Sequence record: OP172784
From: Escherichia phage ECO07P1
Reading direction: 5' to 3' (one strand)
Length of the DNA: 64,000 bases
Below are positions 1 to 64,000 of this stretch, in pieces. The notes beneath the pieces are model-generated. The model saw only the letters and a list, made by a program, of their open reading frames with translations. It did no database searches and was not told the origin of the DNA. Positions within the stretch are counted from its first letter, which is position 1. Each line of letters begins with the position of its first letter. The position numbers were made by a program, and so were the translations under genes.

Positions 1-396
1 CAGGCCTTTAATTTCGACTTCTTTTGTTACGGTTTTAGCGTCACGAGCATATTGGCGAACAACAGCGCTCTTTTTATACTCTGCTGGTTTTCCACCAGTA
101 ATTTCGTTCCCTTGCCCAGCAGCAATGCTTTGCCAGTCAACAAACTTCTGGCGAGCATCATGTGCCTCATCGTTCATTACTGTAACAGTCCAGTCATCGA
201 ATGTACGATCGCCTGCTACGTTAATTTTACGGTTCATAAATCCGACTGGAATTTTTTCTACAATACCAGCTGGTAAAGCAGTGGCTTTACATTGAAACGT
301 AAAATTTTGTCCAAGATAAGAAATTTCTACTTGGAATAAGTTAGGTCGAGCAAAATCACCAGATTCAAACGCTCGTGTTACATCATCTACAAACAT
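1..396 (-). CDS. 19: tail tube protein gp19, N-terminal ~132 codons (rest of gene outside window)
   Basis: Minus-strand translation from ATG at 396 reads MFVDDVTRAFESGDFARPNLFQVEISYLGQNF; frame open to window edge; TATAAATA late motif upstream. Confidence 0.85.
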   Translation of the reverse strand, partial: MFVDDVTRAFESGDFARPNLFQVEISYLGQNFTFQCKATALPAGIVEKIPVGFMNRKINVAGDRTFDDWTVTVMNDEAHDARQKFVDWQSIAAGQGNEITGGKPAEYKKSAVVRQYARDAKTVTKEVEIKGL

Positions 397-410
397 ATTA
401 GCCTCTGTAG

Positions 411-418
411 TATTTATA
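411..418 (-). promoter_or_regulatory. T4 late promoter motif TATAAATA (gene 19)
   Basis: Minus strand reads TATAAATA followed by GAGG Shine-Dalgarno and gene 19 ATG. Confidence 0.6.
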
Positions 419-469
419 TCCCTATGTTTAACCTAGGGCATATAGAATTAAAGAATTAAGGATATAGTG

Positions 470-477
470 TATTTATA
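470..477 (-). promoter_or_regulatory. second TATAAATA late-promoter-like motif
   Basis: Minus-strand TATAAATA just downstream of the HNH ORF and its hairpin. Confidence 0.4.
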
Positions 478-478
478 T

Positions 479-496
479 GGCCTGCCGAAACAGGCC
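479..496 (-). terminator. hairpin downstream of HNH ORF (terminator or RNA-stability element)
   Basis: GGCCTG-CCGAAA-CAGGCC inverted repeat; no clear T-run. Confidence 0.35.
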
Positions 497-503
497 TTTA
501 GAA

Positions 504-1121
504 TCATTCTAGTAAATCCCAAAGATCTACGCTATTTCTTTTTGACTTTTCTCGGTTAGATTCCCAAGTGATTATTTCTAAATTATTAATACCGCCAATT
601 ATTTTAGCAGGAATTAAATTATCAAAACCGTATTTGATAGATACCTTATGATCAAGTTGGTAAGCACCTTCTGTACCACACACTCCTATCTTATCAGCAT
701 TTGGCCATTTTGACCAAATTTTCTTATGCTTACGAGTTTCTCTATATACCGATGAAATATATTCACGCATTTCAGATTTATTTGGGTTCCATCTTGGATG
801 ATTTACGCCATGCATACATTCTACGGTTTTTCCTTTATTCGCTGAACCATATGAATTATTATGCATTTTATCTTTATGACGGCAATCACAACAAATATCA
901 GTGTTTCTTCCAATGCGTTGATTATATTCAATTCCACATTTATCGCAACGACATTTTACATACGCAGTACTACCTTTAATGTCTTCAACTTTAACATCAA
1001 TTTCATAATACTTAAATCCGTGTTTAACCGCTCCAAGAGGTGTTAATTTATATCCCTTTGACTGATAATGTTTAAAATTTGATGGTACAATTTTTACTTT
1101 AATGAATTTAGAAATAATCAC
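504..1121 (-). CDS. HNH-family homing endonuclease-like protein with Cys-rich N-terminal region
   Basis: 205 aa ORF; CxxC...CxxC cluster (CRCDKCG, CCDCRH); C-terminal HNH-like signature QLDHKVS...IGGINNLEIITWESNREK; sits between genes 18 and 19. Confidence 0.5.
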   Translation of the reverse strand: MIISKFIKVKIVPSNFKHYQSKGYKLTPLGAVKHGFKYYEIDVKVEDIKGSTAYVKCRCDKCGIEYNQRIGRNTDICCDCRHKDKMHNNSYGSANKGKTVECMHGVNHPRWNPNKSEMREYISSVYRETRKHKKIWSKWPNADKIGVCGTEGAYQLDHKVSIKYGFDNLIPAKIIGGINNLEIITWESNREKSKRNSVDLWDLLE

Positions 1122-1138
1122 TTGATTCCTCGAGAACA

Positions 1139-1152
1139 GGGGCCGAAGCCCC
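1139..1152 (-). terminator. hairpin after gene 18
   Basis: GGGGCTTCGGCCCC (UUCG loop) on minus strand after gene 18 stop. Confidence 0.45.
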
Positions 1153-1159
1153 TTATCAA

Positions 1160-3139
1160 TTAACCTGCAAGACCAGTTAACTCATCGAAATCTGCACCAG
1201 TAGCAGTTGCGACGAAATTCAAAGTAATATAATTTATACTGCGCGCCGGTTGGATGTAGAATGTTGCAACAAACTCATTTCTATCAATTACTGACGGAGT
1301 GTTATTTGTTGTATCGCAAACTACACGATATTCATAAATTCCACCGAGAGCTTTAATTCCCTGCAAGTACTGGGAAGTTTCTGTGCGGAACGATGAACGA
1401 GTAAACGCGTTGTTTAATTCGAACAAACGATATTTTGAACTACGTCCGATATTCGTTTTCAACATATTAAACAGACGACGAACGTTAATACGATCAAATG
1501 GAGAAGGAACAGAAGTAGCTGTTTTATCACCATACAATACGTAACCATCACCACCTGTACCAGTTACTGGGTTGATAGCTTCTTGGTATAAACGGTCGCG
1601 CTGCGCCTGGCGAGTTTCAATAGCAAGTTTAATAACGTTAAGAATCTGGCCACGATTATAACCAGCTGGAGACATCCAAGTCTGAGAAACGTTATCAGTT
1701 CTTGCGCATAAACCAGCAATATCAGCTGCTAATGGAACCCAACGATTCACATCATTATATTTGTCATACTGATACTTGTAGTTACCATCAATTGCTGCAT
1801 AGGTTGAACTGATATTAAAGTTATTATCAGTGTATGAACCTGCTGCAGTTCTCCAATTGACTAAGTTATCAACAGCACGAGTTACAGGAATTCCAACCAC
1901 AGTTTCACGCGGTGGTGAGCACAATACCAAGCAATCTTGGCGAGCATCACCAATTGAAACAACATGTTTTTGGACAGTAGATGCTGTTTCAAGAGATTCA
2001 CCGGCACAAGAACCAGCAATAAACAACTGAACGTCAACAGATTCACGGTCAGCAAAGAAGTCCCAGGCTTCCATCAAATCTCCTGCTGTTACTTCAGCAT
2101 TTGACGATAATCCACCAGACAGAGTTAAAATTCCGGAGAAGCCTTCTGGCCAGTTTTGTGCAGTTGCGAAAATATATTCTGAACCGCCTTTTGCGAAAAA
2201 GTCATCAATATAGATGTTACTATCGTAAATATCTTTTTCACCACGCTTTGTTGAAAGAACAACGCTTTGAACAATAGCATCATTGCGACGAACTATAATA
2301 GCGTATTGTGAATCAGTTTGTGGTCCATATCCAAACACTGCTTTGGCAGTAGATGCGCGTGTTCCGCCACCTGGATAAATTGGTAGTAATGCAGAAGCAC
2401 CTTTTGCGTAGTCAGCTTTAGATACGATTTCAATTTCGATTTTATCGCCCAACTCGCCTGGATAAAGAGCTACTACTCCTGGAATTCCATATTTTTCGAG
2501 ATTTGTTTGAAAGTCAACAGCTGTCATGGCAGCTTCGGCATTTTCAATTTCAGCTAATAAAATACCAGAATCAGTAATAATTTTTCCAAGAGTTATTACT
2601 GCAGCTAAACCAGAGGAAGACGAAGAAATTTCTGCGGTCCAGTTAGAACCTAGTGCTGGATATTCGCCTACTTCTTTCGCTTTAGCGATAATTTTTGCGG
2701 TAGGAATATTAATTTTCTTAATTTTTCCATCAGCATCTACTTCGGTAATTTTACATTCTGTTTCAATGTCTTCTGAAACATACTTAACCGTGATTTTATC
2801 TCCAACCGCGTAGTTACTACCTGGGGTAGAAATAGTGTATTCAATATTACCGGCAATCGGAGATGAGTTTTTAGCGGTATCTCTATCGACAGCACGCACA
2901 ACTCGCAAATCATTTCCGTATTGTAAGAAATTCATTGCAGACATAAAATAGTCAGCAGTTTCAGCTGTAGGTTGACCAAAAGTATTAACTAAATCTACTT
3001 CATTTGTAACCTGTTTAATTTGAAAAGCAGGACCCCACTGGAATTTACCGGCCAGAGCTGCTGTACCAGTAGAGTTATTAACCACGGTGCTTTGAACCGT
3101 AGTTTCTTTGAGCTCAATGCCCGGAGATAATAAAGTCAT
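1160..3139 (-). CDS. 18: contractile tail sheath protein gp18
   Basis: 659 aa, same length as T4 gp18; position between 17 and 19. Confidence 0.92.
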   Translation of the reverse strand: MTLLSPGIELKETTVQSTVVNNSTGTAALAGKFQWGPAFQIKQVTNEVDLVNTFGQPTAETADYFMSAMNFLQYGNDLRVVRAVDRDTAKNSSPIAGNIEYTISTPGSNYAVGDKITVKYVSEDIETECKITEVDADGKIKKINIPTAKIIAKAKEVGEYPALGSNWTAEISSSSSGLAAVITLGKIITDSGILLAEIENAEAAMTAVDFQTNLEKYGIPGVVALYPGELGDKIEIEIVSKADYAKGASALLPIYPGGGTRASTAKAVFGYGPQTDSQYAIIVRRNDAIVQSVVLSTKRGEKDIYDSNIYIDDFFAKGGSEYIFATAQNWPEGFSGILTLSGGLSSNAEVTAGDLMEAWDFFADRESVDVQLFIAGSCAGESLETASTVQKHVVSIGDARQDCLVLCSPPRETVVGIPVTRAVDNLVNWRTAAGSYTDNNFNISSTYAAIDGNYKYQYDKYNDVNRWVPLAADIAGLCARTDNVSQTWMSPAGYNRGQILNVIKLAIETRQAQRDRLYQEAINPVTGTGGDGYVLYGDKTATSVPSPFDRINVRRLFNMLKTNIGRSSKYRLFELNNAFTRSSFRTETSQYLQGIKALGGIYEYRVVCDTTNNTPSVIDRNEFVATFYIQPARSINYITLNFVATATGADFDELTGLAG

Positions 3140-3167
3140 TTTTAATCCTCTTTAATATGCTTTAATA

Positions 3168-6308
<3,141 letters not shown>

Positions 6309-6349
6309 GATTTCTCCTAATCTGGGCTTTAATTAGTTTATAATATTTA

Positions 6350-8051
<1,702 letters not shown>

Positions 8052-8081
8052 TTAAAATCCTTTGGGGCCTTGCGGCCCATG

Positions 8082-9545
8082 TTATGCTGGTGATAAAAAG
8101 GTAGAAAGCAATACCCATTCGCCGTCTTTACGAACGTAAGCTTGGCCATCTTTTGGAGCTTCAGGAATATAACCTGCTTCTTGTAGAGCTTGAACATCAC
8201 CTTGCAGAGAAGATATACTGCCTTTGGCTGTATTCACTTCTTGTGTAACTGATGCAATGTTGGTTTCGTTAGCTTTTATTGAATTGGTTAATCCACGTTC
8301 TTCGACAGTTGAACCGTTTGGATTAGTTCCATTTACTAAAGTATTTAACGCTACAACTTGCCCTTTAATTCCTGTGCTGTTATTACCAATCTCTACTTGT
8401 AGGTTTTGAACATCATTATTCAAGCCTGAAACAGAAGTTTCAATTGTAGAAACTCGGTTTAAAAGAGACCCAGGAGGAGAAGGTTGTCCACCGCTAGAAT
8501 CAGTTCCAACAATTTGGTTTAACCATGAAACATTCGCTCTTAAACCGGATGAAGTGTTTTCACCTACAATTCCGTTTAGAGCTTCGATTGAAGTTGTATT
8601 ATCTTTAATTTGTCCTTTAATACTCGAAGGAATATCATCTGAACCGATAGAAGTTTCTATAGCGGTTAAACGCTGTTTAATACCTCCACTTTGATTTAGC
8701 TCTAAATTAATAGATGCAATATTATCAGTGTTTGTATTAACACTCGTGATAATCGAATTATTTCCTGGATATCCTATTGAGGTCTTAATAGCACTAATGT
8801 CAGATTCAAATGTTGTCTGTTTAGTGTCAATTTCATTTAAACGACTATAAACGTTTTGTGAAAATGATGGCGGTTTCGGTCCAAGCTCTTCACGAAGATT
8901 ACCAACTTCAATAGTCAAAGAACCTACATCAGATTCAATAAATTTTGTTTCTAATTCGCTTAAACGTATTCCCTGTGAAGTAATGGCATCAGTATTATTA
9001 ATAATGCGATGCTTCATTCCACTACTAGGATTTCCTACAACAGGAAGACCATTAATATCTTGACCTGCGTATTGTCCAAGTTCACGCTTTATCCACAGTA
9101 AATCATTTCTGATTGTTCTGTATACAGAGTTGGCCTCAGAGTTAAATGGACCAATATCAGCAAGAATACTGTCAACCGTACTATTAGTTCCATTTAATAT
9201 TTCTGTATGTTCACTGGTTAGCGTTTTGAGGTCAGAAATATCCTTTTTATTGATACCTATTTGGGCCAAAGCTTCAATATCACCAGATACATCTAAGATG
9301 CCCTGAATTGTTTTAATATCACTATTTGCGGTTTCTAAAGATGTTTTAAGTATTCCAATATTTTTATCAAGAACTTCAACATTTCTTAGTACAGAAACTG
9401 TAGGTCTATTCATTGAACCTTCGCTTCCATACTGCGTGTCAGCTCCTAATATTTCTTCGCCGTTTTTAATCCAGGAAATGCGGCTCTGGCCCTCTGCAGG
9501 AGAGCCGTCAACGAATGGTAAGTCATTCAGTACAATATCTGTCAT
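8082..9545 (-). CDS. wac: fibritin (whisker antigen control)
   Basis: 487 aa; repetitive coiled-coil body; C-terminal foldon [27 protein letters not shown]. Confidence 0.92.
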
Positions 9546-11125
9546 TCTTTTACCTTAATTATGTAGTTTAAAGAAATGTTCCATGGACGTGTTTCATTTC
9601 CAATTAATTCAGGACGATTTAGTGTATATTTGGAATTTCGTTGTGATGCTGGGTCAATTTCATATCCGTCATTGGTGAAGTATGAATGGTTATCCCAGTC
9701 AAGTCCTTTACGTGTACCAACAAAATTTGATCTACGAGTATTACCGAATGCCCCAGAATCATCAGCCTCACCAAATCCGCCAGCGTGTTTATGATAAGAC
9801 ATCTGCTGTTTTTGTACTTCACCGACATATCCACCGGTACAACCTACACCTAATCTAGGCTTACCAAATTGGTCATTACCATTAACATTTGGATTCGTTA
9901 AGTGAGAGCCACGACCAGAGCCACGAACAAAAAGACCACGCATGTCAGGCAATCCAGGATTTGATGAGCTTCCGCCATATCTTGTTCCAATTCTAGAAGC
10001 ATATAATGGGCAATCTGACGCAGAAACAGTTCCACCATGACAGAAGCGCCAAGCATCACTAGGAAGACTATCTGCCGCCCACATCATAATAGCTCCGACA
10101 GGAATAGTTCTATCTATTTCATTCTGCGTTACAACACGCTTACCTTGAATATAACCACCGGTCATGTTAACTGTTCCGGTAATATTTGCTCCGCCTGAAG
10201 CTATTGTAAGCGTATTATTAATACGAAGTGTTCCATTAATCGTTTGACCACCTCTTTGGTGGATAACGTCAGCATTCCAAGCTAGTGCTGATGAAGCATC
10301 ACCTCCGCTCTGTGAACCGGCGGTTGTAGTTAATTTAACCACGCCTCTCATTGACGTTGTAGAACCACGACCATTAAGAGTTGCGCCAGTAACCGCAACA
10401 GAAGCATTATTTGAGTTAACTTCTGATTGTGTTCCTAATTTAATTACGCCTTTATATTCTTCAGTAGCAGTAGAATTCATTAGCGTATAAGGAGAAATTG
10501 CATAGCCTTCTCTTAAGGTTCCTTGACGAACTTGAGCTACTGTCGCTAATTGAACAACGCCTTGGTCCGATTCGGTAGCTGTGGTTTCAGAAGGAGCGAT
10601 TTGCGCAATTAGTTTAATAGCTAACTGCTGCGTTTTTAATGGAGTCATTGCAGTAGTATCATCTGCGCCAGCTAATGCTTGCGGTAGAGATGAAATTTTA
10701 ATAACACCATTCGAGGATTCAGTTGAAACACGAGTTTCAAACGCATTATTAAGAGCAACAGTAAATTTAGCTGGAGTTATAGAAGATTCGTTATTAACTC
10801 CGGCAATGGCTTCATCATTGGTTGAATATCTTGTTAATCCGTAAACAGTTTCAGTTGCATTTGGATAAGATAATCTTGTTGCCAACGTTGCTGGTGTAAC
10901 TGCTTTGGTATTATTAGTTCCATCTATAACTTCCTGTTCAGTGGCAAGAAATAAAATTCCCTTTGTTGTTGACGATGCATCAGGAACTCCATTTACGCCA
11001 GCAGGAGAAATGGCTGCTATAGCAGCCTGAACATCAGTAATCTCTGGTGGAAAATTCGTATCGGTAGGATCAAATTTTACATAACGAGATTCATTAGAAA
11101 CGTGTTGATATGTATTATTACTCAT
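9542..11125 (-). CDS. 12: short tail fiber protein gp12
   Basis: 527 aa matches T4 gp12; Gly/Thr/Ser-rich fibrous composition; synteny. Confidence 0.88.
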
Positions 11126-11781
11126 GCTGTTCTCTCAAAATGATAAAATACTGTAGGAGTATGCTGATTATCTAAAGTTACCGTTTGTGCGCCTAATAAA
11201 TTCCATGTACCGTAGCCAGGTTTAGACTCAGAAATAATTTCCTGCGAAATAGTTATTCCATATGTAGAATATGTGCTTAATACATGTTTTTGATTATCTA
11301 AATAAGTAACTTCTAATTTACTACCATCTGTTGGATGGTCTTTATATGAGTTGATAGCAGTAAATGACGCAATAGCTTCTTGAAGGGCAACACGAACTTT
11401 GGCGACAAACTCAATAGCTGTCATTCCAGTTGTTGCTGAAACTGGAAGACCGAATACTAATACAGTAACAGGAGAACCAGGAGGAAGCGAATCATCTGTT
11501 ACAGTTCCCGAAAATGCCCAATAATCAGTTTGAGAAACACCCTCAGGAGAAACACCAGTTTTATTAGTAATAATTGTACCAACGTCTTTTATAGAAAAAT
11601 TATGAACATCATTAATAGCTGATTCTACGTTTGGTTCATAAAATCCTTTCGCTAATTGAGAAATTGTCACTGACCCAACTGATTGACGATTCATTACATC
11701 GATGTCACCAGTTTTAGGTCTAAAACCAAGAAAATCGGCTAAGCGGGAAATAACTCCCGCTTTATTATTAAGTAAACTCAT
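11122..11781 (-). CDS. 11: baseplate wedge protein gp11
   Basis: Start set at [20 protein letters not shown] (219 aa, matches T4 gp11) rather than the longest ORF; start overlaps gene 10 stop. Confidence 0.85.
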
Positions 11782-13589
11782 TATGCAATCCTTATCCAAC
11801 GATAAACTGTAATATATGGTTGAATGTTAGTTATTGATGTTGGCGGAGTGTGAGTAGAGTTAGTAGATGCTTTAGCTTCACGGTATTTCGTGTAAACTGG
11901 ACCGGATTCATCTGGATCGTATTGACATCCACCAACAATGACTGATCCATTTTCATCAACTATTAGAACTTCTTCATCTGTTTCAGTTGCAGGAAGATTA
12001 GCATTTTCCAATGTAACAGAAGTAGAACCGCCTGTTCCACCTGCAGTATGTGAAGGATTTCCACCCGAATCTAAATCGTTGTTATTTAGAGCAAAGTTAG
12101 GGTCCGAAATATCTTCATTCCATCCAACTAAAACTTTTCCTTGCCCAAATAATTTCCATGAGCCGAATCCCATATATGTAACAGGGTTATTTGGATTAAC
12201 AGCGTTTTCATATATAGTTCCAATAGGATAAATCGTATCAAAGATATTTGAAACAGCATTAAATTCGCGTTGATAGGATTGAACTGCTTCTACATTTGGC
12301 CAACCAATTTTATCGAAGTCTGTTAAATTTACATCACCTGAAATATCTACTCCCGGTCCTTGCGATACATAGAGATTATCAGTTTCATCAATAATCTCAT
12401 CTTTTGTTAATAATGTACCTAAATCATTATTAAACCAGGTGATATTGATAATGTCACCATGCTCAAATACTCTATCGAAATGTAAAATTTCCGGTATGCC
12501 GTTTTCGTCAGTTTCAACTGAATAGTCGGTATGAGACTGTTCCCAAGTTCCACCTAAAACAGAGCATTCTACTTCATCGTCTGAATCGGCACCAACACAA
12601 TGAAATAATGGCATTCCAACTGTTCCAGCCAATTCTTGTAAAATTCCATTAAAACGAACCTCAAGAGAATTAGGATTAATAGGTTCACCTGGAATTAATC
12701 CAAAAGCTGAAAATGGAATTGATTTCATTGTTGATAAATCAGTAACGTAAATGCTTCCTTCTAAAGAAGTTTTTGACGTTAATTTTGAATCTAACAGTCT
12801 AATTTGGCGTCTTGTATATGAACTTCTCCATTGTGATACACCATCCATAAATGTTTCAATTTGAACAGTGTCGCCAATATTACAAGGCTGTCTTAATCGA
12901 ATATTAAATCCATCAAGAGGAACTAATTCGCCTTCATTTTCGCCCGGAGAGCCAAAATCACTGTTTTCACTAAATACATCGCCGTAATACAATTCGTTAC
13001 CACGATGTTTTACTCTGATGTTATTTACATTATAACTAGTTCCACGGAAAACATCTAAAAAGTCTGTTTGTCCTTGGACTTCGACTAAAAATTCTTTACG
13101 AGCTACATTACTAATGTCTGAACTGGTAATTTTGTCAATTTGTTTATTTTTGACATATTCCCAACGTCCTGGGGCGCAATACACTAATTCCAAATCGCTG
13201 AATTGAACATTAATTTCAACTGGTACTGCAGAACCTTTAATCGTATCGCCGGAAGCAGCTACTAGCGTAACTGGGTTAACGTTCCATGTAGCAAATACGT
13301 CTCTAGCTCTAATTACTTTGTTGTAATCATTGACAGTTCCTTTTGGAAGATTTATAGTTACTCTTCCAGAAGAGGTATTAATAGCGTATGATTTTCCCCA
13401 TTCGGCTTTTAGTGTTTGGCCAGATGAAGCATCATAAGTTTTCCAGGCACCGGCTGAATATGGAACATCTCCATCACCGAGCTCGTAATAAAGCTCATCA
13501 AAGTTTTCATTTATTTTTATACCACCTTTACGCAGGTAGTCACCGGTACCATCATCAACAACATTACCGATATTAATATTTTGTTTCAT
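11781..13589 (-). CDS. 10: baseplate wedge protein gp10
   Basis: 602 aa matches T4 gp10; synteny. Confidence 0.88.
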
Positions 13590-14455
13590 TATTGAGCCAC
13601 CCCGATTTTCTGCGTAGCGATAACTTTAACTGCTGCTCTCATACCGACAGTTGAAGAACTTATAGTCGCCGTTACATAATTTTCTTTAATACTAAATGCA
13701 ATATTAGCGATTTCGTCTTCTTCGGTTTCATTCCCAACTCGCATGACAGCATATTCAGAAGAAATGACCTCTGAATTAACAGTATCCACAAGAATATTTA
13801 TTTCTGCCGTTTTAATTTTTCTTCCATCTACTGATTGGCATGTAACTAACAATTTAGCCATGTTATATTCAGTACGATGAAATAGTGGAATATCAACTGA
13901 TCCGGATGTAGAAATATTCCATGTACCTTCAGCAGGTGATTCCTTTTGACCAAACATACTTTCAATAGAATAATTCCACACCGATGTAGAATTATCAGAT
14001 GAAATACAACGTAAAGTTACTTTACTATATGGGCTAGTTACTACTAAATTACCTGAAACACCTTTAATTGAATCAATGGCTTGAATTGTTAAAGGATTAG
14101 TAACTGATATTGATCCATTTGAGTTAATAAATTCAACACAATCACCAAGTTCGCCTCTTTCAATGATAACTTTAACACCTACAGTAGAGGTATCAATATC
14201 ATGTCTAGTGCCAACTTTCACTGGAGTTGCGTACTCTGCAATAGAGTGTTTTTGATAATATCCAGTAGCATGGATAATTTGACCATCTGCTCCAGTGCCA
14301 TTTGCTACTGCCATTTTGCGCTGATCGCCAAACGCATTATAAATTGCGTTAAAATCACTATTAATTTTATTACCACCGTCGAATAAGATATCACCAGTAG
14401 AAGCGTTACCAATTTCGCCGGTATCAATCAATTTCTTTGGTTCTTGAATGAACAT
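13589..14455 (-). CDS. 9: baseplate wedge protein gp9 (long tail fiber socket)
   Basis: 288 aa matches T4 gp9; TATAAATA late motif upstream on minus strand. Confidence 0.88.
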   Translation of the reverse strand: MFIQEPKKLIDTGEIGNASTGDILFDGGNKINSDFNAIYNAFGDQRKMAVANGTGADGQIIHATGYYQKHSIAEYATPVKVGTRHDIDTSTVGVKVIIERGELGDCVEFINSNGSISVTNPLTIQAIDSIKGVSGNLVVTSPYSKVTLRCISSDNSTSVWNYSIESMFGQKESPAEGTWNISTSGSVDIPLFHRTEYNMAKLLVTCQSVDGRKIKTAEINILVDTVNSEVISSEYAVMRVGNETEEDEIANIAFSIKENYVTATISSSTVGMRAAVKVIATQKIGVAQ

Positions 14456-14479
14456 AGCGGTTTCCTTATGAGTTTATAG

Positions 14480-14487
14480 TATTTATA
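14480..14487 (-). promoter_or_regulatory. T4 late promoter motif TATAAATA (gene 9)
   Basis: Minus-strand TATAAATA between gene 8 terminator hairpin and gene 9 start. Confidence 0.6.
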
Positions 14488-14490
14488 AAG

Positions 14491-14513
14491 AAAAAGGGAG
14501 CCCATGGGCTCCC
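14491..14513 (-). terminator. rho-independent terminator after gene 8
   Basis: Palindrome GGGAGCCCATGGGCTCCC followed on minus strand by TTTTT. Confidence 0.65.
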
Positions 14514-14518
14514 TCAAT

Positions 14519-15523
14519 TTAAAATGTAAACAGAATATTGATTTCTTCTGTTTGATCCATTGCCATGATAATAGGTGGCCTATTTTCCATATAAATCATT
14601 TCGCCCGAATGCCTCATTAAATCTTCCGGATCATAATAATCCTTTTCAGCTTTAACGTTTGGGTCATTTGGATGAGCTTTAGCTTCAAGAGGATTCGTGA
14701 TTATTGATATTTGTCTAAATCCTTTATTTCCTGGCAATGCAGCTTCAGGAAAATAAACTGAATCTAAATATGCTTTAAAACGGATAGTATTTGCCTTAAC
14801 CCGATAAATTAATCCAAAATCATCTTGTTGCCAAGTGAGATTATCTTCATACCCCCATCTAGTCGGGTCTTCTTTTAATTCCTCAGGCCAAGGAACCACA
14901 ATATATTCATTCGTGCATCTATTTATAGATACATCGGGCGGAATCTCAAAAAGATATTCCCATACATATCCGTCTCCAGGTTCAATTGTTCCTTCCGCGT
15001 CTCCTCGACCTTCAGGAGGAGTCATTGACCTAGCAGAAGGAGTCCATTTTCCACCTAACTTAAGGCATTCATCTTTATCAGTTAAAGATGCTATTGAACA
15101 CATTCCGGTATCAGGAACATCTAAACAACGATATACTAACCAGCCTGCGCCTGATTCGGTAGCATTGTAAGGAGCTGAGTTACACACTACAATATCGTTA
15201 ATTCTAAATGTGTATGGATCCGGATATCTAGTATCTCCCCAATCTCGACGAGGAATAACTGCATCAAGCATAGATGGAAGAACCTTCACGGTTCCCATCA
15301 TATGAGTCCACATGTCAGTTACACCTAATACAGAATCGGTGGGATAAGGTGGGGCAAATCCCACCTCATTTTCATTTGATGACCATGGTTCTGATCTTCC
15401 AAATGTGATAAAGATAGTGTTTTTATCCGGACCACTTCCAATTGAATTATAAAAATTCAACATTTTTTCTGTTCTAAATTTTGAAGTAACTATCGCACGA
15501 TAGATAACACTTGAATCATTCAT
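14519..15523 (-). CDS. 8: baseplate wedge protein gp8
   Basis: 334 aa matches T4 gp8; synteny. Confidence 0.88.
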   Translation of the reverse strand: MNDSSVIYRAIVTSKFRTEKMLNFYNSIGSGPDKNTIFITFGRSEPWSSNENEVGFAPPYPTDSVLGVTDMWTHMMGTVKVLPSMLDAVIPRRDWGDTRYPDPYTFRINDIVVCNSAPYNATESGAGWLVYRCLDVPDTGMCSIASLTDKDECLKLGGKWTPSARSMTPPEGRGDAEGTIEPGDGYVWEYLFEIPPDVSINRCTNEYIVVPWPEELKEDPTRWGYEDNLTWQQDDFGLIYRVKANTIRFKAYLDSVYFPEAALPGNKGFRQISIITNPLEAKAHPNDPNVKAEKDYYDPEDLMRHSGEMIYMENRPPIIMAMDQTEEINILFTF

Positions 15524-18500
15524 CTATTTTAACCTGTGTTGGATTTTCAGGGTCTCTTGGATTTCCTATATTATCTTTTAGACGTTTATTAACTAAATCT
15601 CTAAATTGTGCAAATGTTGTTCCAGATGCGTCAAATAGAGGACTCATTAATTTACGTCGTTCAGATGGCAATTGACCTTGAAATATTGAATTATTATTTT
15701 CAGCATTATAGTCATCAGGAAGAGGATATTTTACACCAGCCATTGGGCCAGGTTCATAAATTGCTTCGCCTGTTACCGAATCATGCTCAATTTCACCGGT
15801 TGGAGTCAATTTAGCTACTCTATCAGCATATTCAGTAGGCAATCCAGAATCCCATTTATAGTTTTTGTATTTATTAATTATAGTCTCTGTGTGTTTAAGA
15901 GTTAAACCAACATTAATAAACATTGTTAAAAGAGTAATTGCTATAAATCCAAATCCTACCGGATGAACAAAACGAATAACGTCAGATTTCCAGCGGGAAG
16001 AAGGTAAATTGGATTTAATTTTCATTACATAATATGATCGACTTCTATTAATATAGTCTATATTATTTTGAAGCAAATCCTTTCCTTTAACCCCGCGAAT
16101 AATTTCGCCTTCAAAACTAGGGAGTCTTTCTGCTTTAACTTCTTGACCGGCAATTAATCTTCCTAAAAGATTATGAATAGTTACAGTCCATTGCAATTTA
16201 CCATTAGAATAGCTTCTTTCTATATAAGTAACATTACATCTTCCTGTAGCTGTATAAATTGTTTGTCCTACTAAGTCTTCAGTCAAAGAATCAGATTGAA
16301 CGATTATATCATATTCAGTACCAGCCCCAGATTCAATTTCAATTTCAACTTCTTCATTATAAAGAACTTTAAAAAGAAATTTGTATGATGCTTCAATTCC
16401 TTTAGTGGAATAAAAATCATAGCTGCGTGATTCGAAAAATCTTGCAACAGCATCGCGTTTGTCAGCATTCAAATAAATGTTTCTTTTATATATCTCTGAC
16501 CACAAATATTCCCATGCATGCTCTTCTCGTGGATATTTGTTACGAATTAAATTTCGTAAATTGTTATACTGAGTTCCATATCCATCAGAGAGATACTGAA
16601 TATATGCTTCACAAAATGCCTCAAAATTCGAATCCTGTAACAAATAAGAATCAGGCATCATTGTGCCAATCAATGGTCTTAAATCAGGGTCAGCTAATCC
16701 ACGCTCTTCTTCGGGCGACCAAGGAGTTTCATGCTCTTGGTTTTGTAAAAATGCTTTTAAAAATACTTCAGTTGGCTTCCAAATAATTTCGACAGTGTCT
16801 CTAACACGATAGTTAAAATCATAGTAAGAAATTATTTCACCGGAGGCTTTATAGAAAAGCATCCCAGATGCATATTTTTTAAATCCAGTGAATTTAACAT
16901 TTGGCATTACTATAGTGCAATCGCCATCATCCCAGTATTCATGAACTAATCTATCTGGTGATGTTTCAGGAATATTTTCTATAACTTTAGTGTATTTTAA
17001 ATCAGCATAAACTACTACAACCCTGTCAGAGTTGTTTATCCAACAGCGTGTGTTAGATTTTTTAGACCAGTTAAAGAATGGTTCAGCGTAGTATTTCATC
17101 GGCTGAGGAGTAAAAGTTTCCCAATCAGACTTTTCATCTGCTATAAATGCCATCATATGATAATGCTTATCAGCTAACCATTCACGAGGAAATTCATATT
17201 TAACAGCACCGATTAACTGATATTTTGCTGCAGTTTCAGGGTCATTAACAACATTATCACTTAAAAATTTAAAATTACTCGATGATAGAGAAACTAATTT
17301 ACCATCAGTTGACATATTCGCATACCCTGGTTGAATACGTCTTCTTTCTTCTTCAGTGTTGCCAAAAACTCTTTTCCATGTTTTTGTGTCATGATTTAAA
17401 ACATATATTCCTTTATCAGCAGAATCAATTATTTTTGATGTTCTAGGATTAGCATTTAATGTTTCAACTTCACCAATAATAAGAGCAAAAACTTTATCAC
17501 CGACAGAATCCATTTTATAGCATACTGCTTTAGGATTTCCAGTTATAGTCATAGTATCAGGTTCAAAAAGCCTTTCCGAATATGTCGGAGATAATGGATC
17601 AGAATCTATAGGTGCATTACTCGTTTTTATGTATCTAACTTTATCTCTGGCGACAACGTAAATGTAATCATCGGTGCAAGTAATAGCTTCTGCAATACGG
17701 TATACATTAGCTGGTAAAGTCGCGTAAGTGGCAAAAATTTCTACATCAAATCCTAGATGTAATTGGTCACCGAGTTTAGCGAATGTTATATCCTGAGAAC
17801 TAAATCTGACATCATCAGCTGACCATCTAACATCAGTCGATTTGCGGCCATAGAAAATCTTGTCGTATCCTAGAACGTATGTTGTGTTCGCAGATTGGTA
17901 ATATACTGTCTTAGATAAAGGATATCCTACGCGGTCATTGAAGAGCTTTACAGCTTTCCAGGTTTGTCCTTTATCATTGGATACTTTAACTACAGGTTGA
18001 TAACGCTCAAAAAGATATAGAATCCCTTCTGATTCCATCAAATAAACTCGGTTAATATCCTTACATACTTGCTGAATAGAACCTTGTATTTCATGATACT
18101 CATTTTCACCAATAATAAAATTACTTATTGATGAAACGTCAACATATGATGGGCTGAACTGAAATGATTCATTCATTAATGCAGCCATTATAGTGTCATT
18201 ATTAAAATTAACATAATCAGAATTATTAAGAGTAAATTTTTCCTGAATGAATTTATTAGCTAATTGCATTTCAATCATGTTTTGAAATGTATAAGCATTT
18301 GTAGCAAAAGTTTCAAACTCTTCGGTATAAATCCAATCAGACTGCTCAAAATCTTGTGCAGCTGTAGCTACTCTAATAACGTATGATGTCAATGGGTCAG
18401 CATCATCAAAAAAGAAGCTGTTATTTGCAGTATATCCTAAGTTAATCCATCTGTATTGATTACTCGGGAGATTTTTCCCCGAGTTTGTTTTTGTCTCAGC

Positions 18501-18614
18501 GATTTCTACAAAATAGTAGAAATTAGCACCAACGTCATCCCAGCGTACTTGCACCTGATTTGCGGATAACTTGGAAATTCTGAGACTAGTGACTGAAGGT
18601 GCTTTTACTGTCAT
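15516..18614 (-). CDS. 7: baseplate wedge protein gp7
   Basis: 1032 aa matches T4 gp7. Confidence 0.9.
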   Translation of the reverse strand: MTVKAPSVTSLRISKLSANQVQVRWDDVGANFYYFVEIAETKTNSGKNLPSNQYRWINLGYTANNSFFFDDADPLTSYVIRVATAAQDFEQSDWIYTEEFETFATNAYTFQNMIEMQLANKFIQEKFTLNNSDYVNFNNDTIMAALMNESFQFSPSYVDVSSISNFIIGENEYHEIQGSIQQVCKDINRVYLMESEGILYLFERYQPVVKVSNDKGQTWKAVKLFNDRVGYPLSKTVYYQSANTTYVLGYDKIFYGRKSTDVRWSADDVRFSSQDITFAKLGDQLHLGFDVEIFATYATLPANVYRIAEAITCTDDYIYVVARDKVRYIKTSNAPIDSDPLSPTYSERLFEPDTMTITGNPKAVCYKMDSVGDKVFALIIGEVETLNANPRTSKIIDSADKGIYVLNHDTKTWKRVFGNTEEERRRIQPGYANMSTDGKLVSLSSSNFKFLSDNVVNDPETAAKYQLIGAVKYEFPREWLADKHYHMMAFIADEKSDWETFTPQPMKYYAEPFFNWSKKSNTRCWINNSDRVVVVYADLKYTKVIENIPETSPDRLVHEYWDDGDCTIVMPNVKFTGFKKYASGMLFYKASGEIISYYDFNYRVRDTVEIIWKPTEVFLKAFLQNQEHETPWSPEEERGLADPDLRPLIGTMMPDSYLLQDSNFEAFCEAYIQYLSDGYGTQYNNLRNLIRNKYPREEHAWEYLWSEIYKRNIYLNADKRDAVARFFESRSYDFYSTKGIEASYKFLFKVLYNEEVEIEIESGAGTEYDIIVQSDSLTEDLVGQTIYTATGRCNVTYIERSYSNGKLQWTVTIHNLLGRLIAGQEVKAERLPSFEGEIIRGVKGKDLLQNNIDYINRSRSYYVMKIKSNLPSSRWKSDVIRFVHPVGFGFIAITLLTMFINVGLTLKHTETIINKYKNYKWDSGLPTEYADRVAKLTPTGEIEHDSVTGEAIYEPGPMAGVKYPLPDDYNAENNNSIFQGQLPSERRKLMSPLFDASGTTFAQFRDLVNKRLKDNIGNPRDPENPTQVKIDE

Positions 18615-20593
18615 TGTGATATAGGCTCCAAATCGATAGTTAAGTATTGTGGACGTAAGTCATTTTCAAATACAATCAGTGAACCATCGCGAGTAAAGAT
18701 AACATCATCTGTTGGGTCAGAATATAATTCAATAGTCTGAACTTCAAATTTTTCAGATGTTAAATTAATTTTAGCGATATTCCAATAAATCACATCAGCT
18801 GGATAATTTATTTCACCGATAACATAGTATTTGTCGCGTCCATCAGAATTTGCTAATTTGTTAAAATCGTTGCCTGTATACGGCTGAATATTTTCATTTT
18901 CTGTAACATCACCAGAAGCAAATGGACCAATAATAACTTTACCAATTCCTTTAGAATCTCGGTCTGTTGATACTATGCGAACGTCATATAATACATCTTC
19001 TTCTAAACCAGTATCAGGATTTACAACCTTTCGTCCAGAATTAAATGAAAACGTATTAGATTCCATAGAACGGTCTTTTATTTGATTATTGTATTTAATA
19101 CCTGCTTCAGGTGTTTTATAGAAGTTTTGTACTTCACGTACTATTTGAATTGTCGCCGATGAGCCAATGATAGAATGATCTGCATCATCTACATATGTCA
19201 ACATCTTAGATTTAGCGAAAGATGAGTTAAAAATTTCTACATCTTCGGTATAATAACGATCAATTTTATCAATTATTTGACCTTCGAGCCACTGTTCGGA
19301 TTCTTGCAGCTTATTTAAAGCATATGTGACTTTTAAATTAGTCTTAATAAAAAGATAATTAGGAGAAATAATTGATGGCGTAATAGGAGCTAAATTATAG
19401 TCTTTGAGATAATTTTTAATATCTTCGCGTTGTACAGTAGTTAAATACAACCCTGATTTAGGTTTAGCAGCAATAAATGCATAACCAGGTTTAGTAGAAT
19501 CAGTGAAAGTCTGAACTGCTTGAATAATAGAACCAAATCTCTCTGAAACGAATGTATCATAGTCAGTCGCAGTTACGCAGCGTTGCTGGGTTTCACGTTT
19601 AATAGTACCCAATTCGCGAATACGTTCAATATCTTCTGGGTCACCGCCGCCATCTGCCCCAACAAAATCTGGGTCATCGTTTGGATTTTCATTAATGTTG
19701 ATGACAGTTATATTTGTTAATGTATCTGCGTATGAAAATCCGACTGCGCCATTCGCATCGGCACCGTTAGTACTGATGTACTCAATAACAATCGTAGAGT
19801 TCTGGGTAGGTTTAAGACCTCCAATGTAATTAGCGGTCAATGCTCCTTCTGCCGCATTAACAGAAATCTCACCTTCACCAAAATAAAATTCAGTATTTCC
19901 ATCAATAGTTTCACGCATGTAGTAAATTGTTGATGTAGAACCAGCATGAACCATTGACTTTCTTGTCCAGTTAATCCATTCTGCTCCATCAACATACAGC
20001 TTAACTTGGTTTCTATCTATATTTTTGTCATAAATGATAATAGGTGTTAATTTATCATAAATGATTTCAGTTCTTACTATACGTCCCTGGGCTAATTTTA
20101 AACGCGGAAAATATTGGTTATTTTTATCGCGAATAGCAATAACATCTTCGGTAGAGACAAAGTTATATGGATTAACAGAAGTATCTTTTGCATATGCTAA
20201 AAAGCGAGTACCACGAGGAATAGTAATGTAATTTCTATTCAATGCATCTGTACACGTTAGCATAATTTCAGTTTGAGCAGCTGATTTTGAAGTAGGTAAA
20301 TATCCATTATCTTGTGCAGCTTGAACTACTGAACTACGCAAATTAGCAGTACGCATAAAGCTTTCATACACGGCAGCATTACCAAACTGCTGAATGTATA
20401 ATGTGTTATAAGCCAAAAGGTCACACAGAACGTTTAATCTTGAGCCTTCAAAATCATAATCCAAAAATTCATTTTGACCATTAAGCCATTCAATGAGGTT
20501 TTGTTTTATTTCAGCAAATGTACCCCCGACGAATATCTCGGGAATAGCATTTGCTGTTCTTGTTAATTGATAATTTACAGGGGTATTTGCCAT
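18611..20593 (-). CDS. 6: baseplate wedge protein gp6
   Basis: 660 aa matches T4 gp6. Confidence 0.9.
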   Translation of the reverse strand: MANTPVNYQLTRTANAIPEIFVGGTFAEIKQNLIEWLNGQNEFLDYDFEGSRLNVLCDLLAYNTLYIQQFGNAAVYESFMRTANLRSSVVQAAQDNGYLPTSKSAAQTEIMLTCTDALNRNYITIPRGTRFLAYAKDTSVNPYNFVSTEDVIAIRDKNNQYFPRLKLAQGRIVRTEIIYDKLTPIIIYDKNIDRNQVKLYVDGAEWINWTRKSMVHAGSTSTIYYMRETIDGNTEFYFGEGEISVNAAEGALTANYIGGLKPTQNSTIVIEYISTNGADANGAVGFSYADTLTNITVININENPNDDPDFVGADGGGDPEDIERIRELGTIKRETQQRCVTATDYDTFVSERFGSIIQAVQTFTDSTKPGYAFIAAKPKSGLYLTTVQREDIKNYLKDYNLAPITPSIISPNYLFIKTNLKVTYALNKLQESEQWLEGQIIDKIDRYYTEDVEIFNSSFAKSKMLTYVDDADHSIIGSSATIQIVREVQNFYKTPEAGIKYNNQIKDRSMESNTFSFNSGRKVVNPDTGLEEDVLYDVRIVSTDRDSKGIGKVIIGPFASGDVTENENIQPYTGNDFNKLANSDGRDKYYVIGEINYPADVIYWNIAKINLTSEKFEVQTIELYSDPTDDVIFTRDGSLIVFENDLRPQYLTIDLEPISQ

Positions 20594-20601
20594 TTTAAAT
20601 C

Positions 20602-20895
20602 CTATTTAATGAATACTTTAGATGATGCCTGAGCCACAGTATCACCGCATGATATTGGATCAGCCATTTGAACAGCTTTCTTTCCAGTGACATATACCTT
20701 AGAAGTTCTAGGTTGTGTCACTCCGCCATGTGTTTCATATGGCTTTTTAATTTCTGTATGTTCTGTAATTGGATCACCTGCTACGAGAACAGCAATTCCT
20801 CCAGTGAATACTTTACTTTGTGTAGCATTCACAACTGTTGGAGGCCACGCTTCATGGCCGGCAGTAACACACTTATCATAGCTTAATCCTGACAT
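20602..20895 (-). CDS. 5.4: PAAR-like spike tip protein gp5.4
   Basis: 97 aa as T4 gp5.4; Gly-rich PAAR-like repeats; between 5/5.1 and 6. Confidence 0.8.
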
Positions 20896-21450
20896 TTATG
20901 GCCTCTCATACACGTAGCTTCTCAATTTATTAGCCCAGCGACTCCAATTTCCAACTATAGTTTTTGTATAATTTTTAACAAGAGTTTTTCTTATTGGAGC
21001 AGGAGGATCAGTTGGTTCAGTAGTATCAGAAGATGACCTAGAATTACTGCCAGAACCTCCAGATTCACCTTGTTCTTGGTAGTCATATATTAATGTTACT
21101 TCGTAAGTGAATGTCTTCTGGAGGTTCTGAGGAGCTTTCCATAGATATAACTGAGTATTAGAATCAGTTGGAAGGTCTTCCCATGAAGCAGCGGTTTTAA
21201 ATTCATTATCTAAACGATATTTCAACGCATCATTTCCAAATCCAAATACAGATTCATACGTTCCATATAAACGATTTTCTTCTACTAAAACCCCAGGAGT
21301 TTTTTCGTAACTAGTTATATTTATAGATACTAACGTTTCACCCGTTTCTAATTGAGCGGTAAAGGTGACGTCGATAGAAGAACCTTCCATGGATTCTCCT
21401 AAATCAGCGCTCATTGGAAGTATATTAGCCAATGTCAATCCTCGATCCAT
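20896..21450 (-). CDS. gp5.1-like baseplate-region protein (start uncertain)
   Basis: About 185 aa ORF between gene 5 and 5.4; start overlaps gene 5 end; no recognisable motif. Confidence 0.55.
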
Positions 21451-23152
21451 CAATTGTGTATTGACCAGATGAAATAGAACTCATAGATGCCATTTTTTCT
21501 GTCCAATCACCACCAACGTCCCAATCAACTGTCCCAGCAACTTTCCAAGAAAGATTTCCATTTACTGTATTAGTTTGATTTCCTTCAACTAAAGTAGTAG
21601 CATCCCCTTTAACTGTAATGTCAGCATTACCTTCAACTACAATAGTAACATTACCTTTAACTAGGATAGTTCCATTACCTTCAACTGTCTTAGTTTCATC
21701 GCCACGCACAAATATTGTGTTGCTTCCATCTATTTGGTGAAGACGATTATCCATGTTGTAATAAATTTCTGATCCACCGACGTTAGTCTTTTTATCACCG
21801 GCTACCAAAAAATTACCATCGGCATTTGTTATATCATACAAATTATCAATAGTTTTTCTTGTTCTTCTTCCTGATGGTGATACTTCCTCATACGTTCCAG
21901 TCGGATGAACTAATCTGTATCGTTCTTGCCCAGGGGTATCGTCAAATTCCTGAATATGACCGCTTTCAGTTTCCATTGTGTGAACATACGGATATTCACC
22001 TTTATATGAAGAAACAGGTTCTTTGAATAAAATTCTTGAATCATTCGGAATAGGAGGGTCAGCCGGGTCAGAAGACTTTGCTACAGTAGCAGCCATTGCT
22101 GACAAAGACCTGGCTGGCGTTTTCACTTCAATACCGTATGATTCCAAATTCCCTGTAAGAATAATCATGGTAACACGGGATGCACGGCCTTTTGTTTGTT
22201 GATACCACAATGAATCACGGCCGGCTTTATATGCTTTTTCCCAATCTCCGGCTAACATAGCAGTTAACATTGTGTTAAATTTAGCTACGCCGCCAACGCC
22301 CATCTGAAATGCCATATTTTCTAATGCCATTTGACGAGAACGATTAACTGCTTTCCAAACTGGGCCAACTTTAGAATGTGATTTAATGTCACGTTGCATA
22401 TCAGCTAAATCACGTTCAAATAAAGTTACCGCTTCTTCCATTGTAATAGAACCTGGATTTCCGGTAATTTCACGTCCAACTTGTTTTGATAAAACTTTAT
22501 TAATTTGGGTCATATCACGAACTGGCTGCTTCATGATAAGATGACCAATACCAATTGTCGGATATCCTTCAGTATCCCAATAAACTTTTAGTCTTAATCC
22601 TTCATCACGGCGAAGCATTTCAGCCATTGACATATTTGGATTATCATCAGTTGGAATCTCTGATAGCGGTCTATCATCGGGATTTATTGCAGTATCTAAA
22701 TTACTGTCTTGGATAATGTTAGAAGACGAATCATATCCTACTTCTCCGCCTTGGTTTAATACGTTAGTATCATTTCCTAGACGTCTAGGATACTGTCCAG
22801 TCGGGTCAGAAAATCCTTCAAGTCTATTAGGCTTTTCGCGAACTATTCCACCATACGTGCCAAGGACAATTCCGTTAGTTTTCCATTTGTCTAAAAAATG
22901 ACCATAAACTCTAGTTCCTTCTACCGGACCAGTAACGGAGCCTCCAATTCCAGACATTGCTGCAGAAGTTATAGGTTGAATAACTGACATCCATGGCAAT
23001 TTATCGGTTGGAATACCCATTACGTCGCCTTGCGCTCTTTGGGGTGGATGCAGACCAACTACACGAACACGAACACGACCTAATTTTAATGGGTCCATTC
23101 TATCTTCAACAACACCAACAAACCAATTAAGGTTATTACTTATCATTTCCAT
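21425..23152 (-). CDS. 5: baseplate hub / cell-puncturing protein gp5 with lysozyme domain
   Basis: 575 aa; N-terminus MEMISNNLNWFVGVVEDRMDPLKLGRVRV; internal lysozyme segment EMLRRDEGLRLKVYWDTEGYPTIGIGHL paralogous to gene e. Confidence 0.92.
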   Translation of the reverse strand: MEMISNNLNWFVGVVEDRMDPLKLGRVRVRVVGLHPPQRAQGDVMGIPTDKLPWMSVIQPITSAAMSGIGGSVTGPVEGTRVYGHFLDKWKTNGIVLGTYGGIVREKPNRLEGFSDPTGQYPRRLGNDTNVLNQGGEVGYDSSSNIIQDSNLDTAINPDDRPLSEIPTDDNPNMSMAEMLRRDEGLRLKVYWDTEGYPTIGIGHLIMKQPVRDMTQINKVLSKQVGREITGNPGSITMEEAVTLFERDLADMQRDIKSHSKVGPVWKAVNRSRQMALENMAFQMGVGGVAKFNTMLTAMLAGDWEKAYKAGRDSLWYQQTKGRASRVTMIILTGNLESYGIEVKTPARSLSAMAATVAKSSDPADPPIPNDSRILFKEPVSSYKGEYPYVHTMETESGHIQEFDDTPGQERYRLVHPTGTYEEVSPSGRRTRKTIDNLYDITNADGNFLVAGDKKTNVGGSEIYYNMDNRLHQIDGSNTIFVRGDETKTVEGNGTILVKGNVTIVVEGNADITVKGDATTLVEGNQTNTVNGNLSWKVAGTVDWDVGGDWTEKMASMSSISSGQYTIDGSRIDIG

Positions 23153-23726
23153 AAGATTTCTCCATTATACGTATAAGGTCGTTCATAAATGAATTGATGT
23201 CTGATTTTGCTATTATTTTTATTTGACGAAGTTTTTCATTTTCAAGAACAGCAGCTTCATACGTATCGACCGCAGCAAGTGCTCCTTCATATTGAGGATA
23301 TTTTCTGGCTTTATCGCCTTTGTCATACCAAACATATGGGTTATCATCATATGATATTAAATTATAAAATTTTTCACCGTTCTCATTCACATGATATACT
23401 ATTTGGTCTCCACCTATGTTTTTGTATTTTTGTATAGATGCTTGATAAGCAGCTTCTTGCGAAGTAATCCATCCATAATACGGATCATAATTATCATTAC
23501 ACATCAATAAAACCCAATACAACTGCGGATTTCCATATATAGCATTTGCTAATTCTTCCGGGCGTGGTGAACCTTTAATATAATAAGTACGTAAGCGATA
23601 TCCCGCAAGAGCGCGTTTGAAATAGTCTTTATAGTTTCTAAAAATATCTGTCATAGGAATAGTCGGCGCGTTTTTATTCACCGTTTTGGCCGCATATTCA
23701 ATCGGATCAAAAAATGTAAAGAGCAT
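23136..23726 (-). CDS. 53: baseplate wedge protein gp53
   Basis: 196 aa matches T4 gp53; upstream of and overlapping gene 5. Confidence 0.82.
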   Translation of the reverse strand: MLFTFFDPIEYAAKTVNKNAPTIPMTDIFRNYKDYFKRALAGYRLRTYYIKGSPRPEELANAIYGNPQLYWVLLMCNDNYDPYYGWITSQEAAYQASIQKYKNIGGDQIVYHVNENGEKFYNLISYDDNPYVWYDKGDKARKYPQYEGALAAVDTYEAAVLENEKLRQIKIIAKSDINSFMNDLIRIMEKSYGNDK

Positions 23727-23739
23727 GGGCCCTCCTGTT

Positions 23740-23747
23740 TATAAATA
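23740..23747 (+). promoter_or_regulatory. T4 late promoter motif TATAAATA (gene 4)
   Basis: Plus-strand TATAAATA 26 nt upstream of gene 4 ATG. Confidence 0.55.
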
Positions 23748-23754
23748 TATTATC

Positions 23755-23762
23755 TATTTATA
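23755..23762 (-). promoter_or_regulatory. T4 late promoter motif TATAAATA (gene 53), divergent
   Basis: Minus-strand TATAAATA about 29 nt upstream of gene 53 start. Confidence 0.5.
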
Positions 23763-23773
23763 AGGAGAATCCA

Positions 23774-24226
23774 ATGGCATATTCTGGAAAATGGGTTCCT
23801 AAAAATATATCAAAATATAGAGGTGACCCTAAAAAAATTACGTATAGATCAAATTGGGAAAAATTCTTTTTTGAATGGTTAGATAAAAATCCAGAAATTA
23901 TTGCATGGGGTAGTGAAACAGCAGTAATTCCTTATTTTTGTAATGCAGAAGGGAAAAAACGTAGATACTTCATGGATATTTGGATGAAAGATTCTTCTGG
24001 GCAAGAATTTTTTATTGAAATAAAACCTAAAAAAGAAACACAACCACCAGTTAAACCAGCACATCTAACAACTGCGGCGAAGAAAAGATTTATGAATGAA
24101 ATTTATACATATTCCGTTAATACCGACAAATGGAAAGCAGCACAATCTTTAGCTGAAAAGCGTGGAATAAAATTTAGAATTCTAACAGAAGATGGATTAC
24201 GAGCTCTTGGCTTTAAGGGGGCATAA
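23774..24226 (+). CDS. 4: head completion protein gp4
   Basis: 150 aa matches T4 gp4; divergent from gene 53; TATAAATA upstream. Confidence 0.82.
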
Positions 24227-25050
24227 TGGCTATTTTTCAAATAATTAATGAAAGCACTCCCCAAGTTCCAAAGGTTAAGCAATCATTAAACGAAAAGAAA
24301 TGGATTCAGATAGGTCTTGAATACAAAAAGGCCAAAGCAAAAGGAATGACAGGAAAGCAATTTGCTGAAGAAAGAGGAATCAAATACTCTACGTTTACTT
24401 CGGCAATGTCAAAATATGCTTCAGGAATTAAAACAGCTGAAAAGATTCAAAATCTTGAATCAAAACCAATGAATAAACTCAATAAGCAAGAAAGACAACT
24501 GCTTATGATAAATTCATTCAGGCAAACGTTGCGTGATAAAATTCGTAATGAAGGTGCAGCAATTAATAATAAAACCAGAAAGTGGTTTGCTGAAACTATT
24601 AAGCAGGTAAAAGGACATAAAGTTGTTCGCCCGCAGCCGGGACGAATATATGCTTTTGCTTACGATGCTAAACACAAAGAAACTCTTCCTTATTGGGATA
24701 AATTTCCTTTGATAATTTACCTTGGTTTAGGTAAACATAATTTAATGTACGGATTGAACTTGCACTATATTCCACCTAAAGCTCGTCAGCAATTTCTAGA
24801 AGAGCTTTTAAAGCAATATTCAAATACACCTACTATTACTAATAAAACGAAATTAAAAATTGATTGGAGTCAAGTGAAAGGATTTAGGGGTGCAGACCAA
24901 ATGATTAAGGCATATATACCTGGTAATATCATGGGTAGTCTTGTTGAAATCGCCCCGAAAGACTGGGCGAACGTTGTGTTAATGCCACTTCAGCAGTTCG
25001 TTTCAAAAGGAAAACGTTTCTCTGCAAACAAAGTCTGGTCAAATATCTAA
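24226..25050 (+). CDS. 2: DNA end protector protein gp2
   Basis: 274 aa matches T4 gp2; order 4-2-3-1. Confidence 0.82.
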
Positions 25051-25156
25051 TTCTATTATCTTCCATTCTTTTCTATTGTTTGTTCTAATTGGAATTGAAT
25101 GGAAGGGACTTAGACCCATTATACCACCAACACTTATAAAGCATTATGAGGAATAT

Positions 25157-25687
25157 ATGTCGCAAGCATTGCAACAAATTTTTAACCAAGCAAATACAAC
25201 TAACTTTGTAGTATCAATACCGCATAGTAATACTACATCTGCTTTTACTTTAAATGCTCAGTCAGTTCCTATTCCGGGAATTAGGATACCTGTTACTGAT
25301 ACCGTGACTGGGCCGTTTGGACTAGGCCGAGCACAGCGTCCAGGAGTTACATTTGAGTACGATCCACTCATCGTGAGATTTATAGTTGATGAAGAGCTTA
25401 AGTCATGGATAGGAATGTATGAATGGATGCTAGGAACTAGTAACTATCTTACAGGCGAAAATACTGCCCAAAAAACAGGTCCTGAATACATTACGCTTTA
25501 CATTTTAGATAATAGTAAAACTGAAATCGTGATGTCAATAAATTTTTATAAGCCTTGGGTTTCTGACCTGTCTGAAGTAGAATTTAGCTACACGGAAGAT
25601 TCAGACCCAGCTTTAGTATGTACAGCAACGATTCCTTATACGTATTTTCAAGTAGAAAAAGATGGCAAAATTATAGCAGAAGTTTAA
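25157..25687 (+). CDS. 3: tail tube terminator / tail completion protein gp3
   Basis: Start chosen at MSQALQQ (176 aa as T4 gp3) with GAGGAA Shine-Dalgarno; the longest ORF begins at 25076. Confidence 0.78.
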   Translation: MSQALQQIFNQANTTNFVVSIPHSNTTSAFTLNAQSVPIPGIRIPVTDTVTGPFGLGRAQRPGVTFEYDPLIVRFIVDEELKSWIGMYEWMLGTSNYLTGENTAQKTGPEYITLYILDNSKTEIVMSINFYKPWVSDLSEVEFSYTEDSDPALVCTATIPYTYFQVEKDGKIIAEV

Positions 25688-25711
25688 TGCTTCAGTTTCA
25701 TGTGTTATAAT
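25688..25711 (+). promoter_or_regulatory. MotA-dependent middle promoter (gene 1)
   Basis: MotA box TGCTTCA, 11-nt spacer, TATAAT. Confidence 0.55.
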
Positions 25712-25736
25712 CTTAACTAAATTTGAGGAGAAACAT

Positions 25737-26461
25737 ATGAAACTAATCTTTTTAAGTGGTGTAAAGCGTAGTGGAAAAGATACTACTGCAGATTTTATCA
25801 TGGAAAATTATTCTGCAGTTAAATATCAACTTGCTGGTCCTATTAAGGATGCATTGGCTTATGCATGGGGTGTATTTGCAGCAAACACTGACTATCCTTG
25901 CTTAACTCGTAAAGAGTTTGAAGGAATTGACTATGATCGTGAGACTAATTTAAATCTGACTAAATTAGAAGTAATTACGATTATGGAACAAGCATTTTGC
26001 TATCTTAATGGTAAAAGCCCAATTAAAGGTGTGTTTGTTTTTGATGACGAAGGACAAGAATCAGTTAATTCCGTAGCATTTAACAAGATTATTGACGTTA
26101 TAAATAATATTGAAGATCAATGGTCAGTCCGTCGTCTGATGCAAGCCCTAGGTACGGATTTGATTGTTAATAACTTCGACCGCATGTATTGGGTAAAATT
26201 ATTTGCTTTAGATTATCTTGATAAATTTAACTCAGGTTATGATTATTATATCGTTCCTGATACTCGTCAAGATCATGAAATGGATGCGGCTAGGGCGATG
26301 GGTGCTACAGTAATTCATGTAGTTCGTCCTGGTCAAAAATCCAATGATACTCATATTACAGAAGCTGGATTGCCAATTCGTGATGGCGATTTAGTAATTA
26401 CAAACGATGGTTCTCTTGAAGAACTTTTTTCTAAAATTAAAAATACACTAAAGGTACTATA

Positions 26462-26462
<1 letters not shown>
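25737..26462 (+). CDS. 1: deoxynucleoside monophosphate kinase gp1
   Basis: 241 aa as T4 gp1; P-loop-like GVKRSGKDT; MotA-type middle promoter upstream. Confidence 0.85.
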
Positions 26463-27159
<697 letters not shown>

Positions 27160-27171
27160 TTTCACAAAGTT

Positions 27172-27201
27172 GTTTACACGGGGTTTTAGTTGTGATACTA
27201 T
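27172..27201 (+). promoter_or_regulatory. T4-type early promoter
   Basis: GTTTAC-N18-TACTAT with A-rich upstream element. Confidence 0.6.
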
Positions 27202-27237
27202 TACCCTATCAAAACAAATGAGTGATTGGAGAATAAA

Positions 27238-27510
27238 ATGAAAACATTTAAAGAATTTATCAATGAAGCTGCTTTTAACGAAAAAGTAAAAATTAGCAAA
27301 GCTGTCAAGACTATGATTGATAACATCAATTACCTATATGGTATTGATTTAACTGACTATGTAACAGTTGGTAACAAACGTAACTATTTCGTGTTTGACA
27401 TCTCTGAACTTGACCAGAATCAAATTAACAACATTGAGCGTTTTGCTAATGATAAGGGTCTTCGTCATGAGTCAGCGGGTTATAAAAAATACGCAATTTA
27501 TTTAAAATGA
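27238..27510 (+). CDS. internal-protein-like protein with capsid targeting sequence (ipI-locus cassette 1)
   Basis: N-terminus MKTFKEFINE-A matches the T4 IP capsid-targeting sequence with gp21 L/I-x-E cleavage site; own early promoter and GGAG Shine-Dalgarno. Confidence 0.65.
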   Translation: MKTFKEFINEAAFNEKVKISKAVKTMIDNINYLYGIDLTDYVTVGNKRNYFVFDISELDQNQINNIERFANDKGLRHESAGYKKYAIYLK

Positions 27511-27540
27511 GTTTACTTTTAAATAGGGTTGTGGTACTAT
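27511..27540 (+). promoter_or_regulatory. T4-type early promoter
   Basis: GTTTAC-N18-TACTAT. Confidence 0.6.
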
Positions 27541-27570
27541 TATCTCATCAAAATTAATTAGGAAAATAAA

Positions 27571-27879
27571 ATGAAAACATTTAAAGAATTTATCAATGAA
27601 GCGGCTGCACCAAAGACATTCATTATTTATACTCAAGCGGGTCTTGATGATGAGTATGCGGAAGCAATTCTGAGGTCACTTGCTAAGAACGGTGTTGAAG
27701 TAATTGCTTCGGACTTTAAGAAAGGGGCTTCCGAGATGTTTATTTCTATAACTAAAGGATCTAAAGCTAAAATCAAATCATCATTCGGTGTTGCTCGTAC
27801 CGATCAAATCGACAATCATGACTTTAAACAAACTGGTGCTAAACGACAGAATACAATTGCATCACGCGGAATAAAATAG
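27571..27879 (+). CDS. internal-protein-like protein with capsid targeting sequence (cassette 2)
   Basis: N-terminus MKTFKEFINEAA, nucleotide-identical over ~29 nt to the cassette-1 start; own early promoter. Confidence 0.65.
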   Translation: MKTFKEFINEAAAPKTFIIYTQAGLDDEYAEAILRSLAKNGVEVIASDFKKGASEMFISITKGSKAKIKSSFGVARTDQIDNHDFKQTGAKRQNTIASRGIK

Positions 27880-27891
27880 TTTATAAAAACC

Positions 27892-27921
27892 GTTTACTTT
27901 TAGATAGGGTAGTGATACTAT
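27892..27921 (+). promoter_or_regulatory. T4-type early promoter
   Basis: GTTTAC-N18-TACTAT. Confidence 0.6.
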
Positions 27922-27949
27922 TACCCTATCAACTACTGAGGAGAATAAA

Positions 27950-28174
27950 ATGAAAACATGTAAAAAATTTATTGTAGAAGCTAAAAGACACGAAGACGAA
28001 CTGCCTTTTGTTTCAAAAACCTTTGATGGAACATTGGCTGATTTTAAAAAAATTCCTAATGATAAACTTGCTAAATTGGTTGGTTCTATTAGTGAAAAAG
28101 ATGGCAAGGTCACATTTTCTGCTCAAGGCGTTGCCAATCTCAAGAAACTTTTGAAAGCCGCTGGTGTTGAATAA
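27950..28174 (+). CDS. small basic protein with degenerate CTS-like N-terminus (cassette 3)
   Basis: MKTCKKFIVE-A N-terminus; own promoter/RBS module GAGGAGAATAAAATG. Confidence 0.55.
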   Translation: MKTCKKFIVEAKRHEDELPFVSKTFDGTLADFKKIPNDKLAKLVGSISEKDGKVTFSAQGVANLKKLLKAAGVE

Positions 28175-28177
28175 ATT

Positions 28178-28207
28178 GTTTACATAGGGTTTTAGTTGTG
28201 ATACTAT
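28178..28207 (+). promoter_or_regulatory. T4-type early promoter
   Basis: GTTTAC-N18-TACTAT. Confidence 0.6.
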
Positions 28208-28235
28208 TACCCTATCAACTACTGAGGAGAATAAA

Positions 28236-28418
28236 ATGAAACGTTGTGAATTAATTCGAAATGTTGCTATTGCAATTTCTGCTTCTGCTTTTAGTTTTTC
28301 AATGTTTGTTGGATTTATATGCGGATTATTGACTACAGCAGAAAATGTTTTTTCACTTGTAGTAGCATTTTTAATTGGTTTAATTGCTATCGTTATGGAT
28401 AAAATTTCTAAAGGTTAA
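28236..28418 (+). CDS. small two-helix membrane protein (cassette 4)
   Basis: 60 aa with two hydrophobic segments; same promoter/RBS module as cassette 3. Confidence 0.5.
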   Translation: MKRCELIRNVAIAISASAFSFSMFVGFICGLLTTAENVFSLVVAFLIGLIAIVMDKISKG

Positions 28419-28420
28419 TA

Positions 28421-28708
28421 ATGATTCTTTATGCGAAAGTATCGTCCGTTGAAAATGGATATAAATATGATCAAGATGCGGCTAAAGCCTTGATTGATGA
28501 TTATGGCATTTTAACATGTTTTGAAGTTGAAAAGGTTTACATTGACCGTTCATCTTCTCAAGTTAAATTAGTAAAGGAAGACCGTAAATTTAATACAGTA
28601 AATTTTGATTTCTTTATTGAAACAGAAAAAGGTCCTCTTGAATATGATATTTTCAAGAATCCTTTGGGTCTTGAATGCATCGTAAACATGTATTATCATA
28701 AATGGTAA
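28421..28708 (+). CDS. hypothetical protein
   Basis: 95 aa ORF starting at TAATGA overlap with preceding ORF stop. Confidence 0.5.
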   Translation: MILYAKVSSVENGYKYDQDAAKALIDDYGILTCFEVEKVYIDRSSSQVKLVKEDRKFNTVNFDFFIETEKGPLEYDIFKNPLGLECIVNMYYHKW

Positions 28709-28805
28709 ATATGCTTTAAGAATTATTTGTTATTATTAACTCATATCACACTGATTAATACCCTCTATCATCAAGGGTTCTTGCTTGAGAGCCTTTGTTA
28801 ATAAT

Positions 28806-28878
28806 TGGGAATTAGCCAAGTTGGTAAGGCACTGGATTTTGATTCCAGGATGCAAAGGTTCGAGTCCTTTATTCCCAG
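28806..28878 (+). tRNA. tRNA-Gln (anticodon UUG)
   Basis: Cloverleaf by eye: acceptor TGGGAAT/ATTCCCA, anticodon loop TTTTGAT, T-arm GGTTCGAGTCC. Confidence 0.85.
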
Positions 28879-28879
28879 C

Positions 28880-28966
28880 GCGAGAATGGTCAAATTGGTA
28901 AAGGCACAGCACTTAAAATGCTGCGGAATGATTTCCTTGTGGGTTCGAGTCCCACTTCTCGCACCA
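28880..28966 (+). tRNA. tRNA-Leu (anticodon UAA), long variable arm, CCA encoded
   Basis: Acceptor GCGAGAA/TTCTCGC, anticodon loop CTTAAAA, T-arm GGTTCGAGTCC, 3' ACCA. Confidence 0.85.
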
Positions 28967-28971
28967 AATTT

Positions 28972-29045
<74 letters not shown>

Positions 29046-29055
29046 ATTTAATTTA

Positions 29056-29129
29056 CTCCGTGTAGCTCAGTTTGGTAGAGCGTCTGCTTTGGGAGCAGAA
29101 TGTCGCAGGTTCAAATCCTGCCGCGGAGA
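29056..29129 (+). tRNA. tRNA-Pro (anticodon UGG)
   Basis: Acceptor CTCCGTG/CGCGGAG, anticodon loop CTTTGGG, T-arm GGTTCAAATCC. Confidence 0.85.
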
Positions 29130-29131
29130 CT

Positions 29132-29221
29132 GGAGGCGTGGCAGAGTGGTTTAATGCACCGGTCTTGAAAACCGGCAGTCGCTCCGGCGACTCATAGGTT
29201 CAAATCCTATCGCCTCCGCCA
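29132..29221 (+). tRNA. tRNA-Ser (anticodon UGA), long variable arm
   Basis: Acceptor GGAGGCG/CGCCTCC, anticodon loop CTTGAAA, T-arm GGTTCAAATCC, 3' GCCA. Confidence 0.85.
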
Positions 29222-29226
29222 GTTTT

Positions 29227-29302
29227 GCTGATTTAGCTTAGTAGGTAGAGCAACTCACTTGTAATGAGAAGGTCGGCGGTTCGATTCCGTCAATCAGCAC
29301 CA
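29227..29302 (+). tRNA. tRNA-Thr (anticodon UGU)
   Basis: Acceptor GCTGATT/AATCAGC, anticodon loop CTTGTAA, T-arm GGTTCGATTCC, 3' ACCA. Confidence 0.85.
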
Positions 29303-29303
29303 A

Positions 29304-29378
29304 GGCCCTGTAGCTGGAAGGTTCAAGCAAGCGACTCATAATCGCCAGATGGTGGTTCAATTCCACCCAGGGCCACCA
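29304..29378 (+). tRNA. tRNA with CAU anticodon (Ile2 lysidine-type by T4 analogy, or Met)
   Basis: Acceptor GGCCCTG/CAGGGCC, anticodon loop TCATAAT, T-arm GGTTCAATTCC, 3' ACCA. Confidence 0.75.
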
Positions 29379-29391
29379 AATTAAGAATTAA

Positions 29392-29478
29392 GGGGAGTTA
29401 TCCCGTAGAGGTAGCGGTGTGGACTGTAAATCCATTGTCATTGCGACTCGGGTGGTTCGACTCCATCACTCCCCACCA
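29392..29478 (+). tRNA. tRNA-Tyr (anticodon GUA), class II long variable arm
   Basis: Acceptor GGGGAGT/ACTCCCC, anticodon stem GTGGA/TCCAT with loop CTGTAAA, T-arm GGTGGTTCGACTCCATC, 3' ACCA. Confidence 0.75.
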
Positions 29479-29482
29479 ATTT

Positions 29483-29557
29483 GGATGTGTAGCTCAATGG
29501 CAGAGCGATCGCCTGTTAAGCGATTGGTTATAGGTTCGAATCCTATCACGTCCGCCA
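29483..29557 (+). tRNA. tRNA-Asn (anticodon GUU)
   Basis: Acceptor GGATGTG/CACGTCC, anticodon loop CTGTTAA, T-arm GGTTCGAATCC, 3' GCCA. Confidence 0.8.
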
Positions 29558-29561
29558 AATC

Positions 29562-29637
29562 CGAGGCATAGCTCAGAAGGAAGAGCAAGGACCTTCTAAG
29601 TCCTAGGTCGTAGGTTCGATCCCTACTGCCTCGACCA
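29562..29637 (+). tRNA. tRNA-Arg (anticodon UCU)
   Basis: Acceptor CGAGGCA/TGCCTCG, anticodon loop CTTCTAA, T-arm GGTTCGATCCC, 3' ACCA. Confidence 0.85.
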
Positions 29638-29653
29638 ATTAAGTGAGGAAAAT

Positions 29654-30004
29654 ATGAAAGGTAATGTTTATTTAGTAGTTCATGATTTAACATTCTATTT
29701 TAATCATAATGACACTGTTATTTCTGAACGCGTAATTAATTTGCTTTATCAGCACGCAGATTATGTTTATGTCGAAAACGAATACGGTCATTGGCAATTT
29801 CTCAAAAATCGTTCATTTGGTTTAGATGGTTACGAATACTTTGAACGTAAAGACCTTTTAGATAAAATTCCATTATCTACACAATATCAAAATCACAAGT
29901 CTTTACATAAATGCCGTCCAATTCGAAATGTTGAATCTGCGTATGAAGCAATTGATTTGTGGCGTAAACGCCGTGAACAGATTGATGCTTTAAAAGAATA
30001 TTAA
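29654..30004 (+). CDS. hypothetical protein
   Basis: 116 aa ORF directly after tRNA-Arg with GAGGAA Shine-Dalgarno. Confidence 0.55.
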   Translation: MKGNVYLVVHDLTFYFNHNDTVISERVINLLYQHADYVYVENEYGHWQFLKNRSFGLDGYEYFERKDLLDKIPLSTQYQNHKSLHKCRPIRNVESAYEAIDLWRKRREQIDALKEY

Positions 30005-30355
30005 GAAACCGGGTCGCTACCGGTAAGTCGTCGGACTGATGTTCCCTGGGTAAGGACTGGCATTAACAAATCTTTACGATTTGTTAATGTCCCCTTACAT
30101 CACAGCAGAAACGGCGCACCGAATTATCGATTCGAGGAAATATCTTTGCCGTAAGCCGAGTAGCGTTTTTGACGGAACGTTCGGATATGGTCGAGATATG
30201 GCCTTTTAAAAATATTAAGTAGCGTCAACTGCTTAATAACCGGGTTCGAATCCCGGCGTTTCGTACAAACACTTGCCTTAGCAGGTGGAACCCCGACAAG
30301 GTTGCCGCAAGGCTTAGCCCCGACCGAAAGGTTGGGGCTTTTTAGTTTGAATCAC
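30005..30355 (+). ncRNA. putative stable small RNA region (T4 rnaC/rnaD-like)
   Basis: No ORF; higher GC than surroundings; hairpins (TTAACAAATC...GATTTGTTAA), tRNA-like T-arm CCGGGTTCGAATCCCGG, ends in 10-bp GAAA-tetraloop hairpin plus T-run. Confidence 0.4.
30326..30353 (+). terminator. rho-independent terminator
   Basis: 10-bp stem AGCCCCGACC/GGTTGGGGCT, GAAA loop, then TTTTT. Confidence 0.7.
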
Positions 30356-30433
30356 TCGGATAACGCTGTTACGGATAATAACAAAGTAATAAATAATTAA
30401 TAACCAACCGATAGATTATTTCAAGGATTTTAA

Positions 30434-30997
30434 ATGAAAACTTATGCCGAATTTTTAACCGAAGCAGCAAAATTACCATCTGAAGCAGAACTTACTAAAG
30501 TATTCTTCCAATTGGACCCAAAAGACCGTGGCGATTTTCTTAAGTGGAAAGCTAAAGCTATTGAAATGTATAACATTGATAATAGTTCTTTTACGATGAG
30601 TCAAGAAAATAAATTCAATAAAGCATTTTTCAAAATTTCTAAGAAACTGGCATCTGGCGCTCAGGTTCCTAAATCTGCCTTAGCTACTCCTGAACGTGCG
30701 CCTGTTAAAATTTCTAAGAATATGTTCGACACTAAAAAATACGTTAATGCTTTGAATAAAGCTCTTGATGCATTGGATGATGCAAAGAAGGCAGCCCGTG
30801 ATCTTCAAGACGTGTACATCGATTTTGATCGTAAAACTAAAGGTTCTATTTCAAATAGCGAACGCAATAGTGTAAGCGTTTATTCTGATAGCCTTGACGT
30901 TCTTGGCGATGCGTATACTGAAATTAAAAATCGTATTAACACCGCATCTAAACTAAAAGCTGCCGCAGAAGCTATAATAGCTAAACTAGATAAATAA
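30434..30997 (+). CDS. capsid-targeting-sequence protein, candidate novel internal protein
   Basis: 187 aa; N-terminus MKTYAEFLTE-A (CTS with L-x-E cleavage site); Lys/Ala/Asp-rich; terminator follows. Confidence 0.6.
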   Translation: MKTYAEFLTEAAKLPSEAELTKVFFQLDPKDRGDFLKWKAKAIEMYNIDNSSFTMSQENKFNKAFFKISKKLASGAQVPKSALATPERAPVKISKNMFDTKKYVNALNKALDALDDAKKAARDLQDVYIDFDRKTKGSISNSERNSVSVYSDSLDVLGDAYTEIKNRINTASKLKAAAEAIIAKLDK

Positions 30998-31005
30998 TTT
31001 TAAAT

Positions 31006-31030
31006 CCCTATCTAAATGATAGGGCTTTTT
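31006..31030 (+). terminator. rho-independent terminator
   Basis: CCCTATCTAAATGATAGGG hairpin then CTTTTT. Confidence 0.6.
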
Positions 31031-31164
31031 GGTATCTAGGCCTTTCTGGACCTCTCTAAGAATCATTTAGTTTCTACCCTTTATAATATATTATCCTATC
31101 CTTTAATTGCCCCTCCCTGTCCTAGAATTCCCTAAAACTTTTTAAAAAATTTTTTCACAAAACT

Positions 31165-31194
31165 GTTTACATCCCCGTTCTTCCATGGTACTAT
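31165..31194 (+). promoter_or_regulatory. T4-type early promoter
   Basis: TTTTCACAAAACTGTTTAC-N18-TACTAT. Confidence 0.6.
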
Positions 31195-31238
31195 ACAACT
31201 ATCAACTACTGATACAGAAAAACAACTTGGAGAATGAA

Positions 31239-31502
31239 ATGGATAATTACGGCGAACTGTTCAACTTCTTTATGAAATGCGTTTCAGAAGATTTCGGTCG
31301 TACAGTGAATGATATTAAAGTCATCGGTCCTGACCATCCGATGTTTGAAACTTACGCAGTAATGGGTAATGAAGACGGTCAGTGGTATACTGTAAAAGTT
31401 GTGATTAATATGTTCACTGCTGAAGGTTATGTTAAACTGTCTTCTAAAGTTTACCACGATAACGATGAAATCGCAGAAGAATATTTCAATAATATGAAAT
31501 AA
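31239..31502 (+). CDS. hypothetical protein
   Basis: Start chosen at MDNYGELFNFF after GGAGAA Shine-Dalgarno; longer ORF start at 31185 lies inside the promoter. Confidence 0.55.
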   Translation: MDNYGELFNFFMKCVSEDFGRTVNDIKVIGPDHPMFETYAVMGNEDGQWYTVKVVINMFTAEGYVKLSSKVYHDNDEIAEEYFNNMK

Positions 31503-31570
31503 GTGTGTACAAACACCAAGGATGGTGTTATTATAGACTTATCAAAACAATCACAGAAGCGGAGAAATAA

Positions 31571-31747
31571 ATGACTACTTTAACTATTTGGTTTGACGAA
31601 AATGAAGAAACATACTGTGTGAACATTGATGAAAGTCCAATGCCAGAATTTGAATCTTCAGATAAAAACTCGGTTGTATCTTGGGCTGAAGGTTATAAAG
31701 CAGCAAAAGGCGATGTTGAAATAGTTTACAAACTATCCGGAGTATAA
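31571..31747 (+). CDS. hypothetical small protein (58 aa)
   Basis: ATG after GCGGAGAAATAA; MTTLTIWFDENEETYCVN...; below the ORF-track size cutoff. Confidence 0.4.
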   Translation: MTTLTIWFDENEETYCVNIDESPMPEFESSDKNSVVSWAEGYKAAKGDVEIVYKLSGV

Positions 31748-31790
31748 TACTCTCATGGATTTTAAATCTTAATTAACCTAAGGAAATACT

Positions 31791-32384
31791 ATGAACACAC
31801 TGAAGAAAATTGTTGATTTTATTCGCACTAAACTTGGTTCTGCAATGGCTAAAAATCTATCTGTTGAAGAACAGTATACTGCTGCAGCAGCAAAACTGCT
31901 TGATAAAATTAAAGACCTAAAAACTGCTTCTGTTAAATCTATTAATGAAGAAAAACGTATTCGTGAACTTATTGTTGAAAAGAATAAACAGGCTGAATCA
32001 AAAGAGCGTGAAATTCGCAAGCTTCTTTCCGAAGGTCAAGATGTAACAATGCATGCTAAACTTGGCTTGCTATATCGTCGAACAGCTGAACAGCTGACTA
32101 CTAAAGCTGATGGGTATGCTGAAATGCGAATTGAAATCGCCAAGAAAGTAGTTGAGTTAGATGATGCTCGTCAAGAACTTGCAGTTAAATTGGAATATAT
32201 CCGTGAAACTCGTGCGGCAAATGCCCTTGGAATTAGTACTGCTGATGATGTAGTTGAAATCGCAGCGCTAACTAAGGTTGATATTGAAGATACTCTTGCT
32301 CGAGTTGAAACCTTTAACGGTAATATTTCCGGGGTTGAAACCACCTCTGCCGATGTCCAGGAATATATTAATTCTCTGAAATAA
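31791..32384 (+). CDS. coiled-coil protein (possibly PspA/IM30-like)
   Basis: 197 aa predominantly helical, heptad-rich; followed by GGGGCTTCGGCCCC hairpin. Confidence 0.5.
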
Positions 32385-32389
32385 TGATA

Positions 32390-32405
32390 AGGGGCTTCGG
32401 CCCCT
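32390..32405 (+). terminator. terminator-like UUCG hairpin
   Basis: AGGGGCTTCGGCCCCT after the 31791 ORF; weak T-run. Confidence 0.45.
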
Positions 32406-32425
32406 ATTACTTGGAGTAAATAGGA

Positions 32426-33034
32426 ATGAAAATGCAAAGTGATTTCAATTCAATGTTTGAAGAGTTCCAAAGACAGGTTGATGTTCCAGACCAATTACTA
32501 AATGCTCTTAAACGTATGGCAGAAGGACGTAATTATTATTGGGGGTCTTCATATGAAACTGATGAAAGTCTTTCTGGAAGATTTTCTAGAGGTAAAAAGT
32601 CTTTAATACGTCCTGGAATACTCATTAAAAGTATTGAATCAATTCATTCATTGACGTGTGATTTTGATGTTGAATTTACTGATTTCATTTCTCCTGAATG
32701 GACAGTTTGTTATTTAAATGACGATTATGATTATCTTGGCGTTTATAGTTTAAGTGACGCATGGTTTAAACGTAATTTACAAAAGTCAAATTTGTTCTAT
32801 ATTGATACTACGGTAAAATTTCAGGGAAAGAAATATTTCTTTACTCTTATAGTTGACTCTGAAACAAAATATGAAAATAAGCGTATTCTTAGTAAAAAGA
32901 ATATCTTAACTATCGTTGATGATCTTTTTGATAAATTCGTGGAAAATCCTAATTTTGAAAGCGATTTATTATTAGAAAAATTTGTTAAGGAATGTAGAGA
33001 ATATGTCAAAGCCATCACTATACCTTCCAAGTAA
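32426..33034 (+). CDS. hypothetical protein, paralog family member 1 (soluble)
   Basis: 202 aa; C-terminal motif LLEKFVKECREYVK shared with the next three ORFs. Confidence 0.6.
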   Translation: MKMQSDFNSMFEEFQRQVDVPDQLLNALKRMAEGRNYYWGSSYETDESLSGRFSRGKKSLIRPGILIKSIESIHSLTCDFDVEFTDFISPEWTVCYLNDDYDYLGVYSLSDAWFKRNLQKSNLFYIDTTVKFQGKKYFFTLIVDSETKYENKRILSKKNILTIVDDLFDKFVENPNFESDLLLEKFVKECREYVKAITIPSK

Positions 33035-33395
33035 ACCTGTGAAGTATGAACTAAAGCGTCAGCTAATTCCTACTGATGTATTAATAGGTCCTGTGACAGC
33101 TATATCATTTGTAATTCTATTGATTGTTGGAATGGTTATAGACTTTATGACTGATATTGAATCTGGCGTAATATTTTTGTTAATATTAATTCTTCCATTA
33201 GTAGTTCCATTTTTATTGGTACCTGTAAATTGGGTAGGATATTGGTATCAAGGAAGGCATTATCGTAAACGTGTACGTGAATGGAAAGCTCAGTGTAAAA
33301 AGATTAAAAAGGAACACCAGCTTAAACTAAATATGTATGAATTTAATGAAATTATGAAATTTGTTAAGGAATCACGATGCAAAAGCCAAAACTAA
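33003..33395 (+). CDS. small two-TM membrane protein, paralog family member 2
   Basis: Two hydrophobic helices then basic tail ending FVKESRCK; start MSKPSLYL chosen. Confidence 0.55.
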   Translation: MSKPSLYLPSKPVKYELKRQLIPTDVLIGPVTAISFVILLIVGMVIDFMTDIESGVIFLLILILPLVVPFLLVPVNWVGYWYQGRHYRKRVREWKAQCKKIKKEHQLKLNMYEFNEIMKFVKESRCKSQN

Positions 33396-33751
33396 ATAAA
33401 GTCAAATATTCTTTTTCTGAGTCATTTTTAATTTTTGCTGTGGCGTTGGCTGCAGCTCTTGCTGGTAGTCTTATTGGATTAATGATTGACTGTATTATTT
33501 TAAACATCCGCAGTAACGTCAGCGGTATAGTAGATATAATAGAAGTTTGGAGTGAACTTCATTATACTATAGCAATTTCATTATTTTCATTCTTTAGTAT
33601 CATTTTATATTTTCATTATGATAATTTTAAAATAAATTGGCAAAGAAAAAAGGATTACAAAATACAATTAAAAGAATATAATAACTACATGTCTTATATT
33701 GAAAATGAATCAATGGAAGAGTTTGTGAGTGATTGCAGGAAAATCAAATGA
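33377..33751 (+). CDS. small two-TM membrane protein, paralog family member 3
   Basis: 124 aa; two hydrophobic helices; C-terminus EEFVSDCRKIK. Confidence 0.55.
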   Translation: MQKPKLNKVKYSFSESFLIFAVALAAALAGSLIGLMIDCIILNIRSNVSGIVDIIEVWSELHYTIAISLFSFFSIILYFHYDNFKINWQRKKDYKIQLKEYNNYMSYIENESMEEFVSDCRKIK

Positions 33752-34236
33752 TTTTAAAAACTCGCTGGTATGATTTAGATGACGGGGATGATGGCATTTC
33801 AGTTGATAGAGTTGACTGGAATGGCTGTTCCGAAGATATGAAAAATTTGCTGATTAGGGAGTTTAGAATGGGATATCAACCAGTTAAGCCATCTACTGCA
33901 ACAGATGATAAGTTTGTATGTATTCAAAATGGCCGCGCTAAGTTAACGAACGCTGATTGGTTCACAGATAAGAAGGTTATTCTGTGGTATATCATTAGTT
34001 TTCCTGTGACATCATTTGTATTTTGCTTCTTTGGAGAAAGTCCAGTAGGCAGAACGGGAGATTGGATTCTTTTAACCATACTTGTTAATATTTTTACAGC
34101 AGCAATATTATCTGGGATATGGTACATGTTCATTGAAATGCCATGGCGGTTACGTAGGCAGCAAAAGATTTTTGATGAAAAGAAATATACTCAAAATTTA
34201 AATAACTTTATCACTGAATGCAGGAAATTAAAATGA
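33748..34236 (+). CDS. two-TM membrane protein, paralog family member 4
   Basis: Start MILKTRWY at ATGA overlap; two hydrophobic helices; C-terminus NNFITECRKLK. Confidence 0.55.
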   Translation: MILKTRWYDLDDGDDGISVDRVDWNGCSEDMKNLLIREFRMGYQPVKPSTATDDKFVCIQNGRAKLTNADWFTDKKVILWYIISFPVTSFVFCFFGESPVGRTGDWILLTILVNIFTAAILSGIWYMFIEMPWRLRRQQKIFDEKKYTQNLNNFITECRKLK

Positions 34237-34673
34237 AAACATTATCAGCTGGTATTATCTTTATGACAGAAGATAAAGATTTATTTATGGGACGAGTTAC
34301 TGGTTCTCGTAAGCCCGGAATGATGGCACATCGCTGGGATATTCCAAAGGGCCGCGTAGAAAGTTTTGATTTGAATGCACTGGAAGCTGCAAAAAGAGAA
34401 TGCTCAGAAGAGACTGGTTTTAGCAATTATAATCCAGACCTTCTAGAAGACCTAGGTGTATTTAAATATTCTAGTAATAAAGACTTACAGTTATTTTATT
34501 ATACGATTCCAGTAGAGCATGAGATGTTTAGAAATTGCCATTGCGAGTCTTATTTTGAAAATAAAGATGGCGTTATGATTCCAGAGATGGATGCTTTTGC
34601 TCTTATTCCTCGTACTCAGTGGCAATATGTGATGGGTCCTTCACTTTACCGAATAATGAACAACCTCTTTTAA
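34233..34673 (+). CDS. nudE: Nudix hydrolase
   Basis: Nudix box GRVESFDLNALEAAKRECSEETGF; upstream of e as in T4; alternative start at 34218. Confidence 0.75.
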   Translation: MKTLSAGIIFMTEDKDLFMGRVTGSRKPGMMAHRWDIPKGRVESFDLNALEAAKRECSEETGFSNYNPDLLEDLGVFKYSSNKDLQLFYYTIPVEHEMFRNCHCESYFENKDGVMIPEMDAFALIPRTQWQYVMGPSLYRIMNNLF

Positions 34674-35476
<803 letters not shown>

Positions 35477-35477
35477 T

Positions 35478-35507
35478 GTTTACTTCCTCCAAGGACTTTG
35501 ATACTAT
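35478..35507 (+). promoter_or_regulatory. T4-type early promoter (denV)
   Basis: GTTTAC-N18-TACTAT. Confidence 0.6.
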
Positions 35508-35534
35508 ACATTCATCAACTACTTGGAGGAAATT

Positions 35535-35948
35535 ATGACTCGTATCAATTTAACACTTGTTTCTGAACTGACCGACCAACATCTTATGGCTGAGTATCGT
35601 GAATTACCACGCGTATTTGGTGCAGTCCGTAAACATGTTCAAAACGGTAAACGTGTAAAGGATTTTAAAATCTCTCCAACATTTATCTTAGGCACAGGTC
35701 ACGTAACATTCTTTTACGACAAACTCGAATTTTTACGTTTACGTCAAATCGAGCTAATCGCTGAATGCTTGAAACGTGGTTTCAAAATCAAGGACACGAC
35801 TGTCCAGGATATTTCCGACATCCCTGTCGAATTTCGTAATAATTATGTCCCGTCCGAAGCGTCCATTGCGATAAGTCAAGCTCGCTTAGATGAAAAAATT
35901 GCTCAACGCCCTACTTGGTACAAATACTATGGTAAATCAATTTACTAA
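35535..35948 (+). CDS. denV: endonuclease V, pyrimidine-dimer DNA glycosylase
   Basis: [35 protein letters not shown]..., near-identical to T4 DenV; early promoter upstream. Confidence 0.92.
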
Positions 35949-35954
35949 GGAAAA

Positions 35955-36213
35955 ATGAAAATGTATCAAGAATTTATCGCTGAAGCAGATGCCAAAGGCC
36001 CCAAATTTAAAGTTAAAGCTTTCGTTGGTGATGCGGAAGACTTTGGCTCATTAAAACGTAATGGGTATTTTTCCTAGGCGGCGATGGTAGAGAAATAAAC
36101 ACCTATGCAAAACGTAGTGAATTGCTTATGTTGCTGCAAGTCCTAAAGTAGATGTTGACGATATTGGATACGATTTTAACAACTTCGGAATTATTTCTGG
36201 CGGTGAAGCTTAA
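35955..36213 (+). pseudogene. decayed internal-protein gene remnant
   Basis: Starts MKMYQEFIAEADAKGP (CTS-like), stops after 40 codons; remaining sequence has short ORFs in other frames. Confidence 0.45.
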
Positions 36214-36216
36214 ACG

Positions 36217-36246
36217 GTTTACGCTTAAGTATTAATATGGTATAAT
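36217..36246 (+). promoter_or_regulatory. T4-type early promoter (ipIII-like)
   Basis: GTTTAC-N18-TATAAT. Confidence 0.6.
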
Positions 36247-36276
36247 TACTCTATCAAAACAAACAAGGAAACAAAA

Positions 36277-36855
36277 ATGAAAACGTATAAAGAATTTATT
36301 GCTGAAGCTTCTGTGGAAAAGGCCAAAGGCATTAATAAGGACGAGTGGAACTATCGTGGTGGAAACGGCTTTGACCCTAAAACTGCTCCACTTGAACGAT
36401 ATCTAGCCACAAAAGCTTCTGACTTTAAAGCTTTCGCTTGGGAAGGACTTCGCTGGCGTACCGATCTAAATATTGAAGTTGATGGGCTTAAATTTGGCCA
36501 TATTCAAGATGTTGTTGCTAGTAACTTGGATGCAGCTTTTGTTAAAGCTGACGGTGACCTTCGTCGCTGGAATTTAAAACTATTCTCTAAACAGAAAGGC
36601 CCGGTGTTTGTGCCTAAAGCTGGTAAATGGGTTATTGATAATAAATTAGCTAAGGCTGTCAACTACGCTGGTCTTGAATTCGCCAAGCACAAATCATCAT
36701 GGAAAGGTCTGGATGCAATGGCTTTCCGTAAAGAATTTGCTGATGTTATGGCTAAAGGCGGCTTTAAGGCAGAAATAGATACCTCTAAAGGTACGTTTAA
36801 GGACGCTAATGTTCAGTACGCTTATGCCGTTGCTAACGCAGCCCGTGGTAATTAA
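36277..36855 (+). CDS. ipIII: internal protein III-like
   Basis: 192 aa; MKTYKEFIAE-A CTS; length and N-terminus match T4 IPIII from memory. Confidence 0.7.
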   Translation: MKTYKEFIAEASVEKAKGINKDEWNYRGGNGFDPKTAPLERYLATKASDFKAFAWEGLRWRTDLNIEVDGLKFGHIQDVVASNLDAAFVKADGDLRRWNLKLFSKQKGPVFVPKAGKWVIDNKLAKAVNYAGLEFAKHKSSWKGLDAMAFRKEFADVMAKGGFKAEIDTSKGTFKDANVQYAYAVANAARGN

Positions 36856-36896
36856 TAAGGCCGATACTTAGGCTTATTTACATTTAAAGGAAACAT

Positions 36897-37199
36897 ATGA
36901 AAACATATCAAGAATTTATTACTGAAGCTCGAGTGAGTGCAGGTAAATTAGAATCCGCTATAAATAAAAAGGCCCATTCATTTCATGATTTGTCCGATAA
37001 AGACCGTAAGAAACTTATAAGCCTTTATATTGACAAAGAGCGTATTCTCGCTCTTCCTGGCGCTAATGAAGGTAAACAGGCCAAGCCTTTGAATGCTGTC
37101 GAAAAGAAAATTGATAACTTTGCTTCTAAATTCGGTATGTCTATGGATGACCTTCAGCAAGCGGCTATCGAAGCAGCTAAAGTAATTAAAGGTAAATAA
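36897..37199 (+). CDS. ipII: internal protein II-like
   Basis: 100 aa; MKTYQEFITE-A CTS; length matches T4 IPII. Confidence 0.65.
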   Translation: MKTYQEFITEARVSAGKLESAINKKAHSFHDLSDKDRKKLISLYIDKERILALPGANEGKQAKPLNAVEKKIDNFASKFGMSMDDLQQAAIEAAKVIKGK

Positions 37200-37342
37200 C
37201 ATGGGAACAACCTGGACCTCATGATTCTATGAGGGATTCCCGCCAACCTGTAATAAGGGTCGAGCCCAAGTGCGGTAATGGGTAAACACAGAAATGGACA
37301 ATTCATGCGCCACGGAATGGCCCAACCTAAAAGAGAAACTAA

Positions 37343-37882
37343 ATGAGAACATTTTTAACTGGTCCTTATCTATCCCTGATGAATGCTTTTACACACCATT
37401 CTGATGCTAGAGTAGAAGAAATTTGTAAGAATGATTATGTCCCACCATTTGAAGACTTACTCAAACAGTATTGCACACTTCGACTAGATGGTGGACGTCA
37501 ATCCGGTAAATCAACTGCAGTAACTAATTTTGCCGCTAATTGGTTGTATGATGGCGGAACAGTTATTGTTCTTTCTAATACTTCAGCTTACGCTAAAATT
37601 TCTGCAAATAACATTAAAAAGGAATTTTCGCGTTATTCTAATGATGATATACGTTTTCGTTTATTTACTGATTCTGTCCGTAGTTTTATCGGTAATAAAG
37701 GAAGCAAGTTCAGAGGTTTATCGCTTTCGCGGATTTTGTATATAATCGATGAGCCTGTTAAATCTCCTGATATGGATAAAATTTACGATATTCATATTGA
37801 AACTGTGCACCACTGTTGCAATAGTAAATGCTGCATTGGTGGTATTATTCGTCCACAGTTTTTCATAATCGGAATGCAATGA
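37343..37882 (+). CDS. small P-loop NTPase-like protein
   Basis: Walker A-like DGGRQSGKST and Walker B-like ILYIIDEP; C-terminal Cys cluster. Confidence 0.5.
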   Translation: MRTFLTGPYLSLMNAFTHHSDARVEEICKNDYVPPFEDLLKQYCTLRLDGGRQSGKSTAVTNFAANWLYDGGTVIVLSNTSAYAKISANNIKKEFSRYSNDDIRFRLFTDSVRSFIGNKGSKFRGLSLSRILYIIDEPVKSPDMDKIYDIHIETVHHCCNSKCCIGGIIRPQFFIIGMQ

Positions 37883-38061
37883 TGACAGACACGCAACTTT
37901 TCGAATATCTTTATTTTTCGCCAAAAACTGTTAAAAATAAATTGGTGAATCATTTTGAAATTTTGGCAAATAACAACGTCTTGAGCGAATTTTATCCTAA
38001 GCAATACAAATTACAAAAAAGGCGTATTCAAAGGATGCAGAGTTTTGTGCACTGCTCCTAA
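37879..38061 (+). CDS. hypothetical small protein
   Basis: ATGATGA overlap with upstream stop; about 60 aa. Confidence 0.4.
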   Translation: MMTDTQLFEYLYFSPKTVKNKLVNHFEILANNNVLSEFYPKQYKLQKRRIQRMQSFVHCS

Positions 38062-38217
38062 TGCAAGATTAATGAATAAAATTCCATATTTTACCATGGA
38101 ATTTATTGATGGGCCTTTTAAAGGACTAATCACGCAGAGTTTAATGGCATATGATTCTGAGCCATTTTTAATTAAAGAACAATCTTGGATAAATTTATTT
38201 TCTAATTGAGAGGTTAT

Positions 38218-38580
38218 ATGAAAGCATATCAAATTCTTGAAGGCACGCATAAAGGTACTATTTATTTTGAAGATGGTATTCAAGCACGAATTATTGTCTC
38301 TAAAACTTTTAAAGAGGACTCTTTTGTAGACCCAGAAATTTTCTATGGTTTGCATGCCCGTGAAATTGAAATTGAAACACAACCTACAGTTAAAATTGAA
38401 GGTGGTCAACACCTGAACGTTAACGTTCTGCGTCGCGAAACTCTGGAAGATGCAGTTAAGCATCCGGAAAAATATCCGCAGCTAACCATCCGTGTATCCG
38501 GTTATGCAGTTCGCTTTAACTCTCTGACTCCGGAACAGCAGCGCGACGTTATCGCTCGTACCTTTACTGAGAGTCTGTAA
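38218..38580 (+). CDS. autonomous glycyl radical cofactor (GrcA/YfiD-like)
   Basis: C-terminal half carries the glycyl-radical signature [25 protein letters not shown]; 3' half uses host-like codons (CTG, CGT, CCG); GAGAGG Shine-Dalgarno. Confidence 0.85.
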
Positions 38581-38801
38581 TGGCAAAGATAATTATTGAA
38601 GGTTCTAAAGATGTGCTAAATGCTTTCGCCGAATGGTTTAGTAATTCAGGCGAACAGCAATTTAATGAAGCGTGGAATATGGGTGATATTGATGGAATTT
38701 ATCCTACGACAGAAATTTCTGTTCAAGGATATGGAATTCATGAGCCTATTCGTTTAGTTGAATATGATTTAGGTACTGGTGAGGAAGTAAAATATGATTG
38801 A
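38580..38801 (+). CDS. hypothetical protein (vs.5 position)
   Basis: 73 aa; TAATG overlap with upstream stop. Confidence 0.55.
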   Translation: MAKIIIEGSKDVLNAFAEWFSNSGEQQFNEAWNMGDIDGIYPTTEISVQGYGIHEPIRLVEYDLGTGEEVKYD

Positions 38802-39060
38802 AGATATTAAGGGTTATAAGCCACATACTGAAGAGAAAATCGGTAAAGTGAATGCTATTAAAGACGCTGAAGTTCGTTTAGGACTTATCTTTGGTGCTTT
38901 ATACGATGAATTCTGGGAAGCACTAGATAATTGTGAAGACTGTGAATTCGCGAAGAATTATGCTGAAAGCCTTGATCAGTTAACTATTGCTAAAACTAAA
39001 CTCAAAGAAGCCAGTATGTGGGCTTGTCGTGCTGTGTTCCAACCAGAGGAAAAATACTAA
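38794..39060 (+). CDS. small protein at vs.4 position (possible Acb2-like cyclic-nucleotide sponge)
   Basis: 88 aa; position between GrcA-like gene and regB corresponds to T4 vs.4; call by synteny and size only. Confidence 0.4.
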
Positions 39061-39338
39061 TGGCTCAATTAAGCGCAGGGTTTGGTTATGAGTATTATAC
39101 TGCCCCTCGTCGTGTATCTGTTGCTCCTAAGAAAATTCAAAGTCTTGATGACTTCCAGGAAGTAGTTCGTAACGCTTTCCAGGACTATGCACGTTATCTT
39201 AAAGAAGATTCACAGGACTGTCTCGAAGAAGATGAAATTGCTTACTATGAGCAGCGTCTTGAACAGCTTAAAAACCTACATGAGGTTCGTGCAGAAGTTA
39301 CAAAGTCTATGAATAAATTGATTAGATTTAAAGAATAA
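39060..39338 (+). CDS. hypothetical acidic protein
   Basis: Start [13 protein letters not shown] at TAATGG overlap; 92 aa. Confidence 0.5.
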
Positions 39339-39340
39339 CT

Positions 39341-39370
39341 GTTTACTTTTCCTCTTGACTGTGGTATAAT
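39341..39370 (+). promoter_or_regulatory. T4-type early promoter (regB)
   Basis: GTTTAC-N18-TATAAT preceded by TGG. Confidence 0.65.
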
Positions 39371-39397
39371 TTTTCTATCAGTTAAGAGGAGAATAAC

Positions 39398-39859
39398 ATG
39401 ACTATCAACACAGAAGTTTTTATCCGTCGAAATAAGCTCCGTCGTCACTTTGAGTCGGAGTTTCGTCAAATTAACAATGAGATTCGTGAGGCATCAAAAG
39501 CAACAGGAGTCTCATCGTTTCATCTAAAATATTCTCAGCATCTTCTTGATCGTGCAATTCAGCGGGAGATTGATGAGACATATGTTTTTGAATTATTCCA
39601 CAAAATAAAAGACCATGTTTTAGAAGTTAATGAATTCCTGAGTATGCCTCCACGCCCTGATATTGACGAAGATTTTATTGATGGTGTTGAATATCGTCCT
39701 GGACGTTTAGAAATCACAGATGGAAATCTTTGGCTTGGATTTACAGTTTGTAAACCTAATGCGAAGTTCAAAGACCCGTCGCTTCAATGTAGGATGGCAA
39801 TTATCAACAGTCGTCGTTTACCAGGAAAGGCTTCTAAAGCAGTAATTAAAACTCAATGA
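39398..39859 (+). CDS. regB: RegB site-specific endoribonuclease
   Basis: 153 aa; MTINTEVFIRRNKLRRHFESEFRQINNEIREASKA..., near-identical to T4 RegB; early promoter upstream. Confidence 0.9.
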   Translation: MTINTEVFIRRNKLRRHFESEFRQINNEIREASKATGVSSFHLKYSQHLLDRAIQREIDETYVFELFHKIKDHVLEVNEFLSMPPRPDIDEDFIDGVEYRPGRLEITDGNLWLGFTVCKPNAKFKDPSLQCRMAIINSRRLPGKASKAVIKTQ

Positions 39860-39866
39860 GGTAAGC

Positions 39867-40412
39867 ATGAGAAAAGCACTACTCGCTGGTCTATTGGCCA
39901 TTTCTATGATGGCACATAGCTCCGAGCATACTTTCAGTAATGTCCAACTCGATAACATGCGTTACGCGTATCAATTCGGGGAACAATTTTCTAAGGATGG
40001 AAAATATAAAACACATAAAAATATCCACAAGAGCGGATTAGGTCATATAATGGCTGCTATTTTATGGCAAGAAAGCTCTGCCGGAGTTAATTTAAAATCT
40101 AAACCAAAGCATCATGCCTATGGAATGTTCCAAAATTATTTGCCGACCATGCGAGCAAGAGTTAAGGAACTTGGTTATAATATGACCGATGCCGAAATAA
40201 AAAGAATGTTGAATAAACGGTCCAATTCAGCTTCCTGGGCGTACATTGAACTTTCTTATTGGTTAAATATACATAAGGGTGATATAAGAAAGGCAATATC
40301 CTCTTATAATTCGGGATGGAATGTTAAAGCAGGTTCTAAATATGCTTCTGAAGTCCTAGAAAAGGCTAACTACCTTAAAAATAATAAACTGTTGGAAATA
40401 GTAAATGACTAA
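39867..40412 (+). CDS. secreted lytic transglycosylase-like protein (vs.1 position)
   Basis: Signal peptide MRKALLAGLLAISMMAHS; SLT-like motifs WQESSAG, YGMFQN, SYNSGWN. Confidence 0.6.
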   Translation: MRKALLAGLLAISMMAHSSEHTFSNVQLDNMRYAYQFGEQFSKDGKYKTHKNIHKSGLGHIMAAILWQESSAGVNLKSKPKHHAYGMFQNYLPTMRARVKELGYNMTDAEIKRMLNKRSNSASWAYIELSYWLNIHKGDIRKAISSYNSGWNVKAGSKYASEVLEKANYLKNNKLLEIVND

Positions 40413-40746
40413 AATTTTGGTTTTATGTGTAGGATTAATTTCATTTTCTGCGTTAGCAAATACATCATACACTGAAATTAGAGAGTATGCAAACCGTACT
40501 GCCGCGGATTATTGTGGGAAAAATAAAGCATGCCAAGCTGAATTTGCACAGAAATTAATATATGCATATAAAGACGGAGAAAGAGATAAATCAAGCAGAT
40601 ATAAAAATGATACTTTATTAAAACGATATGCTAAAAAGTGGAATACTTTAGAATGTTCAGTTGCGGAGGAGAAAGATAAAGCCGCTTGTCATTCAATGGT
40701 TGACCGTTTGGTAGATTCTTATAATCGAGGATTGAGTACTAGATGA
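40405..40746 (+). CDS. vs: secreted small protein at vs position (valyl-tRNA synthetase modifier-like)
   Basis: 113 aa with signal peptide MTKILVLCVGLISFSALA; position between vs.1-like and tk.4-like genes. Confidence 0.4.
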   Translation: MTKILVLCVGLISFSALANTSYTEIREYANRTAADYCGKNKACQAEFAQKLIYAYKDGERDKSSRYKNDTLLKRYAKKWNTLECSVAEEKDKAACHSMVDRLVDSYNRGLSTR

Positions 40747-41222
40747 TTGTAAAATATATCAAGGGCGATATTGTCGCCCTATTTCTTCAAGGAAATATTA
40801 TTGCGCACGGGTGCAATTGTTTTCATACTATGGGTTCAGGTGTAGCGGGTCAATTAGCAAGGGCCTATCCTAAAATTTTAGAAATAGATAAAACCACTAC
40901 CGAGTACGGTTCTCGTGATAAATTAGGCGATATGTCTATTGTTTTTAAGCATAGTCCTACGGGATTTGGTATATGCTATAACCTGTATACGCAATACGAA
41001 CCGGGTCCTAATCTTGATTATGGTGCTTTAGTAAATTGCATGATAGAATTAAATCTACAGGCAGAAACCCTTTTGTTTAAACCAGTAATTTACATTCCAC
41101 GCATAGGTTGCGGTATTGCTGGAGGCGATTGGGATAAGGTTTCTAAATTAATCGACATGTTTACTCCTGATATTGATTTAATAGTGGTGGATTATGAAAG
41201 CACATTACCCGCATCCGTTTGA
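40743..41222 (+). CDS. macro-domain-like protein (tk.4 position)
   Basis: Macro-like motifs NIIAHGCNCFHTMGSGVAGQLA and PRIGCGIAGGDWDKV. Confidence 0.5.
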   Translation: MIVKYIKGDIVALFLQGNIIAHGCNCFHTMGSGVAGQLARAYPKILEIDKTTTEYGSRDKLGDMSIVFKHSPTGFGICYNLYTQYEPGPNLDYGALVNCMIELNLQAETLLFKPVIYIPRIGCGIAGGDWDKVSKLIDMFTPDIDLIVVDYESTLPASV

Positions 41223-41406
41223 CCCTAAAAATAAAGCGGAAATTATTCGTCAATGGGAACGCATTTGCCGTACTAAATGCCCAATTAATAGTCCACATGA
41301 TGTAGATAAAGACTATATTGGAACATTCGTTGAATATACCTTTATTGATAAGAAAGGTCGTAAACAACATGTAGAAGAATATTGCTTAAAGGTTACATGG
41401 TTATGA
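41194..41406 (+). CDS. hypothetical protein
   Basis: 70 aa ORF with Cys/His residues; overlaps upstream gene end. Confidence 0.45.
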   Translation: MKAHYPHPFDPKNKAEIIRQWERICRTKCPINSPHDVDKDYIGTFVEYTFIDKKGRKQHVEEYCLKVTWL

Positions 41407-41588
41407 GTCTGAGTAAAGAACAAAAAGACAGACTGTTTTCTCTTATTCACGAAGTTATGGATAAAAATAGTGAATTGGAAAAAGTTTGCGATGAATGCGG
41501 TCCTTTTAATACCGACGAATACGAAGAACTGTGTAAAGATTTCGACGATAAAGAACAAGAACTTATTGATTATATAAATTCCTTATGA
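41403..41588 (+). CDS. hypothetical acidic small protein
   Basis: ATGA overlap start MSLSKEQKDRLF. Confidence 0.45.
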   Translation: MSLSKEQKDRLFSLIHEVMDKNSELEKVCDECGPFNTDEYEELCKDFDDKEQELIDYINSL

Positions 41589-41773
41589 TTACTCGCGAAC
41601 AAAAGAATGAAATACGATTTTTAATCAGCGAAATTACTAGTTTAGAACGAGATTTATCTTTTGAATTGGCTTCGGATTATGGAGATGCTGAAACATACTA
41701 CGAATTAGTAAAATCTATCGATAAAGCTGAAAATGATTTAGAAACATATTTAGAAAATTTAACTAAGGACTAA
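41585..41773 (+). CDS. hypothetical small protein
   Basis: 62 aa; overlapping-start arrangement. Confidence 0.45.
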   Translation: MITREQKNEIRFLISEITSLERDLSFELASDYGDAETYYELVKSIDKAENDLETYLENLTKD

Positions 41774-41774
41774 G

Positions 41775-42356
41775 ATGGCGAGTTTAATTTTTACTTATGC
41801 AGCAATGAATGCTGGAAAATCTGCTTCTCTTTTGACTGCTGCGCATAATTATAAAGAACGTGGAATGAGTGTATTAGTTCTTAAGCCTGCTATTGATACT
41901 CGCGATTCTGTCTGTGAAGTCGTTTCTCGCATTGGAATTAAGCAGGAAGCGAATATTATTACGGATGATATGGATATTTTTGAGTTCTATAAATGGGCTG
42001 AAGCACAAAAAGATATTCATTGCGTATTTGTAGATGAAGCCCAATTTTTAAAAACTGAACAGGTGCATCAATTAAGTCGAATTGTTGATACATATAATGT
42101 TCCTGTTATGGCTTATGGTCTAAGGACTGATTTCGCTGGAAAATTATTTGAAGGTTCTAAGGAACTTTTGGCGATTGCAGATAAACTTATTGAACTGAAG
42201 GCAGTTTGTCATTGCGGTAAAAAAGCGATTATGACAGCTCGATTAATGGAAGATGGAACACCAGTTAAAGAAGGTAATCAAATCTGTATTGGTGATGAAA
42301 TTTATGTTTCTTTGTGTAGAAAACATTGGAACGAATTAACTAAAAAGCTCGGTTAG
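41775..42356 (+). CDS. tk: thymidine kinase
   Basis: 193 aa as T4 Tk; P-loop NAGKSAS; C-terminal CHCGKKA...CIGDE zinc motif. Confidence 0.9.
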   Translation: MASLIFTYAAMNAGKSASLLTAAHNYKERGMSVLVLKPAIDTRDSVCEVVSRIGIKQEANIITDDMDIFEFYKWAEAQKDIHCVFVDEAQFLKTEQVHQLSRIVDTYNVPVMAYGLRTDFAGKLFEGSKELLAIADKLIELKAVCHCGKKAIMTARLMEDGTPVKEGNQICIGDEIYVSLCRKHWNELTKKLG

Positions 42357-42398
42357 TGCAAAAGTTATAAATAGGTTTATCTAACTAAAGGGGTATAT

Positions 42399-42611
42399 AT
42401 GCTACAATTAACTGAAAAGCAACTTCGCAATCTTACTGTTCTTCAATTAGATGAAATTCGTAGGGAAGTTGGAAATATCATTTCAGCTTTGCGTCGAGAA
42501 GTATCGCTCAACCAATCTCCGGCAGACTATACTAGATTGCGAAATTTTGAAAAATACCTTGATAAAGTTAAGGCCGTACATCGGCATAAAGTAAATACAG
42601 GACAAAAATGA
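42399..42611 (+). CDS. hypothetical protein (rI.1 position)
   Basis: 70 aa between tk and rI. Confidence 0.5.
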
Positions 42612-42623
42612 TAGGAGGCCTTT

Positions 42624-42917
42624 ATGGCCTTAAAAGCAGCGGCACTATTCGCCATGCTAGGATTAGCGTTTGTTTTATCTCCGCCGATTGAAGCGAATGT
42701 CGATCCTCATTTTGATAAATTTATGGAATCTGGTATTAGACATGTTTATACGCTTTTTGAAAATAAAAGCGTAGAATCATCTAAACAGTTCTATAGTTTC
42801 ATGCGAACGACCTATAAAAATGACCCGTGTTCTTCTGATTTTGAATGTATAGAACGAGGCGCGGAGATGGCACAATCATACGCTAGAATTATGAACATTA
42901 AATTGGAGACTGAATGA
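42624..42917 (+). CDS. rI: lysis inhibition regulator rI
   Basis: 97 aa; MALKAAALFAMLGLAFVLSPPIEANVDPHFDKFMESGIRHVY matches T4 RI. Confidence 0.88.
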   Translation: MALKAAALFAMLGLAFVLSPPIEANVDPHFDKFMESGIRHVYTLFENKSVESSKQFYSFMRTTYKNDPCSSDFECIERGAEMAQSYARIMNIKLETE

Positions 42918-43300
42918 AATTCAGCGACTTTTCACAAAGTGGAAAACCTTCAAAGGCAGATGAATACTTAGGTTTATTAATGGCTGCGCAAGCTTATTTT
43001 CATTCTGCGCATTTTGAAACTAAAAGTTATGCTAGACACAAAGCATACGATTTTATTTTTTCCGAGTTGCCAGATTTGATTGATAAATTTGGTGAGCAAT
43101 ATTTGGGGTATTCTGGTAGAAAATACACACCTTCAATTCCAGATGCTAGTAAACTTCCTACCGACACAATTAAAATGATTGATCGTATACTAGACCAATC
43201 TAACAGCATTTACAAAGAAATGCCTCCAGCCATTCAAAGCACGATAGATGATATTACTGGAATGTTTTATCAAAGTAAGTATCTTCTTTCCCTCGAATAA
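42914..43300 (+). CDS. hypothetical protein (rI.-1 position)
   Basis: 128 aa; overlap with rI stop; terminator follows. Confidence 0.55.
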
Positions 43301-43304
43301 CATT

Positions 43305-43328
43305 AGTCTCCTTCGGGAGACTTTTTTC
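43305..43328 (+). terminator. rho-independent terminator
   Basis: AGTCTCCTTCGGGAGACT then TTTTTT. Confidence 0.7.
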
Positions 43329-43337
43329 ATTTTACCG

Positions 43338-43367
43338 GTTTACTTTCCATTTGAGCTGTGATACTAT
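43338..43367 (+). promoter_or_regulatory. T4-type early promoter
   Basis: GTTTAC-N18-TACTAT. Confidence 0.6.
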
Positions 43368-43395
43368 ACAACCATCGGATAAAGAGGAGAACATC

Positions 43396-43584
43396 ATGAA
43401 AATTGAAGCACTTAATCAAGAAGGAAATATCTACGTCATCATTAATGGTGATTTTTTCGTCGACATGGATGAAGTTACCAGTGAAGAGCTTGTAGAACTT
43501 CTTAAGAAACGTTATGATATGTGTGATGAAGCTGCAACTCATATGGCGTGTGCAATGTTCTCTCTTTCATATGTGGTGGAATAA
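43396..43584 (+). CDS. hypothetical small protein
   Basis: Start MKIEALNQ after AAGAGGAG Shine-Dalgarno; early promoter upstream. Confidence 0.5.
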
Positions 43585-43787
43585 TGATTAGTATAGAACA
43601 AGCAGATAAAATTAAAGAATTGATAGCTTTAATTCGCAAAGCAGACGAGGAACTTAGTGACTTTGCTTGGTTTTCGGCAGGCATTGCAAATAAAGGCGCT
43701 GAAGAACTTGAAGCTAAAGTTGATAATGCTGTAGAAGCTTTAGATATGTTTCTTGATGAAATTATCGATCACAATACGAGAGTTTAA
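43584..43787 (+). CDS. hypothetical acidic small protein
   Basis: TAATG overlap start [13 protein letters not shown]. Confidence 0.5.
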   Translation: MISIEQADKIKELIALIRKADEELSDFAWFSAGIANKGAEELEAKVDNAVEALDMFLDEIIDHNTRV

Positions 43788-43789
43788 GT

Positions 43790-43984
43790 ATGCTAACACG
43801 TGAACAGTTTGAAAAAATCATTAAATTAGCACGTGATATTGAAATAGATTCATACCAATTGGCAGTTGAGCATTGTGAAGGATATTCATACGATGGTATA
43901 GAAGCGGCTAAAAAGGATTTGGATAAATCCAAAGCTAAGTTAGTTCAATATCTTGAAATGATTAGGTGGAATAATGAAAACTGA
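43790..43984 (+). CDS. hypothetical small protein
   Basis: 64 aa; compact operon spacing. Confidence 0.5.
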   Translation: MLTREQFEKIIKLARDIEIDSYQLAVEHCEGYSYDGIEAAKKDLDKSKAKLVQYLEMIRWNNEN

Positions 43985-44147
43985 AAAGCAGATGTTTTTA
44001 ATGAAGCTAATTGAAGAATATGCTAATGCAGTTTCTGACTACGATTATTCTTCTCGTGAAAGAGGTACAGCTTTCGCAAAGGAAGAAATGAAAATCATGG
44101 TTGATGCTCACACAAAACTCCAGAATTTTATTGAAAACGTCATTTAA
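43974..44147 (+). CDS. hypothetical small protein (57 aa)
   Basis: ATG overlapping upstream stop; MKTEKQMFLMKLIEEYANAV...; below ORF-track cutoff. Confidence 0.4.
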   Translation: MKTEKQMFLMKLIEEYANAVSDYDYSSRERGTAFAKEEMKIMVDAHTKLQNFIENVI

Positions 44148-44149
44148 CG

Positions 44150-44179
44150 GTTTATAAGTTGGCAAGGTTATGGTATAGT
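44150..44179 (+). promoter_or_regulatory. T4-type early promoter variant, -10 inside a palindrome
   Basis: GTTTAT-N18-TATAGT; -10 lies in the loop of inverted repeat GTTGGCAAG...CTTGCCAAC. Confidence 0.45.
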
Positions 44180-44207
44180 AATCTTGCCAACTGCCAGGGA
44201 GAAGAGA

Positions 44208-44312
44208 ATGAAAGTTTTGTTTGTTGTGTATGTGATGATTCAATATTATCATCCGATGTTTACTTATAATCTGGTGAACAACATTATTGATATTATTCAA
44301 AGGAGTATGTAA
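44208..44312 (+). CDS. hypothetical hydrophobic peptide (34 aa)
   Basis: GGGAGAAG Shine-Dalgarno then MKVLFVVYVMIQYYHPMF...; downstream of early promoter at 44150. Confidence 0.3.
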   Translation: MKVLFVVYVMIQYYHPMFTYNLVNNIIDIIQRSM

Positions 44313-44314
44313 TT

Positions 44315-44872
44315 GTGAGTGAGTCGAAGAGAATCAATATGAAACGATTAGTATTAGAAGTTAGTCCGCTTTTTGGTGAATTGGCTATAGAAAAAGTAAA
44401 TAACATGTATCGTTTGACGCAAGAAGACGATATGCTATATTTTACGCCTAGTGAAATCATTCATTTAACCCAAATTGAAAATCCTTATACTGATAAAATT
44501 GTAAGCATTAATGATGAGCATAAAATTCATTTTTATTCTTTATGCCCAGGATTTAATATTGAAAGCGAGTCAATATGCTTATCAATTAATAATTGGGATA
44601 ATTTTATAACTTACATTAAATATTTTTATTATTCTAATGAAAGAAAACATAGTTTAAAATGGCTTAAAAATTGCAATGCTATTATTACTAACGCTTGCGA
44701 TCAGAATGATGAAACTGTTTTAAGTGTATCAAAATGTTATGAAGAAGGAGATGTCTTAACTATTCGTCAAATTGATGATTTTCGAGCGCATATTGTCACA
44801 TTTACCAAAGATGAAGCTATTGCGTTAAAGACTTATCTTGATTCTGTCATTCCAACTATGATTTCAAAGTGA
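44315..44872 (+). CDS. hypothetical protein, tandem paralog A
   Basis: 185 aa (GTG start after AGGAG; alternative ATG at 44339); shares GFNIE and C-terminal motifs with the next ORF. Confidence 0.55.
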   Translation: MSESKRINMKRLVLEVSPLFGELAIEKVNNMYRLTQEDDMLYFTPSEIIHLTQIENPYTDKIVSINDEHKIHFYSLCPGFNIESESICLSINNWDNFITYIKYFYYSNERKHSLKWLKNCNAIITNACDQNDETVLSVSKCYEEGDVLTIRQIDDFRAHIVTFTKDEAIALKTYLDSVIPTMISK

Positions 44873-45402
44873 GGAAATATGTGTTTATTTCAAGTGAAAG
44901 CGGTTTAATTCGTGTTGAATTTAAAAATGACATCTTCCTTATTCAAGGAGATGATATTATTAAAATGAGTTATGACGAAATCAAGAAAATTTGCCGTGCT
45001 CTTGAAAGTCATGGAAAAGTAAATGCTACTATCGATATAGGTGATTTATGGGTGACACTTTATGAAGTATCCGAAGGATTTAACATTGAAGATGAAAACA
45101 ACATCTTAGCTATTGATAAAAGAAGTGATTTGTTTGATGTGTTAAAAGTTTATGAACAGTCAAACGGTGGAAGAAAAGCTGCATTGATTTATCAAAAACC
45201 ACATTCATGTGGAACTGCTTCAATCATTTCAAATATTGAAGATGAAACTGATACTTATATGTGTGTTTTAAAGGCTGGCGGTGATCGTCATCCGGATTTT
45301 ATTTCTATTCGTCAAAACAATGGAGAAATTTCATTATCAAAATCAGAAGCTGAAGCTATGATTAAGTATTTAACAACTGTTACACCTTCAATGAAAGGAT
45401 AG
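44869..45402 (+). CDS. hypothetical protein, tandem paralog B
   Basis: 177 aa; shares GFNIEDEN and SEAEAMIKYLTTVTPSM with paralog A. Confidence 0.55.
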   Translation: MRKYVFISSESGLIRVEFKNDIFLIQGDDIIKMSYDEIKKICRALESHGKVNATIDIGDLWVTLYEVSEGFNIEDENNILAIDKRSDLFDVLKVYEQSNGGRKAALIYQKPHSCGTASIISNIEDETDTYMCVLKAGGDRHPDFISIRQNNGEISLSKSEAEAMIKYLTTVTPSMKG

Positions 45403-45404
45403 TT

Positions 45405-45866
45405 ATGATTATTAATGAAAGCTCTTGGCACTATAAATTATTCAAAATGTTTAATGATGAATGGAAACGACCTAAGACACTGTGCGCGTATTTTTGGTCT
45501 ATTGTTATTCCTACATTTTTCGTTTCTTTTTTCGGATGTACTATACTCGCAGGTCTAACTATCATCTGCGCAGAAATTATGCAGAAATGGCTTATTTTTG
45601 GTAGTTTATGGACTCTTATTCCATCAGCATTTATACTTGCCATTTTGCTTGTTTTACTTATTATTGGTTCATTTGTTATTCCTGCACAACTGCGTGAAAA
45701 ATATAAAGATTATAAATGGAAAAAGGATTATGCTTTACATGTAGAAAATATTGATAGGGCGTATAAAGGTTTACCTCCTATTCAACCCAAGAAATCTATT
45801 ATCGTCGAATTTTTAAAAACGCGTAAAGCTAAAGTATGTCCTGTTATTGAATATAAGGCTGAATGA
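45405..45866 (+). CDS. two-TM membrane protein
   Basis: 153 aa with two long hydrophobic segments and basic C-terminus. Confidence 0.55.
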   Translation: MIINESSWHYKLFKMFNDEWKRPKTLCAYFWSIVIPTFFVSFFGCTILAGLTIICAEIMQKWLIFGSLWTLIPSAFILAILLVLLIIGSFVIPAQLREKYKDYKWKKDYALHVENIDRAYKGLPPIQPKKSIIVEFLKTRKAKVCPVIEYKAE

Positions 45867-46876
45867 TGAAAACTGTAGTTAAGTCTTATTTTGGTAGTCA
45901 TCTTTATGGAACTTCTACTCCAGAATCTGATGTAGATTTTAAAGAAATCTTTGTTCCTCCTGCTCGCGATATTCTTATCGGAAATGTTAAAGAGCATATG
46001 AGTAAAAATACTAACAACACATCATCTAAAAACACTAAAGATGATATTGACCATGAACTATACAGTCTTAAGTATTTCTTTAAATTAGCAACAGATGGTG
46101 AAACCGTAGCATTGGATATGCTCCACACTCCACCTGAACTGGTAGTTAAATCTGATTTGCCTGATGTATGGAAGTTTATTCAAGACAATCGTTCTCGTTT
46201 TTATACGACTAACATGAAATCCTATTTAGGATATGTCCGCAAGCAAGCTTCTAAATATGGTGTTAAGGGTTCTCGTTTGGCCGCATTACGTGATGTATTG
46301 AAAGTAGTTAATCAAATCCCCGATCAGTGGGTTGATTACCGAGAAGATGGAACACAAGGACAACGTCGTACTAAAATTGCAGATATTAAGCATCGTCTTC
46401 CAGAAAACGAGTTCTGCGAATGGGTATTCCATAATCATGAGAAAACGGGCCCGCAAACGTTCTATACTGTGTTGGGTCGTAAATATCAAACAACGCTTTC
46501 TCTTATTGAGCTTAAGCAGTCTTTGAATAAACTTGATGCTGAATATGGTGAACGTGCTCGTAAAGCTGAAGCTAATGAGGGCATTGACTGGAAAGCACTG
46601 AGTCATGCTTGCCGAGGTGGACTCCAACTATTGGAAATTTACAAAACTGGTGACTTAGTCTATCCACTCCAAGACGCTCCATTTATTCTCGACGTGAAGT
46701 TGGGTAAACATCCATTTAAAACTGTTCAAGAGTTTTTGGAAGATGTGGTCGATCAAGTAGAAGCAGCATCCATTGAAGCTTCTAAGAACGGTATGCAGCA
46801 AAAAGTAGACATGGGTTTCTGGGATGACTTCCTTGAGAGGGTTTATCTTGAAAACCACCGAAGTTATTATAAATGA
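45863..46876 (+). CDS. nucleotidyltransferase-fold protein (Pol-beta-like)
   Basis: 337 aa; N-terminal GS...DxD signature GSHLYGTSTPESDVDF; terminator follows. Confidence 0.55.
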   Translation: MMKTVVKSYFGSHLYGTSTPESDVDFKEIFVPPARDILIGNVKEHMSKNTNNTSSKNTKDDIDHELYSLKYFFKLATDGETVALDMLHTPPELVVKSDLPDVWKFIQDNRSRFYTTNMKSYLGYVRKQASKYGVKGSRLAALRDVLKVVNQIPDQWVDYREDGTQGQRRTKIADIKHRLPENEFCEWVFHNHEKTGPQTFYTVLGRKYQTTLSLIELKQSLNKLDAEYGERARKAEANEGIDWKALSHACRGGLQLLEIYKTGDLVYPLQDAPFILDVKLGKHPFKTVQEFLEDVVDQVEAASIEASKNGMQQKVDMGFWDDFLERVYLENHRSYYK

Positions 46877-46878
46877 TA

Positions 46879-46902
46879 GGGAGCCTTCGGGCTCCCTTTT
46901 TT
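46879..46902 (+). terminator. rho-independent terminator
   Basis: GGGAGCCTTCGGGCTCCC then TTTTTT. Confidence 0.75.
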
Positions 46903-46925
46903 GTTTAAAATGACGTCACAAAGTT

Positions 46926-46955
46926 GTTTACTTCTATCGCAAAGCATATTATAAT
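46926..46955 (+). promoter_or_regulatory. T4-type early promoter
   Basis: CACAAAGTTGTTTAC-N18-TATAAT. Confidence 0.65.
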
Positions 46956-47001
46956 ATATGTGTAGTTAATTAATTGCTCTTTAAAAATTGAGGAGAATAC
47001 A

Positions 47002-47487
47002 ATGCATATTTTAATGCAATGCCTTGGCAACAAAATTAATGATTTTAATCATAAGCGTGTTAATGATTACATTAAAGACAAACTTGAGATTAAAGACATA
47101 CTTTTTAGAGGACTTACAATAGAGGAAGTGCTATCTTATAAGTTTGAAGTTAATAGGAGAATCAAATTTAAAAGAATAACTTCCTTTAGCAGTGAGTCTC
47201 ATATAGCTGAAACGTTTGCTGCAGAACGCTATATGACTAATATTTTAGTAGTGTTAAAAAATGCAAACGTTTTTGACTATTCGACTGCTATGATTGACAT
47301 TTTAGAAAATTTAATCGCAATTGAAGAATCTGGCCAAACTGACGATGATAAGCTTAACAAGCTTTATGATAATCTTTGCATGGTAGATTATGAAAGAGAG
47401 TTTTTACTGCCAATTAATTCTGAGTTAATAGTTAAAAACATATATTTTGATAGCAAAAAGAACATGCATATAGTAGAAATGGAATAA
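47002..47487 (+). CDS. hypothetical protein, stand-alone early unit
   Basis: 161 aa between its own promoter and terminator; weak FRG / SFS / ERE pattern reminiscent of ADP-ribosyltransferases, speculative. Confidence 0.5.
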   Translation: MHILMQCLGNKINDFNHKRVNDYIKDKLEIKDILFRGLTIEEVLSYKFEVNRRIKFKRITSFSSESHIAETFAAERYMTNILVVLKNANVFDYSTAMIDILENLIAIEESGQTDDDKLNKLYDNLCMVDYEREFLLPINSELIVKNIYFDSKKNMHIVEME

Positions 47488-47498
47488 ATCAACACAAA

Positions 47499-47522
47499 GG
47501 GGACCCTAGAGGTCCCCTTTTT
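47499..47522 (+). terminator. rho-independent terminator
   Basis: GGGGACCCTAGAGGTCCCC then TTTTT. Confidence 0.75.
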
Positions 47523-47548
47523 ATTTCAAAAAATTTTTTCACAAAACG

Positions 47549-47578
47549 GTTTACAAGCATAAAGCTTTATGGTACTAT
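47549..47578 (+). promoter_or_regulatory. T4-type early promoter
   Basis: TTTTCACAAAACGGTTTAC-N18-TACTAT. Confidence 0.65.
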
Positions 47579-47615
47579 ACAACTATCAACTACTGATACA
47601 GATTTGGAGAATAAA

Positions 47616-48584
47616 ATGAAAACTGTAACTATCAATAAGGGTATCTACTTCGGTAAAGAAATCTCTGGAACTTTTGAGCTCTTAGGCGAATGGTTCCCAG
47701 ATAATGCTCCGGTAGATGCACAAGGAGATGGTAAAGTTTTTGTTGAAATTGACGGTAAACGTCGCGGTGTTTGGGTTTACAAATCAGATATTTCATATGA
47801 TGGTGTAAAAGTTGAAGAAGTTAAAGAATCATATGAAGATATGAAAACCCGCATTAATAAAAGATTTAATGTTATGGGAATGATGACGAATGGTATTATT
47901 AATGGAAATATTCGTTCATTAATTATCTCTGGCGCAGCAGGTATTGGTAAAACGTATTCTTTAGATAAAGCTTTAAATAAAGCAAATGATAATGGATACA
48001 TTGAATATAAAAGCATTAATGGTAAAATCTCTGGTATTGGTCTTTATGAGCAGCTTTGGAATAATCGTGAAGAGAACTCTGTCCTTTTGATTGATGATGT
48101 GGATGTTTTCTCTGATATGGACATTCTTAATCTTCTAAAAGCTGCTCTGGACACTGGAGAGACCCGTAAAGTCTGCTGGAGCACTGCATCTTCTTACTTA
48201 GAAGAAAAAGGCATTGACCGTGAGTTTGAATTTAAAGGAACGATTGTTTTTATCACAAACGTTGACATTGACCGCGAATTAGACCGTGGTACTAAACTTG
48301 CTCCACACTTACAAGCATTGGTGTCCCGCTCAGTTTATTTGGATTTGGGTGTTCACACTAATGAAGAAATTATGGTCAGGGTTGAAGATGTTATTCTTTC
48401 AACTGACATGATGCAAAAGCGCGGTCTTTCTGATGAAGAAACTTATAAAGCATTATCATGGATGAAAGTCAATGTTAATCGTTTACGCAATGTTTCACTG
48501 CGTACTGCTCTTTATCTTGCTGACTTTATTATGACCGACAAAAACGGTTGGGAAGAAATTGCTGAGGTTACTCTTCTGAAATAA
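47616..48584 (+). CDS. P-loop ATPase
   Basis: Start MKTVTINKG after GGAGAA; Walker A GAAGIGKT, Walker B LLIDDVD. Confidence 0.6.
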   Translation: MKTVTINKGIYFGKEISGTFELLGEWFPDNAPVDAQGDGKVFVEIDGKRRGVWVYKSDISYDGVKVEEVKESYEDMKTRINKRFNVMGMMTNGIINGNIRSLIISGAAGIGKTYSLDKALNKANDNGYIEYKSINGKISGIGLYEQLWNNREENSVLLIDDVDVFSDMDILNLLKAALDTGETRKVCWSTASSYLEEKGIDREFEFKGTIVFITNVDIDRELDRGTKLAPHLQALVSRSVYLDLGVHTNEEIMVRVEDVILSTDMMQKRGLSDEETYKALSWMKVNVNRLRNVSLRTALYLADFIMTDKNGWEEIAEVTLLK

Positions 48585-48685
48585 TTCATAAGAGGACTTC
48601 TATGACAAAAAGGCAGTTCAGAAATAGATTATATGGACTGCCATCAAAAAGATGACTAGAATTAAACTGGTGAATGGAGGTAGTG

Positions 48686-48988
48686 ATGTTATACTCAAAG
48701 GCTCGTGAAATTTACGAAACTAAGATTAAAGAAGCTGTATTTCAATTCGCAACGACAATGCGATGGACAAATGACTGGGAGTATTCAAAAAATCATAAGA
48801 AGCCCATGGTGACAAGAAAGGCTCATATGTTAGTGTTAATAGACCGTGAGCAGATTAAAGCCCGAGAAGCCCTCCAGAATCATAAAAAGGCTGCCTTTGA
48901 ATGGTTTATGGATAACACTGCTCCTGAGACTAAGAAAGCAGTGAGCGCATGGTTCAGTGGAAAAAATTGTGAAAGAAGTTTCTTTTAG
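48686..48988 (+). CDS. hypothetical basic protein
   Basis: Start MLYSKAREIY after GGAGG Shine-Dalgarno. Confidence 0.5.
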   Translation: MLYSKAREIYETKIKEAVFQFATTMRWTNDWEYSKNHKKPMVTRKAHMLVLIDREQIKAREALQNHKKAAFEWFMDNTAPETKKAVSAWFSGKNCERSFF

Positions 48989-48990
48989 TG

Positions 48991-49020
48991 GTTTACAAGA
49001 CTGTTCCTCTGTGGTACTAT
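48991..49020 (+). promoter_or_regulatory. T4-type early promoter
   Basis: GTTTAC-N18-TACTAT. Confidence 0.6.
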
Positions 49021-49048
49021 ACAACTATCAACTACGGAGGAACAGAAA

Positions 49049-49576
49049 ATGAACGCTAAAGATATTTTCAACTTGGTAAATTACAATGATGGTAAATTTA
49101 AATCTGAAGCACAAAGCAAGTTCTTTAACGACATCTCAATCGGAGGTGAAATCACTGTTGATGGAGGACAAATTTACAAATCCCGTTGGAATTGGATCGT
49201 TATTATTGATGAGATTGGTATTGTAGAAATTTACAAGAATACGAATAAAAATCGTACATTACATTGGTCTCGTGATACTAACGAACAGTACAAAAAGGAT
49301 AAAGCATCTAAATTATCTCGTGTAACTCAAGAAGATATTGAGTTTATCAAGAAAGATATTTTAATGTATGATAACTTAATTGCTGAAGAACAAGCTGTTA
49401 TTGATAAATTTGATGAGATTAAAGCTTCTCGTGAAATTCCTGATTTTATGAAAGAATCAGTAAATGAACGATACTCTCTCATTTCAGAGCGTATTGAAAC
49501 TTACAAAAAGCAAAGAGCTGAACGCCAAAATACTCTTCGGAAGTTTGAAGAACGGTTAAAGACGGTACTCGCATAA
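49049..49576 (+). CDS. hypothetical protein
   Basis: 175 aa; early promoter upstream; C-terminal helical basic tail. Confidence 0.55.
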   Translation: MNAKDIFNLVNYNDGKFKSEAQSKFFNDISIGGEITVDGGQIYKSRWNWIVIIDEIGIVEIYKNTNKNRTLHWSRDTNEQYKKDKASKLSRVTQEDIEFIKKDILMYDNLIAEEQAVIDKFDEIKASREIPDFMKESVNERYSLISERIETYKKQRAERQNTLRKFEERLKTVLA

Positions 49577-49577
49577 C

Positions 49578-49602
49578 CGCTTTATACCAAGGATGGTATA
49601 AT
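49578..49602 (+). promoter_or_regulatory. MotA-type middle promoter candidate
   Basis: CGCTTTA (MotA-box-like), 12-nt spacer, TATAAT. Confidence 0.4.
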
Positions 49603-49631
49603 GGTTCTAAGCCCTTTTAATTGAGATTATT

Positions 49632-50039
49632 ATGAAACAGTTGATAATTAAAAGATTGAATTTATTGATATGTTGTTTATGTGTAGTAGTTGCATACGGT
49701 TATTACGCAATTAATGATTATATGCATTATAAAGATTATGATGTTACTGTAGTTAATACCATTACAGGAACACAAGGAAAAGGGTCTAGTTTATCGTTTA
49801 TTGCCGTATATGAACTTAAAGACGGTTATAGATTTAGTGAATATATTTCCCCAGAGATGTATTCTTCAATAGAAAAAGGTGATAATATTACTGTAAGTTT
49901 ACGTCCTTTCGACGTAAAACAGACAATGTTTGATAATATTGTTTGGTTCTTTGGGATGGTATTAGTTCAATCCGTGTGTGGCGCTTATGTAGTCTGTTCA
50001 ATCATATTCTGTGTATTTAGTAAAATTGAAATTGAGTGA
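49632..50039 (+). CDS. membrane protein (N- and C-terminal TM segments)
   Basis: 135 aa; hydrophobic LLICCLCVVVAYGYYAI and WFFGMVLVQSVCGAYVVCSIIF; MotA-type promoter upstream. Confidence 0.55.
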   Translation: MKQLIIKRLNLLICCLCVVVAYGYYAINDYMHYKDYDVTVVNTITGTQGKGSSLSFIAVYELKDGYRFSEYISPEMYSSIEKGDNITVSLRPFDVKQTMFDNIVWFFGMVLVQSVCGAYVVCSIIFCVFSKIEIE

Positions 50040-50046
50040 GGAAAAT

Positions 50047-50937
50047 ATGTCAGTGGTAATTAATAATGTCAATGCAGTAATTAAATCTTTAGTTAATAAA
50101 AAAATGATGAATGAATGGACTGTATTTCGTCGTGGAGAGCCAGATAAATTTTTTCATAGATTTAACCCAACTTTGGATTTGAATGTTATCGACAAAGATG
50201 TTCATGCAGAAATTTTAGATAAGTTTAAAGTTGATATTGGATTTGGATTAGAAAAACATTTACAGCGAACAAGCGGATCTGGAATGAGTTTATCTAATCG
50301 CATTATGAAAGCCCTTAATAAAATTGGAGCATTGTCTCGTATTAATGCGAGTGAAATTCTTCGTAATTATAATAAAGGATATGACCTTTATGGTCGACTA
50401 ATGCCGAAATTATCATTCGATCAAATGATTGCGGATTTGTGGGAAAATCAACGACGATTATTAGCATTAGGCGCTCGATTAGCTAAAGGTCTAGATAAAC
50501 AAATGATTTTTAAGACCAATAATACAGAAGACCTTAAATGCTTTAAATTTAGTATTCGTGGAGATGATTATTACATCAGAGCTCACTCTACAGATTATGT
50601 CAATATGGGGCATCATCTCTGTTTAGCTTTTGAAGTTTTAAAAGAAGCTGGAACATTAGAATATTCATCTGGTGCTAAATGCCCTATTGGTTCAAGTTGT
50701 ATTTTAATTTATCGCCCGGATGAATTCAGTTCAACTAAATTGCCTACAAAACCTGTACCGGTTCGTAGTAACGAAAAACATTCTGAACAAATTGATTATT
50801 TTAATAAGCAGATTGAAGAGCTGAATATTTCTATTCAACAATATGACGATGAAATTTTCAGACTATCTGGATTGAGTAGTAAAGCTAAATCTGAGCGTGA
50901 AAAGTTAATTAAAATTGTTGATTTACTTAAATCTTAA
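50047..50937 (+). CDS. hypothetical protein with C-terminal coiled-coil tail
   Basis: Start MSVVINNVNAV after GAGTGAGGAAAAT; last ~45 aa heptad-like. Confidence 0.55.
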   Translation: MSVVINNVNAVIKSLVNKKMMNEWTVFRRGEPDKFFHRFNPTLDLNVIDKDVHAEILDKFKVDIGFGLEKHLQRTSGSGMSLSNRIMKALNKIGALSRINASEILRNYNKGYDLYGRLMPKLSFDQMIADLWENQRRLLALGARLAKGLDKQMIFKTNNTEDLKCFKFSIRGDDYYIRAHSTDYVNMGHHLCLAFEVLKEAGTLEYSSGAKCPIGSSCILIYRPDEFSSTKLPTKPVPVRSNEKHSEQIDYFNKQIEELNISIQQYDDEIFRLSGLSSKAKSEREKLIKIVDLLKS

Positions 50938-50945
50938 GGAACACT

Positions 50946-51974
50946 ATGAAAACTCGTTCTCAAATTGAAGATATGGTTCGTAATGCCAGCTATACTCGTG
51001 ATGTTATGACATTTTTGTGTGAAAATAATTTAGACCCTGATAAAGTTAATCGTGTTATTCATCACTTTAAGTATACGAATAGCAGTGAATGGGTGCGTAA
51101 TTTTAGTAAAGCAGGGTATATTACACAAATGACGGCTCGTGAGCAGCTCACCGATTTCTGTAAAACTATTGATTATAAAAATCCTCTATTTGTTCAAGGC
51201 GTTGGTCAAAGTAAGGTCGATTTATCATCTGGATTTTTTAATCCAAATCATTATCGTATTGAATGGAGATTTATTGCTCTGTTCCGTAAACAATTAAAGC
51301 AAATTTTGTCTACTGCTAGTCGATTAAAAGGCTCTGATATTAACTTAAAGAACCTGAAATTTGATGGTTATACTCTTCAGATGGAAGTAAGACCATTAAA
51401 AGAAAATAATAGAACTGCACGAATTAGCTTTAAACCTAATACAAAAAATTCTCTTTCAATTTGCGAATGCCTTAAATCACAGTTAACAGAAGCATTTAAG
51501 TATATGGATGTTGTTGCCGCTGTTCAGTCTAAGATTTTACCTCGTTTTGAGCGAAATTGGGAACATACAACAACGTATGAACTTGATATGATCGTTTCAT
51601 TTAAATACGATTTTTTGAGAAAGGACGAAGTCACGCAAGAGAAAAAGCAGGAAGTGCAAGATAACTTAAATTTAAATTTATCCAATTACTCATCAAACGA
51701 TCCTAAATTTTGGATGTATAGTTCAGGTAATAAGGATGCATGGAAATTCAATAAAGTGAATTTTCTTCCTGATGAAAATCCGAGTCTTAAACCTGTTGAA
51801 AAATGGCATGCTGATGCGATTGAGAAGTCTCTTAAGGCAGTAGATGATGAACTCGTTAAAGCAACTAATGAAGTGTTAGAAGCTGAAAAGATGCTAGAAA
51901 AAGCTCAAGAAAAAGTCAAAAATCTTACGAAGCAACGTTCTAAACTGAACAATGCACTAAATGCACTAAACTAG
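50946..51974 (+). CDS. hypothetical protein with C-terminal coiled-coil tail
   Basis: 342 aa; C-terminus ...EAEKMLEKAQEKVKNLTKQRSKLNNALNALN. Confidence 0.55.
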   Translation: MKTRSQIEDMVRNASYTRDVMTFLCENNLDPDKVNRVIHHFKYTNSSEWVRNFSKAGYITQMTAREQLTDFCKTIDYKNPLFVQGVGQSKVDLSSGFFNPNHYRIEWRFIALFRKQLKQILSTASRLKGSDINLKNLKFDGYTLQMEVRPLKENNRTARISFKPNTKNSLSICECLKSQLTEAFKYMDVVAAVQSKILPRFERNWEHTTTYELDMIVSFKYDFLRKDEVTQEKKQEVQDNLNLNLSNYSSNDPKFWMYSSGNKDAWKFNKVNFLPDENPSLKPVEKWHADAIEKSLKAVDDELVKATNEVLEAEKMLEKAQEKVKNLTKQRSKLNNALNALN

Positions 51975-52004
51975 TTTACTTTGCCACAAGGATGTGGTAT
52001 AATG
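51975..52004 (+). promoter_or_regulatory. T4-type early promoter
   Basis: GTTTAC-N18-TATAAT. Confidence 0.65.
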
Positions 52005-52031
52005 TTCTTACTTTCTACTGAGGAGATTAAT

Positions 52032-52958
52032 ATGACTCGTAAACATTATATTGATTATTTTGATAGTCTTATTACTAAACATCGTAATTATCAGATAGGA
52101 CACAGAGCAGTAATCAATAATATTCTTCGTGATTTTTTAGACTATATTGGGTGGGAAAACCATATTTGTAAAGATACACAAAATGCATATTCACATTCTC
52201 TTGGTTCTTTGCTAGAGTGGTTCAAACGTTCCCGATTACTATCTTCTGTGATAGCTCGTGATAACATTAAAAACTTTATGAAGCCGAGCTTTATTAAATC
52301 TGAGACATCTATAACTGATTTGGTTGAATTTACTATTGTTAACGATGTTAAAAAGACCCGTTTGGCTGATTGGTTATCTACCATTCCTGAAACTAAATTT
52401 GCTGATAAATTTGCTTGTCAATTCAATGACCAAGTGAATATGCTTTTTAAGCATGCTCGCAAACTATTTACCGCAGGCGATGATCGTACAAATAAAGTTC
52501 ATGTTAAAGATTGGGTTACTGCAGTATTCAAACCAACCGGTAATGGTAACGCATCATTATCAATTGATATCCAGGTTCCTTATTATTACTCACGTAATCT
52601 CGGCACCATGACAGCTAGAGAAATTAATAAGCATAACAAAACTATTCGTTCGTTGTCTTATAAACTCTGCACGATGGTGGAGATGATGGACGTAGTGGAA
52701 ATGTATGATGAAACCGAAGATAATAGTTCAATGTTATACAGTTCACGCATTTTAATTAAACTGAAGAATCCTAATACATATAAGCCAGTTGTAAAAGAAC
52801 CTAAAGTAGAAAAGGTTGATAACTTGAGCGAAGAACGTGAATACCTCAAATCTCGACTAGTTGAAGTTGAAGCCCAGATTGCCGAACACACCAAATTGTT
52901 AAAAGCTCTTAATGCAAAAGCAAATGGTTTACGCAATGCTATTGAGGTATTGAAATGA
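52032..52958 (+). CDS. hypothetical protein with C-terminal coiled-coil tail
   Basis: Start MTRKHYIDYF after GAGGAG; C-terminus ...[30 protein letters not shown]. Confidence 0.55.
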   Translation: MTRKHYIDYFDSLITKHRNYQIGHRAVINNILRDFLDYIGWENHICKDTQNAYSHSLGSLLEWFKRSRLLSSVIARDNIKNFMKPSFIKSETSITDLVEFTIVNDVKKTRLADWLSTIPETKFADKFACQFNDQVNMLFKHARKLFTAGDDRTNKVHVKDWVTAVFKPTGNGNASLSIDIQVPYYYSRNLGTMTAREINKHNKTIRSLSYKLCTMVEMMDVVEMYDETEDNSSMLYSSRILIKLKNPNTYKPVVKEPKVEKVDNLSEEREYLKSRLVEVEAQIAEHTKLLKALNAKANGLRNAIEVLK

Positions 52959-53272
52959 AAAAGCGTCTATTAGAAGATATTGCAGCTTCAAGTAATTCCA
53001 GTCTAATTAAAATTATTATGGCTGGTGAAGAAGACGATATGGAAATGCGTGGAAAGATTCATGGTTGCGATGATTTAGACTTTAAACCTCCAGCCTGGGA
53101 TGCCATTATGGTTATGGTTGAACGCCGCGAAAGGGCTTCTAAGAATGTTCCGAACTGCCCAAAATGTGGTACTGAACAGGTTCAATTAATTCATTGGCAG
53201 ACTAGTAATCTTCGTTATAAATGTCGTCATTGCAAACACCGATTTAACCGAGAAGAAAATGACCAAGCGTAA
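52955..53272 (+). CDS. zinc-ribbon protein
   Basis: 105 aa; CPKCG...CRHCKH four-Cys ribbon. Confidence 0.55.
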
Positions 53273-53501
53273 AGAATATATGGAGATTGCTGAAAAGGCA
53301 GTCCGTGAATTAGCAATAGCGTATTATAATGAACATGGTAAATTTCCTGATAGATACAGCGTGCTTAAATCTGCTTTAACTCGTTCATATAAAAATATGC
53401 TATCAGAAGTAAGTGATATTATATACAAACATAAAGAACAAACGGGCCAAAGTCTTGATTACGACGAGACTTTTAAACAAGTACTAGGAATTAAGGAATA
53501 A
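53259..53501 (+). CDS. hypothetical protein
   Basis: 80 aa; overlapping start. Confidence 0.5.
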
Positions 53502-53502
53502 T

Positions 53503-53766
53503 ATGTTTAAAGTATATGGTTATGATAGCAACATCCACAAATGTGTGTATTGCGATAATGCAAAACGTCTCTTGACTGTGAAGAAACAGCCGTTTGAATT
53601 TATCAACATTATGCCTGAAAAAGGTGTTTTTGATGATGAGAAAATTGCTGAGCTTCTGACGAAACTAGGTCGTGATACTCAAATCGGATTGACGATGCCT
53701 CAGGTATTTGCTCCTGATGGAAGTCATATTGGTGGATTTGACCAATTGCGGGAATACTTTAAATGA
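53503..53766 (+). CDS. nrdC: glutaredoxin / thioredoxin NrdC
   Basis: 87 aa as T4 NrdC; active site CVYC near N-terminus. Confidence 0.85.
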   Translation: MFKVYGYDSNIHKCVYCDNAKRLLTVKKQPFEFINIMPEKGVFDDEKIAELLTKLGRDTQIGLTMPQVFAPDGSHIGGFDQLREYFK

Positions 53767-53978
53767 TGCTTGAAGGAACTGATTATATCCATGACTACCG
53801 CGGAAGCGCGGTATATGTGGGTGATGAGGTTGCAGTTTATTATGGATATGGAACTTTGATGACAGCAAAGGTTATTCAAATTAAAAATGGCCGCGCTAAA
53901 CTCGAAGTTTATTATTCTAATGGTGAAAAGTCTATTTCTAAATGGAAATATGGCGATTGCATGGTCAAACTGGGGTAA
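53763..53978 (+). CDS. hypothetical protein
   Basis: 71 aa; ATGA overlap with nrdC stop. Confidence 0.5.
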   Translation: MMLEGTDYIHDYRGSAVYVGDEVAVYYGYGTLMTAKVIQIKNGRAKLEVYYSNGEKSISKWKYGDCMVKLG

Positions 53979-53980
53979 AT

Positions 53981-54289
53981 ATGATTTACGATGTTGATGC
54001 AGTTCTGAGTGAAATCATCGAAGACCATGATGCATTTTCAGAAAACTATGATTTCGATTTTTCGGATTATCTTAAACCTATCGAAATAGAAGACTGGGTA
54101 CAAGATGGCAAATGCCAATATCGGCAGTGTGTTTATTTTAGTCCAAAACATAACGTTCATGTGTCTGTAAATGAATCTCGCTCAGGTTCTTACCATTCTG
54201 ACTGGTATTATGCAGTTCCGACTGTTGAACTAGTTGAGCCCCGTGAACGTGTAGTAACTCAGACAATACGAGAATGGATTACGCTATAA
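53981..54289 (+). CDS. hypothetical acidic protein
   Basis: Start MIYDVDAVLSEII after GGGGTAAAT. Confidence 0.5.
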   Translation: MIYDVDAVLSEIIEDHDAFSENYDFDFSDYLKPIEIEDWVQDGKCQYRQCVYFSPKHNVHVSVNESRSGSYHSDWYYAVPTVELVEPRERVVTQTIREWITL

Positions 54290-54412
54290 AACCTTGGTGG
54301 GCGGCTAGATGGGAAACAGTAGAGCCAGAGCCGGAAGAACCGGTTTACACTGATGAAGAAACAGTATATAATGAACCAACGATAAATGACTTAATTGATA
54401 TGGAGATGGGAC

Positions 54413-54859
54413 ATGATTACAGTAGATAAGTGGTTTAGAATTAATCGTGCTGATATAGGGCTGTGTAATTACTGGCCGGAACTTAGTGCAGGTACTGTCT
54501 TTAAAGTTCGTGAACTTGCAAAAGAATGTGAAGATGATATAGAACCTGATACTGGAATTATTGAAATTGAACTTTCTGGCGGAAAGGTTATTAACATTTA
54601 CGATAAGCCAATTACGTATTGGTGCTTGTGGAATACTGAATCAGTAGAAAATGGCGAAATTGAAGAAATCGTAGAACGAGTTGATCAAGCTATTCATAAA
54701 CCTAAAGCCGCTTTTCAAGGTGAACGTATTTCATATGCATTAGCTAAATTAGCTGCACAAGAAAATAACGATGGTTATGAAGGAAATTTGATGCAAGCTG
54801 CGGCAGAATATATTGAATGGCTTGAAACTCAAATTTCTTTTTCTGACCGAGCGTTTTAA
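54413..54859 (+). CDS. hypothetical protein (possibly pin, Lon protease inhibitor, by position)
   Basis: About 148 aa immediately upstream of gene 49; assignment by synteny only. Confidence 0.35.
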   Translation: MITVDKWFRINRADIGLCNYWPELSAGTVFKVRELAKECEDDIEPDTGIIEIELSGGKVINIYDKPITYWCLWNTESVENGEIEEIVERVDQAIHKPKAAFQGERISYALAKLAAQENNDGYEGNLMQAAAEYIEWLETQISFSDRAF

Positions 54860-54877
54860 TACTTGAAAATAATAAAT

Positions 54878-54906
54878 ACCCTTATCTATTCAAGGTAAGG
54901 GTTTTA
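54878..54906 (+). promoter_or_regulatory. hairpin immediately upstream of gene 49 start (terminator and/or RBS-occluding structure)
   Basis: ACCCTTA-N11-TAAGGGT then TTTTATT, ending 3 nt before the gene 49 ATG. Confidence 0.45.
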
Positions 54907-54908
54907 TT

Positions 54909-55382
54909 ATGTTATTGACTGGCAAATTGTACAAAGAAGAAAAACAAAAATTTTATGATGCACAAAACGGTAAATGCTTAATTTGCCAACGAGAACTAAA
55001 TCCTGATGTTCAAGCTAATCACCTTGACCATGACCATGAATTAAATGGACCGAAAGCTGGAAAGGTGCGTGGATTGCTCTGTAATCTTTGCAATGCTGCG
55101 GAAGGTCAAATGAAGCATAAATTTAATCGTTCTGGCTTAAAGGGACAAGGTGTTGATTATCTTGAATGGTTAGAAAATTTACTTACTTATTTAAAATCCG
55201 ATTACACCCAAAATAATATTCACCCTAACTTTGTTGGAGATAAATCAAAGGAATTTTCTCGTTTAGGAAAAGAGGAAATGATGGCTGAGATGCTTCAAAG
55301 AGGATTTGAATATAATGAATCTGACACTAAAACACAATTAATAGCTTCATTTAAGAAGCAGCTTAGAAAGAGTTTAAAATGA
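54909..55382 (+). CDS. 49: endonuclease VII (Holliday junction resolvase)
   Basis: 157 aa; MLLTGKLYKEEKQKFYDAQNGKCLICQRELNPDVQANHLDHDHELNGPKAGKVRGLLC matches T4 gp49. Confidence 0.92.
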   Translation: MLLTGKLYKEEKQKFYDAQNGKCLICQRELNPDVQANHLDHDHELNGPKAGKVRGLLCNLCNAAEGQMKHKFNRSGLKGQGVDYLEWLENLLTYLKSDYTQNNIHPNFVGDKSKEFSRLGKEEMMAEMLQRGFEYNESDTKTQLIASFKKQLRKSLK

Positions 55383-57196
55383 CAATTGAAAAAGAAATTG
55401 AAGGATTGATTCATAAAACTAATAAAGACCTTTTAAACGAGAATGCTAATAAAGATTCTCGTGTTTTTCCAACTCAACGGGACCTTATGGCTGGTATTGT
55501 GTCTAAACACATTGCCAAAAATATGGTCCCGTCTTTTATTATGAAAGCGCATGAAAGCGGAATTATTCATTTCCATGATATTGATTATTCCCCTGCTCTT
55601 CCATTTACTAATTGCTGTTTAGTAGATTTAAAAGGAATGCTTGAGAACGGATTTAAGCTCGGTAATGCACAGATTGAAACTCCTAAATCAATCGGTGTTG
55701 CTACTGCAATTATGGCACAAATTACTGCACAGGTTGCTTCCCATCAATACGGTGGAACGACTTTTGCGAATGTAGACAAAGTACTTTCTCCTTATGTTAA
55801 ACGCACATATGCGAAACATATTGAGGACGCAGAAAAATGGCAAGTCGCTGATGCGTTGAATTATGCCCAATCTAAAACAGAAAAAGACGTATACGATGCA
55901 TTCCAAGCTTATGAATATGAAGTAAATACTCTCTTTAGTTCAAACGGACAAACGCCTTTTGTAACAATTACATTTGGTACGGGAACTGACTGGACTGAAC
56001 GAATGATTCAGAAAGCAATTCTGAAAAATCGTATTAAAGGTCTTGGTCGTGACGGGATAACTCCTATTTTCCCTAAACTTGTTATGTTCGTTGAAGAAGG
56101 TGTTAATCTTTATAAAGACGATCCGAACTATGATATTAAGCAGCTTGCTCTAGAGTGTGCAAGCAAAAGAATGTATCCTGACATCATTTCGGCTAAGAAC
56201 AATAAAGCTATCACTGGTTCATCTATTCCTGTTTCTCCAATGGGTTGTCGTAGTTTCTTGGGCGTATGGAAAGATTCGACTGGTAATGAAATTCTTGATG
56301 GACGTAATAATCTTGGTGTTGTAACACTGAATCTTCCTCGCATTGCGCTAGATTCTTATATTGGAACACAGTTCAATGAACAGAAATTTGTTGAGCTATT
56401 TAATGAACGAATGGATCTGTGTTTTGAAGCCTTGATGTGTAGAATTAGTTCCTTAAAAGGAGTTAAAGCAACTGTAGCTCCTATTCTTTACCAAGAAGGT
56501 GCATTCGGGGTTCGTCTTAAACCTGATGACGATATAATTGAGTTATTTAAAAACGGTAGAAGTTCAGTGTCCCTAGGATACATTGGTATTCACGAATTGA
56601 ATATTCTTGTCGGTCGTGATATTGGACAAGAAATTTTAACTAAAATGAATACTCGTCTTAAGCAGTGGACTGAAAGAACCGGATTTGCTTTTAGTTTGTA
56701 TTCTACTCCTGCTGAAAACCTGTGCTATCGCTTCTGTAAACTTGATACCGAAAAATATGGAAGTGTAAAAGATGTTACTGATAAAGGCTGGTACACTAAC
56801 AGTTTCCACGTTTCAGTAGAAGAAAATATTACTCCATTTGAAAAGATTTCTCGCGAAGCCCCATATCATTTCATTGCAACAGGCGGTCACATTTCTTATG
56901 TTGAACTTCCTGATATGAAAAATAACTTAAAAGGCCTTGAGGCTGTATGGGATTATGCTGCACAACATTTAGATTATTTTGGTGTTAATATGCCAGTAGA
57001 TAAATGTTTTACGTGTGGAAGTACCCATGAAATGACTCCTACTGAAAACGGATTTGTTTGTTCTATTTGTGGAGAAACTGATCCTAAAAAGATGAACACC
57101 ATAAGAAGAACATGTGGCTATTTAGGAAATCCGAACGAGCGCGGATTTAATCTTGGCAAAAATAAAGAAATCATGCATAGGGTTAAACACCAATGA
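55379..57196 (+). CDS. nrdD: anaerobic ribonucleoside-triphosphate reductase
   Basis: 605 aa; C-terminal glycyl-radical motif RRTCGYLGNP and Cys cluster CFTCGS...CSICG; uninterrupted ORF. Confidence 0.92.
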   Translation: MTIEKEIEGLIHKTNKDLLNENANKDSRVFPTQRDLMAGIVSKHIAKNMVPSFIMKAHESGIIHFHDIDYSPALPFTNCCLVDLKGMLENGFKLGNAQIETPKSIGVATAIMAQITAQVASHQYGGTTFANVDKVLSPYVKRTYAKHIEDAEKWQVADALNYAQSKTEKDVYDAFQAYEYEVNTLFSSNGQTPFVTITFGTGTDWTERMIQKAILKNRIKGLGRDGITPIFPKLVMFVEEGVNLYKDDPNYDIKQLALECASKRMYPDIISAKNNKAITGSSIPVSPMGCRSFLGVWKDSTGNEILDGRNNLGVVTLNLPRIALDSYIGTQFNEQKFVELFNERMDLCFEALMCRISSLKGVKATVAPILYQEGAFGVRLKPDDDIIELFKNGRSSVSLGYIGIHELNILVGRDIGQEILTKMNTRLKQWTERTGFAFSLYSTPAENLCYRFCKLDTEKYGSVKDVTDKGWYTNSFHVSVEENITPFEKISREAPYHFIATGGHISYVELPDMKNNLKGLEAVWDYAAQHLDYFGVNMPVDKCFTCGSTHEMTPTENGFVCSICGETDPKKMNTIRRTCGYLGNPNERGFNLGKNKEIMHRVKHQ

Positions 57197-57663
57197 ATTA
57201 TGATAGATTTTATCCTTGCGATTTTGTGAATGGCCCTGGATGCAGGGTCGTTCTTTTCGTTACAGGTTGTTTGCATAAATGCGAAGGGTGTTATAATAAA
57301 TCAACATGGAATGCTAGAAATGGCGTTCCATTCACTGGTAAAACACTAGAACAATTAATTGAATGTTTGAATAATGATTATATAGAAGGATTAACTATAA
57401 CTGGAGGAGACCCTCTTTATCCTGATAACCGAGATGATGTTCATTGCATTGTTCAAACGGTAAAAAATCTTTATCCGAATAAAAGCATTTGGTTGTGGAC
57501 AGGGTACAAGTTTGAAGATATTAAACAACTAGAAATGCTTAAATATGTTGATGTTATTATTGATGGGAAGTATGAGAAAAATCTTCCGACCAAAAAGCTG
57601 TGGCGAGGTTCAGATAATCAGCGACTTTGGTCAAATACCGATGGGGTGTGGAAACATGATTAA
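57193..57663 (+). CDS. nrdG: anaerobic RNR activating enzyme (radical SAM)
   Basis: 156 aa; Cys cluster CLHKCEGC; ATGA overlap with nrdD. Confidence 0.9.
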   Translation: MNYDRFYPCDFVNGPGCRVVLFVTGCLHKCEGCYNKSTWNARNGVPFTGKTLEQLIECLNNDYIEGLTITGGDPLYPDNRDDVHCIVQTVKNLYPNKSIWLWTGYKFEDIKQLEMLKYVDVIIDGKYEKNLPTKKLWRGSDNQRLWSNTDGVWKHD

Positions 57664-57777
57664 ACTGAATTATATTATTGATACTATAAATGATATGATT
57701 TTTCATTTTGGTCCAGAATTTTATTCGCAGTATAGTTTAGTACTTATCAATGCTTGGTTAATCAATTAAGGGTAAAT

Positions 57778-57993
57778 ATGTATAAATTTCGTAAAGGTTT
57801 AGCTGATTTTCTTACAACTGTAACGTTCTTTTTGTTTATGGCAGTTGGTGCTATTTTTCTTATTCCTTTTATTGCTATATTTTTCGTGATTAGCTTAATT
57901 TCTCCAGAAAAAGGCTTATCTTCTAGCGAGTTCAATGAGCGTCTGGATAAAATTACTAACAAACTGAATTCTGTTCTTGACAAAAAGGCTTAA
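57778..57993 (+). CDS. small membrane protein
   Basis: Start MYKFRKGLADFLTTVTFFLFMAVGAIFLIPFIAIFFVISL; one or two TM helices. Confidence 0.5.
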   Translation: MYKFRKGLADFLTTVTFFLFMAVGAIFLIPFIAIFFVISLISPEKGLSSSEFNERLDKITNKLNSVLDKKA

Positions 57994-57995
57994 TT

Positions 57996-58307
57996 ATGAT
58001 TAGTTTTGAGCGGTATGTGGTAGAGAGTTGGAAGGGTTTTGATATGTTCGGTAATGACTATTATTTCTATGAATGTAGTCTAAATCCTAGTTTTTGGGCT
58101 GGACGAGAACGAGAACTCGAAGAAATTAATAACCGTGCTGAATTGTTAGGTGAATTACCTACGGTGTATTTTACCTTTGACGCATCTGGATTTGTTATCC
58201 AGGTTTATTTTCCTGAAGAAAATTCTGGCGATGATTCTGTTAACCCGCCATACTGGGCTTATCAAGGAATTATTTCTCGTGGAACAAAACTCGAACTTAA
58301 AGAATAA
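57996..58307 (+). CDS. hypothetical protein
   Basis: 103 aa; start 2 nt after upstream stop. Confidence 0.5.
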   Translation: MISFERYVVESWKGFDMFGNDYYFYECSLNPSFWAGRERELEEINNRAELLGELPTVYFTFDASGFVIQVYFPEENSGDDSVNPPYWAYQGIISRGTKLELKE

Positions 58308-58602
58308 GATTGAAGTCTATGGAATTCCAGATGAAGTAGGTCGTTGTCCTGGATGTCAATCAGTTACAAAACTTCTAAAGGAGCTCAATGCTCCTTTTAC
58401 TTTCTATAAAGTTCTTACAAATAATGGTAAGATTGAGTATGATCGCCCACTGATTGTATCTCTTGCTAAACGCGCTGGATTCACATCTCTTAACATTCGT
58501 TATCCAGTCATTTTCATCAATGATTCTAGACAAAAGAACATTAAACACTTCAAAGAAACTCTCATTTCACTTGGATATGATAGAGATATCATAGAAGACT
58601 AA
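58279..58602 (+). CDS. NrdH-like glutaredoxin-fold redoxin (start uncertain)
   Basis: KIEVYGIPDEVGRCPGCQ thioredoxin-fold CxxC; no ATG near domain start, GTG at 58279 after AAGGA chosen; ORF-track GTG start at 58150; overlaps upstream ORF in +1 frame. Confidence 0.55.
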   Translation: MEQNSNLKNKIEVYGIPDEVGRCPGCQSVTKLLKELNAPFTFYKVLTNNGKIEYDRPLIVSLAKRAGFTSLNIRYPVIFINDSRQKNIKHFKETLISLGYDRDIIED

Positions 58603-58611
58603 GACGGGCCC

Positions 58612-58630
58612 TCTGGGCCTTTCTTTCTCA
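58612..58630 (+). terminator. weak terminator-like hairpin
   Basis: GGGCCCTCTGGGCC then CTTTCTTTCTC. Confidence 0.35.
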
Positions 58631-58699
58631 CATTCTGTATATTACCATTCTAACTATCATTCACTTCTTATCATTCCCTAAAATAATTTTCACAAAGTT

Positions 58700-58729
58700 G
58701 TTTACAAGAAGTTCAAACTGTGGTATTAT
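58700..58729 (+). promoter_or_regulatory. T4-type early promoter
   Basis: TTTTCACAAAGTTGTTTAC-N18-TATTAT. Confidence 0.6.
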
Positions 58730-58759
58730 TAACATATGAATTGCCTTTGAGGATTTGAT

Positions 58760-58936
58760 ATGGTTGATAAAGAGATTAAAAGGAAACAGTATTATCGTGT
58801 TAACGGACATATTGTTATTGTTACAGCAGTAGATGATCTAGATGTTCATTATACTGTACTTAAATGGAACAAACACATGATTTGTGACCGTGCTGTATTT
58901 AGTTCAGTTGCTAAGGAAATTAAACTCCATGGGTAA
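58760..58936 (+). CDS. hypothetical small protein (58 aa)
   Basis: ATG after GAGGAT; downstream of early promoter at 58700. Confidence 0.4.
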   Translation: MVDKEIKRKQYYRVNGHIVIVTAVDDLDVHYTVLKWNKHMICDRAVFSSVAKEIKLHG

Positions 58937-59222
58937 AACGTATCGTCGTAAAGATTTAAAAGTGCGTGATTATGACTATTTCGGAAAGCGTAAAGCTCCT
59001 GATGGTGTAAGTCATAAAGATATGGTTGAAAACATTTTTCGCTCTGATAAATGGCGTAGAATGAAAGGCATTGATTCAGAAGTTAAAGATGAGCTAAACC
59101 GTCAATTGCGTAGTGAAGTAAGAAAGTTGAAAAAATCAGTTTACATTGACGATGATTTTGATTATAATACTTCTCAACGAGTTGCTAAACGTAAATCAAA
59201 CGAGTGCTATCGTTACAGCTGA
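58929..59222 (+). CDS. hypothetical basic protein
   Basis: Start MGKTYRRKDLKVRDYDYFG, overlapping upstream stop. Confidence 0.5.
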   Translation: MGKTYRRKDLKVRDYDYFGKRKAPDGVSHKDMVENIFRSDKWRRMKGIDSEVKDELNRQLRSEVRKLKKSVYIDDDFDYNTSQRVAKRKSNECYRYS

Positions 59223-59229
59223 GGAAAAT

Positions 59230-59430
59230 ATGAATCCTGAATCTAAATTATCGCAACGAATTGCCGAAGCTCGTCGTCAGTTCTTTGAAAATATGATAGC
59301 CCAGGGTATTGATGACGAAGTTTTTCTAAACTGGTTTTGGAATCACAAATATTCAAGTTGCTCAGGAGCAATATTAATATCAGCTGCAATGATGTATGAA
59401 GGCTGGAAAGGTGCCAAACAGTTTAGCTAA
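59230..59430 (+). CDS. hypothetical small protein
   Basis: Start MNPESKLSQRIAEARRQ after GAGGAAAAT; terminator follows. Confidence 0.5.
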   Translation: MNPESKLSQRIAEARRQFFENMIAQGIDDEVFLNWFWNHKYSSCSGAILISAAMMYEGWKGAKQFS

Positions 59431-59447
59431 GGGCTTCGGCCCTTTTT
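59430..59447 (+). terminator. rho-independent terminator
   Basis: AGGGCTTCGGCCCT then TTTTT. Confidence 0.7.
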
Positions 59448-59482
59448 GGATAATAAAATTTTAACGCAATTGAGGATAATGT

Positions 59483-59809
59483 ATGACTATTCAAATTAAA
59501 AACGCCATCAATTCTTATGCATATGATAAAGTAGTTTCTCTGCTAGAAAAAGGCGATATTGTAACTCCTCAAATTTTGGATAAATGGGAAAAAGAGCTTC
59601 ATCAGACGATGAAACAGAATGATCAGAAGATTGGACGAAATACTGTCCGTGAATTGTTGGTTCAATATATCCTGTCAGAATTTGATGTTAAAGCTTTTGG
59701 TGTAGAATCTAAAGCTTATCAAAAACATGAAATTTCCGATAAAACTATTCGTCGTATGAAAAATCAACGCAAGAAAAAATTTGCTGACCTGAAAATTACT
59801 AAGGCATAA
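59483..59809 (+). CDS. hypothetical protein
   Basis: 108 aa; GAGGATAAT Shine-Dalgarno. Confidence 0.55.
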   Translation: MTIQIKNAINSYAYDKVVSLLEKGDIVTPQILDKWEKELHQTMKQNDQKIGRNTVRELLVQYILSEFDVKAFGVESKAYQKHEISDKTIRRMKNQRKKKFADLKITKA

Positions 59810-59811
59810 TT

Positions 59812-60027
59812 ATGAACGAAGCTCTTATTAACGATTTACGTCTTGCCGGATATGAAGTAAATATAAACGGCGTTGGTTTAACTCAAATTGAAGGAAATGG
59901 ATTCATCCTTGAGTATGAATTTAGCCAATGGTGGTTATATGCTAATTATGGCGAATTAATTGAATATGTCGATCAATTTGATTCACTAGATGCAGCTCTC
60001 GAAGCGGCTAACTTAATGAATGCGTGA
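59812..60027 (+). CDS. hypothetical acidic protein
   Basis: 71 aa; 2-nt spacing from upstream stop. Confidence 0.5.
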   Translation: MNEALINDLRLAGYEVNINGVGLTQIEGNGFILEYEFSQWWLYANYGELIEYVDQFDSLDAALEAANLMNA

Positions 60028-60109
60028 AATTGATTCATCCTCTATGCTTTAAGATAGATCTTCAAATATTATGATATAATAGATCTATGAATTGAGCTAA
60101 GAGGTGAAA

Positions 60110-60667
60110 ATGTCAGAAACTAAGCCTAAATATAATTACGTAAACAATAAAGAGCTTTTACAAGCTATTATTGATTGGAAAACAGAATTAGCAAATAATA
60201 AAGACCCAAATAAAGTAGTTCGTCAGAATGATACTATCGGATTGGCCATTATGCTTATTGCAGAAGGCTTATCTAAACGTTTCAACTTTTCAGGATACAC
60301 CCAATCTTGGAAACAAGAAATGATTGCAGATGGTATAGAAGCTTCTATTAAGGGGCTTCATAATTTTGATGAAACGAAATATAAAAACCCACATGCGTAT
60401 ATAACTCAAGCTTGTTTTAATGCATTCGTCCAACGTATTAAAAAAGAACGTAAGGAAGTTGCAAAGAAATATAGTTACTTCGTTCACAATGTCTATGACA
60501 GTCGTGACGACGATATGGTTGCGTTAGTAGATGAAACTTTTATTCAAGACATCTACGATAAAATGACGCATTACGAAGAATCAACCTATAGAACACCGGG
60601 GGCTGAAAAGAAAAGTGTTGTAGACGATTCTCCTAGTTTGGATTTTTTATATGAGGCTAACGATTAA
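60110..60667 (+). CDS. 55: late-transcription sigma factor gp55
   Basis: [32 protein letters not shown]...; 185 aa as T4 gp55; GAGGTGAAAATG Shine-Dalgarno. Confidence 0.9.
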
Positions 60668-60869
60668 CCTCTCCGGATTCTTGGAAGAAATACCTGAAGT
60701 TGAAGCTATTCCCTATTTACTTAAAATGTATCTCAGGGAAGTTTTAGCTCTTGACATTGATATTGATCCAGAAAATCCGTATGATACCGCTTTTAAATCT
60801 AATGGTGTAGAATTAAACTATCGGTATCATTTAACAGATGATGATTTTTATTTTATATTAGAGAAATAA
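60651..60869 (+). CDS. hypothetical protein
   Basis: 72 aa overlapping gene 55 end. Confidence 0.45.
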
Positions 60870-60870
60870 T

Positions 60871-61188
60871 ATGACTGATAAACCCGAAATTAATGATGAA
60901 GTGGAAAAGCTTATTTCTTCTATTGAAGAAAAGAACCGTCTTGAAGCAGAAAGAAAAGCAAATAAGTTATTGTCTAAAAATAAACGCGAACTGAACCGTC
61001 TTTATAAACACGCTCAGATTGCAGCTGAAAACAATAATTTTGCTCAATACGAATATGCTATCAAGAAAAGTCGGGATATTCTAAAACAGCCATATAACGA
61101 TGAACTCATTAGTATTCTTTGGAAGACTACTAGATCGCAGATTGAGGATATGATTGATGCTTACACACGTAAAATTCAAGCGTCTTAA
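60871..61188 (+). CDS. hypothetical protein
   Basis: 105 aa; helical Lys/Glu-rich. Confidence 0.5.
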   Translation: MTDKPEINDEVEKLISSIEEKNRLEAERKANKLLSKNKRELNRLYKHAQIAAENNNFAQYEYAIKKSRDILKQPYNDELISILWKTTRSQIEDMIDAYTRKIQAS

Positions 61189-61360
61189 AATTAATGCAGG
61201 ATTTACTGAATCTTTGAACGGTCATCTTTGTGTGAAAATTTCTGAAAAAGAATACCATGATAGTTCAATTAAAGAAGTTAATCCTCCTATTGTAAGAGCA
61301 GACCCTAATATGAAAGTGTGGGTTGATTCTTATCAAGTCAAAAAATGGTGGCAACTGTGA
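61154..61360 (+). CDS. hypothetical protein
   Basis: 68 aa; overlaps upstream ORF end. Confidence 0.4.
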   Translation: MMLTHVKFKRLKINAGFTESLNGHLCVKISEKEYHDSSIKEVNPPIVRADPNMKVWVDSYQVKKWWQL

Positions 61361-61363
61361 AAG

Positions 61364-61537
61364 ATGAACACCCAGACTTCTGAAATAGATTATAATAAAA
61401 TTCGTTCCTCTAAAGTAGAAATGATGAGACGCTTTAAAGAGTCTCATGATAAAGCTAAAGCAGAAGGAACTATAACGTATAAGCGCATAAAATTTAGAAG
61501 CTCTAATGAGCCTCTGTATGGTGTATTATGCGGATAG
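61364..61537 (+). CDS. hypothetical small protein (57 aa)
   Basis: MNTQTSEIDYNKIRSSKVEMMRRFKESHDKAKAEG...; ends at GGAGCTTCGGCTCC hairpin. Confidence 0.35.
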   Translation: MNTQTSEIDYNKIRSSKVEMMRRFKESHDKAKAEGTITYKRIKFRSSNEPLYGVLCG

Positions 61538-61552
61538 GAGCTTCGGCTCCTA
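61535..61552 (+). terminator. UUCG hairpin (terminator or RNA-stability element)
   Basis: TAGGAGCTTCGGCTCCTA; no T-run. Confidence 0.4.
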
Positions 61553-61555
61553 TAT

Positions 61556-61580
61556 TGCTTTATAAATTTTTTTGTAAAAT
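61556..61580 (+). promoter_or_regulatory. MotA-type middle promoter candidate (a-gt)
   Basis: TGCTTTA, 12-nt spacer, TAAAAT. Confidence 0.35.
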
Positions 61581-61604
61581 AAACCAAAACAATGAGGATA
61601 TTAA

Positions 61605-62807
61605 ATGAAAGTATGCATTTTTCTGGCTCGGGGTCTTGAAGGTTGCGGTGTAACTAAATTTTCTCTTGAGCAGCGTGATTGGTTTATTAAAAATGGTCAT
61701 GAAGTAACTTTGGTTTATGCTAAAGATAAATCATTTACTCGTACAAGTTCTCATGACCACAAATCATTTTCAATTCCAGTTATTTTAGCTAAAGAATACG
61801 ATAAAACGCTTAAGCTGGTAAATGATTGTGATATTCTAGTTATCAATTCAGTTCCTGCTACTTCAGTCGAAGAAGACACAATTAATAACTATAAAAAAAT
61901 TATTGATAACATTAAACCTTCGGTTCGTGTTGTAGTTTATCAGCATGACCATTCTTCTCTTTCTTTGCGTCGAAATTTGGGATTAGAAGAAACTGTTCGT
62001 CGAGCTGATGTTATTTTTAGCCATTCTGATAATGGCGATTTTAATAAAGTTCTGATGAAAGAGTGGTATCCAGAAACTGTTTCTCTGTTTGATGATATTG
62101 AAGAAGCACCGACCGTATACAACTTTCAGCCTCCTATGGATATTGCGAAGGTTCGGTCAACTTATTGGAAAGATGTTTCTGAAATTAACATGAATATCAA
62201 CCGTTGGATTGGTCGTACGACTACATGGAAAGGTTTTTATCAGATGTTTGATTTTCATGAAAAATTCTTAAAACCTGCTGGTAAATCCACTGTATTGGAA
62301 GGTCTTGAACGTTCCCCTGCTTTTATTGCAATTAAGGAAAAAGGTATTCCGTATGAATATTATGGTAATCGTGAGATTGATAAAATGAATCTCACGCCGA
62401 ATCAACCGGCACAAATCCTAGATTGTTATATTAATAGCGAAATGCTTGAACGAATGAGTAAATCTGGCTTTGGATATCAGTTGAGTAAACTTAACCAGAA
62501 ATACTTACAACGTTCACTCGAATATACTCATCTTGAATTAGGTGCTTGTGGTACAATTCCTGTTTTCTGGAAATCAACAGGTGATAATTTGAAATTCCGT
62601 GTTGATAATACTCCTTTGACCTCGCATGATAGCGGTATCATTTGGTTTGATGAAAATGACATGGAATCAACATTTGAGCGTATTAAAGAACTGTCATCTG
62701 ACCGAGCTCTTTATGACCGTGAACGCGAAAAAGCTTATGAATTTTTGTATCAGCATCAAGATTCAAGCTTCTGCTTTAAAGAACAGTTTGACATTATTAC
62801 AAAATAA
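61605..62807 (+). CDS. a-gt: DNA alpha-glucosyltransferase
   Basis: 400 aa as T4 AGT; MKVCIFLARGLEGCGVTKFSLEQRDWFIKNGHEVTLVYAK. Confidence 0.9.
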   Translation: MKVCIFLARGLEGCGVTKFSLEQRDWFIKNGHEVTLVYAKDKSFTRTSSHDHKSFSIPVILAKEYDKTLKLVNDCDILVINSVPATSVEEDTINNYKKIIDNIKPSVRVVVYQHDHSSLSLRRNLGLEETVRRADVIFSHSDNGDFNKVLMKEWYPETVSLFDDIEEAPTVYNFQPPMDIAKVRSTYWKDVSEINMNINRWIGRTTTWKGFYQMFDFHEKFLKPAGKSTVLEGLERSPAFIAIKEKGIPYEYYGNREIDKMNLTPNQPAQILDCYINSEMLERMSKSGFGYQLSKLNQKYLQRSLEYTHLELGACGTIPVFWKSTGDNLKFRVDNTPLTSHDSGIIWFDENDMESTFERIKELSSDRALYDREREKAYEFLYQHQDSSFCFKEQFDIITK

Positions 62808-62822
62808 AGGGCTTCGGCCCTT
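62807..62822 (+). terminator. terminator-like UUCG hairpin after a-gt
   Basis: AAGGGCTTCGGCCCTT then TTAGCTTTA. Confidence 0.5.
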
Positions 62823-62846
62823 TAGCTTTATACGGAGTTTGATATA

Positions 62847-62987
62847 ATGATATTTCTTGGATATGTGATACTTTTTCTTGCATTTTATCTATTCACCAAA
62901 GCATGCTGGATTGGGTTCTTTAGCACTCCAGATGGGTTTATTTCAATAATTTTATTTTGCATTTCAATGACGGTTCTTGATATATGA
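62847..62987 (+). CDS. small hydrophobic protein (46 aa)
   Basis: MIFLGYVILFLAFYLFTKACWIGFF...; stop overlaps gene 47 start. Confidence 0.35.
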   Translation: MIFLGYVILFLAFYLFTKACWIGFFSTPDGFISIILFCISMTVLDI

Positions 62988-64000
62988 AAATTTTAAATTT
63001 AGGTGATTGGCATTTAGGTGTTAAAGCCGATGATGAGTGGGTTCAATCAATCCAGTTGGATGGAATTAAGCAGGCGATAGAATATTCTAAGAAAAATGGA
63101 ATTACTACATGGATTCAATACGGTGATATTTTTGATGTGCGAAAAGCAATCACGCATAAAACTATGGAGTTCGCACGTGAAATAGTTCAAATGCTTGATG
63201 ATGCTGGTATTACCCTACATACTGTTGTAGGAAACCATGATATGCACTTTAAAAATACTTTAACTCCAAATGCTTCTACTGAGCTTTTAGCTAAATATCC
63301 TAATGTTAAAGTATATGATAAGCCTACTACAGTAGATTTTGACGGATGTTTGATTGATTTAATTCCTTGGATGTGTGAAGAAAATACTGGTGAAATTCTT
63401 GAACACATCAAAACTTCATCTGCTTCTTTTTGTGTTGGTCACTGGGAACTGAATGGATTTTATTTTTATAAAGGAATGAAATCTCACGGTCTTGAACCTG
63501 ATTTCCTTAAGACTTATAAAGAAGTGTGGTCTGGTCACTTCCATACTATCTCTGAGGCTGCTAACGTCAGATATATTGGGACACCATGGACACTAACTGC
63601 AGGTGACGAGAATGACCCTCGTGGGTTCTGGATGTTTGATACAGAAACAGAACGAATGGAATTTATTCCAAACAACACTACCTGGCATCGTCGAATTCAA
63701 TATCCATTTAAAGGAAAAATTGACTATAAAGATTTTACAAATCTGTCAGTACGTGTTATAGTAACTGAGGTAGACAAAAATCTGACAAAGTTCGAATCTG
63801 AACTAGAAAAAGTTGTGCATTCATTACGAGTTGTGTCAAAGATTGATAACTCTGTCGAGTCAGATGATAGTGAAGAAGTTGAAGTTCAATCTCTTCAGAC
63901 GTTGATGGAAGAATACATTAATGCAATTCCAGACATCACTGATTCTGACCGTGAAGCACTTATTCAATATGCAAATCAGTTATATGTAGAGGCAACACAA
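62984..64000 (+). CDS. 47: recombination endonuclease subunit gp47 (Mre11-like), 3' end outside window
   Basis: MKILNLGDWHLGVKADDEW...; phosphoesterase motifs GDIFD and GNHD; open to window end (339 codons). Confidence 0.9.
   Translation, partial: MKILNLGDWHLGVKADDEWVQSIQLDGIKQAIEYSKKNGITTWIQYGDIFDVRKAITHKTMEFAREIVQMLDDAGITLHTVVGNHDMHFKNTLTPNASTELLAKYPNVKVYDKPTTVDFDGCLIDLIPWMCEENTGEILEHIKTSSASFCVGHWELNGFYFYKGMKSHGLEPDFLKTYKEVWSGHFHTISEAANVRYIGTPWTLTAGDENDPRGFWMFDTETERMEFIPNNTTWHRRIQYPFKGKIDYKDFTNLSVRVIVTEVDKNLTKFESELEKVVHSLRVVSKIDNSVESDDSEEVEVQSLQTLMEEYINAIPDITDSDREALIQYANQLYVEATQ

Follow-up and report, generated by a model that had tools for sequence, protein, structure and literature searches.

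In T4, the genes for the tail sheath and the tail tube are neighbors, and in the T4-like Escherichia phage ECO07P1 another gene stands between them. What is this gene, and is it an old resident of the junction or an invader? We analyzed a stretch of 64,000 nucleotides (OP172784; hereafter the window) of this T4-like (Tequatrovirus) genome, which is presented in the orientation opposite to the late genes. Over its first 3.2 kb, the window shares 97.8% identity with Escherichia phage W143 and 96% with RB3. Along the minus strand, gene 17 (large terminase, 3171-5003) is followed by gene 18 (tail sheath, 1160-3139), an ORF of 205 amino acids (504-1121, with a TGA stop codon at 504-506) and the 5' part of gene 19 (tail tube, 1-396, ATG at 394-396), which runs off the start of the window. 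The translation of gene 19 begins with MFVDDVTRAFESGDF, identical to T4 gp19 in 11/11 aligned genomes, and the gene is annotated as gene 19 in T4. A sequence-only reading of this DNA had proposed that the ORF, with its Cys-rich first half and a C-terminal D-H...N...N pattern, is a free-standing HNH-type homing-endonuclease-like insertion between genes 18 and 19. Its coordinates, length and residue pattern were all correct, and the proposed identity finds support in empty sites, invariant residues, the predicted fold and relatives that split other genes.

The ORF belongs to PHROG 5104 and is the type A allele of T6 "ORF 19.1". It begins with a GTG start codon (1119-1121, minus strand) behind a GAGGAA Shine-Dalgarno sequence (1126-1131), with a spacing of 4 nt, as read from the sequence; the alignment showed that this 5' end is common to type A and type B alleles. 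Judged by its conservation, the ORF is a real, functional gene under purifying selection, because it has homologues up to E = 1e-132 and a dN/dS of 0.09-0.12 among type A copies. A few broken copies of the family were found elsewhere than in the type A set, as expected for a late stage in the life cycle of a homing-type element.

We aligned the junction in 11 Tequatrovirus genomes, three with a type A allele (the window, RB3 and pSs-1), three with a type B allele (T6, ECML-134 and G2133) and five with an empty junction (T4, RB18, RB14, RB51 and wV7). As the sequence-only reading stated, T4 has no gene at this position: a spacer of 116 bp is all that separates genes 18 and 19 in T4, and GCACCGTA stands where the window has 655 bp. 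The inserted segment (505-1159) is absent from T4, and these 8 bases take its place in the empty genomes. Both of its boundaries, TAGAAT/CATTCTAG on the left and GGGGCCGAAGCCCC-TTATCAA/TTAACC on the right (slashes mark the boundary), were the same in type A and type B carriers and identical in all six of the aligned carriers. The inserted element, made up of a hairpin, a ribosome-binding site and the ORF, lies after the stop codon of gene 18 and before the native hairpin of the spacer, so that gene 18 still has a hairpin at its 3' end and neither late promoter of gene 19 is lost. At the left junction, spacer and ORF end together form a perfect 6-bp inverted repeat, TAGAAT-C-ATTCTA (499-511), which may be due to chance.

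The two late-promoter boxes with the sequence TATAAATA (411-418, nearer gene 19, and 470-477, both on the minus strand) are native to the spacer. They are identical in 11/11 aligned genomes, including T4 and every other empty-site genome, and two records carry promoter annotations at this place. The native hairpin GGCCUGU-UUCG-GCAGGCC (479-496, minus strand; -12.8 kcal/mol, z -3.4) is present in T4 as well, where it lies 3' of gene 18, and lies 3' of the inserted ORF in the window. Because the T4 spacer already holds both boxes and the hairpin, the insertion did not create them; of the suggestion that it had duplicated or preserved the gene 19 promoter, preservation stands and duplication does not. 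Similarly, the two boxes are found at the positions proposed, but they do not flank the ORF, as both lie between it and gene 19. The ORF is instead flanked by two UUCG-loop hairpins, the native one and that of the insert, AGGGGC-UUCG-GCCCCU, which follows directly after the gene 18 stop codon (1138-1153, minus strand; -14.7 kcal/mol, z -3.9). Over the whole window we found 15 copies of TATAAATA against 9.75 expected, and 7 of 100 shuffles reached 15, which means no enrichment. Other close pairs of perfect boxes occur at 23740-23762 and 34676-34696, one divergent and one tandem.

We detected no perfect late promoter belonging to the ORF directly upstream of it, the hairpin at 1138-1153 is not followed by a T-run, and a search of 300-1700 revealed no terminator-like site. 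Because of the missing upstream promoter and the lack of a T-run after the insert's hairpin, we infer that late read-through from the promoter of gene 18 is the most likely mode of ORF expression; the box of this promoter (3168-3175, minus strand) is the nearest perfect late promoter able to drive the ORF in this way. The sole closer candidate is a one-mismatch box, TATAAATT, at 1231-1238, which is also present in RB14, RB51 and wV7, genomes without the ORF.

Universal presence of the ORF at this position in T4-like genomes, with a non-nuclease function, would have told against the sequence-only reading, but about three quarters of the close relatives are empty. Among records sampled at even spacing from those that match the T4 junction, the site was occupied in 11/45 Tequatrovirus-level records, and we counted ~47 type A and ~70 type B carriers in ~501 records, an occupancy of ~23-24% in Tequatrovirus. 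In a more distant band (~77% identity to the T4 junction, e.g. APCEc01 and p000v) all 14 sampled records were empty. Judged by these comparisons, the ORF is an optional intergenic gene with fixed boundaries, as are the free-standing homing endonuclease genes of T4-like phages.

Homologues at the same position were also found in VR7 ("gp19.1, similar to T6 gp19.1"), Bp7 and T4-like phages of Klebsiella, Acinetobacter and Aeromonas, and Sinorhizobium phage phiM7 has a homologue likewise 3' of its tail sheath gene. This common post-sheath position, from Tequatrovirus to phiM7, is a point in favor of an alternative in which the ORF is an old, vertically inherited accessory gene that is useful to the phage and was lost repeatedly, including in T4, without homing. 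A-lineage homologues in other genera that are 60-66% identical, and a dN/dS of ~0.1, are further points for such a resident, purifying selection being compatible with a function that benefits the phage. Each loss, however, would have had to leave exactly the same 8-bp empty site.

The junction also holds another type of gene in another phage. In Dickeya phage LIMEstone1, the gp18/gp19 junction is filled by a "Hef-like" endonuclease gene (8129-9919) that is Vsr-like, unrelated to the ORF, 596 aa long and encoded on the opposite strand, which makes the 18-19 junction a recurrent landing site for different endonuclease families.

The window and T6 share the family, the site, the boundaries, the 5' leader and the last ~70 codons of the gene, but they carry different alleles, and the type A and type B proteins are only 49% identical. 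The divergence is unevenly distributed along the DNA. Type A and type B are essentially 100% identical in window positions 480-570 (the last ~22 codons and downstream sequence), 73-97% identical in 570-719 (C-terminal part of the ORF), ~40-50% identical in 719-1099 (central block, codons ~8-134) and ~85% identical in 1099-1160 (leader and first 7 codons). As read from this alignment, a central block has been exchanged between otherwise common ends, and the block covers the predicted DNA-binding half and the first helix of the C-terminal domain.

Polymorphism in the flanks is local too. Variation is almost absent from the spacer and the beginning of gene 19 (350-504). On the other side, a hypervariable patch of 43 bp (1205-1247, minus strand) falls within the final 30 codons of gene 18, at a distance of 45-90 bp from the insert. 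No other 40-bp window in the 1.8 kb of flanks is as diverse: pi reaches 0.19 in the patch, compared with a mean of 0.041. The differences in the patch are almost all synonymous, with a single amino-acid change (T/Q), and close relatives have at least four haplotypes. In the 11 genomes, which are a phylogenetically non-independent sample, these haplotypes follow the ORF type. The T4-type patch was found in 248 records, and at least three ORF carriers (sb1, sb3 and Ec_YwIITB1) have it. The association between patch and ORF allele, as seen in these sequences, is strong but not absolute. Because at least three carriers have the T4-type patch, it cannot be a simple self-immunity site, and the same carriers weaken the idea that it is a strict immunity or target determinant. 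We consider the patch a candidate for a co-conversion tract, an endonuclease target or an imported patch. Beyond ~100 bp, the flanking polymorphisms of the 11 genomes do not sort by ORF type, which indicates that the ORF sits in different genetic backgrounds. This linkage pattern fits short co-conversion tracts and an ORF that would move between backgrounds.

Relatives of the C-terminal domain are numerous and occur in other contexts. Profile searches with this domain recovered 2779 cluster representatives at E<=1e-10, and elsewhere the domain is fused to NUMOD3, to helix-turn-helix domains and to DUF7487. In the type B allele and in a protein of Acinetobacter phage 133, the N-terminal part matches PHROGs annotated as "homing endonuclease", which include Hef-like proteins as well. 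In phage 133 (locus 3070-5147), rnlA is split by this 273-aa protein, which has the same C-terminal domain; rnlA-A and rnlA-B correspond to positions 1-32 and 48-223 in the RNA ligase model, and the ends of the ORF overlap both pieces. In Klebsiella phage KP13-7, a relative of the domain is flanked by nrdA pieces corresponding to positions 205-393 and 391-523 of the barrel. At this locus (683-3865), nrdA is interrupted by an intein-splicing remnant, a GIY-YIG ORF and the ORF with the HNH-like domain, all in a row. Searches at the Rfam gathering thresholds found no group I introns at the rnlA site of phage 133 or the nrdA site of KP13-7. DUF7487 (KYGV-type repeats) was observed upstream of either a Vsr-like or an HNH-like domain, in three proteins and in F-LimVII/VIII of LIMEstone1, and the domain arrangements suggest that it is a common DNA-binding module of phage homing endonucleases.

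These comparisons indicate that the putative nuclease domain is carried on interchangeable DNA-binding modules and that its relatives invade conserved genes, as homing endonucleases of T4-like phages do. Together with the uniform empty site, three observations speak against the old resident described above: two alleles with only 49% identity occupy one site in one genus, the flanks are mosaic, and the same domain splits rnlA and nrdA and is fused to DNA-binding modules of homing endonucleases. We therefore consider vertical inheritance with repeated loss unlikely and favor a free-standing homing endonuclease gene.

The second part of the question is whether the protein has the domain expected of such an enzyme. 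In the predicted DNA-binding half, a zinc-finger-like CxxC...CxxC segment (codons 57-80; 882-953, minus strand) contains six Cys residues, three of which (C59, C62 and C77) are invariant in 32 homologues, and the Cys region of several members weakly matches DUF4379 treble-clef and zinc-ribbon families. The C-terminal half contains a predicted strand-strand-helix nuclease core (codons 154-192; 546-662, minus strand) with D157-H158, N180, N189 and K192. In 32 full-length sequences and 20 distant sequences of the C-terminal domain, with relatives down to 25-38% identity, residues D157, H158, S161, N180, L181, N189 and K192 are invariant. Among 76 sequences, the D and H never vary, and conservation of the N residues is 90% or more. 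The family alignment also contains a GxNHPRWNP motif. An alignment without the HNH catalytic residues would have told against the sequence-only reading; what we found was an invariant D-H...N...N.

AlphaFold produced a confident model, with a pLDDT of 85.6 overall and 93.0 over residues 103-205. In this model, H158 is at the end of a strand, N180 comes before the next one, and N189 is part of the helix that follows. The predicted domain thus has the strand-strand-helix topology of the HNH / His-Me finger superfamily, with the His at the end of strand 1, one Asn before strand 2 and one at the helix, residues to which we assign presumed catalytic roles. The best structural matches of the C-terminal domain were the HNH endonucleases Gme HNH (4h9d) and GVE2 HNH (5h0o); a Foldseek search against the PDB gave no match. 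Residues ~169-190 of the domain (window 552-617), with the pattern IPxEIIGxIxNLxIIxWxxN, mimic a leucine-rich repeat (LRR). This segment gives spurious LRR matches in PDB profile searches, and some of 7389 weak profile matches may be of the same kind.

Sequence models were far less informative. The ORF had no match in Pfam at E<=1, no family in an NCBIfam scan and no match in PADLOC, and PHROG 5104 is annotated as "unknown function". Curated HNH models (Pfam PF01844, HNH_2 to HNH_5 and Endonuclease_7) gave no significant match, HNH_4 matching 1 of 32 members with an E of 0.078, and a precomputed HNH domain was present on none of ~120 database homologues, including those consisting of the C-terminal domain only. 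Sequence searches of the PDB with the protein and two profiles returned only zinc-finger proteins, mS66, spurious LRR matches and Cas8f-HNH at E 1.3. In hhalign, HK97 gp74 aligned in the correct register but without significance, both by itself and as a family; with the family, DH fell on DH and NL on NW, at a P of 0.018-0.026 and a probability of 2-3%. One relative weakly matches the PHROG "endonuclease VII" (E 2.6e-4), and JGI names two family members McrA. The positive controls MobE and HK97 gp74 barely pass Pfam HNH themselves, with 21.5 and 25.6 bits against a cut-off of 21.4; failure to match Pfam HNH is therefore not strong negative evidence. The HNH-like C-terminal signature noticed in the sequence is thus backed by residue conservation and by the best fold match to HNH endonucleases, with no sequence model reaching significance, and from motif and predicted structure together we regard the HNH-type assignment as probable.

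A more sceptical view would make the ORF product a zinc-finger DNA- or RNA-binding protein, in which the HNH-like motif is a structural relic without nuclease activity. The lack of a significant HNH sequence model is compatible with this, and so are an Asn instead of a His at the last position of the motif and the absence from the C-terminal domain of the Cys pairs of classical HNH domains. But HNN variants of the HNH superfamily are active, the profile recovers thousands of cluster representatives, and a relic is not expected to keep D-H, N and N down to 25-38% identity and nearly so in 76 sequences. We consider a relic improbable and retain the assignment to a putative HNH-type nuclease domain as the preferred one.

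The best structural matches could also point to a different job for an active nuclease. Both 4h9d and 5h0o are small stand-alone HNH endonucleases, which we take to belong to the terminase-associated class of gp74, and the large terminase gene 17 is only one gene away from the ORF, so that the protein might be an accessory nuclease like HK97 gp74 that helps packaging and not homing. However, T4 and most relatives package their DNA without the ORF, no significant sequence relation to the gp74 family was found, and the ORF has an extra N-terminal half that looks sequence-specific, which makes a role in packaging most improbable. A Hef-type (EDxHD, Vsr-like) homing endonuclease, for which the Hef-like F-LimVIII at gp18/gp19 of LIMEstone1 (PMC3296691), weak DUF4379 zinc-finger matches in some members and N-terminal modules common to Hef-like proteins could be cited, can be dismissed, as the LIMEstone1 gene has DUF559/Vsr domains and no similarity to the ORF, in which we found no Vsr-like PD-(D/E)xK domain (DUF559/MTES_1575/Vsr).

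Hef proteins, which form a further non-classical family of homing endonucleases in T4 relatives, nevertheless share part of their architecture with the ORF family. Hef-type enzymes are Vsr-like (PMC3239194), and Hef and F-LimVIII of LIMEstone1, found at the same gp18/gp19 junction as the ORF, have N-terminal modules in common with the family, namely DUF7487 and zinc-finger regions matching phrog_12131 and phrog_3339. The nucleases themselves are unrelated, Vsr-like/DUF559 in Hef and HNH-like in the ORF.

Taken together, we consider it plausible, with a probability of roughly 0.7, that the ORF encodes a free-standing homing endonuclease whose nuclease domain is a divergent one of the HNH type, with activity and homing that we infer. 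In such an enzyme, residues 1-100, a beta-rich region with a Cys4 zinc finger, would bind a specific DNA sequence, and residues ~103-205 would cut or nick the DNA in a metal-dependent reaction, with H158 as the putative general base and N180/N189 as structural and metal-binding Asn residues. In a mixed infection with a relative that has an empty junction, the enzyme would break the DNA of the relative near the 18-19 junction, and recombinational repair would then copy the ORF, along with adjacent gene 18 sequence, into the broken genome. The phage that hosts the element would be unharmed, as a 3' hairpin of gene 18 and both late promoters of gene 19 are retained.

Selfish mobile genes of this sort are common in T4-like phages, and comparable genes exist at other T-even loci. 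T4 MobA-MobE and RB3 I-TevIII are, like the ORF, optional intergenic genes between conserved T-even genes and have an HNH-type motif. The outcome of Mob-type activity is a nick or break in the allele that lacks the ORF, followed by gene conversion with flanking markers (PMC2988022), and by analogy the consequence of the ORF is likely to be the same. The domain order differs: Mob proteins have the HNH domain first (PMC2988022), whereas in the ORF the predicted nuclease domain is C-terminal and the predicted DNA-binding half N-terminal. MobE barely matches Pfam HNH, and the ORF does not. We also ran the comparison with the Mob family that the sequence-only reading had put forward, and no link emerged, as hhalign of the family profile against T4 MobE gave a probability of 0.1%. 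With this value and the C-terminal position of the HNH-like motif, membership in the Mob family is rejected.

We also considered a wider and more tentative interpretation. The C-terminal domain might represent a very large HNH-like family without a curated model, an interchangeable nuclease module that is swapped with the Vsr-like domain of Hef on common DNA-binding modules. The alleles at the 18-19 junction could then be rival endonucleases that differ in target specificity and displace each other at one site, since they have an identical nuclease core and identical ends with a swapped DNA-binding block. If true, which we regard as possible but doubtful, the two alleles would provide a natural example of specificity being reprogrammed by the exchange of a sequence block.

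The ORF is already visible in many GenBank records, mostly as "hypothetical", and a few records name it "homing endonuclease", "HNH endonuclease" or "type II restriction endonuclease". In the literature we found no characterization of "19.1" or of an endonuclease between genes 18 and 19. The ORF is best described as an uncharacterized, putative free-standing HNH-type homing endonuclease of T-even phages, with an unusually divergent nuclease domain. Free-standing homing endonucleases influence which genes survive co-infection by T4-like phages and mark recombination boundaries, and this family is present in about a quarter of Tequatrovirus genomes, T6 and RB3 among them, and in many therapeutic isolates. 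If active, the enzyme would constitute a homing system beside two essential tail genes, would explain the local mosaicism in gene 18 and would give a basis for naming thousands of metagenomic proteins without a domain model; general concepts are unchanged by the finding.

Two further observations were made in the course of the comparisons. Record MG010123 ("Staphylococcus phage SAJK-IND", 32 kb) is probably mislabeled or contaminated, because it is 97.8% identical to the T4-like 17-19 region of the window. In Bp7 (5269-5850 and 5908-7481), genes 19 and 20 are separated by a second optional endonuclease gene, which carries the annotation "HNH endonuclease" but by Pfam resembles SegE with GIY-YIG and NUMOD3; gene 20 beside it is annotated in two pieces.

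Follow-up and report, generated by a model that had tools for sequence, protein, structure and literature searches.

Sequence comparison places the Ip9, Ip7 and Ip8 genes of Escherichia phage ECO07P1 at the polymorphic ipI locus, between repeated early-promoter elements

Judged from gene order and sequence comparison, the region downstream of gene 57B in Escherichia phage ECO07P1 is the polymorphic ipI (‘IP’) locus of a Tequatrovirus, in which the genes for Ip9, Ip7 and Ip8 replace the lone ipI of T4. The explanation that best accounts for the whole, and in which we have high confidence, is an ipI locus built of repeated promoter/leader/CTS modules, whose products would be injected inhibitors and whose conserved cores would serve as sites of exchange. 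An earlier note, made from the sequence alone, had described the ipI locus as replaced by four mini-cassettes; the locus was correctly recognized but the number was not, as three genes replace ipI and the fourth ORF corresponds to trna.4. The repeats are real yet ordinary, because this is a known variable locus carrying the already named Ip9, Ip7 and Ip8, followed by the trna.4 of T4. Literature going back to 1994 already describes the locus, its repeated promoter/CTS modules and the idea of shuffling, and ECO07P1 contributes only one further allele combination.

In the window (the whole 64-kb stretch of ECO07P1 DNA that was analyzed) the gene order is 1 / 57A / 57B / Ip9 / Ip7 / Ip8 / trna.4 / trna.2 / tRNAs, matching that of T4, there with ipI, and all three Ip genes lie between 57B and trna.4, the position of the IP locus. 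The conserved left anchor of the locus, 57B (26704-27159, + strand), encodes the anti-CBASS phosphodiesterase Acb1 (Pfam PF23474, E = 2.6e-60) and is positioned as in T4. On the right, trna.4 (28236-28418, + strand; PHROG 1692) is followed by a 95-aa trna.2 homolog (28421-28708, + strand; PHROG 2023) that begins 2 nt past the trna.4 stop; trna.3 is absent from ECO07P1, and ten tRNA genes identified with ARAGORN (28806-29637, + strand) form the downstream boundary of the region. The trna.4 product is, much as the earlier note had described it, a 60-aa peptide with two hydrophobic segments (hydropathy), and it falls in the 90%-identity cluster of the T4-type 61-aa ‘uncharacterized 6.6 kDa protein in segB-ipI intergenic region’. 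Its N-terminus (MKRCELIRNV) contains no CTS and it does not have the features of an internal protein; as a T4 trna.4 homolog lacking a CTS, it was rejected as a fourth ip cassette. In T4, trna.4 (a 61-aa membrane peptide) lies directly after ipI, with a similar promoter and leader, and it follows the ip array in nearly all of 40 loci compared for gene content. By comparison of these loci, trna.4 is the conserved right-hand anchor, outside the variable array.

All four proteins exactly match proteins of Escherichia phage ECO07P1 (WAX12931-33). Identity over the region is 98.3% with Salmonella phage F13076 and ~95% with G4498; in both the same array is annotated, with the three CTS-bearing ORFs as internal head or internal virion proteins, and several deposited genomes carry the array already annotated. 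The RB32 GenBank record describes Ip9 and Ip7 as “flanked by 43 bp direct repeat”. Ip9, Ip7 and Ip8 were reportedly first deposited by Repoila et al. in 1994, from RB15 and K3, in a study of T-even polymorphism. The earlier note had conceded that its reading would fail if the ORFs were identical to characterized IPI variants; they are indeed named and sequenced Ip proteins, but not functionally characterized ones.

Ip9 (90 aa; 27238-27510, + strand) has 90% identity to RB32 Ip9 and 88% to RB15 Ip9 (Q38376), and matches PHROG 7673 (internal head protein, 3.6e-54). Ip7 (102 aa; 27571-27879, + strand) was aligned to RB32 and WG01 Ip7 (PHROG 2667), and Ip8 (74 aa; 27950-28174, + strand) shares a 90%-identity cluster with Ip8 of RB15 (Q38377) and K3 (Q38396) and matches PHROG 8765 (internal virion protein, 2.3e-23). 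Each is thereby an ortholog of a named Ip, and all three PHROG families are annotated as internal head or internal virion proteins; the protein comparison suggested by the earlier note yielded matches to RB32, RB15 and K3 proteins as well as to PHROGs. Mutagenesis of the IPIII CTS has connected residues 4 and 7 with targeting and residues 8 and 10 with processing (PMC9026906), and the CTS definition used here requires position 4 to be aromatic, Phe, Ile/Leu and Glu at positions 7, 8 and 10, and a small residue next. The MKTxKxFIxE-A signature that had been read in three of the ORFs is present as MKTFKEFINE-A in Ip9 and Ip7, fitting every determinant, and in an atypical form, MKTCKKFIVE-A, in Ip8, which fits at positions 7, 8 and 10 but has Cys at position 4, versus Tyr in other alleles. 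As position 4 is a targeting determinant, this Cys may impair packaging of Ip8. Cleavage of Ip9, predicted before Ala11, would leave a mature protein of 80 aa (pI 8.85), the corresponding values being 92 aa (pI 9.65) for Ip7 and 64 aa (pI 9.35) for Ip8.

Beyond the CTS the three proteins have little to connect them. The hhalign alignment of Ip7 with Ip9 is confined to 16 columns of the CTS region, and BLASTP between the mature parts of the Ips gave no match; by these measures mature Ip9, Ip7 and Ip8 are unrelated to each other, with the CTS alone in common. None of the four proteins scored above threshold against Pfam or NCBIfam, PDB sequence searches identified no relatives, and no sequence or fold link was found between Ip9, Ip7 or Ip8 and IPI*, Ip2, Ip3 or known anti-defense proteins. 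Structure models, built from shallow alignments (11-12 sequences, all from T4-like phages), are of moderate confidence (pLDDT 67 for Ip7 and 77 for Ip9) and predict a beta-alpha-beta-beta-alpha topology for Ip7, with a ferredoxin-like core followed by a conserved but low-confidence basic tail, and alpha-alpha-beta-beta-alpha-beta-beta for Ip9. An origin of the array by tandem duplication of one ancestral ip gene and subsequent divergence, making the cassettes paralogs rather than imports, might be expected from genes that are tandem, co-oriented and similar in size, with common 5′ ends. It was rejected as highly improbable, since the mature regions lack similarity in BLASTP and profile-profile comparisons, the predicted topologies of Ip7 and Ip9 differ, and each Ip family is found alone or in other combinations in other phages.

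A spacer of 60-78 nt before each of the four ORFs holds an element of the form GTTTAC-N18-TACTAT ... AATAAAATGAAA, with a short leader between the two parts. The promoter is exact at 27172, 27511, 27892 and 28178, in agreement with the earlier note, and has a TG-extended -10 hexamer. With up to one mismatch, the pattern has 11 matches in the window (0.42 expected), all on the + strand, and the core pattern is therefore a generic early promoter of the phage, of which four copies are packed into 1.1 kb and seven more are found elsewhere in the window. GTGATACTATTACCCTATCAA, in comparison, occurs in the window only at three of the four elements (0 expected by chance).

Element 1 (27172-27237, + strand; -19.3 kcal/mol, z -2.5) consists of the early promoter, a weaker hairpin (27180-27207) and a leader whose ribosome site is GGAG, and element 2 (27511-27570, + strand; -4.1 kcal/mol, z +1.3) of the early promoter and an IpI-type leader with a GGAA ribosome site. 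Element 3 (27892-27949, + strand) has the -10 hexamer of its early promoter enclosed in a perfect 12-bp hairpin, and its leader is of the trna.4 type. In element 4 (28178-28235, + strand; -15 kcal/mol, z -2.0) the early promoter is accompanied by a hairpin (28184-28215) and the trna.4 leader, identical from the -10 to the ATG to the element upstream of T4 trna.4, while the promoter half is near-identical. The longest exact runs between elements are 44 nt (Ip8 versus trna.4), 38 nt (Ip9 versus Ip7; 27232-27269 / 27565-27602, which takes in the ribosome site plus the initial 32 nt of coding sequence) and 32 nt (Ip9 versus trna.4), and the Ip7 element is an outlier, with 62-63% identity to the others over 46-78 nt. 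The description of the elements as near-identical is thus apt for these exact runs but not for the Ip7 element, and the 5′ ends of the ORFs at 27238 and 27571 are identical as claimed, over 32 coding nt rather than ~29.

When the four elements of the window were aligned with their T4 and RB32 counterparts, an inverted repeat emerged that flanks the -10 hexamer, a feature absent from the account in the earlier note. In the Ip8 element it forms a 12-bp hairpin, GATAGGGTAGTG-ATAC-TATTACCCTATC (27903-27930; -16.4 kcal/mol, z -3.0), and none of 200 shuffled sequences folded as stably. The T4 ipI element has a compensated version, TGATGAGGTAGTG-ATAC-TATTACCTCATCA (-17.4 kcal/mol, z -3.6), the change being from GATAGGG/CCCTATC in some elements to GATGAGG/CCTCATC in others. 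In this alignment the 12-13 bp hairpin is conserved through compensatory changes, and elements 1 and 4 contain a 7-bp version with a larger loop. Of the window elements only that of Ip7 has no stem-loop, because its two arms mismatch (“TAGGG” on the left, “TCTCAT” on the right); the other three have one, as do the ipI and trna.4 elements of T4. As no T run follows it, the hairpin is not an intrinsic terminator. It may be, for example, the target of a structure-specific nuclease that steers cassette exchange. The combined proposal that the hairpin is an active recombination or regulatory site and that T4-like phages have a third, unannotated IP locus is tentative, and we consider it rather doubtful.

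In having an early promoter repeated at the borders of small variable ORFs (four copies in 1.1 kb) and an associated stem-loop, the elements resemble the PeSL of RB49/phi1, PST and nt-1, which likewise mark boundaries of insertion, deletion and replacement (PMC2839356; PMC4122927). Unlike the PeSL of RB49/phi1, they are based on a T4 early promoter rather than a sigma-70-like one, and their stem, which encloses the -10, is AT-rich with only a GGG/CCC core, whereas the RB49/phi1 stem is polyG/polyC. Arbiol et al. (2010) regarded the IP-locus elements as analogs, not homologs, of PeSL and, citing Repoila et al., described them as derived from T4 early promoters and as having AT-rich stem-loops of lesser strength, and suggested that these elements may drive IP shuffling (PMC2839356), an account repeated by Comeau et al. 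(2014; PMC4122927).

Evidence for exchange at the elements comes from comparison with other loci, of which 36 were taken from IMG/VR (with 57B as probe) and 10 were annotated GenBank loci; gene content was compared across 40 loci and element mosaics in 16 Tequatrovirus-type loci. Between 57B and trna.4, the 40 loci contain from 0 to 5 CTS-bearing ORFs of >12 unrelated families. Among distant relatives, the 57B stop codon is overlapped by the first ip, which lacks a separate promoter; one promoter per gene is thus a trait of Tequatrovirus and close relatives. In the 16 loci, the 5′ half of each element (flank, -35 and spacer, up to the -10) tracks the upstream gene, and is always TATTTAAAATGA GTTTACTTTTAAATAGGGT after Ip9 and always ...CC GTTTACTTTTAGAT(A/G)GGGTA after Ip7. 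The 3′ half (-10 to ATG) tracks the downstream gene and is constant for trna.4, Ip7, IpI and Ip5: it is always TACCCTATCAACTACTGAGGAGAATAAA before trna.4, while Ip7, IpI and Ip5 have an almost invariant leader in common. Three different leaders precede Ip9 across the loci and two precede Ip8, which in ECO07P1 has the trna.4 leader. Ip9 alleles also carry at least five CTS variants (including FKEFINE, YQEFISE, YQEFIAE and FKEFIVE), and the CTS of ECO07P1 Ip9 is exactly that of Ip7 at the nucleotide level. In one metagenomic locus (L021) a -10/right-arm segment, GATACTATTACCTCATCAA, is duplicated, and throughout the 16 loci borders of gene presence or absence coincide with the elements.

Because element halves and CTS alleles are mosaic, crossovers are placed in two cores, GTGATACTATTAC at the -10 and GGARAATAAAATGAAAAC spanning the RBS, ATG and CTS. 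The mosaic junctions across the 16 loci support a role for the repeated promoter/leader/CTS blocks as putative recombination joints in cassette shuffling, as the earlier note had supposed for the shared 5′ ends; this shuffling model matches one already proposed for the ipI locus. The repeats could instead be maintained purely by selection on function, as promoter, RBS and targeting peptide, with no part in recombination: GTTTAC-N18-TACTAT is a generic early promoter, as its seven further copies in the window indicate, and CTS residues 4, 7, 8 and 10 are functionally constrained (PMC9026906). This is very unlikely, as the exact runs of 38-44 nt take in unconstrained spacer, leader and synonymous positions, a single gene can have differing leaders and CTS alleles, element halves segregate with their neighbors, and the core is duplicated in L021. 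Under the favored shuffling model, the two conserved cores would provide the short homologies for gain, loss and swapping of ip genes between relatives.

The closest described counterpart is the IP locus of K3, RB15 and RB32 (Repoila, Tetart, Bouet & Krisch 1994; EMBO J 13:4181), which is alike in its genes, its position between 57B and trna.4 and its repeated flanks. Only the combination and the alleles differ from the deposited K3, RB15 and RB32 entries: ECO07P1 has Ip9-Ip7-Ip8 without Ip5 or IpI, its Ip9 has an Ip7-type CTS, its Ip8 combines a leader of the trna.4 type with Cys4 in the CTS, and the phage lacks trna.3. Like IPI* (Ip1), Ip2 and Ip3 of T4, the ECO07P1 proteins have an N-terminal CTS with the gp21 cleavage motif and a small basic mature part, and are encoded by genes with early promoters; with Ip1 specifically, they also share the locus.

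[quoted passage not shown] By the same pathway, each ip gene of ECO07P1 would be read from its own T4-type early promoter, the module ending with the first 30 coding bases, which encode the CTS, MKT(F/Y/C)xxFIxE. The CTS would direct the protein into the prohead core, where the gp21 protease would remove it after Glu10, and the small basic mature Ip would enter the host together with the DNA. There it would most likely block a host enzyme that attacks glucosyl-hmC DNA (Type IV, GmrSD-type), each Ip having its own target. No late promoter (TATAAATA) was found inside the array; one is present in gene 1, at 26099, and T4 and the three relatives checked have it at a similar offset, 593-605 nt upstream of 57B. 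As the array contains none, supply for head assembly would have to draw on early RNA that persists or on read-through initiated at the TATAAATA copy at 26099.

Ip1, Ip2 and Ip3 of T4 each inhibit a distinct GmrSD-type enzyme (PMC12373910), and by analogy with these an anti-restriction role is inferred for Ip9, Ip7 and Ip8. The idea of one inhibitor per defense is an already published hypothesis: Silas et al. (2025) proposed GmrSD variants as the targets of every protein encoded at the two Ip loci (PMC12373910), and diverse injected inhibitors were also hypothesized by Rao & Black (2010; PMC3012670). In literature searches for functional or proteomic data, the names Ip7, Ip8 and Ip9 turned up only in unrelated senses. 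Alternatively, the three could mainly be basic DNA-associated head proteins, acting in assembly, packing or ejection rather than as defense inhibitors, as would fit the basic pI of the mature proteins (8.85-9.65), the high copy number of the T4 IPs, the defective head assembly of IPIII mutants and the contact of IP lysines with DNA phosphates (PMC9026906; PMC3012670). Set against this are the specific GmrSD targets of all three T4 IPs (PMC12373910), an extreme turnover of unrelated families that suits an arms race better than a structural role, and the anti-CBASS gene acb1 adjoining the locus; a mainly structural function is therefore unlikely, and inhibition of host restriction is the preferred reading.

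Outside the classical IP loci, a 187-aa ORF (30434-30997) also starts with a CTS-like decapeptide, as does an unrelated family of 154-157-aa proteins encoded in the same relative place. Both are “hypothetical” in every deposited record, and the 187-aa CTS-bearing ORF is the most interesting leftover of the analysis. If there is truly a third IP locus, the injected repertoire would exceed the two classical loci.

The IP loci are a hotspot of injected counter-defense proteins, with targets known only for Ip1-3 of T4, and inhibitors of further Type IV restriction variants could reasonably be looked for next among Ip7, Ip8 and Ip9. The Ip content of a therapeutic T4-like phage may help in predicting its host range.

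The gene bounding the ip array on its left, 57B (26,704–27,159, plus strand), carries the label ‘RNA ligase’ in many records and matches the Pfam family Acb1 (anti-CBASS phosphodiesterase; 2.6e-60); the array therefore adjoins another counter-defence gene. There are two late-promoter-like octamers (TATAAATA, plus strand), one inside gene 1 (26,099–26,106) and one inside trna.2 (28,460–28,467). The gene 1 octamer approximately keeps its offset, lying 593–605 nt upstream of 57B in T4 and the three relatives checked, and could supply late transcripts across 57A, 57B and the ip array. The relatives checked also have the second octamer in their trna.2 genes, where its offset changes with the size of the ip array.

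Within the array, the ribosome sites of Ip9 (27,225–27,228), Ip8 (27,937–27,940) and the downstream gene trna.4 (28,223–28,226) contain GGAG, whereas that of Ip7 (27,558–27,561) contains GGAA, as do those of T4 ipI and Ip5. The T4 endoribonuclease RegB targets GGAG where this motif forms part of an early Shine-Dalgarno sequence; speculatively, therefore, the cassettes might differ in the time for which their early mRNAs remain translatable. Ip8 also varies in its capsid-targeting sequence (CTS; 27,950–27,979, plus strand), which reads MKTCKKFIVE in ECO07P1 and F13076, but MKTYQKFIVE in RB15, K3 and 310Ecol104PP. Cys thus replaces an aromatic residue at position 4, a targeting determinant, and packaging efficiency of Ip8 in ECO07P1 and F13076 may consequently differ from that of other alleles. 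In the metagenomic locus L021 (5,174–5,252; IMG/VR UViG 2706796299_000001), the segment of the Ip7 leader comprising the -10 hexamer and right hairpin arm is tandemly duplicated (TACCTCATCAAGATACTATTACCTCATCAA), which looks like the footprint of an unequal exchange inside the -10 core. At the right boundary, trna.3, which encodes 132–136 aa in T4 (L003), RB32 and G4498, is missing from the window (28,418–28,421), where trna.2 begins 2 nt past trna.4, an arrangement shared with F13076 and Pu-Krd-SF5.

Compared with T4, the second internal-protein locus of the window has one additional CTS-bearing orf (93 aa; 35,195–35,476, plus strand), located between e (34,710–35,198) and denV (35,523–35,948), with the ipIII and ipII homologues further downstream (36,277–36,855 and 36,897–37,199). 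A 187-aa orf (30,434–30,997, plus strand) that is missing from T4 begins with a CTS-like decapeptide (MKTYAEFLTE/AAKLP) although it belongs to neither classical locus, being flanked by the tRNA block and e.8; directly upstream it has no GTTTAC-N18-TACTAT early promoter. It belongs to PHROG 2280 (function listed as unknown) and was found in 164 phage records, annotated as ‘hypothetical protein’ in all. At the same relative place, other loci carry a family of 154–157-aa proteins starting MKSYAQFLNEA, unrelated to the 187-aa orf and having only the decapeptide in common with it. On these sequence features, the site may represent a third, unannotated internal-protein locus.

Follow-up and report, generated by a model that had tools for sequence, protein, structure and literature searches.

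Probable orthologues of the phage T4 rnaD and rnaC RNAs at the 3' end of the tRNA operon of Escherichia phage ECO07P1, with a predicted tRNA-like four-way junction in rnaC

The window analysed here is a stretch of 64,000 nucleotides from Escherichia phage ECO07P1 (OP172784), and its positions 30001-30344 are the 3' end of the tRNA operon of a Tequatrovirus (T4-like) phage. Most probably (we put it at about 0.85), this region holds the orthologues of rnaD and rnaC, with their conserved structures and operon context. Both are small stable RNAs of phage T4 known since the 1970s, and the locus –T4 rnaD, rnaC, and the operon terminator– is already known. It is textbook T4 biology, and its recognition adds nothing new on this phage. 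The comparison does contribute a structure for rnaC backed by covariation, a candidate contact between kissing loops, and an occurrence map for each RNA. The features, by position in the window, are:

~30001-30120, + strand: rnaD (T4 species 2 RNA), probable orthologue with about 90% identity to T4 rnaD; 5' end uncertain by a few bases
30008-30024, + strand: P1 hairpin of rnaD, ACCGG / GUCGCUA / CCGGU, predicted in every lineage
30027-30033, + strand: 5' strand (GUCGUCG) of the predicted P2 closing stem of rnaD, pairing with 30112-30119 (CGGCGCAC)
30043-30048, + strand: UCCCUG motif of rnaD, in a predicted internal loop between P3 and P4
30048-30098, + strand: predicted P4 apical hairpin of rnaD, hypervariable, including the inverted repeat 30061-30072 / 30078-30089
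30121-30126, + strand: A/U-rich spacer GAAUUA between rnaD and rnaC
30127-30265, + strand: rnaC (T4 species 1 RNA), probable orthologue with 136 of 139 bases equal to T4 rnaC; ends taken from the T4 annotation
30128-30134, + strand: 5' strand (CGAUUCG) of the predicted acceptor-like stem of rnaC, pairing with CGUUUCG at 30257-30263
30135-30206, + strand: predicted long arm of rnaC in the D-arm position, about 70 nt, with apical loop UUGACG at 30169-30174
30213-30238, + strand: predicted hairpin 2 of rnaC, 10-bp stem and 6-nt loop CGUCAA (30223-30228); 8 of the 10 stem pairs changed on both sides
30240-30256, + strand: predicted T arm of rnaC, CCGGG / UUCGAAU / CCCGG (CCGGGTTCGAATCCCGG), directly abutting the 3' strand of the acceptor-like stem
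30266-30315, + strand: conserved 3' trailer with a hairpin at 30270-30287 (CACUUGC / CUUA / GCAGGUG)
30316-30344, + strand: intrinsic terminator of the tRNA/rnaD/rnaC operon, 10-bp stem, GAAA loop, and U tract

At the sequence level, a preliminary description had pictured 30005-30355 as an ORF-free, GC-richer, and structured segment after the tRNA array, likely encoding stable RNA(s), and had guessed at divergent counterparts of T4 rnaC and rnaD or a tRNA-derived fragment. The guess was borne out by the 136/139 match of rnaC and by an alignment over the whole length of rnaD, except for the word divergent, since the two are close orthologues. Stable RNAs are present as rnaD and rnaC, but the segment consists of three elements, the third being the trailer with the terminator. 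It does lie downstream of the array, whose ten tRNA genes occupy 28806-29637, but not directly: a 351-nt ORF (29654-30004; 116 aa, phrog_3355) stands between tRNA-Arg (29562-29637) and rnaD. The longest ORFs inside the segment are only 42 and 34 aa, both with a TTG start (the short ORFs range from 22 to 42 aa, with the one of 42 aa at 30081-30209), and the G+C content is 0.43-0.46 vs. 0.30-0.38 in the protein-coding flanks, so both of those claims hold. The inverted repeat, reported as 10 bp, is present and longer, with perfect 12-nt arms. The T-arm-like element at 30240-30256 proved to be part of rnaC, and the GAAA-tetraloop terminator –10-bp stem and GAAA loop at 30316-30339, then TTTTT– is the terminator of the operon.

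At z = -7.0, the fold of 29996-30350 is far more stable than those of shuffled sequences, in line with the structured segment first proposed. Its parts gave z-scores of -4.5 for 30001-30121 (rnaD, MFE -43.1 kcal/mol), -4.1 for 30127-30265 (rnaC, MFE -50.1 kcal/mol), and -3.8 for 30266-30360. All z-scores were computed against dinucleotide shuffles, and in none of the four segments did a shuffle match the native fold. Two of the checks suggested with the preliminary description were an Infernal/Rfam search and a look at structural conservation in homologous regions. The former found no family for rnaC or rnaD in Rfam 15, either at the gathering threshold or at E <= 10, and homologous loci returned tRNAs only. 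The latter revealed covariation across 17 sequences for rnaC and an architecture shared across lineages for rnaD.

We compared the segment by blastn with 50,697 phage records and obtained matches in 805 of them (678 with at least 80% coverage), nearly all from Tequatrovirus and relatives; rnaC alone as the query matched 746 records and rnaD alone 734. In the T4 genome (NC_000866), rnaD (species 2 RNA) and rnaC (species 1 RNA) are annotated immediately 3' of tRNA-Arg. T4 rnaC (70908-71046) has the same place as in our phage, on the tRNA strand between rnaD and the stretch of trailer and terminator. The sole differences are three substitutions, and two of them fall in hairpin 2 without loss of a standard pair: one turns G.U into A-U, and the other turns U-A into U.G at the loop-closing pair. 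T4 rnaD (71053-71171) aligns with 30004-30120 at about 90% identity over 117 nt, with the differences concentrated in the apical hairpin, where compensatory changes preserve the pairing. Both rnaDs have in common the 5' core (AAGAAACCGGGUCGCUACCGGUAAGUCGUCGGACUGAUG-UUCCCUG), the 3' core (AUCACAGCAGAAACGGCGCACC), and the architecture, and they differ at the 3' end, which reads ...CACCA in T4 and ...CACCG here.

T4 rnaD begins 2 nt after tRNA-Arg, whereas here the 116-aa ORF intervenes and reaches with its stop codon up to, or into, the 5' end of rnaD. This 5' end may differ from that of T4 because an ORF, and not a tRNA, precedes rnaD in our phage. An ORF between tRNA-Arg and rnaD is also found in T2, Kha5h, G4507, and IME537, and in T4 and RB10 rnaD follows tRNA-Arg directly. 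The insertion is a context variant and not a reason against the homology of rnaD.

For rnaD, the predicted structure is conserved and supported by covariation. We folded 24 distinct sequences from six genera and two Vequintavirinae phages. RNAalifold on the all-lineage MAFFT alignment recovered P2 alone because the variable hairpins were misaligned, and thus single-sequence MFE folds were used instead. These predicted the P1/P2/P3/loop/P4 layout in every one of the 24 sequences except L008, which folds differently. P1 presents compensatory changes from A-U to G-C (RB10), C-G to U-A (W70 and Karamvirus), and G-C to A-U (Karamvirus). The core of P2 is invariant in all lineages (GUCGUCG with CGGCG(C)AC), apart from one compensatory change from G-C to A-U in Klebsiella phage 17-11. 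P3 has a wholly different sequence in Karamvirus and Jiaodavirus with the pairing kept, and the P4 position displays at least four unrelated sequence types among phages, each folding as a hairpin. Within the loop, CCCUG is invariant in all the aligned phages (Tequatro-, Dhaka-, Mosig-, Karam-, and Jiaodavirus, and Vequintavirinae phage W70), and the U preceding it is a C in T4 in alignment A6.

A hammerhead-like set of bases in rnaD (CUGAUG...GAAAC...GUC) was also considered and rejected. It leaves no room for stem I, has no Rfam hammerhead match, and is swapped for a covarying helix in Karamvirus and Jiaodavirus.

For rnaC, the covariation supports a model in which the RNA is a tRNA-like four-way junction: the acceptor-like stem is contiguous with the T arm, the arm of about 70 nt replaces the D arm, and the 10-bp hairpin replaces the anticodon arm. 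On the rnaC alignment, RNAalifold predicted 43 pairs and found compensatory changes at 26. By explicit pair counting on 17 sequences from at least seven lineages, 94.2% of the cells were paired, and 28 of the 48 pairs presented changes on both sides, vs. 4-9 in controls with the partners slid by 1-3 columns. For four of five measures, the observed value lay beyond all 500 shuffles.

This covariation extends to each part of the model. The acceptor-like stem has seven positions –five Watson-Crick pairs and two invariant U.U mismatches–, with the helix paired in 100% of the sequences, a change from A-U to G-C in 13 of the 17, and the consensus CGRUUCG/CGUUYCG. In helices 2-5 of the long arm, 17 of 22 pairs changed on both sides, and in KaAlpha, Melville, and PEi20 the distal sequence of this arm is wholly swapped with the hairpin fold kept. 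The middle pair of the T stem is G-C, U-A, A-U, or U-G depending on the lineage, and the loop fits the tRNA T-loop consensus. A covariance model (R1) made from this rnaC alignment scored 149 bits (E = 1e-32) for rnaC as its sole match in the window, and found exactly one copy, at 128-156 bits, in each of the searched genomes with rnaC. Its remaining matches were weak (12-22 bits), and several coincide with mapped tRNA genes.

Neither rnaC nor rnaD is a decodable tRNA. The likeness of rnaC to tRNA (RF00005) consists of a terminal helix of seven positions stacked, in the model, on a 5-bp T stem with a UUCGAAU loop, of its place within tRNA arrays, and of the tRNA genes that appear as weak matches to its model. 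Unlike tRNA, rnaC has neither a tRNA-sized D arm nor an anticodon arm (5-bp stem and 7-nt loop), and it carries the two U.U mismatches in the acceptor-like stem. At the 3' side our phage encodes ...CG-UACAA, with no CCA, and the Marfavirus homologues encode ...CCG-U-CCA (CG-UCCAA), a tRNA-like 3' end. RF00005 had no match in 30001-30355 at the gathering threshold or at E <= 10, and ARAGORN predicted no tRNA or tmRNA in the segment. The only tRNA match was to tRNA-Sec at 30172-30264, with 17.3 bits against a threshold of 47, and rnaC falls short of every tRNA-clan threshold in Rfam. When the search covered all of Rfam 15, including hammerhead, Y RNA-like, GOLLD, and ROOL families, nothing reached the gathering threshold and only scattered, far-sub-threshold matches appeared at E <= 10.

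Other tRNA-like domains that can be compared with rnaC are those of tmRNA, bacterial YrlA, and the mascRNA type. Unlike tmRNA, rnaC has no reading frame for a tag peptide, and Rfam gave no tmRNA match; unlike YrlA, it has no Ro-binding stem. We also rejected the reading of this region as tRNA-Lys (as annotated in G4507) or tRNA-Sec. That reading pairs CGGAACG with CGUUUCG as its acceptor stem, a pairing not maintained beyond Tequatrovirus; the segment involved is replaced in Karamvirus, Gelderlandvirus, and Kanagawavirus, and the partner that covaries is the 5' end, CGRUUCG.

The two apical loops of rnaC are exact reverse complements of each other: UUGACG in the long arm and CGUCAA in hairpin 2. 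Outside the Marfavirus type, both are invariant in every lineage, and it is the stems that covary. The Marfavirus-type sequences (L064, L065, and L071) instead read UUGGCG and CGCCAA, a double change that keeps all six pairs. The changed position of the loop-loop helix (pair 46/103) has A-U in 14 sequences and G-C in three, with 100% complementarity, and the covariation represents one evolutionary event in three sequences of one clade. This pattern suggests that the loops may kiss, be it inside a single molecule or in a pair of molecules. The long arm, at about 23 bp plus internal loops, far exceeds the 10 bp of hairpin 2 in length, so bringing the loops together intramolecularly would require a sharp bend, and a contact between two rnaC molecules is equally possible. 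ColE1 RNA I/RNA II and the HIV-1 DIS are well-known kissing complexes. As in those, rnaC has two 6-nt loops with full Watson-Crick complementarity; in contrast to them, both loops belong to one molecule, and the contact is a candidate one. Our literature search found no description of a loop-loop contact in rnaC.

Two promoter-like elements in rnaC were considered and discarded. TTGACG resembles a sigma-70 -35 box, and the promoter scan gave no site there; promoter-like sites in the region were no commoner than in shuffles. TGCTTAA in hairpin 2 resembles a MotA box, but it is not conserved, and T4 has TACTTAA.

At the operon level, the spacer between rnaD and rnaC has its counterpart in the 6 nt between the annotated T4 genes (AAAUUA). 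In Karamvirus and Gelderlandvirus, AAnnA-like spacers lie between the CCA end of the preceding tRNA and rnaC. The GAAUUA spacer is likely an endonucleolytic processing site, at which the precursor would be cut. Downstream of rnaC, about 80 nt of trailer and terminator (30266-30344) are nearly identical to T4, and the trailer shows almost no variation in Tequatro-, Mosig-, and Dhakavirus, even in Dhakavirus phages without rnaC. The terminator is the only good one on the + strand in the neighbourhood, and Kha5h and G4507 have terminators annotated at homologous sites.

Each RNA has its own distribution among phages. rnaC occurs in Tequatro-, Mosig-, Karam-, Gelderland-, Kanagawa-, Moon-, and Marfavirus and in an unclassified Citrobacter phage; the Marfavirus-type carriers are Klebsiella phages. 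rnaD occurs in lineages with rnaC such as Tequatro-, Mosig-, and Karamvirus, and also in Dhakavirus, Jiaodavirus, and two Vequintavirinae phages. In Karamvirus and Gelderlandvirus, rnaC lies exactly between tRNA-Trp and tRNA-Gly. The rnaD homologues of Karamvirus and Jiaodavirus lie between tRNA-Asn and tRNA-Asp, and those of the two Vequintavirinae phages 3' of a tRNA-Met. In Dhakavirus, rnaC is cleanly missing and rnaD runs directly into the trailer; R1 had zero matches in IME08 and the unclassified CUA3, the two loci of the Dhakavirus type that were searched. Because of this clean absence, rnaC is dispensable for the Dhakavirus lineage. The structural pattern of rnaC had no match among 185,579 representative bacterial and archaeal genomes. 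A metagenome scan gave nine matches of T4-like length, and all seven of the rnaCs extracted were near-identical to the T4 type.

Regarding biogenesis, work from the Abelson, McClain, and Apirion laboratories in the 1970s-80s reportedly implicated RNase P, RNase E, and RNase III in the processing of these precursors, and an acceptor-plus-T-arm minihelix is the classical determinant for RNase P. We propose that rnaD and rnaC would be co-transcribed with the tRNAs and cut from the precursor by enzymes of the RNase E or RNase P type, with the cuts falling in the A/U-rich spacers (GAAUUA here and AAnnA elsewhere). RNase P may recognise the acceptor/T minihelix of rnaC, 3' exonucleases would trim each RNA to the base of its terminal helix, and compact folding would leave metabolically stable products. 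On balance, rnaC would be a tRNA mimic that tRNA-processing enzymes bring to maturity.

In T4, the two RNAs build up late in infection according to a 2022 omics study, which reports a northern assay and describes a probe for RNAC only (PMC9697503); for rnaC, a discrete stable transcript of about 139-140 nt is reported from this assay. Their functions are called unknown in a review and in that 2022 omics study (PMC3014915; PMC9697503), and our own literature search found nothing relevant on the function of rnaC or rnaD. When a T4-like phage was evolved on a semi-permissive E. coli host, all lines gained the same single SNP in rnaD (PMC12685909), which hints at a host-specific role of this RNA. 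We tentatively favour, at somewhat less than even odds, a role of rnaC in trans as a tRNA mimic. It could work by occupying or titrating away a host or phage factor able to recognise the elbow formed by the acceptor and T arms of tRNA, such as a tRNA-targeting defence nuclease or a tRNA-processing enzyme; with rnaD, the operon would have a second accessory RNA. This role was weighted highest because the strictly conserved loops and mismatches exceed the needs of simple punctuation, because rnaC is phage-specific and is gained and lost like phage tRNAs, and because the same rnaD SNP arose in all the host-adapting lines (PMC12685909). A more specific version appears unlikely as a whole: the rnaC fold, locked or dimerised by UUGACG:CGUCAA, would act as a decoy or inhibitor of an elbow-recognising host factor, and rnaD would tune the host range, as would be consistent with the convergent SNP in experimental evolution. 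If true, this version would assign roles to two RNAs that have lacked an explanation for about 50 years. The results point to precise mutants for probing the role of both RNAs.

The main rival to trans tRNA mimicry is a role in cis only, in processing and stability, which we regard as a serious but rather unlikely explanation. The two RNAs would then provide punctuation and 3'-end protection to the polycistronic tRNA precursor, and the stable RNAs would be inactive by-products. At the loci compared, rnaC and rnaD always lie inside tRNA arrays or at their end and on the same strand, rnaC has the acceptor stem and T arm that form the RNase P determinant, and the trailer and terminator are kept even where rnaC was lost; T4 deletions that remove the tRNA region are also viable on laboratory hosts. 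However, punctuation needs neither 6-nt loops that are invariant and co-vary across at least seven lineages nor invariant tandem U.U mismatches within a covarying architecture of 140 nt. The tRNAs of the same array adjoin one another without such structured spacers, and across about 680 Tequatrovirus records rnaC keeps 95-100% identity amid variable neighbouring sequence. Pairing of the loops UUGACG/CGUCAA (rnaC) and UCCCUG (rnaD) with host or phage mRNAs, as small regulatory RNAs do, is a still less probable role. The exposed loop sequences are invariant, the accumulation is late (PMC9697503), and the rnaD SNP was convergent during host adaptation (PMC12685909), all of which would suit such RNAs. 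Nevertheless, the seeds are merely 6 nt long, the rnaC loops complement and co-vary with each other, so mutual pairing explains them better, and there is no Hfq-type module except the shared operon terminator, 50 nt past the mature end of rnaC.

Decaying tRNA pseudogenes or functionless leftovers are very improbable. The T arm and the acceptor-like stem, the automatic tRNA-Lys annotation, and the weak tRNA-Sec match of 17.3 bits do recall a tRNA origin, but both-sided compensatory changes in 28 pairs indicate selection for structure. Besides, the pairing of the tRNA-Lys/Sec reading is not the one conserved in Karamvirus, Gelderlandvirus, and Kanagawavirus, and the RNAs are conserved across phage genera with the rnaC pattern absent from the bacterial and archaeal genomes searched. 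Hardly credible at all is the coding of small proteins, to which the automatic CDS annotations in many records and the existing ORFs of 22-42 aa would point: no reading frame is conserved, indels are of 1-2 nt, substitutions compensate pairs rather than following codon structure, and the T4 products were identified as RNAs (T4 annotation; PMC9697503).

The region is often mis-annotated in GenBank as "hypothetical protein" or "tRNA-Lys". Many records have "hypothetical protein" CDSs placed over the segment, and in the G4507 record, another group annotated the region as a 94-nt "tRNA-Lys". In the records of RB10 and Kha5h, the matched stretch is annotated as rnaD/rnaC.

rnaC is missing from Dhakavirus phage IME08 and from CUA3, an unclassified phage related to it. 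Their loci have the following arrangement:

L007 1192-1330 (IME08): rnaD, trailer and terminator, without rnaC
L058 490-640 (CUA3): rnaD, trailer and terminator, without rnaC

Given the clean junction at the place where rnaC is missing in both phages (…GCGCACCGAA|CACUUGCC…), rnaC looks as if it were a removable module.

For rnaD, homologues were also found outside T4-like phages, such as the one in Escherichia phage W70:

L061 790-893: rnaD homologue, W70 (annotated Vequintavirinae)

Both W70 and A73, likewise annotated as Vequintavirinae, carry the homologue directly 3' of tRNA-Met. Its core is near-identical to the T4 type, and this similarity suggests that rnaD moved horizontally between phage families.

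The 5' side of rnaD varies by the presence of one ORF:

Window 29654-30004, + strand: 116-aa ORF, phrog_3355 match (E = 2e-54)

This ORF separates tRNA-Arg from rnaD in the window and has a TAA stop codon that touches or overlaps the 5' end of rnaD. T2, Kha5h, G4507, and IME537 have it at the same spot; T4 and RB10 lack it at the corresponding spot, tRNA-Arg being followed directly by rnaD. The tRNA array of one Karamvirus (L005) closes with a phrog_3355 gene (2030-2404), and T4 carries the homing endonuclease gene segB elsewhere within the same array.

At the 3' end, rnaC homologues of Marfavirus-type Klebsiella phages encode a tRNA-like discriminator followed by CCA:

L071 700-842: rnaC homologue, ends ...CCG-U-CCA-A
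L064 1725-1868, - strand: rnaC homologue, ends ...CCG-U-CCA-A
L065 12186-12328, - strand: rnaC homologue, ends ...CCG-U-CCA-A

Every other lineage ends in ...CCG-U-ACA-A. The encoded CCA raises the question of whether CCA is added to rnaC post-transcriptionally.

Between rnaC and the terminator runs a trailer (window 30266-30315) that is nearly invariant across genera and contains a hairpin at 30270-30287. The CCCCGAC motif occurs twice, at ~30292 within the trailer and at ~30319; the copy at ~30292 could draw GGUUGGGG away from the terminator stem. The trailer may act as an attenuator or as a site of 3' processing. GAAACG near the rnaD 3' end (30108-30113) perfectly complements CGUUUC of the rnaC 3' strand (30257-30262), and the two are paired when the segment, taken whole as an unprocessed precursor, is folded to its MFE. 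With rnaD and rnaC at separate places, Karamvirus cannot form this pairing, which may be coincidental or else a precursor conformation specific to Tequatrovirus.

In the tRNA arrays of Karamvirus and Jiaodavirus there are additional unannotated gaps of 130-240 nt. Those listed are from the Karamvirus array L005 and from two further arrays of these genera (L062, L063):

L005 126-368, 445-572, 732-945: gaps
L062 477-719: gap
L063 477-706: gap

Between tRNA-Asn and tRNA-Asp, the gap comprises the rnaD homologue and ~130 nt more, with a CCGAAAGU...ACUUUCGG hairpin among them. Since an Rfam scan of one array, L005, gave no match in its gaps, the gaps of both genera may hold more unnamed structured RNAs.

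Public labels for the region are inconsistent across many of the blastn-matched phage records and include 'tRNA-Lys(ttt)', 'hypothetical protein' CDSs, 'gp37', or none, with rnaC/rnaD labelled in only a minority.

L003 1679-1772 (G4507): 94 nt labelled 'tRNA-Lys(ttt)'

Two calls within the tRNA array of the window are these:

Window 29304-29378: tRNA-Met(CAT)
Window 29392-29478: tRNA-Tyr

ARAGORN called the tRNA-Met(CAT) 3' of tRNA-Thr; because T4 is annotated with tRNA-Ile after its tRNA-Thr, we read it as probably a lysidine-modified CAU. Against the Rfam tRNA model, with its threshold of 29, the tRNA-Tyr barely passes at 30.2 bits.

Follow-up and report, generated by a model that had tools for sequence, protein, structure and literature searches.

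An accessory cassette between rnaC and e.8 in a T4-like Escherichia phage carries the gene for a probable unnamed internal head protein

The window, by which we mean the whole 64-kb stretch of phage DNA that was analysed, belongs to a Tequatrovirus, and its gene order corresponds to that of T4 read on its minus strand. The open reading frame considered here, ORF187, runs on the plus strand from 30434 to 30997 and encodes 187 amino acids with the N-terminus MKTYAEFLTEAA. Ten tRNA genes (28806-29637) lie upstream, as does the 3' part of an rnaC-like stable RNA (30230..30345, plus strand), which is near-identical to the 3' end of T4 rnaC and whose terminator (stem at 30316-30339 and a T run) was located by a terminator scan. 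This RNA forms the upstream boundary of an accessory cassette of about 685 bp (30346..31030, plus strand), which was delimited by alignment with T4 and is absent from T4 and T6. The cassette starts directly past the rnaC terminator (...GGTTGGGGCTTTTT) and ends with a terminator of its own (...GATAGGGCTTTTT), beyond which the alignment shows that T4-homologous sequence resumes; both ends of the indel therefore lie at the 3' half of a terminator (...GGGCTTTTT). With a promoter-like motif, an ORF and a terminator, the cassette is self-contained and amounts to a 685-bp indel relative to T4 between conserved flanks. An e.8 homologue lies downstream of ORF187, and an early promoter is found at 31166-31194, downstream of the cassette. 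No gene is annotated between e.8 and rnaC in T4 or T6. Over 30300-31100 the sequence agrees with that of Escherichia phage EP01 at 100% identity.

The Shine-Dalgarno sequence AAGGA, read from the sequence at 30423-30427 on the plus strand with the ATG 6 nt further on, is invariant among five carrier phages. The intrinsic terminator of ORF187 (31006..31030, plus strand) was found in the terminator scan as CCCTATC-TAAAT-GATAGGG followed by CTTTTT, with the hairpin at 31006-31024, and is conserved in RB69. Codons 1-10 (30434..30463, plus strand) encode MKTYAEFLTE, assigned as a capsid targeting sequence (CTS) and propeptide from the leader pattern and its conservation in the family; the remainder (30464..30997, plus strand) covers the predicted mature protein, residues 11-187, and the stop codon. 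The predicted mature product has 177 amino acids and is basic (19.7 kDa, pI 9.46). A first-pass annotation, made from the sequence alone, had placed a 187-residue ORF starting MKTYAEFLTE-A at these coordinates, with its own Shine-Dalgarno sequence and terminator, between the tRNA/stable-RNA block and the e.x genes; all of this agrees with the sequence, the rnaC-like RNA ending at about 30345 and the e.8 homologue following. It had also described the protein as about twice the size of classical internal proteins (IPs). This size argument fails because IPIII is equally large, with 192 residues in the homologue encoded here and 193 in T4.

Classical IP genes are found on both sides of ORF187, all on the plus strand. 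The ipI locus holds three CTS-bearing IP genes in tandem (27238-27510, 27571-27879 and 27950-28174), every one of them with a promoter of the early type. Other named Ips reportedly also sit at this locus, next to 57B. The e/denV-side region (35195..37199) holds an Ip5-like ORF (35195-35476), the IPIII homologue (36277-36855) and the IPII homologue (36897-37199). The gp21/gp22 scaffold and protease system is inferred from taxonomy to be present in the source phage, and by synteny with T4 gp21 itself should lie outside the window.

ORF187 is under purifying selection. Close intact homologues (83-100% identical) occur in 164 phage records, in all of which the product is annotated 'hypothetical'. 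Among divergent copies dS is 0.15-0.21 and dN 0.009-0.028, giving a dN/dS of 0.06-0.17, from which we conclude that ORF187 is a real gene. RB69, which belongs to a different genus, carries the cassette at 96% DNA identity; in the RB69 record a 1-nt deletion splits the gene into ORF149c and ORF148c.

The leader was examined with a six-frame scan of the 64-kb window. The pattern MKTxx[EK]FxxE marks seven ORF starts, all on the plus strand between 27.2 and 37.2 kb, and is found nowhere else in the six frames. Five of the six other ORFs with this leader are homologues of IPIII or IPII or match PHROGs annotated as internal head or virion proteins. The leader of ORF187 is not a chance occurrence. 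MKTYAEFLTE is identical to the published T4 CTS, MKTYQEFIAE, at 7 of 10 positions. The mutational mapping by Mullaney and Black, as summarised in the literature, assigns targeting mainly to residues 4 and 7 and processing to residues 8 and 10, and all four positions are present in ORF187 (Tyr4 and Phe7 for targeting, Leu8 and Glu10 for processing). The prohead protease gp21 cuts after L/I-x-E, and LTE at residues 8-10 is the sole such site in the whole ORF187 protein; cleavage is predicted after Glu10 (L8-T9-E10/A11). The residues around this site (1-12) are disordered in the AlphaFold model, with a pLDDT of about 40 for the leader, and the leader would therefore be accessible. The first-pass reading of the leader as a gp21-cleavable signal of the IPI/IPII/IPIII type is supported, at the level of sequence, by the CTS identity and by Tyr4, Phe7, Leu8 and Glu10.

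The same positions are held throughout the family described below. The leader is present in 43 of the 45 cluster representatives, and the two that lack it look like N-terminally truncated gene calls. Glu10, an aromatic residue at position 4 and F or I at position 7 are each found in all 43 leaders and L or I at position 8 in 42, while positions 2, 3, 5 and 9 vary freely. The leader has been kept although the family has diverged to about 20% identity to ORF187. Members from other genera have a second L/I-x-E/A site 5-8 residues past the first, which ORF187 lacks. Depletion of internal L/I-x-E motifs was not seen in the mature family proteins (56 observed, 48.8 expected). In contig L003 the family member P0013 (leader MITFNEFLNE) lies next to an ART-PolyVal ADP-ribosyltransferase-like protein that starts MITFKQFLNE, within an array of leader-tagged proteins reminiscent of the packaged Alt. 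The idea, taken from this MITF pair, that the leader dialect tracks the resident phage was dropped: in PG7 the other IPs start MKTY and the family member starts MLNF.

Upstream of ORF187 a late-promoter-like motif, AATAAATA, is located at 30388..30395 on the plus strand, 46 nt from the ATG. It differs from the T4 late consensus TATAAATA only at position -13 (A rather than T), and this position is reported as A or T in many T4-like phages. A single site of this kind means little alone, because late-type 8-mers occur at near chance frequency in the AT-rich genome (22 per 128,000 positions). We therefore rely on its recurrence at ten loci where the gene is first in its array, namely ORF187, seven relatives in other genera or lineages and two sister cassettes, drawn from Tequatro-, Mosig-, Dhaka-, Karam-, Winkler-, Teguna- and Jiaodavirus. 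In all ten, [T/A/G]ATAAATA is found at -35 to -46, just past a terminator hairpin and in otherwise dissimilar sequence, where about 0.002 occurrences per locus are expected by chance. As far as sequence can tell, this is strong evidence that a late promoter is conserved upstream of the family genes. Between 30346 and 30433 the scan found no sigma-70-type promoter, and nothing convincing as a MotA-box middle promoter was seen by eye. The three ipI-locus IP genes and the IPIII gene of the window have early promoters (GTTTAC-N17-TAnnnT) and lack a late motif within 160 nt. Gene e served as a positive control, with two TATAAATA motifs upstream of it. ORF187 is probably expressed late, and late-only expression fits a head protein.

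Compared with the PHROGs, ORF187 matches phrog_2280 ('unknown function') with E=3.4e-53, its residues 1-181 aligning with positions 1-178 of the 178-position profile. The proteins from JS98, PG7 and fHe-Yen9-01 and gp116 of HP3 also match phrog_2280, as do all family members scanned, the sister cassette included. Word-seeded and exhaustive HMMER searches from ORF187 added little beyond the close homologues except P0013 (204 residues, 32% identity). A search from P0013 opened a wider family of 45 cluster representatives and 190 further phage records, with members in Karamvirus, Dhakavirus, Mosigvirus (HX01), Winklervirus, Tegunavirus and Jiaodavirus. In IMG/VR only close copies were found, and no distant relatives. 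When the leaders were removed, hhalign matched the ORF187 branch to the other genera with 96% probability (E=2.7e-9 over 153 columns), and the homology of the branches is therefore independent of the leader. The leaderless comparison of the sister cassette with the other genera gave 81% (E=1.3e-5); directly against ORF187 the sister cassette was not significant. By BLASTP, the leader alone aligns between ORF187 and the neighbouring sister cassette, and homology was not accepted on that basis.

The position of the gene is conserved along with its sequence. The family gene lies just downstream of the tRNA block in JS98, PG7, CHI14, K65PH164 and contig L003, and just upstream of e.8 in JS98 and PG7; in total the family occupies this fixed locus in at least seven genera. 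Silas et al. describe the T4 Ips as lying in 'two distinct loci'. Given the synteny across genera, the region between the tRNA block and e.8 is a third, conserved IP-type locus, which T4 and T6 lack. The earlier description of ORF187 as lying outside the classical IP loci is accurate relative to T4, but many T4-like genera keep the family here, and the picture of an idiosyncratic, non-canonical locus has to be given up. Depending on the phage, the locus holds zero, one or two cassettes. HP3, phiC120 and PhAPEC2 carry a second leader-bearing ORF directly upstream (154-157 residues, starting MKSYTQFLNE or MKSYAEFLTE), and this sister ORF is followed by the rnaC terminator, as an exact copy in HP3 and as close variants in phiC120 and PhAPEC2. 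Tandem paralogues are thus present in HP3-type phages and probably also in fHe-Yen9-01; Yersinia phage fD1 has the sister cassette only, without ORF187. The hosts of the family are Escherichia, Shigella, Yersinia, Enterobacter, Klebsiella and Serratia, and the carriers include hundreds of T4-like phages of the therapeutic type.

The structure prediction proposed in the first-pass annotation yielded a confident domain fold (AlphaFold with a 32-sequence alignment, mean pLDDT 80) but no characterised match. Past the leader, four helices make up a small N-domain at residues 17-73 (pLDDT about 77-87); no other part of the family is as conserved in sequence. Residues 74-99 are modelled as a basic linker, partly rich in Pro, Ala and Lys and free of regular secondary structure, with the lowest confidence at residues 80-88. 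Residues 100-186 form a long helical C-domain (pLDDT 90-96). In most other branches and genera the linker comprises 45-53 residues, is Pro/Ala/Lys-rich and net basic; CT01 has lost precisely the predicted flexible linker through an in-frame deletion between two KISK repeats. The C-domain is of at least two unrelated-looking types, which are swapped between branches of the family. Foldseek with the ORF187 model gave nothing below E=1 in the PDB and only uncharacterised family members in BFVD. No match was obtained in a PDB profile search, and no domain match or enzymatic domain was detectable in Pfam, NCBIfam, PADLOC or the fold search. Among the Pfam entries cytochrome b562 scored best (E=0.008; 17 bits, the cut-off being 30 bits), and it was dismissed as helical-bundle noise. 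With no characterised structure or domain among the matches, the function cannot be read from homology.

Much is established for the IPs of T4. The literature describes them as basic and about 8-20 kDa in size, with some 360-370 copies each of IPI, IPII and IPIII per head, and for the packaging of foreign proteins the first 10 residues of IPIII are enough. At low salt they bind to DNA, and head assembly is aberrant in IPIII mutants. Silas et al. showed that Ip1, Ip2 and Ip3, which are mutually non-homologous, each inhibit a distinct GmrSD type IV restriction enzyme after injection; IPIII is required for growth on ECOR17 and, if produced in the host, is active even when the CTS is missing. No inhibitor is known for five further anti-T-even GmrSD classes, and ip4-10 gave no reproducible hits against the new GmrSD classes (Silas et al.). 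For the family of ORF187, a literature search found no virion proteome of any carrier, the papers on fPS-65/-90 and LC53 being without one. LC-MS/MS of purified particles did detect the product of the sister cassette in fD1, the divergent paralogue g140. We regard this as weak support, as the dataset, in which 137 of 277 phage proteins were found together with 672 host proteins, is a permissive one and the paralogue is only marginally related. Candidate processed N-termini for g140 are AVLNEASSTEIQAVAK or ASSTEIQAVAK.

Taken together, these data make it fairly probable that ORF187 is a genuine and probably late-expressed gene for an unnamed T4-type internal head protein of the phrog_2280 family. 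The core of the first-pass reading, probable packaging of a CTS protein and its cleavage by gp21, accords with the leader, its conservation, the late motif and a basic product of IPIII size. Transcription would start, judging from the conservation of the motif, at the gp55-type late promoter AATAAATA (30388-30395), between two terminators. Acting as a capsid targeting sequence, MKTYAEFLTE very likely brings the product into the scaffolding core of the prohead. There, cleavage by gp21 after Leu8-Thr9-Glu10 is likely, and a basic protein of 19.7 kDa starting AAKLPSEAELTK would stay with the DNA in the head. For the sequence of late transcription, leader-driven core entry, cleavage after Glu10 and retention in the head, we infer a correspondingly high likelihood. 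By analogy with IPI-III of T4, the protein would then be ejected into the cell with the genome.

What the protein might do in the cell is suggested by the same analogy. It may bind and neutralise a 'first-response' defence protein of the host, as Ip1-3 do for GmrSDs, a speculative step to which we give somewhat less than an even chance; the helical C-domain, which is swapped between branches, could serve as the specificity module. The anti-defence or host-takeover role that the first-pass annotation proposed for ORF187 is in this sense a suggestion by analogy with the characterised IPs. A wider and more tentative proposal, which we think rather doubtful as it stands, is that phrog_2280 comprises pan-Tevenvirinae, late-only, capsid-delivered modular proteins that neutralise a defence missed by Ip1-3. 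The target would be an orphan anti-T-even GmrSD class or a different first-response system; the modules would be the conserved N-domain, the flexible basic linker and the exchangeable helical C-domain; and the C-domain swaps and tandem duplications would record an arms race. Against an effector reading stands the strong conservation and synteny of the family across genera, in contrast to the hypervariable IPs of the arms race; a capsid-internal role would account for this as well as an effector role would.

Three other explanations were weighed. That ORF187 is a chance ORF or a mis-annotation, with no functional gene, would agree with the 'hypothetical' label on every database entry and with the split gene in the RB69 record, but it is effectively refuted by the conservation data: the low dN/dS, the intact copy in 164 phage records, the distant homologues in many genera and the conserved Shine-Dalgarno sequence, promoter motif and terminator, beside which the confidently predicted fold also speaks against it. 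It is improbable, too, that the leader is a relic of IP cassette shuffling and that ORF187 is a cytoplasmic late protein outside the heads. Recombination of IP cassettes does occur, and successive cassettes have copies of the rnaC terminator on their flanks. The family leader of PG7, MLNFKEFITE, differs from the MKTY... leaders of the other IPs of that phage, a sign that a leader is not closely adapted to the phage in which it resides. A relic would nevertheless decay, whereas the four mapped positions are near-invariant at about 20% family identity while their neighbours vary; that the invariant positions are those mapped for targeting and cleavage is hard to reconcile with a decaying sequence. 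The sufficiency of the first 10 residues of IPIII for packaging and a conserved late-promoter motif with the timing of head assembly count against the relic as well.

The third explanation accepts packaging and processing and assigns the protein, as a basic and DNA-associated component, a capsid-internal job in head assembly, DNA packaging or condensation, or ejection, in place of anti-defence; for IPIII a part in head morphogenesis has been suggested. We consider it rather unlikely, although the fixed locus in at least seven genera and the strong purifying selection are what such a role would lead one to expect, and the mature ORF187 protein is basic, as is the net charge of the linker, with its 45-53 Pro/Ala/Lys-rich residues in most branches. 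This linker resembles histone-H1-like DNA-binding tails, yet CT01 is entirely without it. The DNA binding of IPs at low salt and the head aberrations of IPIII mutants fit a structural role; all three characterised IPs, on the other hand, are anti-restriction proteins. The gene is also dispensable, T4 and T6 being without it and the RB69 record showing a frameshift, and C-domain swaps and tandem duplication form a pattern more often met in genes for host interaction.

Internal proteins that bear a CTS and are encoded on accessory cassettes are a well-known kind, and the reading of ORF187 as an internal head protein would not surprise a T4 specialist. Cross-genus conservation and a late-only promoter set the family apart from the classical hypervariable IPs, and nowhere in the databases and literature searched is the family or the locus named as an internal protein. 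The absence of the gene from T4 and T6 is probably why the family went unrecognised as an Ip. If its product is packaged, a third IP locus is added and, to our knowledge, the first IP family conserved across genera. It would also provide a defined candidate for testing against orphan defences, and may influence the host range of therapy phages. The two-domain, linker-joined architecture would offer a natural scaffold for CTS-based protein delivery. ORF187 is thus a concrete and easily tested candidate at a time when the functions of IPs are being worked out.

Among known proteins, RB69ORF149c/148c, JS98 orf135 and PG7 gp146 share both the family (phrog_2280) and the locus of ORF187, and none of them is annotated or described as an internal protein. 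T4 Alt is comparable only in kind: it is a larger head-packaged, gp21-processed and injected ADP-ribosyltransferase, whereas ORF187 has no detectable enzymatic domain. The closest comparison in physical terms is with T4 IPIII. The IPIII encoded in the window starts MKTYKEFIAE, and, as in ORF187, residues 8-10 contain the single L/I-x-E site. The two proteins have 192 and 187 residues, respectively, with mature masses of 20.2 and 19.7 kDa and pI values of 9.60 and 9.46, and both are encoded by non-essential accessory genes of T-even phages. ORF187 differs from IPIII in sequence, locus and promoter. BLASTP against the IPIII of the window detects no similarity past residues 1-12; homology between the two was rejected, since the leader alone aligns, and Ip1-3 are not among the matches of the exhaustive family searches. 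IPIII lies on the e/denV side and here has an early sigma-70-type promoter; ORF187 lies between rnaC and e.8 and has only the late-type motif. Ip3 has a demonstrated target, the GmrSD of ECOR17, while ORF187 is a candidate effector.

With IPI (Ip1) and Ip4-Ip10 of T2, T6 and the RB phages, ORF187 has in common that it is small, basic, CTS-tagged and carried on an interchangeable cassette, and that it is present or absent even between close relatives. The T6 annotation suggests that ORF187 is not any of ip4-10. In T6, Ip5 and Ip6 replace ipI next to 57B; ORF187 is situated at the third locus. IPI and Ip4-Ip10 are lineage-specific orphans, whereas the family of ORF187 is conserved across genera.

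A sister cassette, a second leader-bearing ORF with a leader resembling a capsid targeting sequence (CTS), lies at the same locus as ORF187 in HP3 (comparison sequence L005, 893-1366), PhAPEC2 (L007, 613-1077), phiC120 (L006, 611-1075) and fD1, in which it is g140 (L015, 7943-8416). The encoded protein has 154-157 aa and belongs to phrog_2280; the cassette is probably a divergent paralogue of ORF187. LC-MS/MS of fD1 particles detected g140. The sister cassette is followed by the rnaC terminator, as a copy or a close variant, an arrangement which suggests that the cassette may have been duplicated or exchanged through the terminators. The tandem leader-bearing ORFs of Yersinia phage fHe-Yen9-01, MLQYNEFLKE (189 aa; L016, 2501-3070) and MLEYSEFLKE (178 aa; L016, 3080-3616), look like a further duplication at the ORF187 locus; the second, a putative family member, lacks its own late motif.

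The RB69 counterpart of ORF187, RB69ORF149c with ORF148c (L008, 11429-11991, minus strand), is a single gene broken by a one-base deletion and has 96% DNA identity to ORF187. The deletion is either a sequencing error of the 2003 record or the mark of a true pseudogene. Near-identity across genera implies that the cassette was exchanged horizontally, and recently. The allele of Shigella phage CT01 (L004, 1201-1689) has lost around 25 residues by a deletion between two KISK-coding repeats. The missing segment coincides exactly with the linker of ORF187 that is predicted to be disordered, and the two helical domains are thus directly joined.

The tRNA block and its adjoining ORF are located upstream of ORF187 (window 28806-30004, plus strand). 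The window has ten tRNA genes compared to eight in T4, Tyr and Asn being the extra ones; the gene with the CAU anticodon was called as Met. In place of the T4 homing endonuclease segB there is a 116-aa ORF (29654-30004), which in a by-eye sequence comparison looks like RB69ORF150c. No Rfam model detects the stable RNAs rnaC or rnaD.

Three tandem internal protein (IP) genes of 90, 102 and 74 aa form the ipI locus of the window (27238-28174, plus strand). Each is preceded by a separate early promoter, GTTTAC-N17-TACTAT, and their leader-coding stretches are near-identical. EP01 has a fourth gene at this locus; beyond the ORF187 region, the window and EP01 therefore differ. Beside the lysozyme gene e, a 93-aa leader-bearing ORF (35195-35476, plus strand), the counterpart of Ip5/RB69ORF127c, overlaps the last 4 nt of e and matches phrog_3499 'internal head protein'. 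At the predicted cut site, its leader is followed by S. The protein departs from the other IPs in its near-neutral pI of 6.3 and its four L/I-x-E motifs, and the gene in the lack of a promoter motif of its own within 160 nt. The ORF could therefore share a transcript with e or be linked to it by translational coupling.

Other leader-bearing ORFs occur in relatives. JS98 has two between 57B and trna.4, MKSYKEFLTE... (69 aa; L012, 7-216) and MKTYQEFIKE... (97 aa; L012, 296-589), both unannotated in its RefSeq record. Directly downstream of the distant ORF187 homologue on a Logan contig (SRR28624380; L003, 2092-2526) is the gene for a 144-aa ART-PolyVal/DUF3990 ADP-ribosyltransferase-like protein with the CTS-like leader MITFKQFLNE↓S; CATAAATA is located about 30 nt upstream of this gene. 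The protein, which is distinct from Alt, is a candidate for a packaged effector with ADP-ribosylating activity.

In the family alignment, a second L/I-x-E↓A site (LNE↓A, ITE↓A or INE↓A) is conserved in most non-ORF187 branches, 5-8 residues past the first, for example in JS98 (L012, 3501-4118), PG7 (L013, 3001-3654) and the distant homologue P0013. ORF187, in contrast, has PSE↓A at this position and hence no L/I-x-E there. The second site suggests that these branches may carry a longer propeptide that would be removed in two steps, comparable to the 19-residue propeptide of IPI.

Follow-up and report, generated by a model that had tools for sequence, protein, structure and literature searches.

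A consensus for the early promoters of phage T4 was reportedly set out by Liebig and Rueger in 1989, and tables of T4 promoters are said to be given in Miller et al. 2003. T4 early promoters (PE) have been described as 'uber' UP/−35/TGn/−10 promoters with further consensus regions (Hinton 2010, PMC2988021), and T4 regB has 'a typical early promoter' (PMC3014915). T4-type phages also have mobile regulatory cassettes, the promoter-early stem-loops or PeSLs (Arbiol et al. 2010, PMC2839356; Comeau et al. 2014, PMC4122927), whose consensus TTTACW-N17-TAYWAT was published from the T4/PST pair (PMC4122927). At their internal-protein (IP) loci, T-even phages have conserved promoter/leader elements (Repoila et al. 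1994; see the discussions in PMC2839356 and PMC4122927). The RegB/S1 site of T4 is GGAGAAUAAAA, or in general form GGAGRAYARAA (Durand et al. 2006, PMC1702504), and translational gating by a promoter placed inside a hairpin is known from T4 e, soc, 49 and I-TevI (reviewed in PMC3014915).

We analyzed a window of 64,000 nt from Escherichia phage ECO07P1. Its 95-97% identity to Tequatrovirus genomes across 20 kb and the retained T4 gene order (e.8, denV, regB, tk, mobD.x, nrdC.x) indicate that the source phage is a Tequatrovirus (T4-like coliphage). The + strand of the window is the early-gene strand and corresponds to the T4 minus strand. The repeats found along it very probably consist of sigma-70-dependent T4-type early promoters plus, for each early gene driven by them, a short 5' leader and translation-initiation region, with recombination at junctions being secondary. 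The repeat blocks are real and some lie at cassette boundaries; both facts have already been described for T4-type phages, and the observation amounts to the known, strong T4 early promoters and PeSLs.

Repeat blocks and the early-promoter family

The initial annotation described a block of roughly 35 nt, comprising a −10 box, leader and ribosome-binding-site lead-in after a GTTTAC −35 box, that recurs near-exactly at about 31186, 47570 and 49012, with a second variant at 27191, 27913 and 28197. Both triplets were recovered: the 23-mer GGTACTATACAACTATCAACTAC is exact at 31187-31209, 47571-47593 and 49013-49035, and the 21-mer GTGATACTATTACCCTATCAA at 27192, 27912 and 28198, all on the + strand and each with a GTTTAC hexamer 18 nt upstream. 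The proposed length holds only for the pair 31185/47569, where the longest exact run is 34 nt (31185-31218 = 47569-47602), but not for the third copy, which has 24 nt (49012-49035) in common with this pair. In the second variant, 32 nt are exact between 27181-27212 and 28187-28218, and 44 nt between 27912-27955 and 28198-28241, the latter run extending into the first codons. These shared runs (24-44 nt) are all longer than 20 nt, and the block itself corresponds to the T4-type early promoter of Tequatrovirus.

In a window with only about 35% G+C, such AT-rich repeats could be mere chance or low-complexity matches, but this reading has practically no probability. Neither GGTACTATACAACTATCAACTAC nor GTGATACTATTACCCTATCAA occurred even once in 100 dinucleotide-preserving shuffles, and the family consensus GTTTAC-N18-TAYWAT has 16 exact matches, every one of them in the 27-59 kb interval of the + strand, against 0.06 expected; these two counts refute a chance origin. 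Describing the repeats as two triplets was accurate but too narrow, as their six copies are the most similar members of this 16-match family (Table 1). A generic sigma-70 scan of the AT-rich window showed no enrichment (64 found, 62 expected from shuffles), so that it is the T4-specific consensus that carries the promoter case. We infer promoter activity of the modules from this consensus and from orthology to T4; by published T4 biology, host RNA polymerase would fire these promoters immediately after infection.

Table 1. Early-promoter modules and associated features in the window (all on the + strand)
Feature	Coordinates	−35	ATG	Details
Early promoter and leader, first ORF of ipI locus	27130..27240	27172	27238	SD GGAGAATAAAA
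Early promoter and leader, second internal-protein-locus ORF	27470..27573	27511	27571	
Early promoter and leader, third internal-protein-locus ORF	27850..27952	27892	27950	
Early promoter and leader of trna.4	28140..28238	28178	28236	
Early promoter and leader of e.8	31120..31241	31165	31239	UP AAAAAATTTTTTCACAAAAC (common to 31165 and 47549); TGn −10 TGGTACTAT ending 31194; SD GGAGAATGAAA; T4 ortholog with same spacer type
Variant early promoter	31465..31573	31505 (GTGTAC)		−10 TATTAT; 5' of 58-aa ORF at T4 e.7 position
Early promoter and leader of denV	35440..35537	35478	35535	
Early promoter and leader of ipIII	36180..36279	36217	36277	breakpoints 36253-36306
Early promoter and leader of regB	39300..39400	39341	39398	SD GGAGAATAACA; identical in T4
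Terminator stem-loop, early promoter and leader of mobD.5	43305..43398	43338	43396	stem-loop 43305-43322
Promoter module of 161-aa cassette gene	46878..47004	46926	47002	left cassette boundary; stem-loop 46878-46897, GGGAGCC-TTCG-GGCTCCC and T-run
Accessory 161-aa gene	47002..47487			Mod/Alt-like RNA polymerase ADP-ribosylase; PHROG 832, E 1.8e-23
Terminator stem-loop, early promoter and leader of nrdC.10	47496..47618	47549	47616	right cassette boundary; stem-loop 47496-47520, GGGGACC-CTAGA-GGTCCCC and T-run; SD GGAGAATAAAA
Early promoter and leader of nrdC.8	48950..49051	48991	49049	
Early promoter and leader 5' of nrdC.3	51935..52034	51974	52032	
Consensus early promoter 5' of pin	54300..54415	54343		at end of preceding ORF
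Early promoter and leader of 55.6-like ORF	58660..58762	58700	58760	
Consensus match inside ORF	59100..59170	59139		kept in T4

Each module is built from an A/T-rich UP element (AAAA..TTTTCACAAA; consensus before GTTTAC, ..tTtt.a.AAAa.t), the T4-specific −35 box GTTTAC, a TGn-extended −10 of the form TG-G/A-TA-C/T-T/A-AT, the start region CTATCAA and a Shine-Dalgarno (SD) sequence. The 17 nt from TTTAC- to the −10 TAnnAT are sigma-70 spacing. Of the 16 matches, 13 have TG one base 5' of the −10, among them all six members of the two triplets; it is absent at 46926, 54343 and 59139. The SD, located 20-45 nt downstream, also matches the 11-nt RegB/S1 site. The modules resemble T4 early promoters in their −35 box, extended −10, UP element and extra conserved positions, as well as in their placement on the early strand just 5' of early genes, mostly directly before an ORF start with an SD; the matches at 54343 and 59139 fall inside ORFs. 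Compared with T4, there is an extra promoter at 46926, which arrives with an inserted ADP-ribosylase-like gene, and the denV promoter is at a different locus; otherwise nothing of substance differs. The ORF downstream of the 31165 promoter belongs to PHROG 2678, and its ortholog in Shfl2 bears the annotation e.8. Multiple copies of the −10 plus leader block occur in about 750 phage records, with 2269 places counted across 754 of them.

Shared constraint and possible copying between modules

Among 15 copies, segment identity is 0.98 for the −35 hexamer and 0.78 for the extended −10, falling to 0.45 in the start region, 0.36 in the UP element and 0.31 in the spacer. Stretches free of any shared signal, for instance 14 nt of the spacer, vary from copy to copy and are kept between orthologs. 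All copies except 46926 have T4 counterparts at the same loci, each with its own spacer, and the copy-specific spacers of orthologous promoters are also present in phages EP01, PaulHMueller and W143. Since the orthologs in T4 carry their own conserved spacers, the promoter copies are ancient. The similarity between copies very probably comes mainly from old, shared functional constraint, since equally strong selection acts on all of their promoter and SD signals.

Near-identity could also reflect copying: the promoter-leader block would be a mobile or gene-converting cassette, pasted recently before different genes, whose copies are kept similar by concerted evolution. Several cases point this way: the 44-nt run that 27912 and 28198 have in common reaches into the first codons; the IMG/VR contig 2974742932 has a fourth copy, a complete nrdC.8 module (−35 to SD, same spacer), in its denB-ndd region before the ORF of an unrelated membrane protein; and one promoter (L014/L016) is a chimera of e.8-type upstream sequence and an nrdC.10-type leader. 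However, the three focal copies (e.8, nrdC.10 and nrdC.8) each have their own spacer and upstream sequence, with spacer identity between paralogs of only 0.21-0.57, and the same copy-specific sequences occur at the same loci in T4, EP01, PaulHMueller and W143, so that the focal copies predate the divergence of these phages. We therefore consider copying a possible but rather unlikely main cause of the resemblance.

Leaders, candidate RegB/S1 sites and predicted spacer-SD pairing

Module SDs agree with the RegB/S1 cleavage site known from T4. The sequence GGAGAATAAAATG occurs 8 times at ≤1 mismatch (0.3 expected), each time at a module; the SD is exactly GGAGAATAAAA at 27228, 27940, 28226 and 47606, and four more differ by one base. 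For the focal copies the match is exact at 47549 and has one mismatch at 31165, whereas the nrdC.8 SD at 48991 (GGAGGAACAGA) diverges from the site. By this match the SDs of the modules are candidate RegB/S1 sites, and published T4 biology suggests that RegB would later cut the SD, silencing the early mRNAs.

A related reading holds that the block downstream of the −10 (ACAACTATCAACTAC...) acts mainly as RNA, in translation, S1/RegB recruitment or as a signal for mRNA decay. The block would indeed be transcribed, as it begins about 7 nt after the −10, and it extends into the RegB/S1 site described for T4 (PMC1702504); for 47549 and 31165, folding predicts own-promoter leaders without structure (z +0.36 and −1.5), as RegB requires. 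Yet its most conserved part, CTATCAA, lies at +1 to +9 and adjoins the −10, where the start and initial-transcribed sequence affects promoter escape; the distance of 3 to 25 nt between block and SD is a poor fit to a fixed RNA signal, and Rfam returned no matching family. A predominantly RNA-level role is rather improbable, and we favor the block as part of an early promoter with its leader.

Folding predicts strong hairpins at 48991, 39341 and 35478. As a side observation, the promoter spacer at nrdC.8, regB and denV is predicted to pair with the SD of its own gene. The predicted hairpins reach −25.5 kcal/mol at nrdC.8 (z −6.0; spacer CTGTTCCTCTGTGG complementary to SD region CTACGGAGGAACAG), −22.4 kcal/mol at regB (z −4.9; spacer likewise complementary to the SD region) and −17.8 kcal/mol at denV (z −4.2; TTCCTCCAAG and CTTGGAGGAA). 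Spacers form far stronger duplexes with their cognate SD than with non-cognate SDs, and compensatory changes across genera keep the pairing at regB and nrdC.8. As in the gating of e, soc, 49 and I-TevI, the predicted helix would hide the SD in transcripts from upstream, and transcripts from the proximal promoter would be without the 5' arm. Unlike in those genes, the embedded promoter is early and not a late promoter (TATAAATA), and it is the −35/−10 spacer of that promoter itself which supplies the 5' arm. These three genes are not among the cases listed in the review of gating (PMC3014915), and their arrangement would be a variant of the known mechanism, not a member of it.

Modules at gene-content breakpoints

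The modules had also been proposed to mediate gene shuffling and to mark cassette boundaries. In a comparison with four relatives (T4, EP01, PaulHMueller and W143), 11 of 42 unique breakpoints fell within modules, which cover 7.2% of the region (binomial p = 1.4×10−4), and gene-content breakpoints coincided with 9 of the 15 modules examined. Promoter-bearing junctions held breakpoints more often than promoterless ones (9/15 vs 16/57; Fisher p = 0.024), but promoterless intergenic gaps of ≥40 bp did so about as often as modules (10/18). Of the two findings that would have refuted the initial annotation, repeats below about 20 nt and a lack of association with gene-content breakpoints, neither occurred. 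For the focal copies the proposal applies to 47549 alone, with no breakpoint at 31165 or 48991 among the four genomes compared.

The clearest boundary case is the 161-aa cassette. Its ADP-ribosylase-like gene is absent from T4 and PaulHMueller, and is present in 43 phage records, as compared to 742 holding the neighboring nrdC.11. Two stem-loop + UP + −35 repeats bound the cassette, and T4 has a single hybrid junction; recombination at modules is visible here. Elsewhere, breakpoints lie at 27259-27273 in the first ORF of the ipI locus, at 27511 and 27602 around the second (relative to EP01), at 28173-28195 in the trna.4 module and, relative to T4, at 31504 by the variant promoter. At the nrdC.3 promoter junction, T4 and the other three relatives hold an extra 1-kb gene, nrdC.4. 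The modules lie in regions (IP locus, tRNA-e region, mobD-nrdC and 55.x-nrdH) that all vary from one relative to another. In IMG/VR contigs the same block stands 5' of at least 6 different genes, cases that include the chimeric promoter and the denB-ndd copy described above.

The likeness to PeSLs drawn in the initial annotation is apt, as the published T4/PST consensus fits these promoters (PMC4122927). Like PeSLs, the elements at 43305, 46878 and 47496 are composites of terminator stem-loop, early promoter and SD; modules neighbor small accessory ORFs in hyperplastic regions; and the 161-aa cassette, bounded by two elements, is missing from close relatives. Unlike PeSLs, most promoters here, 31165 and 48991 among them, lack an immediately adjoining upstream stem-loop: one abuts only 3 of 15 (43338, 46926 and 47549), none does so at 48991 or the internal-protein-locus promoters, and the nearest to 31165 (31006-31024) is 140 nt away. 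A stem-loop at 58606-58620 lies about 80 nt upstream of the 58700 promoter. In a secondary role, homology patches of 25-45 nt, together with neighboring terminator stem-loops, probably serve as crossover points, at which, following the published PeSL model, crossover would insert, delete or swap accessory-gene cassettes.

The second repeat variant (27172-28178) and the 36217 promoter sit in two IP loci, as do the T-even elements of Repoila et al. As there, these promoters precede ORFs with a shared N-terminus (MKTYQEFIAEA; MKTFKEFINEA in the first ipI-locus ORF), and the breakpoints fall in the promoter or in the N-terminal repeat; we saw no difference from the T-even arrangement. At the 27892 promoter, an inverted repeat (GATAGGGTA/TACCCTATC) flanks the −10, with a predicted fold of −16.4 kcal/mol (z −2.1).

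A T4-type early promoter family behind the repeats

Querying with 20 kb of the window returned 987 phage records, the best being Tequatrovirus (T4-like coliphages) at 95–97% identity. The gene order is that of T4 in reverse orientation: late genes occupy the minus strand to about 23.7 kb, after which the plus strand carries 2, 3, 1, 57A/B, the ipI locus, the tRNA cluster, e.8–e.2, nudE and e, followed by denV, the ipIII/ipII locus, vs.x, regB, tk, rI and mobD.x, and then nrdC.11 to nrdC, pin, 49 and nrdD. The plus strand from 27 kb on is therefore the T4 early-gene strand. The tRNA cluster holds ten genes in tandem (the T4 record lists eight), and an ORF of 116 aa (29654–30004) adjoins its 3' end; in T4, segB lies within the cluster.

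A 23-mer (GGTACTATACAACTATCAACTAC) occurs in exact plus-strand copies at 31187, 47571 and 49013, in the promoter modules of e.8, nrdC.10 and nrdC.8 (−35 boxes at 31165, 47549 and 48991; the focal copies), and a 21-mer (GTGATACTATTACCCTATCAA) in exact copies at 27192, 27912 and 28198, in the internal-protein (ipI) locus. Both were absent from 100 dinucleotide-preserving shuffles, and a GTTTAC hexamer lies 18 nt before each of the six copies. Exact identity extends over 34 nt between 31185 and 47569 (24 nt being common to the copies at 31185, 47569 and 49012), 44 nt between 27912 and 28198, and 32 nt between 27181 and 28187. The two dispersed blocks reported in the initial annotation are thus confirmed, and their shared runs exceed the 20 nt that it had set as a minimum.

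These blocks belong to a larger family. The window contains GTTTAC-N18-TAYWAT 16 times without mismatch, between 27172 and 59139 and always on the plus strand, where 0.06 occurrences are expected, and a GTGTAC variant of the promoter is found at 31505. Fifteen copies lie 55–80 nt upstream of an ORF start bearing a Shine-Dalgarno (SD) sequence. The family consensus, ..tTtt.a.AAAa.t GTTTAC.t.....t.....TgTGgTAcTAT ..a.cTATCAA.tac.., is that by which T4 early promoters have been described, as "uber" UP/−35/TGn/−10 promoters in which other regions also show a consensus (PMC2988021). The copy at 39341, the regB promoter, identical in T4 and annotated as a promoter in the phage DalCa record, has been described as a typical early promoter (PMC3014915). 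Every sequence feature that we tested is as in T4 early promoters, and promoter activity is predicted on this basis. A generic sigma-70 scan found 64 and 103 sites where shuffles gave 62 and 85.5; since the DNA is AT-rich such a scan is uninformative, and the T4-specific consensus alone discriminates.

The SD part of the module, GGAGAATAAAATG, occurs eight times at no more than one mismatch (0.3 expected) and equals GGAGAAUAAAA, the 11-nt site at which RegB/S1 efficiently cleaves T4 early mRNAs (PMC1702504). Together, the promoter consensus and the SD/RegB match make the promoter-leader module a stack of known signals, at which RNA polymerase would first bind and initiate, ribosomes would then bind the resulting mRNA, and RegB would later inactivate that mRNA as the last step. 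For annotation, the family marks 16–17 early transcription units. Rfam had no family at the modules, its sole matches being the 10 tRNAs at 28806–29634. Searches of Pfam with the ORFs that follow the focal promoters yielded nothing, or a sub-threshold AAA/STAND match for nrdC.10, and PHROGs for the ORFs after promoters were of "unknown function", a 161-aa ORF excepted.

Features of the early promoter family, with window coordinates where they apply
Feature	Position or context	Arms	Value
−35 hexamer			mean pairwise identity 0.98
Extended −10			mean pairwise identity 0.78
Start region			mean pairwise identity 0.45
Spacer			mean pairwise identity 0.31
Upstream 30 nt			mean pairwise identity 0.36
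Genes behind the block, known loci	e.8; nrdC.10; nrdC.8		
ORF starting MSKVTYIIKASN	at nrdC.10 position, behind same terminator/UP/−35		
ORF starting MKIVMGCLAV	behind chimera of e.8-type upstream sequence and nrdC.10-type leader		
ORF starting MKKIIKAIWNV	behind complete nrdC.8 module copy, −35 to SD		
nrdC.8 hairpin (−35 at 48991)	49001–49044		−25.5 kcal/mol, z −6.0
regB hairpin (−35 at 39341)	39347–39393		−22.4 kcal/mol, z −4.9
denV hairpin (−35 at 35478)	35484–35531		−17.8 kcal/mol, z −4.2
regB arms	Tequatrovirus	CCUCUUGACUG / CAGUUAAGAGG	
regB arms	Mosigvirus LNA2	UUCUCCUCUAGUUG / CAACUAGAGGAGAA	−21.6 kcal/mol, z −4.3
regB arms	Winklervirus LC53	AUCCUCAUUUGUU / AACAAAUGAGGAU	−22.8 kcal/mol, z −6.9
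ORF starts with MKT[YF][QK]EFI.EA	27238, 27571, 27950, 30434, 35195, 35955, 36277, 36897		

Age of the modules and cassette boundaries

The e.8, nrdC.10 and nrdC.8 promoters are found at the same loci in T4, EP01, PaulHMueller and W143, and the spacers and upstream sequences specific to each copy are common to all four phages, while spacer identity among the three paralogs is 0.21–0.57. The three focal copies are therefore older than the divergence of these phages. Their likeness is kept mainly by shared function; recent duplication as its sole cause is ruled out by the copy-specific-spacer orthologs in T4 and three other phages. Concerted evolution, which would also keep the copies alike, deserves some weight, because module copying and recombination are seen among T4-like contigs in IMG/VR. 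An exact search there retrieved 12 stretches on a handful of such contigs, and, with the window's own copies counted, no fewer than six different genes have the block in front of them. The ORF behind the complete nrdC.8 module copy is flanked by denB and ndd (these and rIIB were recognised as ORFs), a region for which exchange between T4 and PST mediated by promoter-early stem-loops (PeSLs) has been published (PMC4122927). These arrangements indicate that module copying and recombination do occur. A 201-nt query around 48991 gave 2269 matches spread over 754 records, roughly three to a genome, so that the multi-copy block is general in the group.

Breakpoints in gene content were located by chained blastn alignments of the window to these four comparator genomes only. 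Of 42 unique breakpoints between 27 and 60 kb, 11 fall inside modules (n = 15, each taken from −60 relative to the −35 box through 35 nt past the ATG), which make up 7.2% of that region (binomial p = 1.4×10−4). Breakpoints touch 9 of the 15 modules, including all three ipI-locus copies of the second variant; among the focal three, only 47549 coincides with a breakpoint in the four comparisons. Breakpoints hit 9/15 of the promoter-bearing junctions and 16/57 of the promoterless ones, a higher rate for the former (Fisher p = 0.024), but by our own count promoterless junctions with a gap of at least 40 bp were hit at about the promoter-bearing rate (10/18). The view that promoters are special recombination hot spots is thereby weakened, the enrichment being clear over random positions and largely gone relative to such gaps. 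Module shuffling by recombination, also put forward in the initial annotation, is seen in the IMG/VR contigs, yet this similar rate at promoterless gaps tells against a privileged role for the modules. Homing-endonuclease genes (segB, mobD, mobC, I-TevII and the nrdD intron) account for many breakpoints, a W143 insertion at 48565–48600 being of this kind, and terminator hairpins (30346 and 31006) for others. Breakpoints favour intergenic punctuation generally rather than promoters in particular; what can safely be said is that regulatory punctuation bounds the cassettes and that early promoters, one major kind of it, are not uniquely recombinogenic.

The clearest case of a module at a breakpoint is 46931–47514. 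T4 and PaulHMueller have here a single nrdC.11/nrdC.10 junction without the cassette, whose left half (a GGGAGCC-TTCG-GGCTCCC terminator, T-run and UP start) corresponds to window 46878–46931 and whose right half corresponds to 47514 onward. Between these halves the window has a 161-aa gene, with a promoter spacer before it and, behind it, another terminator (GGGGACC-CTAGA-GGTCCCC) and another UP/−35. Alignment blocks overlap by 38–40 bp on the T4 and PaulHMueller side, the signature of direct-repeat recombination, and the whole is a textbook PeSL cassette (PMC2839356, PMC4122927). The 161-aa ORF (47002–47487) had no Pfam match and fell into PHROG 832, an RNA polymerase ADP-ribosylase (Alt/ModA/ModB-like; E = 1.8×10−23); 43 phage records, a T2 record among them, carry it, as compared to 742 with the neighbouring nrdC.11. 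A Mod/Alt-like ADP-ribosylase gene, lying between nrdC.11 and nrdC.10, is in this way identified as an accessory cassette bounded by promoters and terminators, in about 6% of relatives.

Other events at modules include swaps throughout the ipI locus (27259–28195) and at 36253–36306 in ipIII, with crossovers placed in the promoter or in a repeated MKTYQEFIAEA N-terminal coding block, and replacement of e.7 from 31504 onward. The roughly 1-kb nrdC.4 is missing from the window (52032–52958, where T4 has nrdC.5/nrdC.4/nrdC.3) and present in all four comparators. Its junction falls in the shared leader and first codons after 51974 (CTACTGAGGAGATTAATATGACTCGTAA), and flanking alignments overlap by 17–39 nt, which suggests a deletion between repeated gene starts. 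A terminator stem-loop lies directly upstream of the promoters at 43338, 46926 and 47549, as in PeSLs, and is lacking at 31165, 48991 and the internal-protein-locus promoters.

The reading given in the initial annotation is therefore supported with caveats. All of its proposals have already been published for T4-type phages, the T4/PST pair specifically, and this kind of element is known; the T4 early promoter/leader consensus and the PeSL idea, that regulatory punctuation bounds shuffled cassettes, were recovered from raw sequence, and the repeat finding as it stands adds no new biology.

Predicted hairpins between promoter spacers and Shine-Dalgarno regions

Folding of the leaders, a check put forward in the initial annotation, gave no common leader hairpin. 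Leaders transcribed from their own promoters at 47549, 36217, 43338, 46926 and 58700 were no more structured than shuffles (z −0.2 to +0.4); such leaders are too short, and all significant structures use the untranscribed spacer as one arm.

When the stretch from the −35 box to a little beyond the ATG was folded, the 18-nt spacer between −35 and −10 at regB, denV and nrdC.8 proved to be the reverse complement of the SD region of the promoter's own gene. Cognate spacer/SD duplexes have energies of −18.7 to −23.8 kcal/mol, as compared to about −9.5 for non-cognate pairs, and the cognate pairing is significant by permutation over all 15 promoters (p = 0.002). Compensatory changes keep the regB helix across Tequatrovirus, Mosigvirus and Winklervirus, as seen in per-sequence folds; RNAalifold on a MAFFT alignment of regB promoters under-counts covariation, since indels misalign the arms. 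The nrdC.8 helix, likewise preserved by compensatory changes between Tequatrovirus and Dhakavirus, has other arms in Dhakavirus (UCUCCAGUAG / CUACUGGAGG; −19.5 kcal/mol, z −4.2) and does not recur in Mosigvirus G2469. In T4, the denV promoter, at a different locus, has the same pairing with arms UCUCCUGUAG / CUACAGGAGA (−18 kcal/mol, z −3.4), so that the pairing is kept in two different promoter versions.

Since the 5' arm is untranscribed from the promoter itself, the helix is only possible in read-through RNA. Transcripts from the proximal early promoter would expose the ribosome-binding site, and at regB also the RegB site, while RNA started farther upstream would go untranslated and be shielded from RegB; the three genes might in this way depend on the few minutes of early promoter firing for their expression. 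We tentatively propose, as a possibility raised by the predicted folds, that this subset of early promoters is built into an RNA hairpin with a gated ribosome-binding site. In T4, the genes e, soc, 49 and I-TevI are controlled by a hairpin that contains a late promoter, and the arrangement would mirror this with early promoters instead; regB, denV and nrdC.8 are not among the hairpin cases of the review of T4 post-transcriptional control that covers those four (PMC3014915), and older literature may describe them. This hairpin arrangement may be the sole new part of the finding; should it prove new, a classic T4 control device known from late genes would reach immediate-early genes as well.

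Internal-protein-like ORFs and the position of denV

A block of roughly 11 codons, MKT[YF][QK]EFI.EA, opens eight ORFs; we take it to be the capsid-targeting N-terminus of T-even internal proteins. One copy (35955–36077) is a truncated ORF of 40 aa, and several breakpoints lie at the end of the block. A 187-aa ORF (30434–30997; PHROG 2280, unknown function) has the internal-protein-like N-terminus MKTYAEFLTEA and is absent from T4 and W143. Its cassette (30346–31006) starts exactly after GGGGCTTTTT of the terminator at 30316–30339 and ends with AGGGCTTTTT of another terminator, GGGCTTTTT being common to the terminator hairpins at both ends.

An inverted repeat, GATAGGGTA..TACCCTATC, brackets the −10 of the internal-protein-locus promoters (27903–27930) and leaves the SD outside. 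The T4 ipI promoter has GATGAGGTA..TACCTCATC instead, which amounts to two compensatory pairs, and an analogous inverted repeat is found at Mosigvirus nrdC.8. The 143-nt intergenic stretch after ipII (37200–37343; ..GGGATTCCCGCCAACCTGTAATAAGGGTCGAGCCCAAGTGCGGTAATGGGTAAACAC..) is unusually G+C-rich for this genome, without a consensus promoter and empty in Rfam at the gathering threshold.

The denV gene lies between e and ipIII in the window (35478–35948), W143 and PaulHMueller, and after ipII in T4. At the T4-type position W143 carries (ipII/vs.8; 12623, reverse-complement) what is left of a promoter, with the first three codons of denV (MTR) and then a stop behind it, which is a footprint of cassette relocation.
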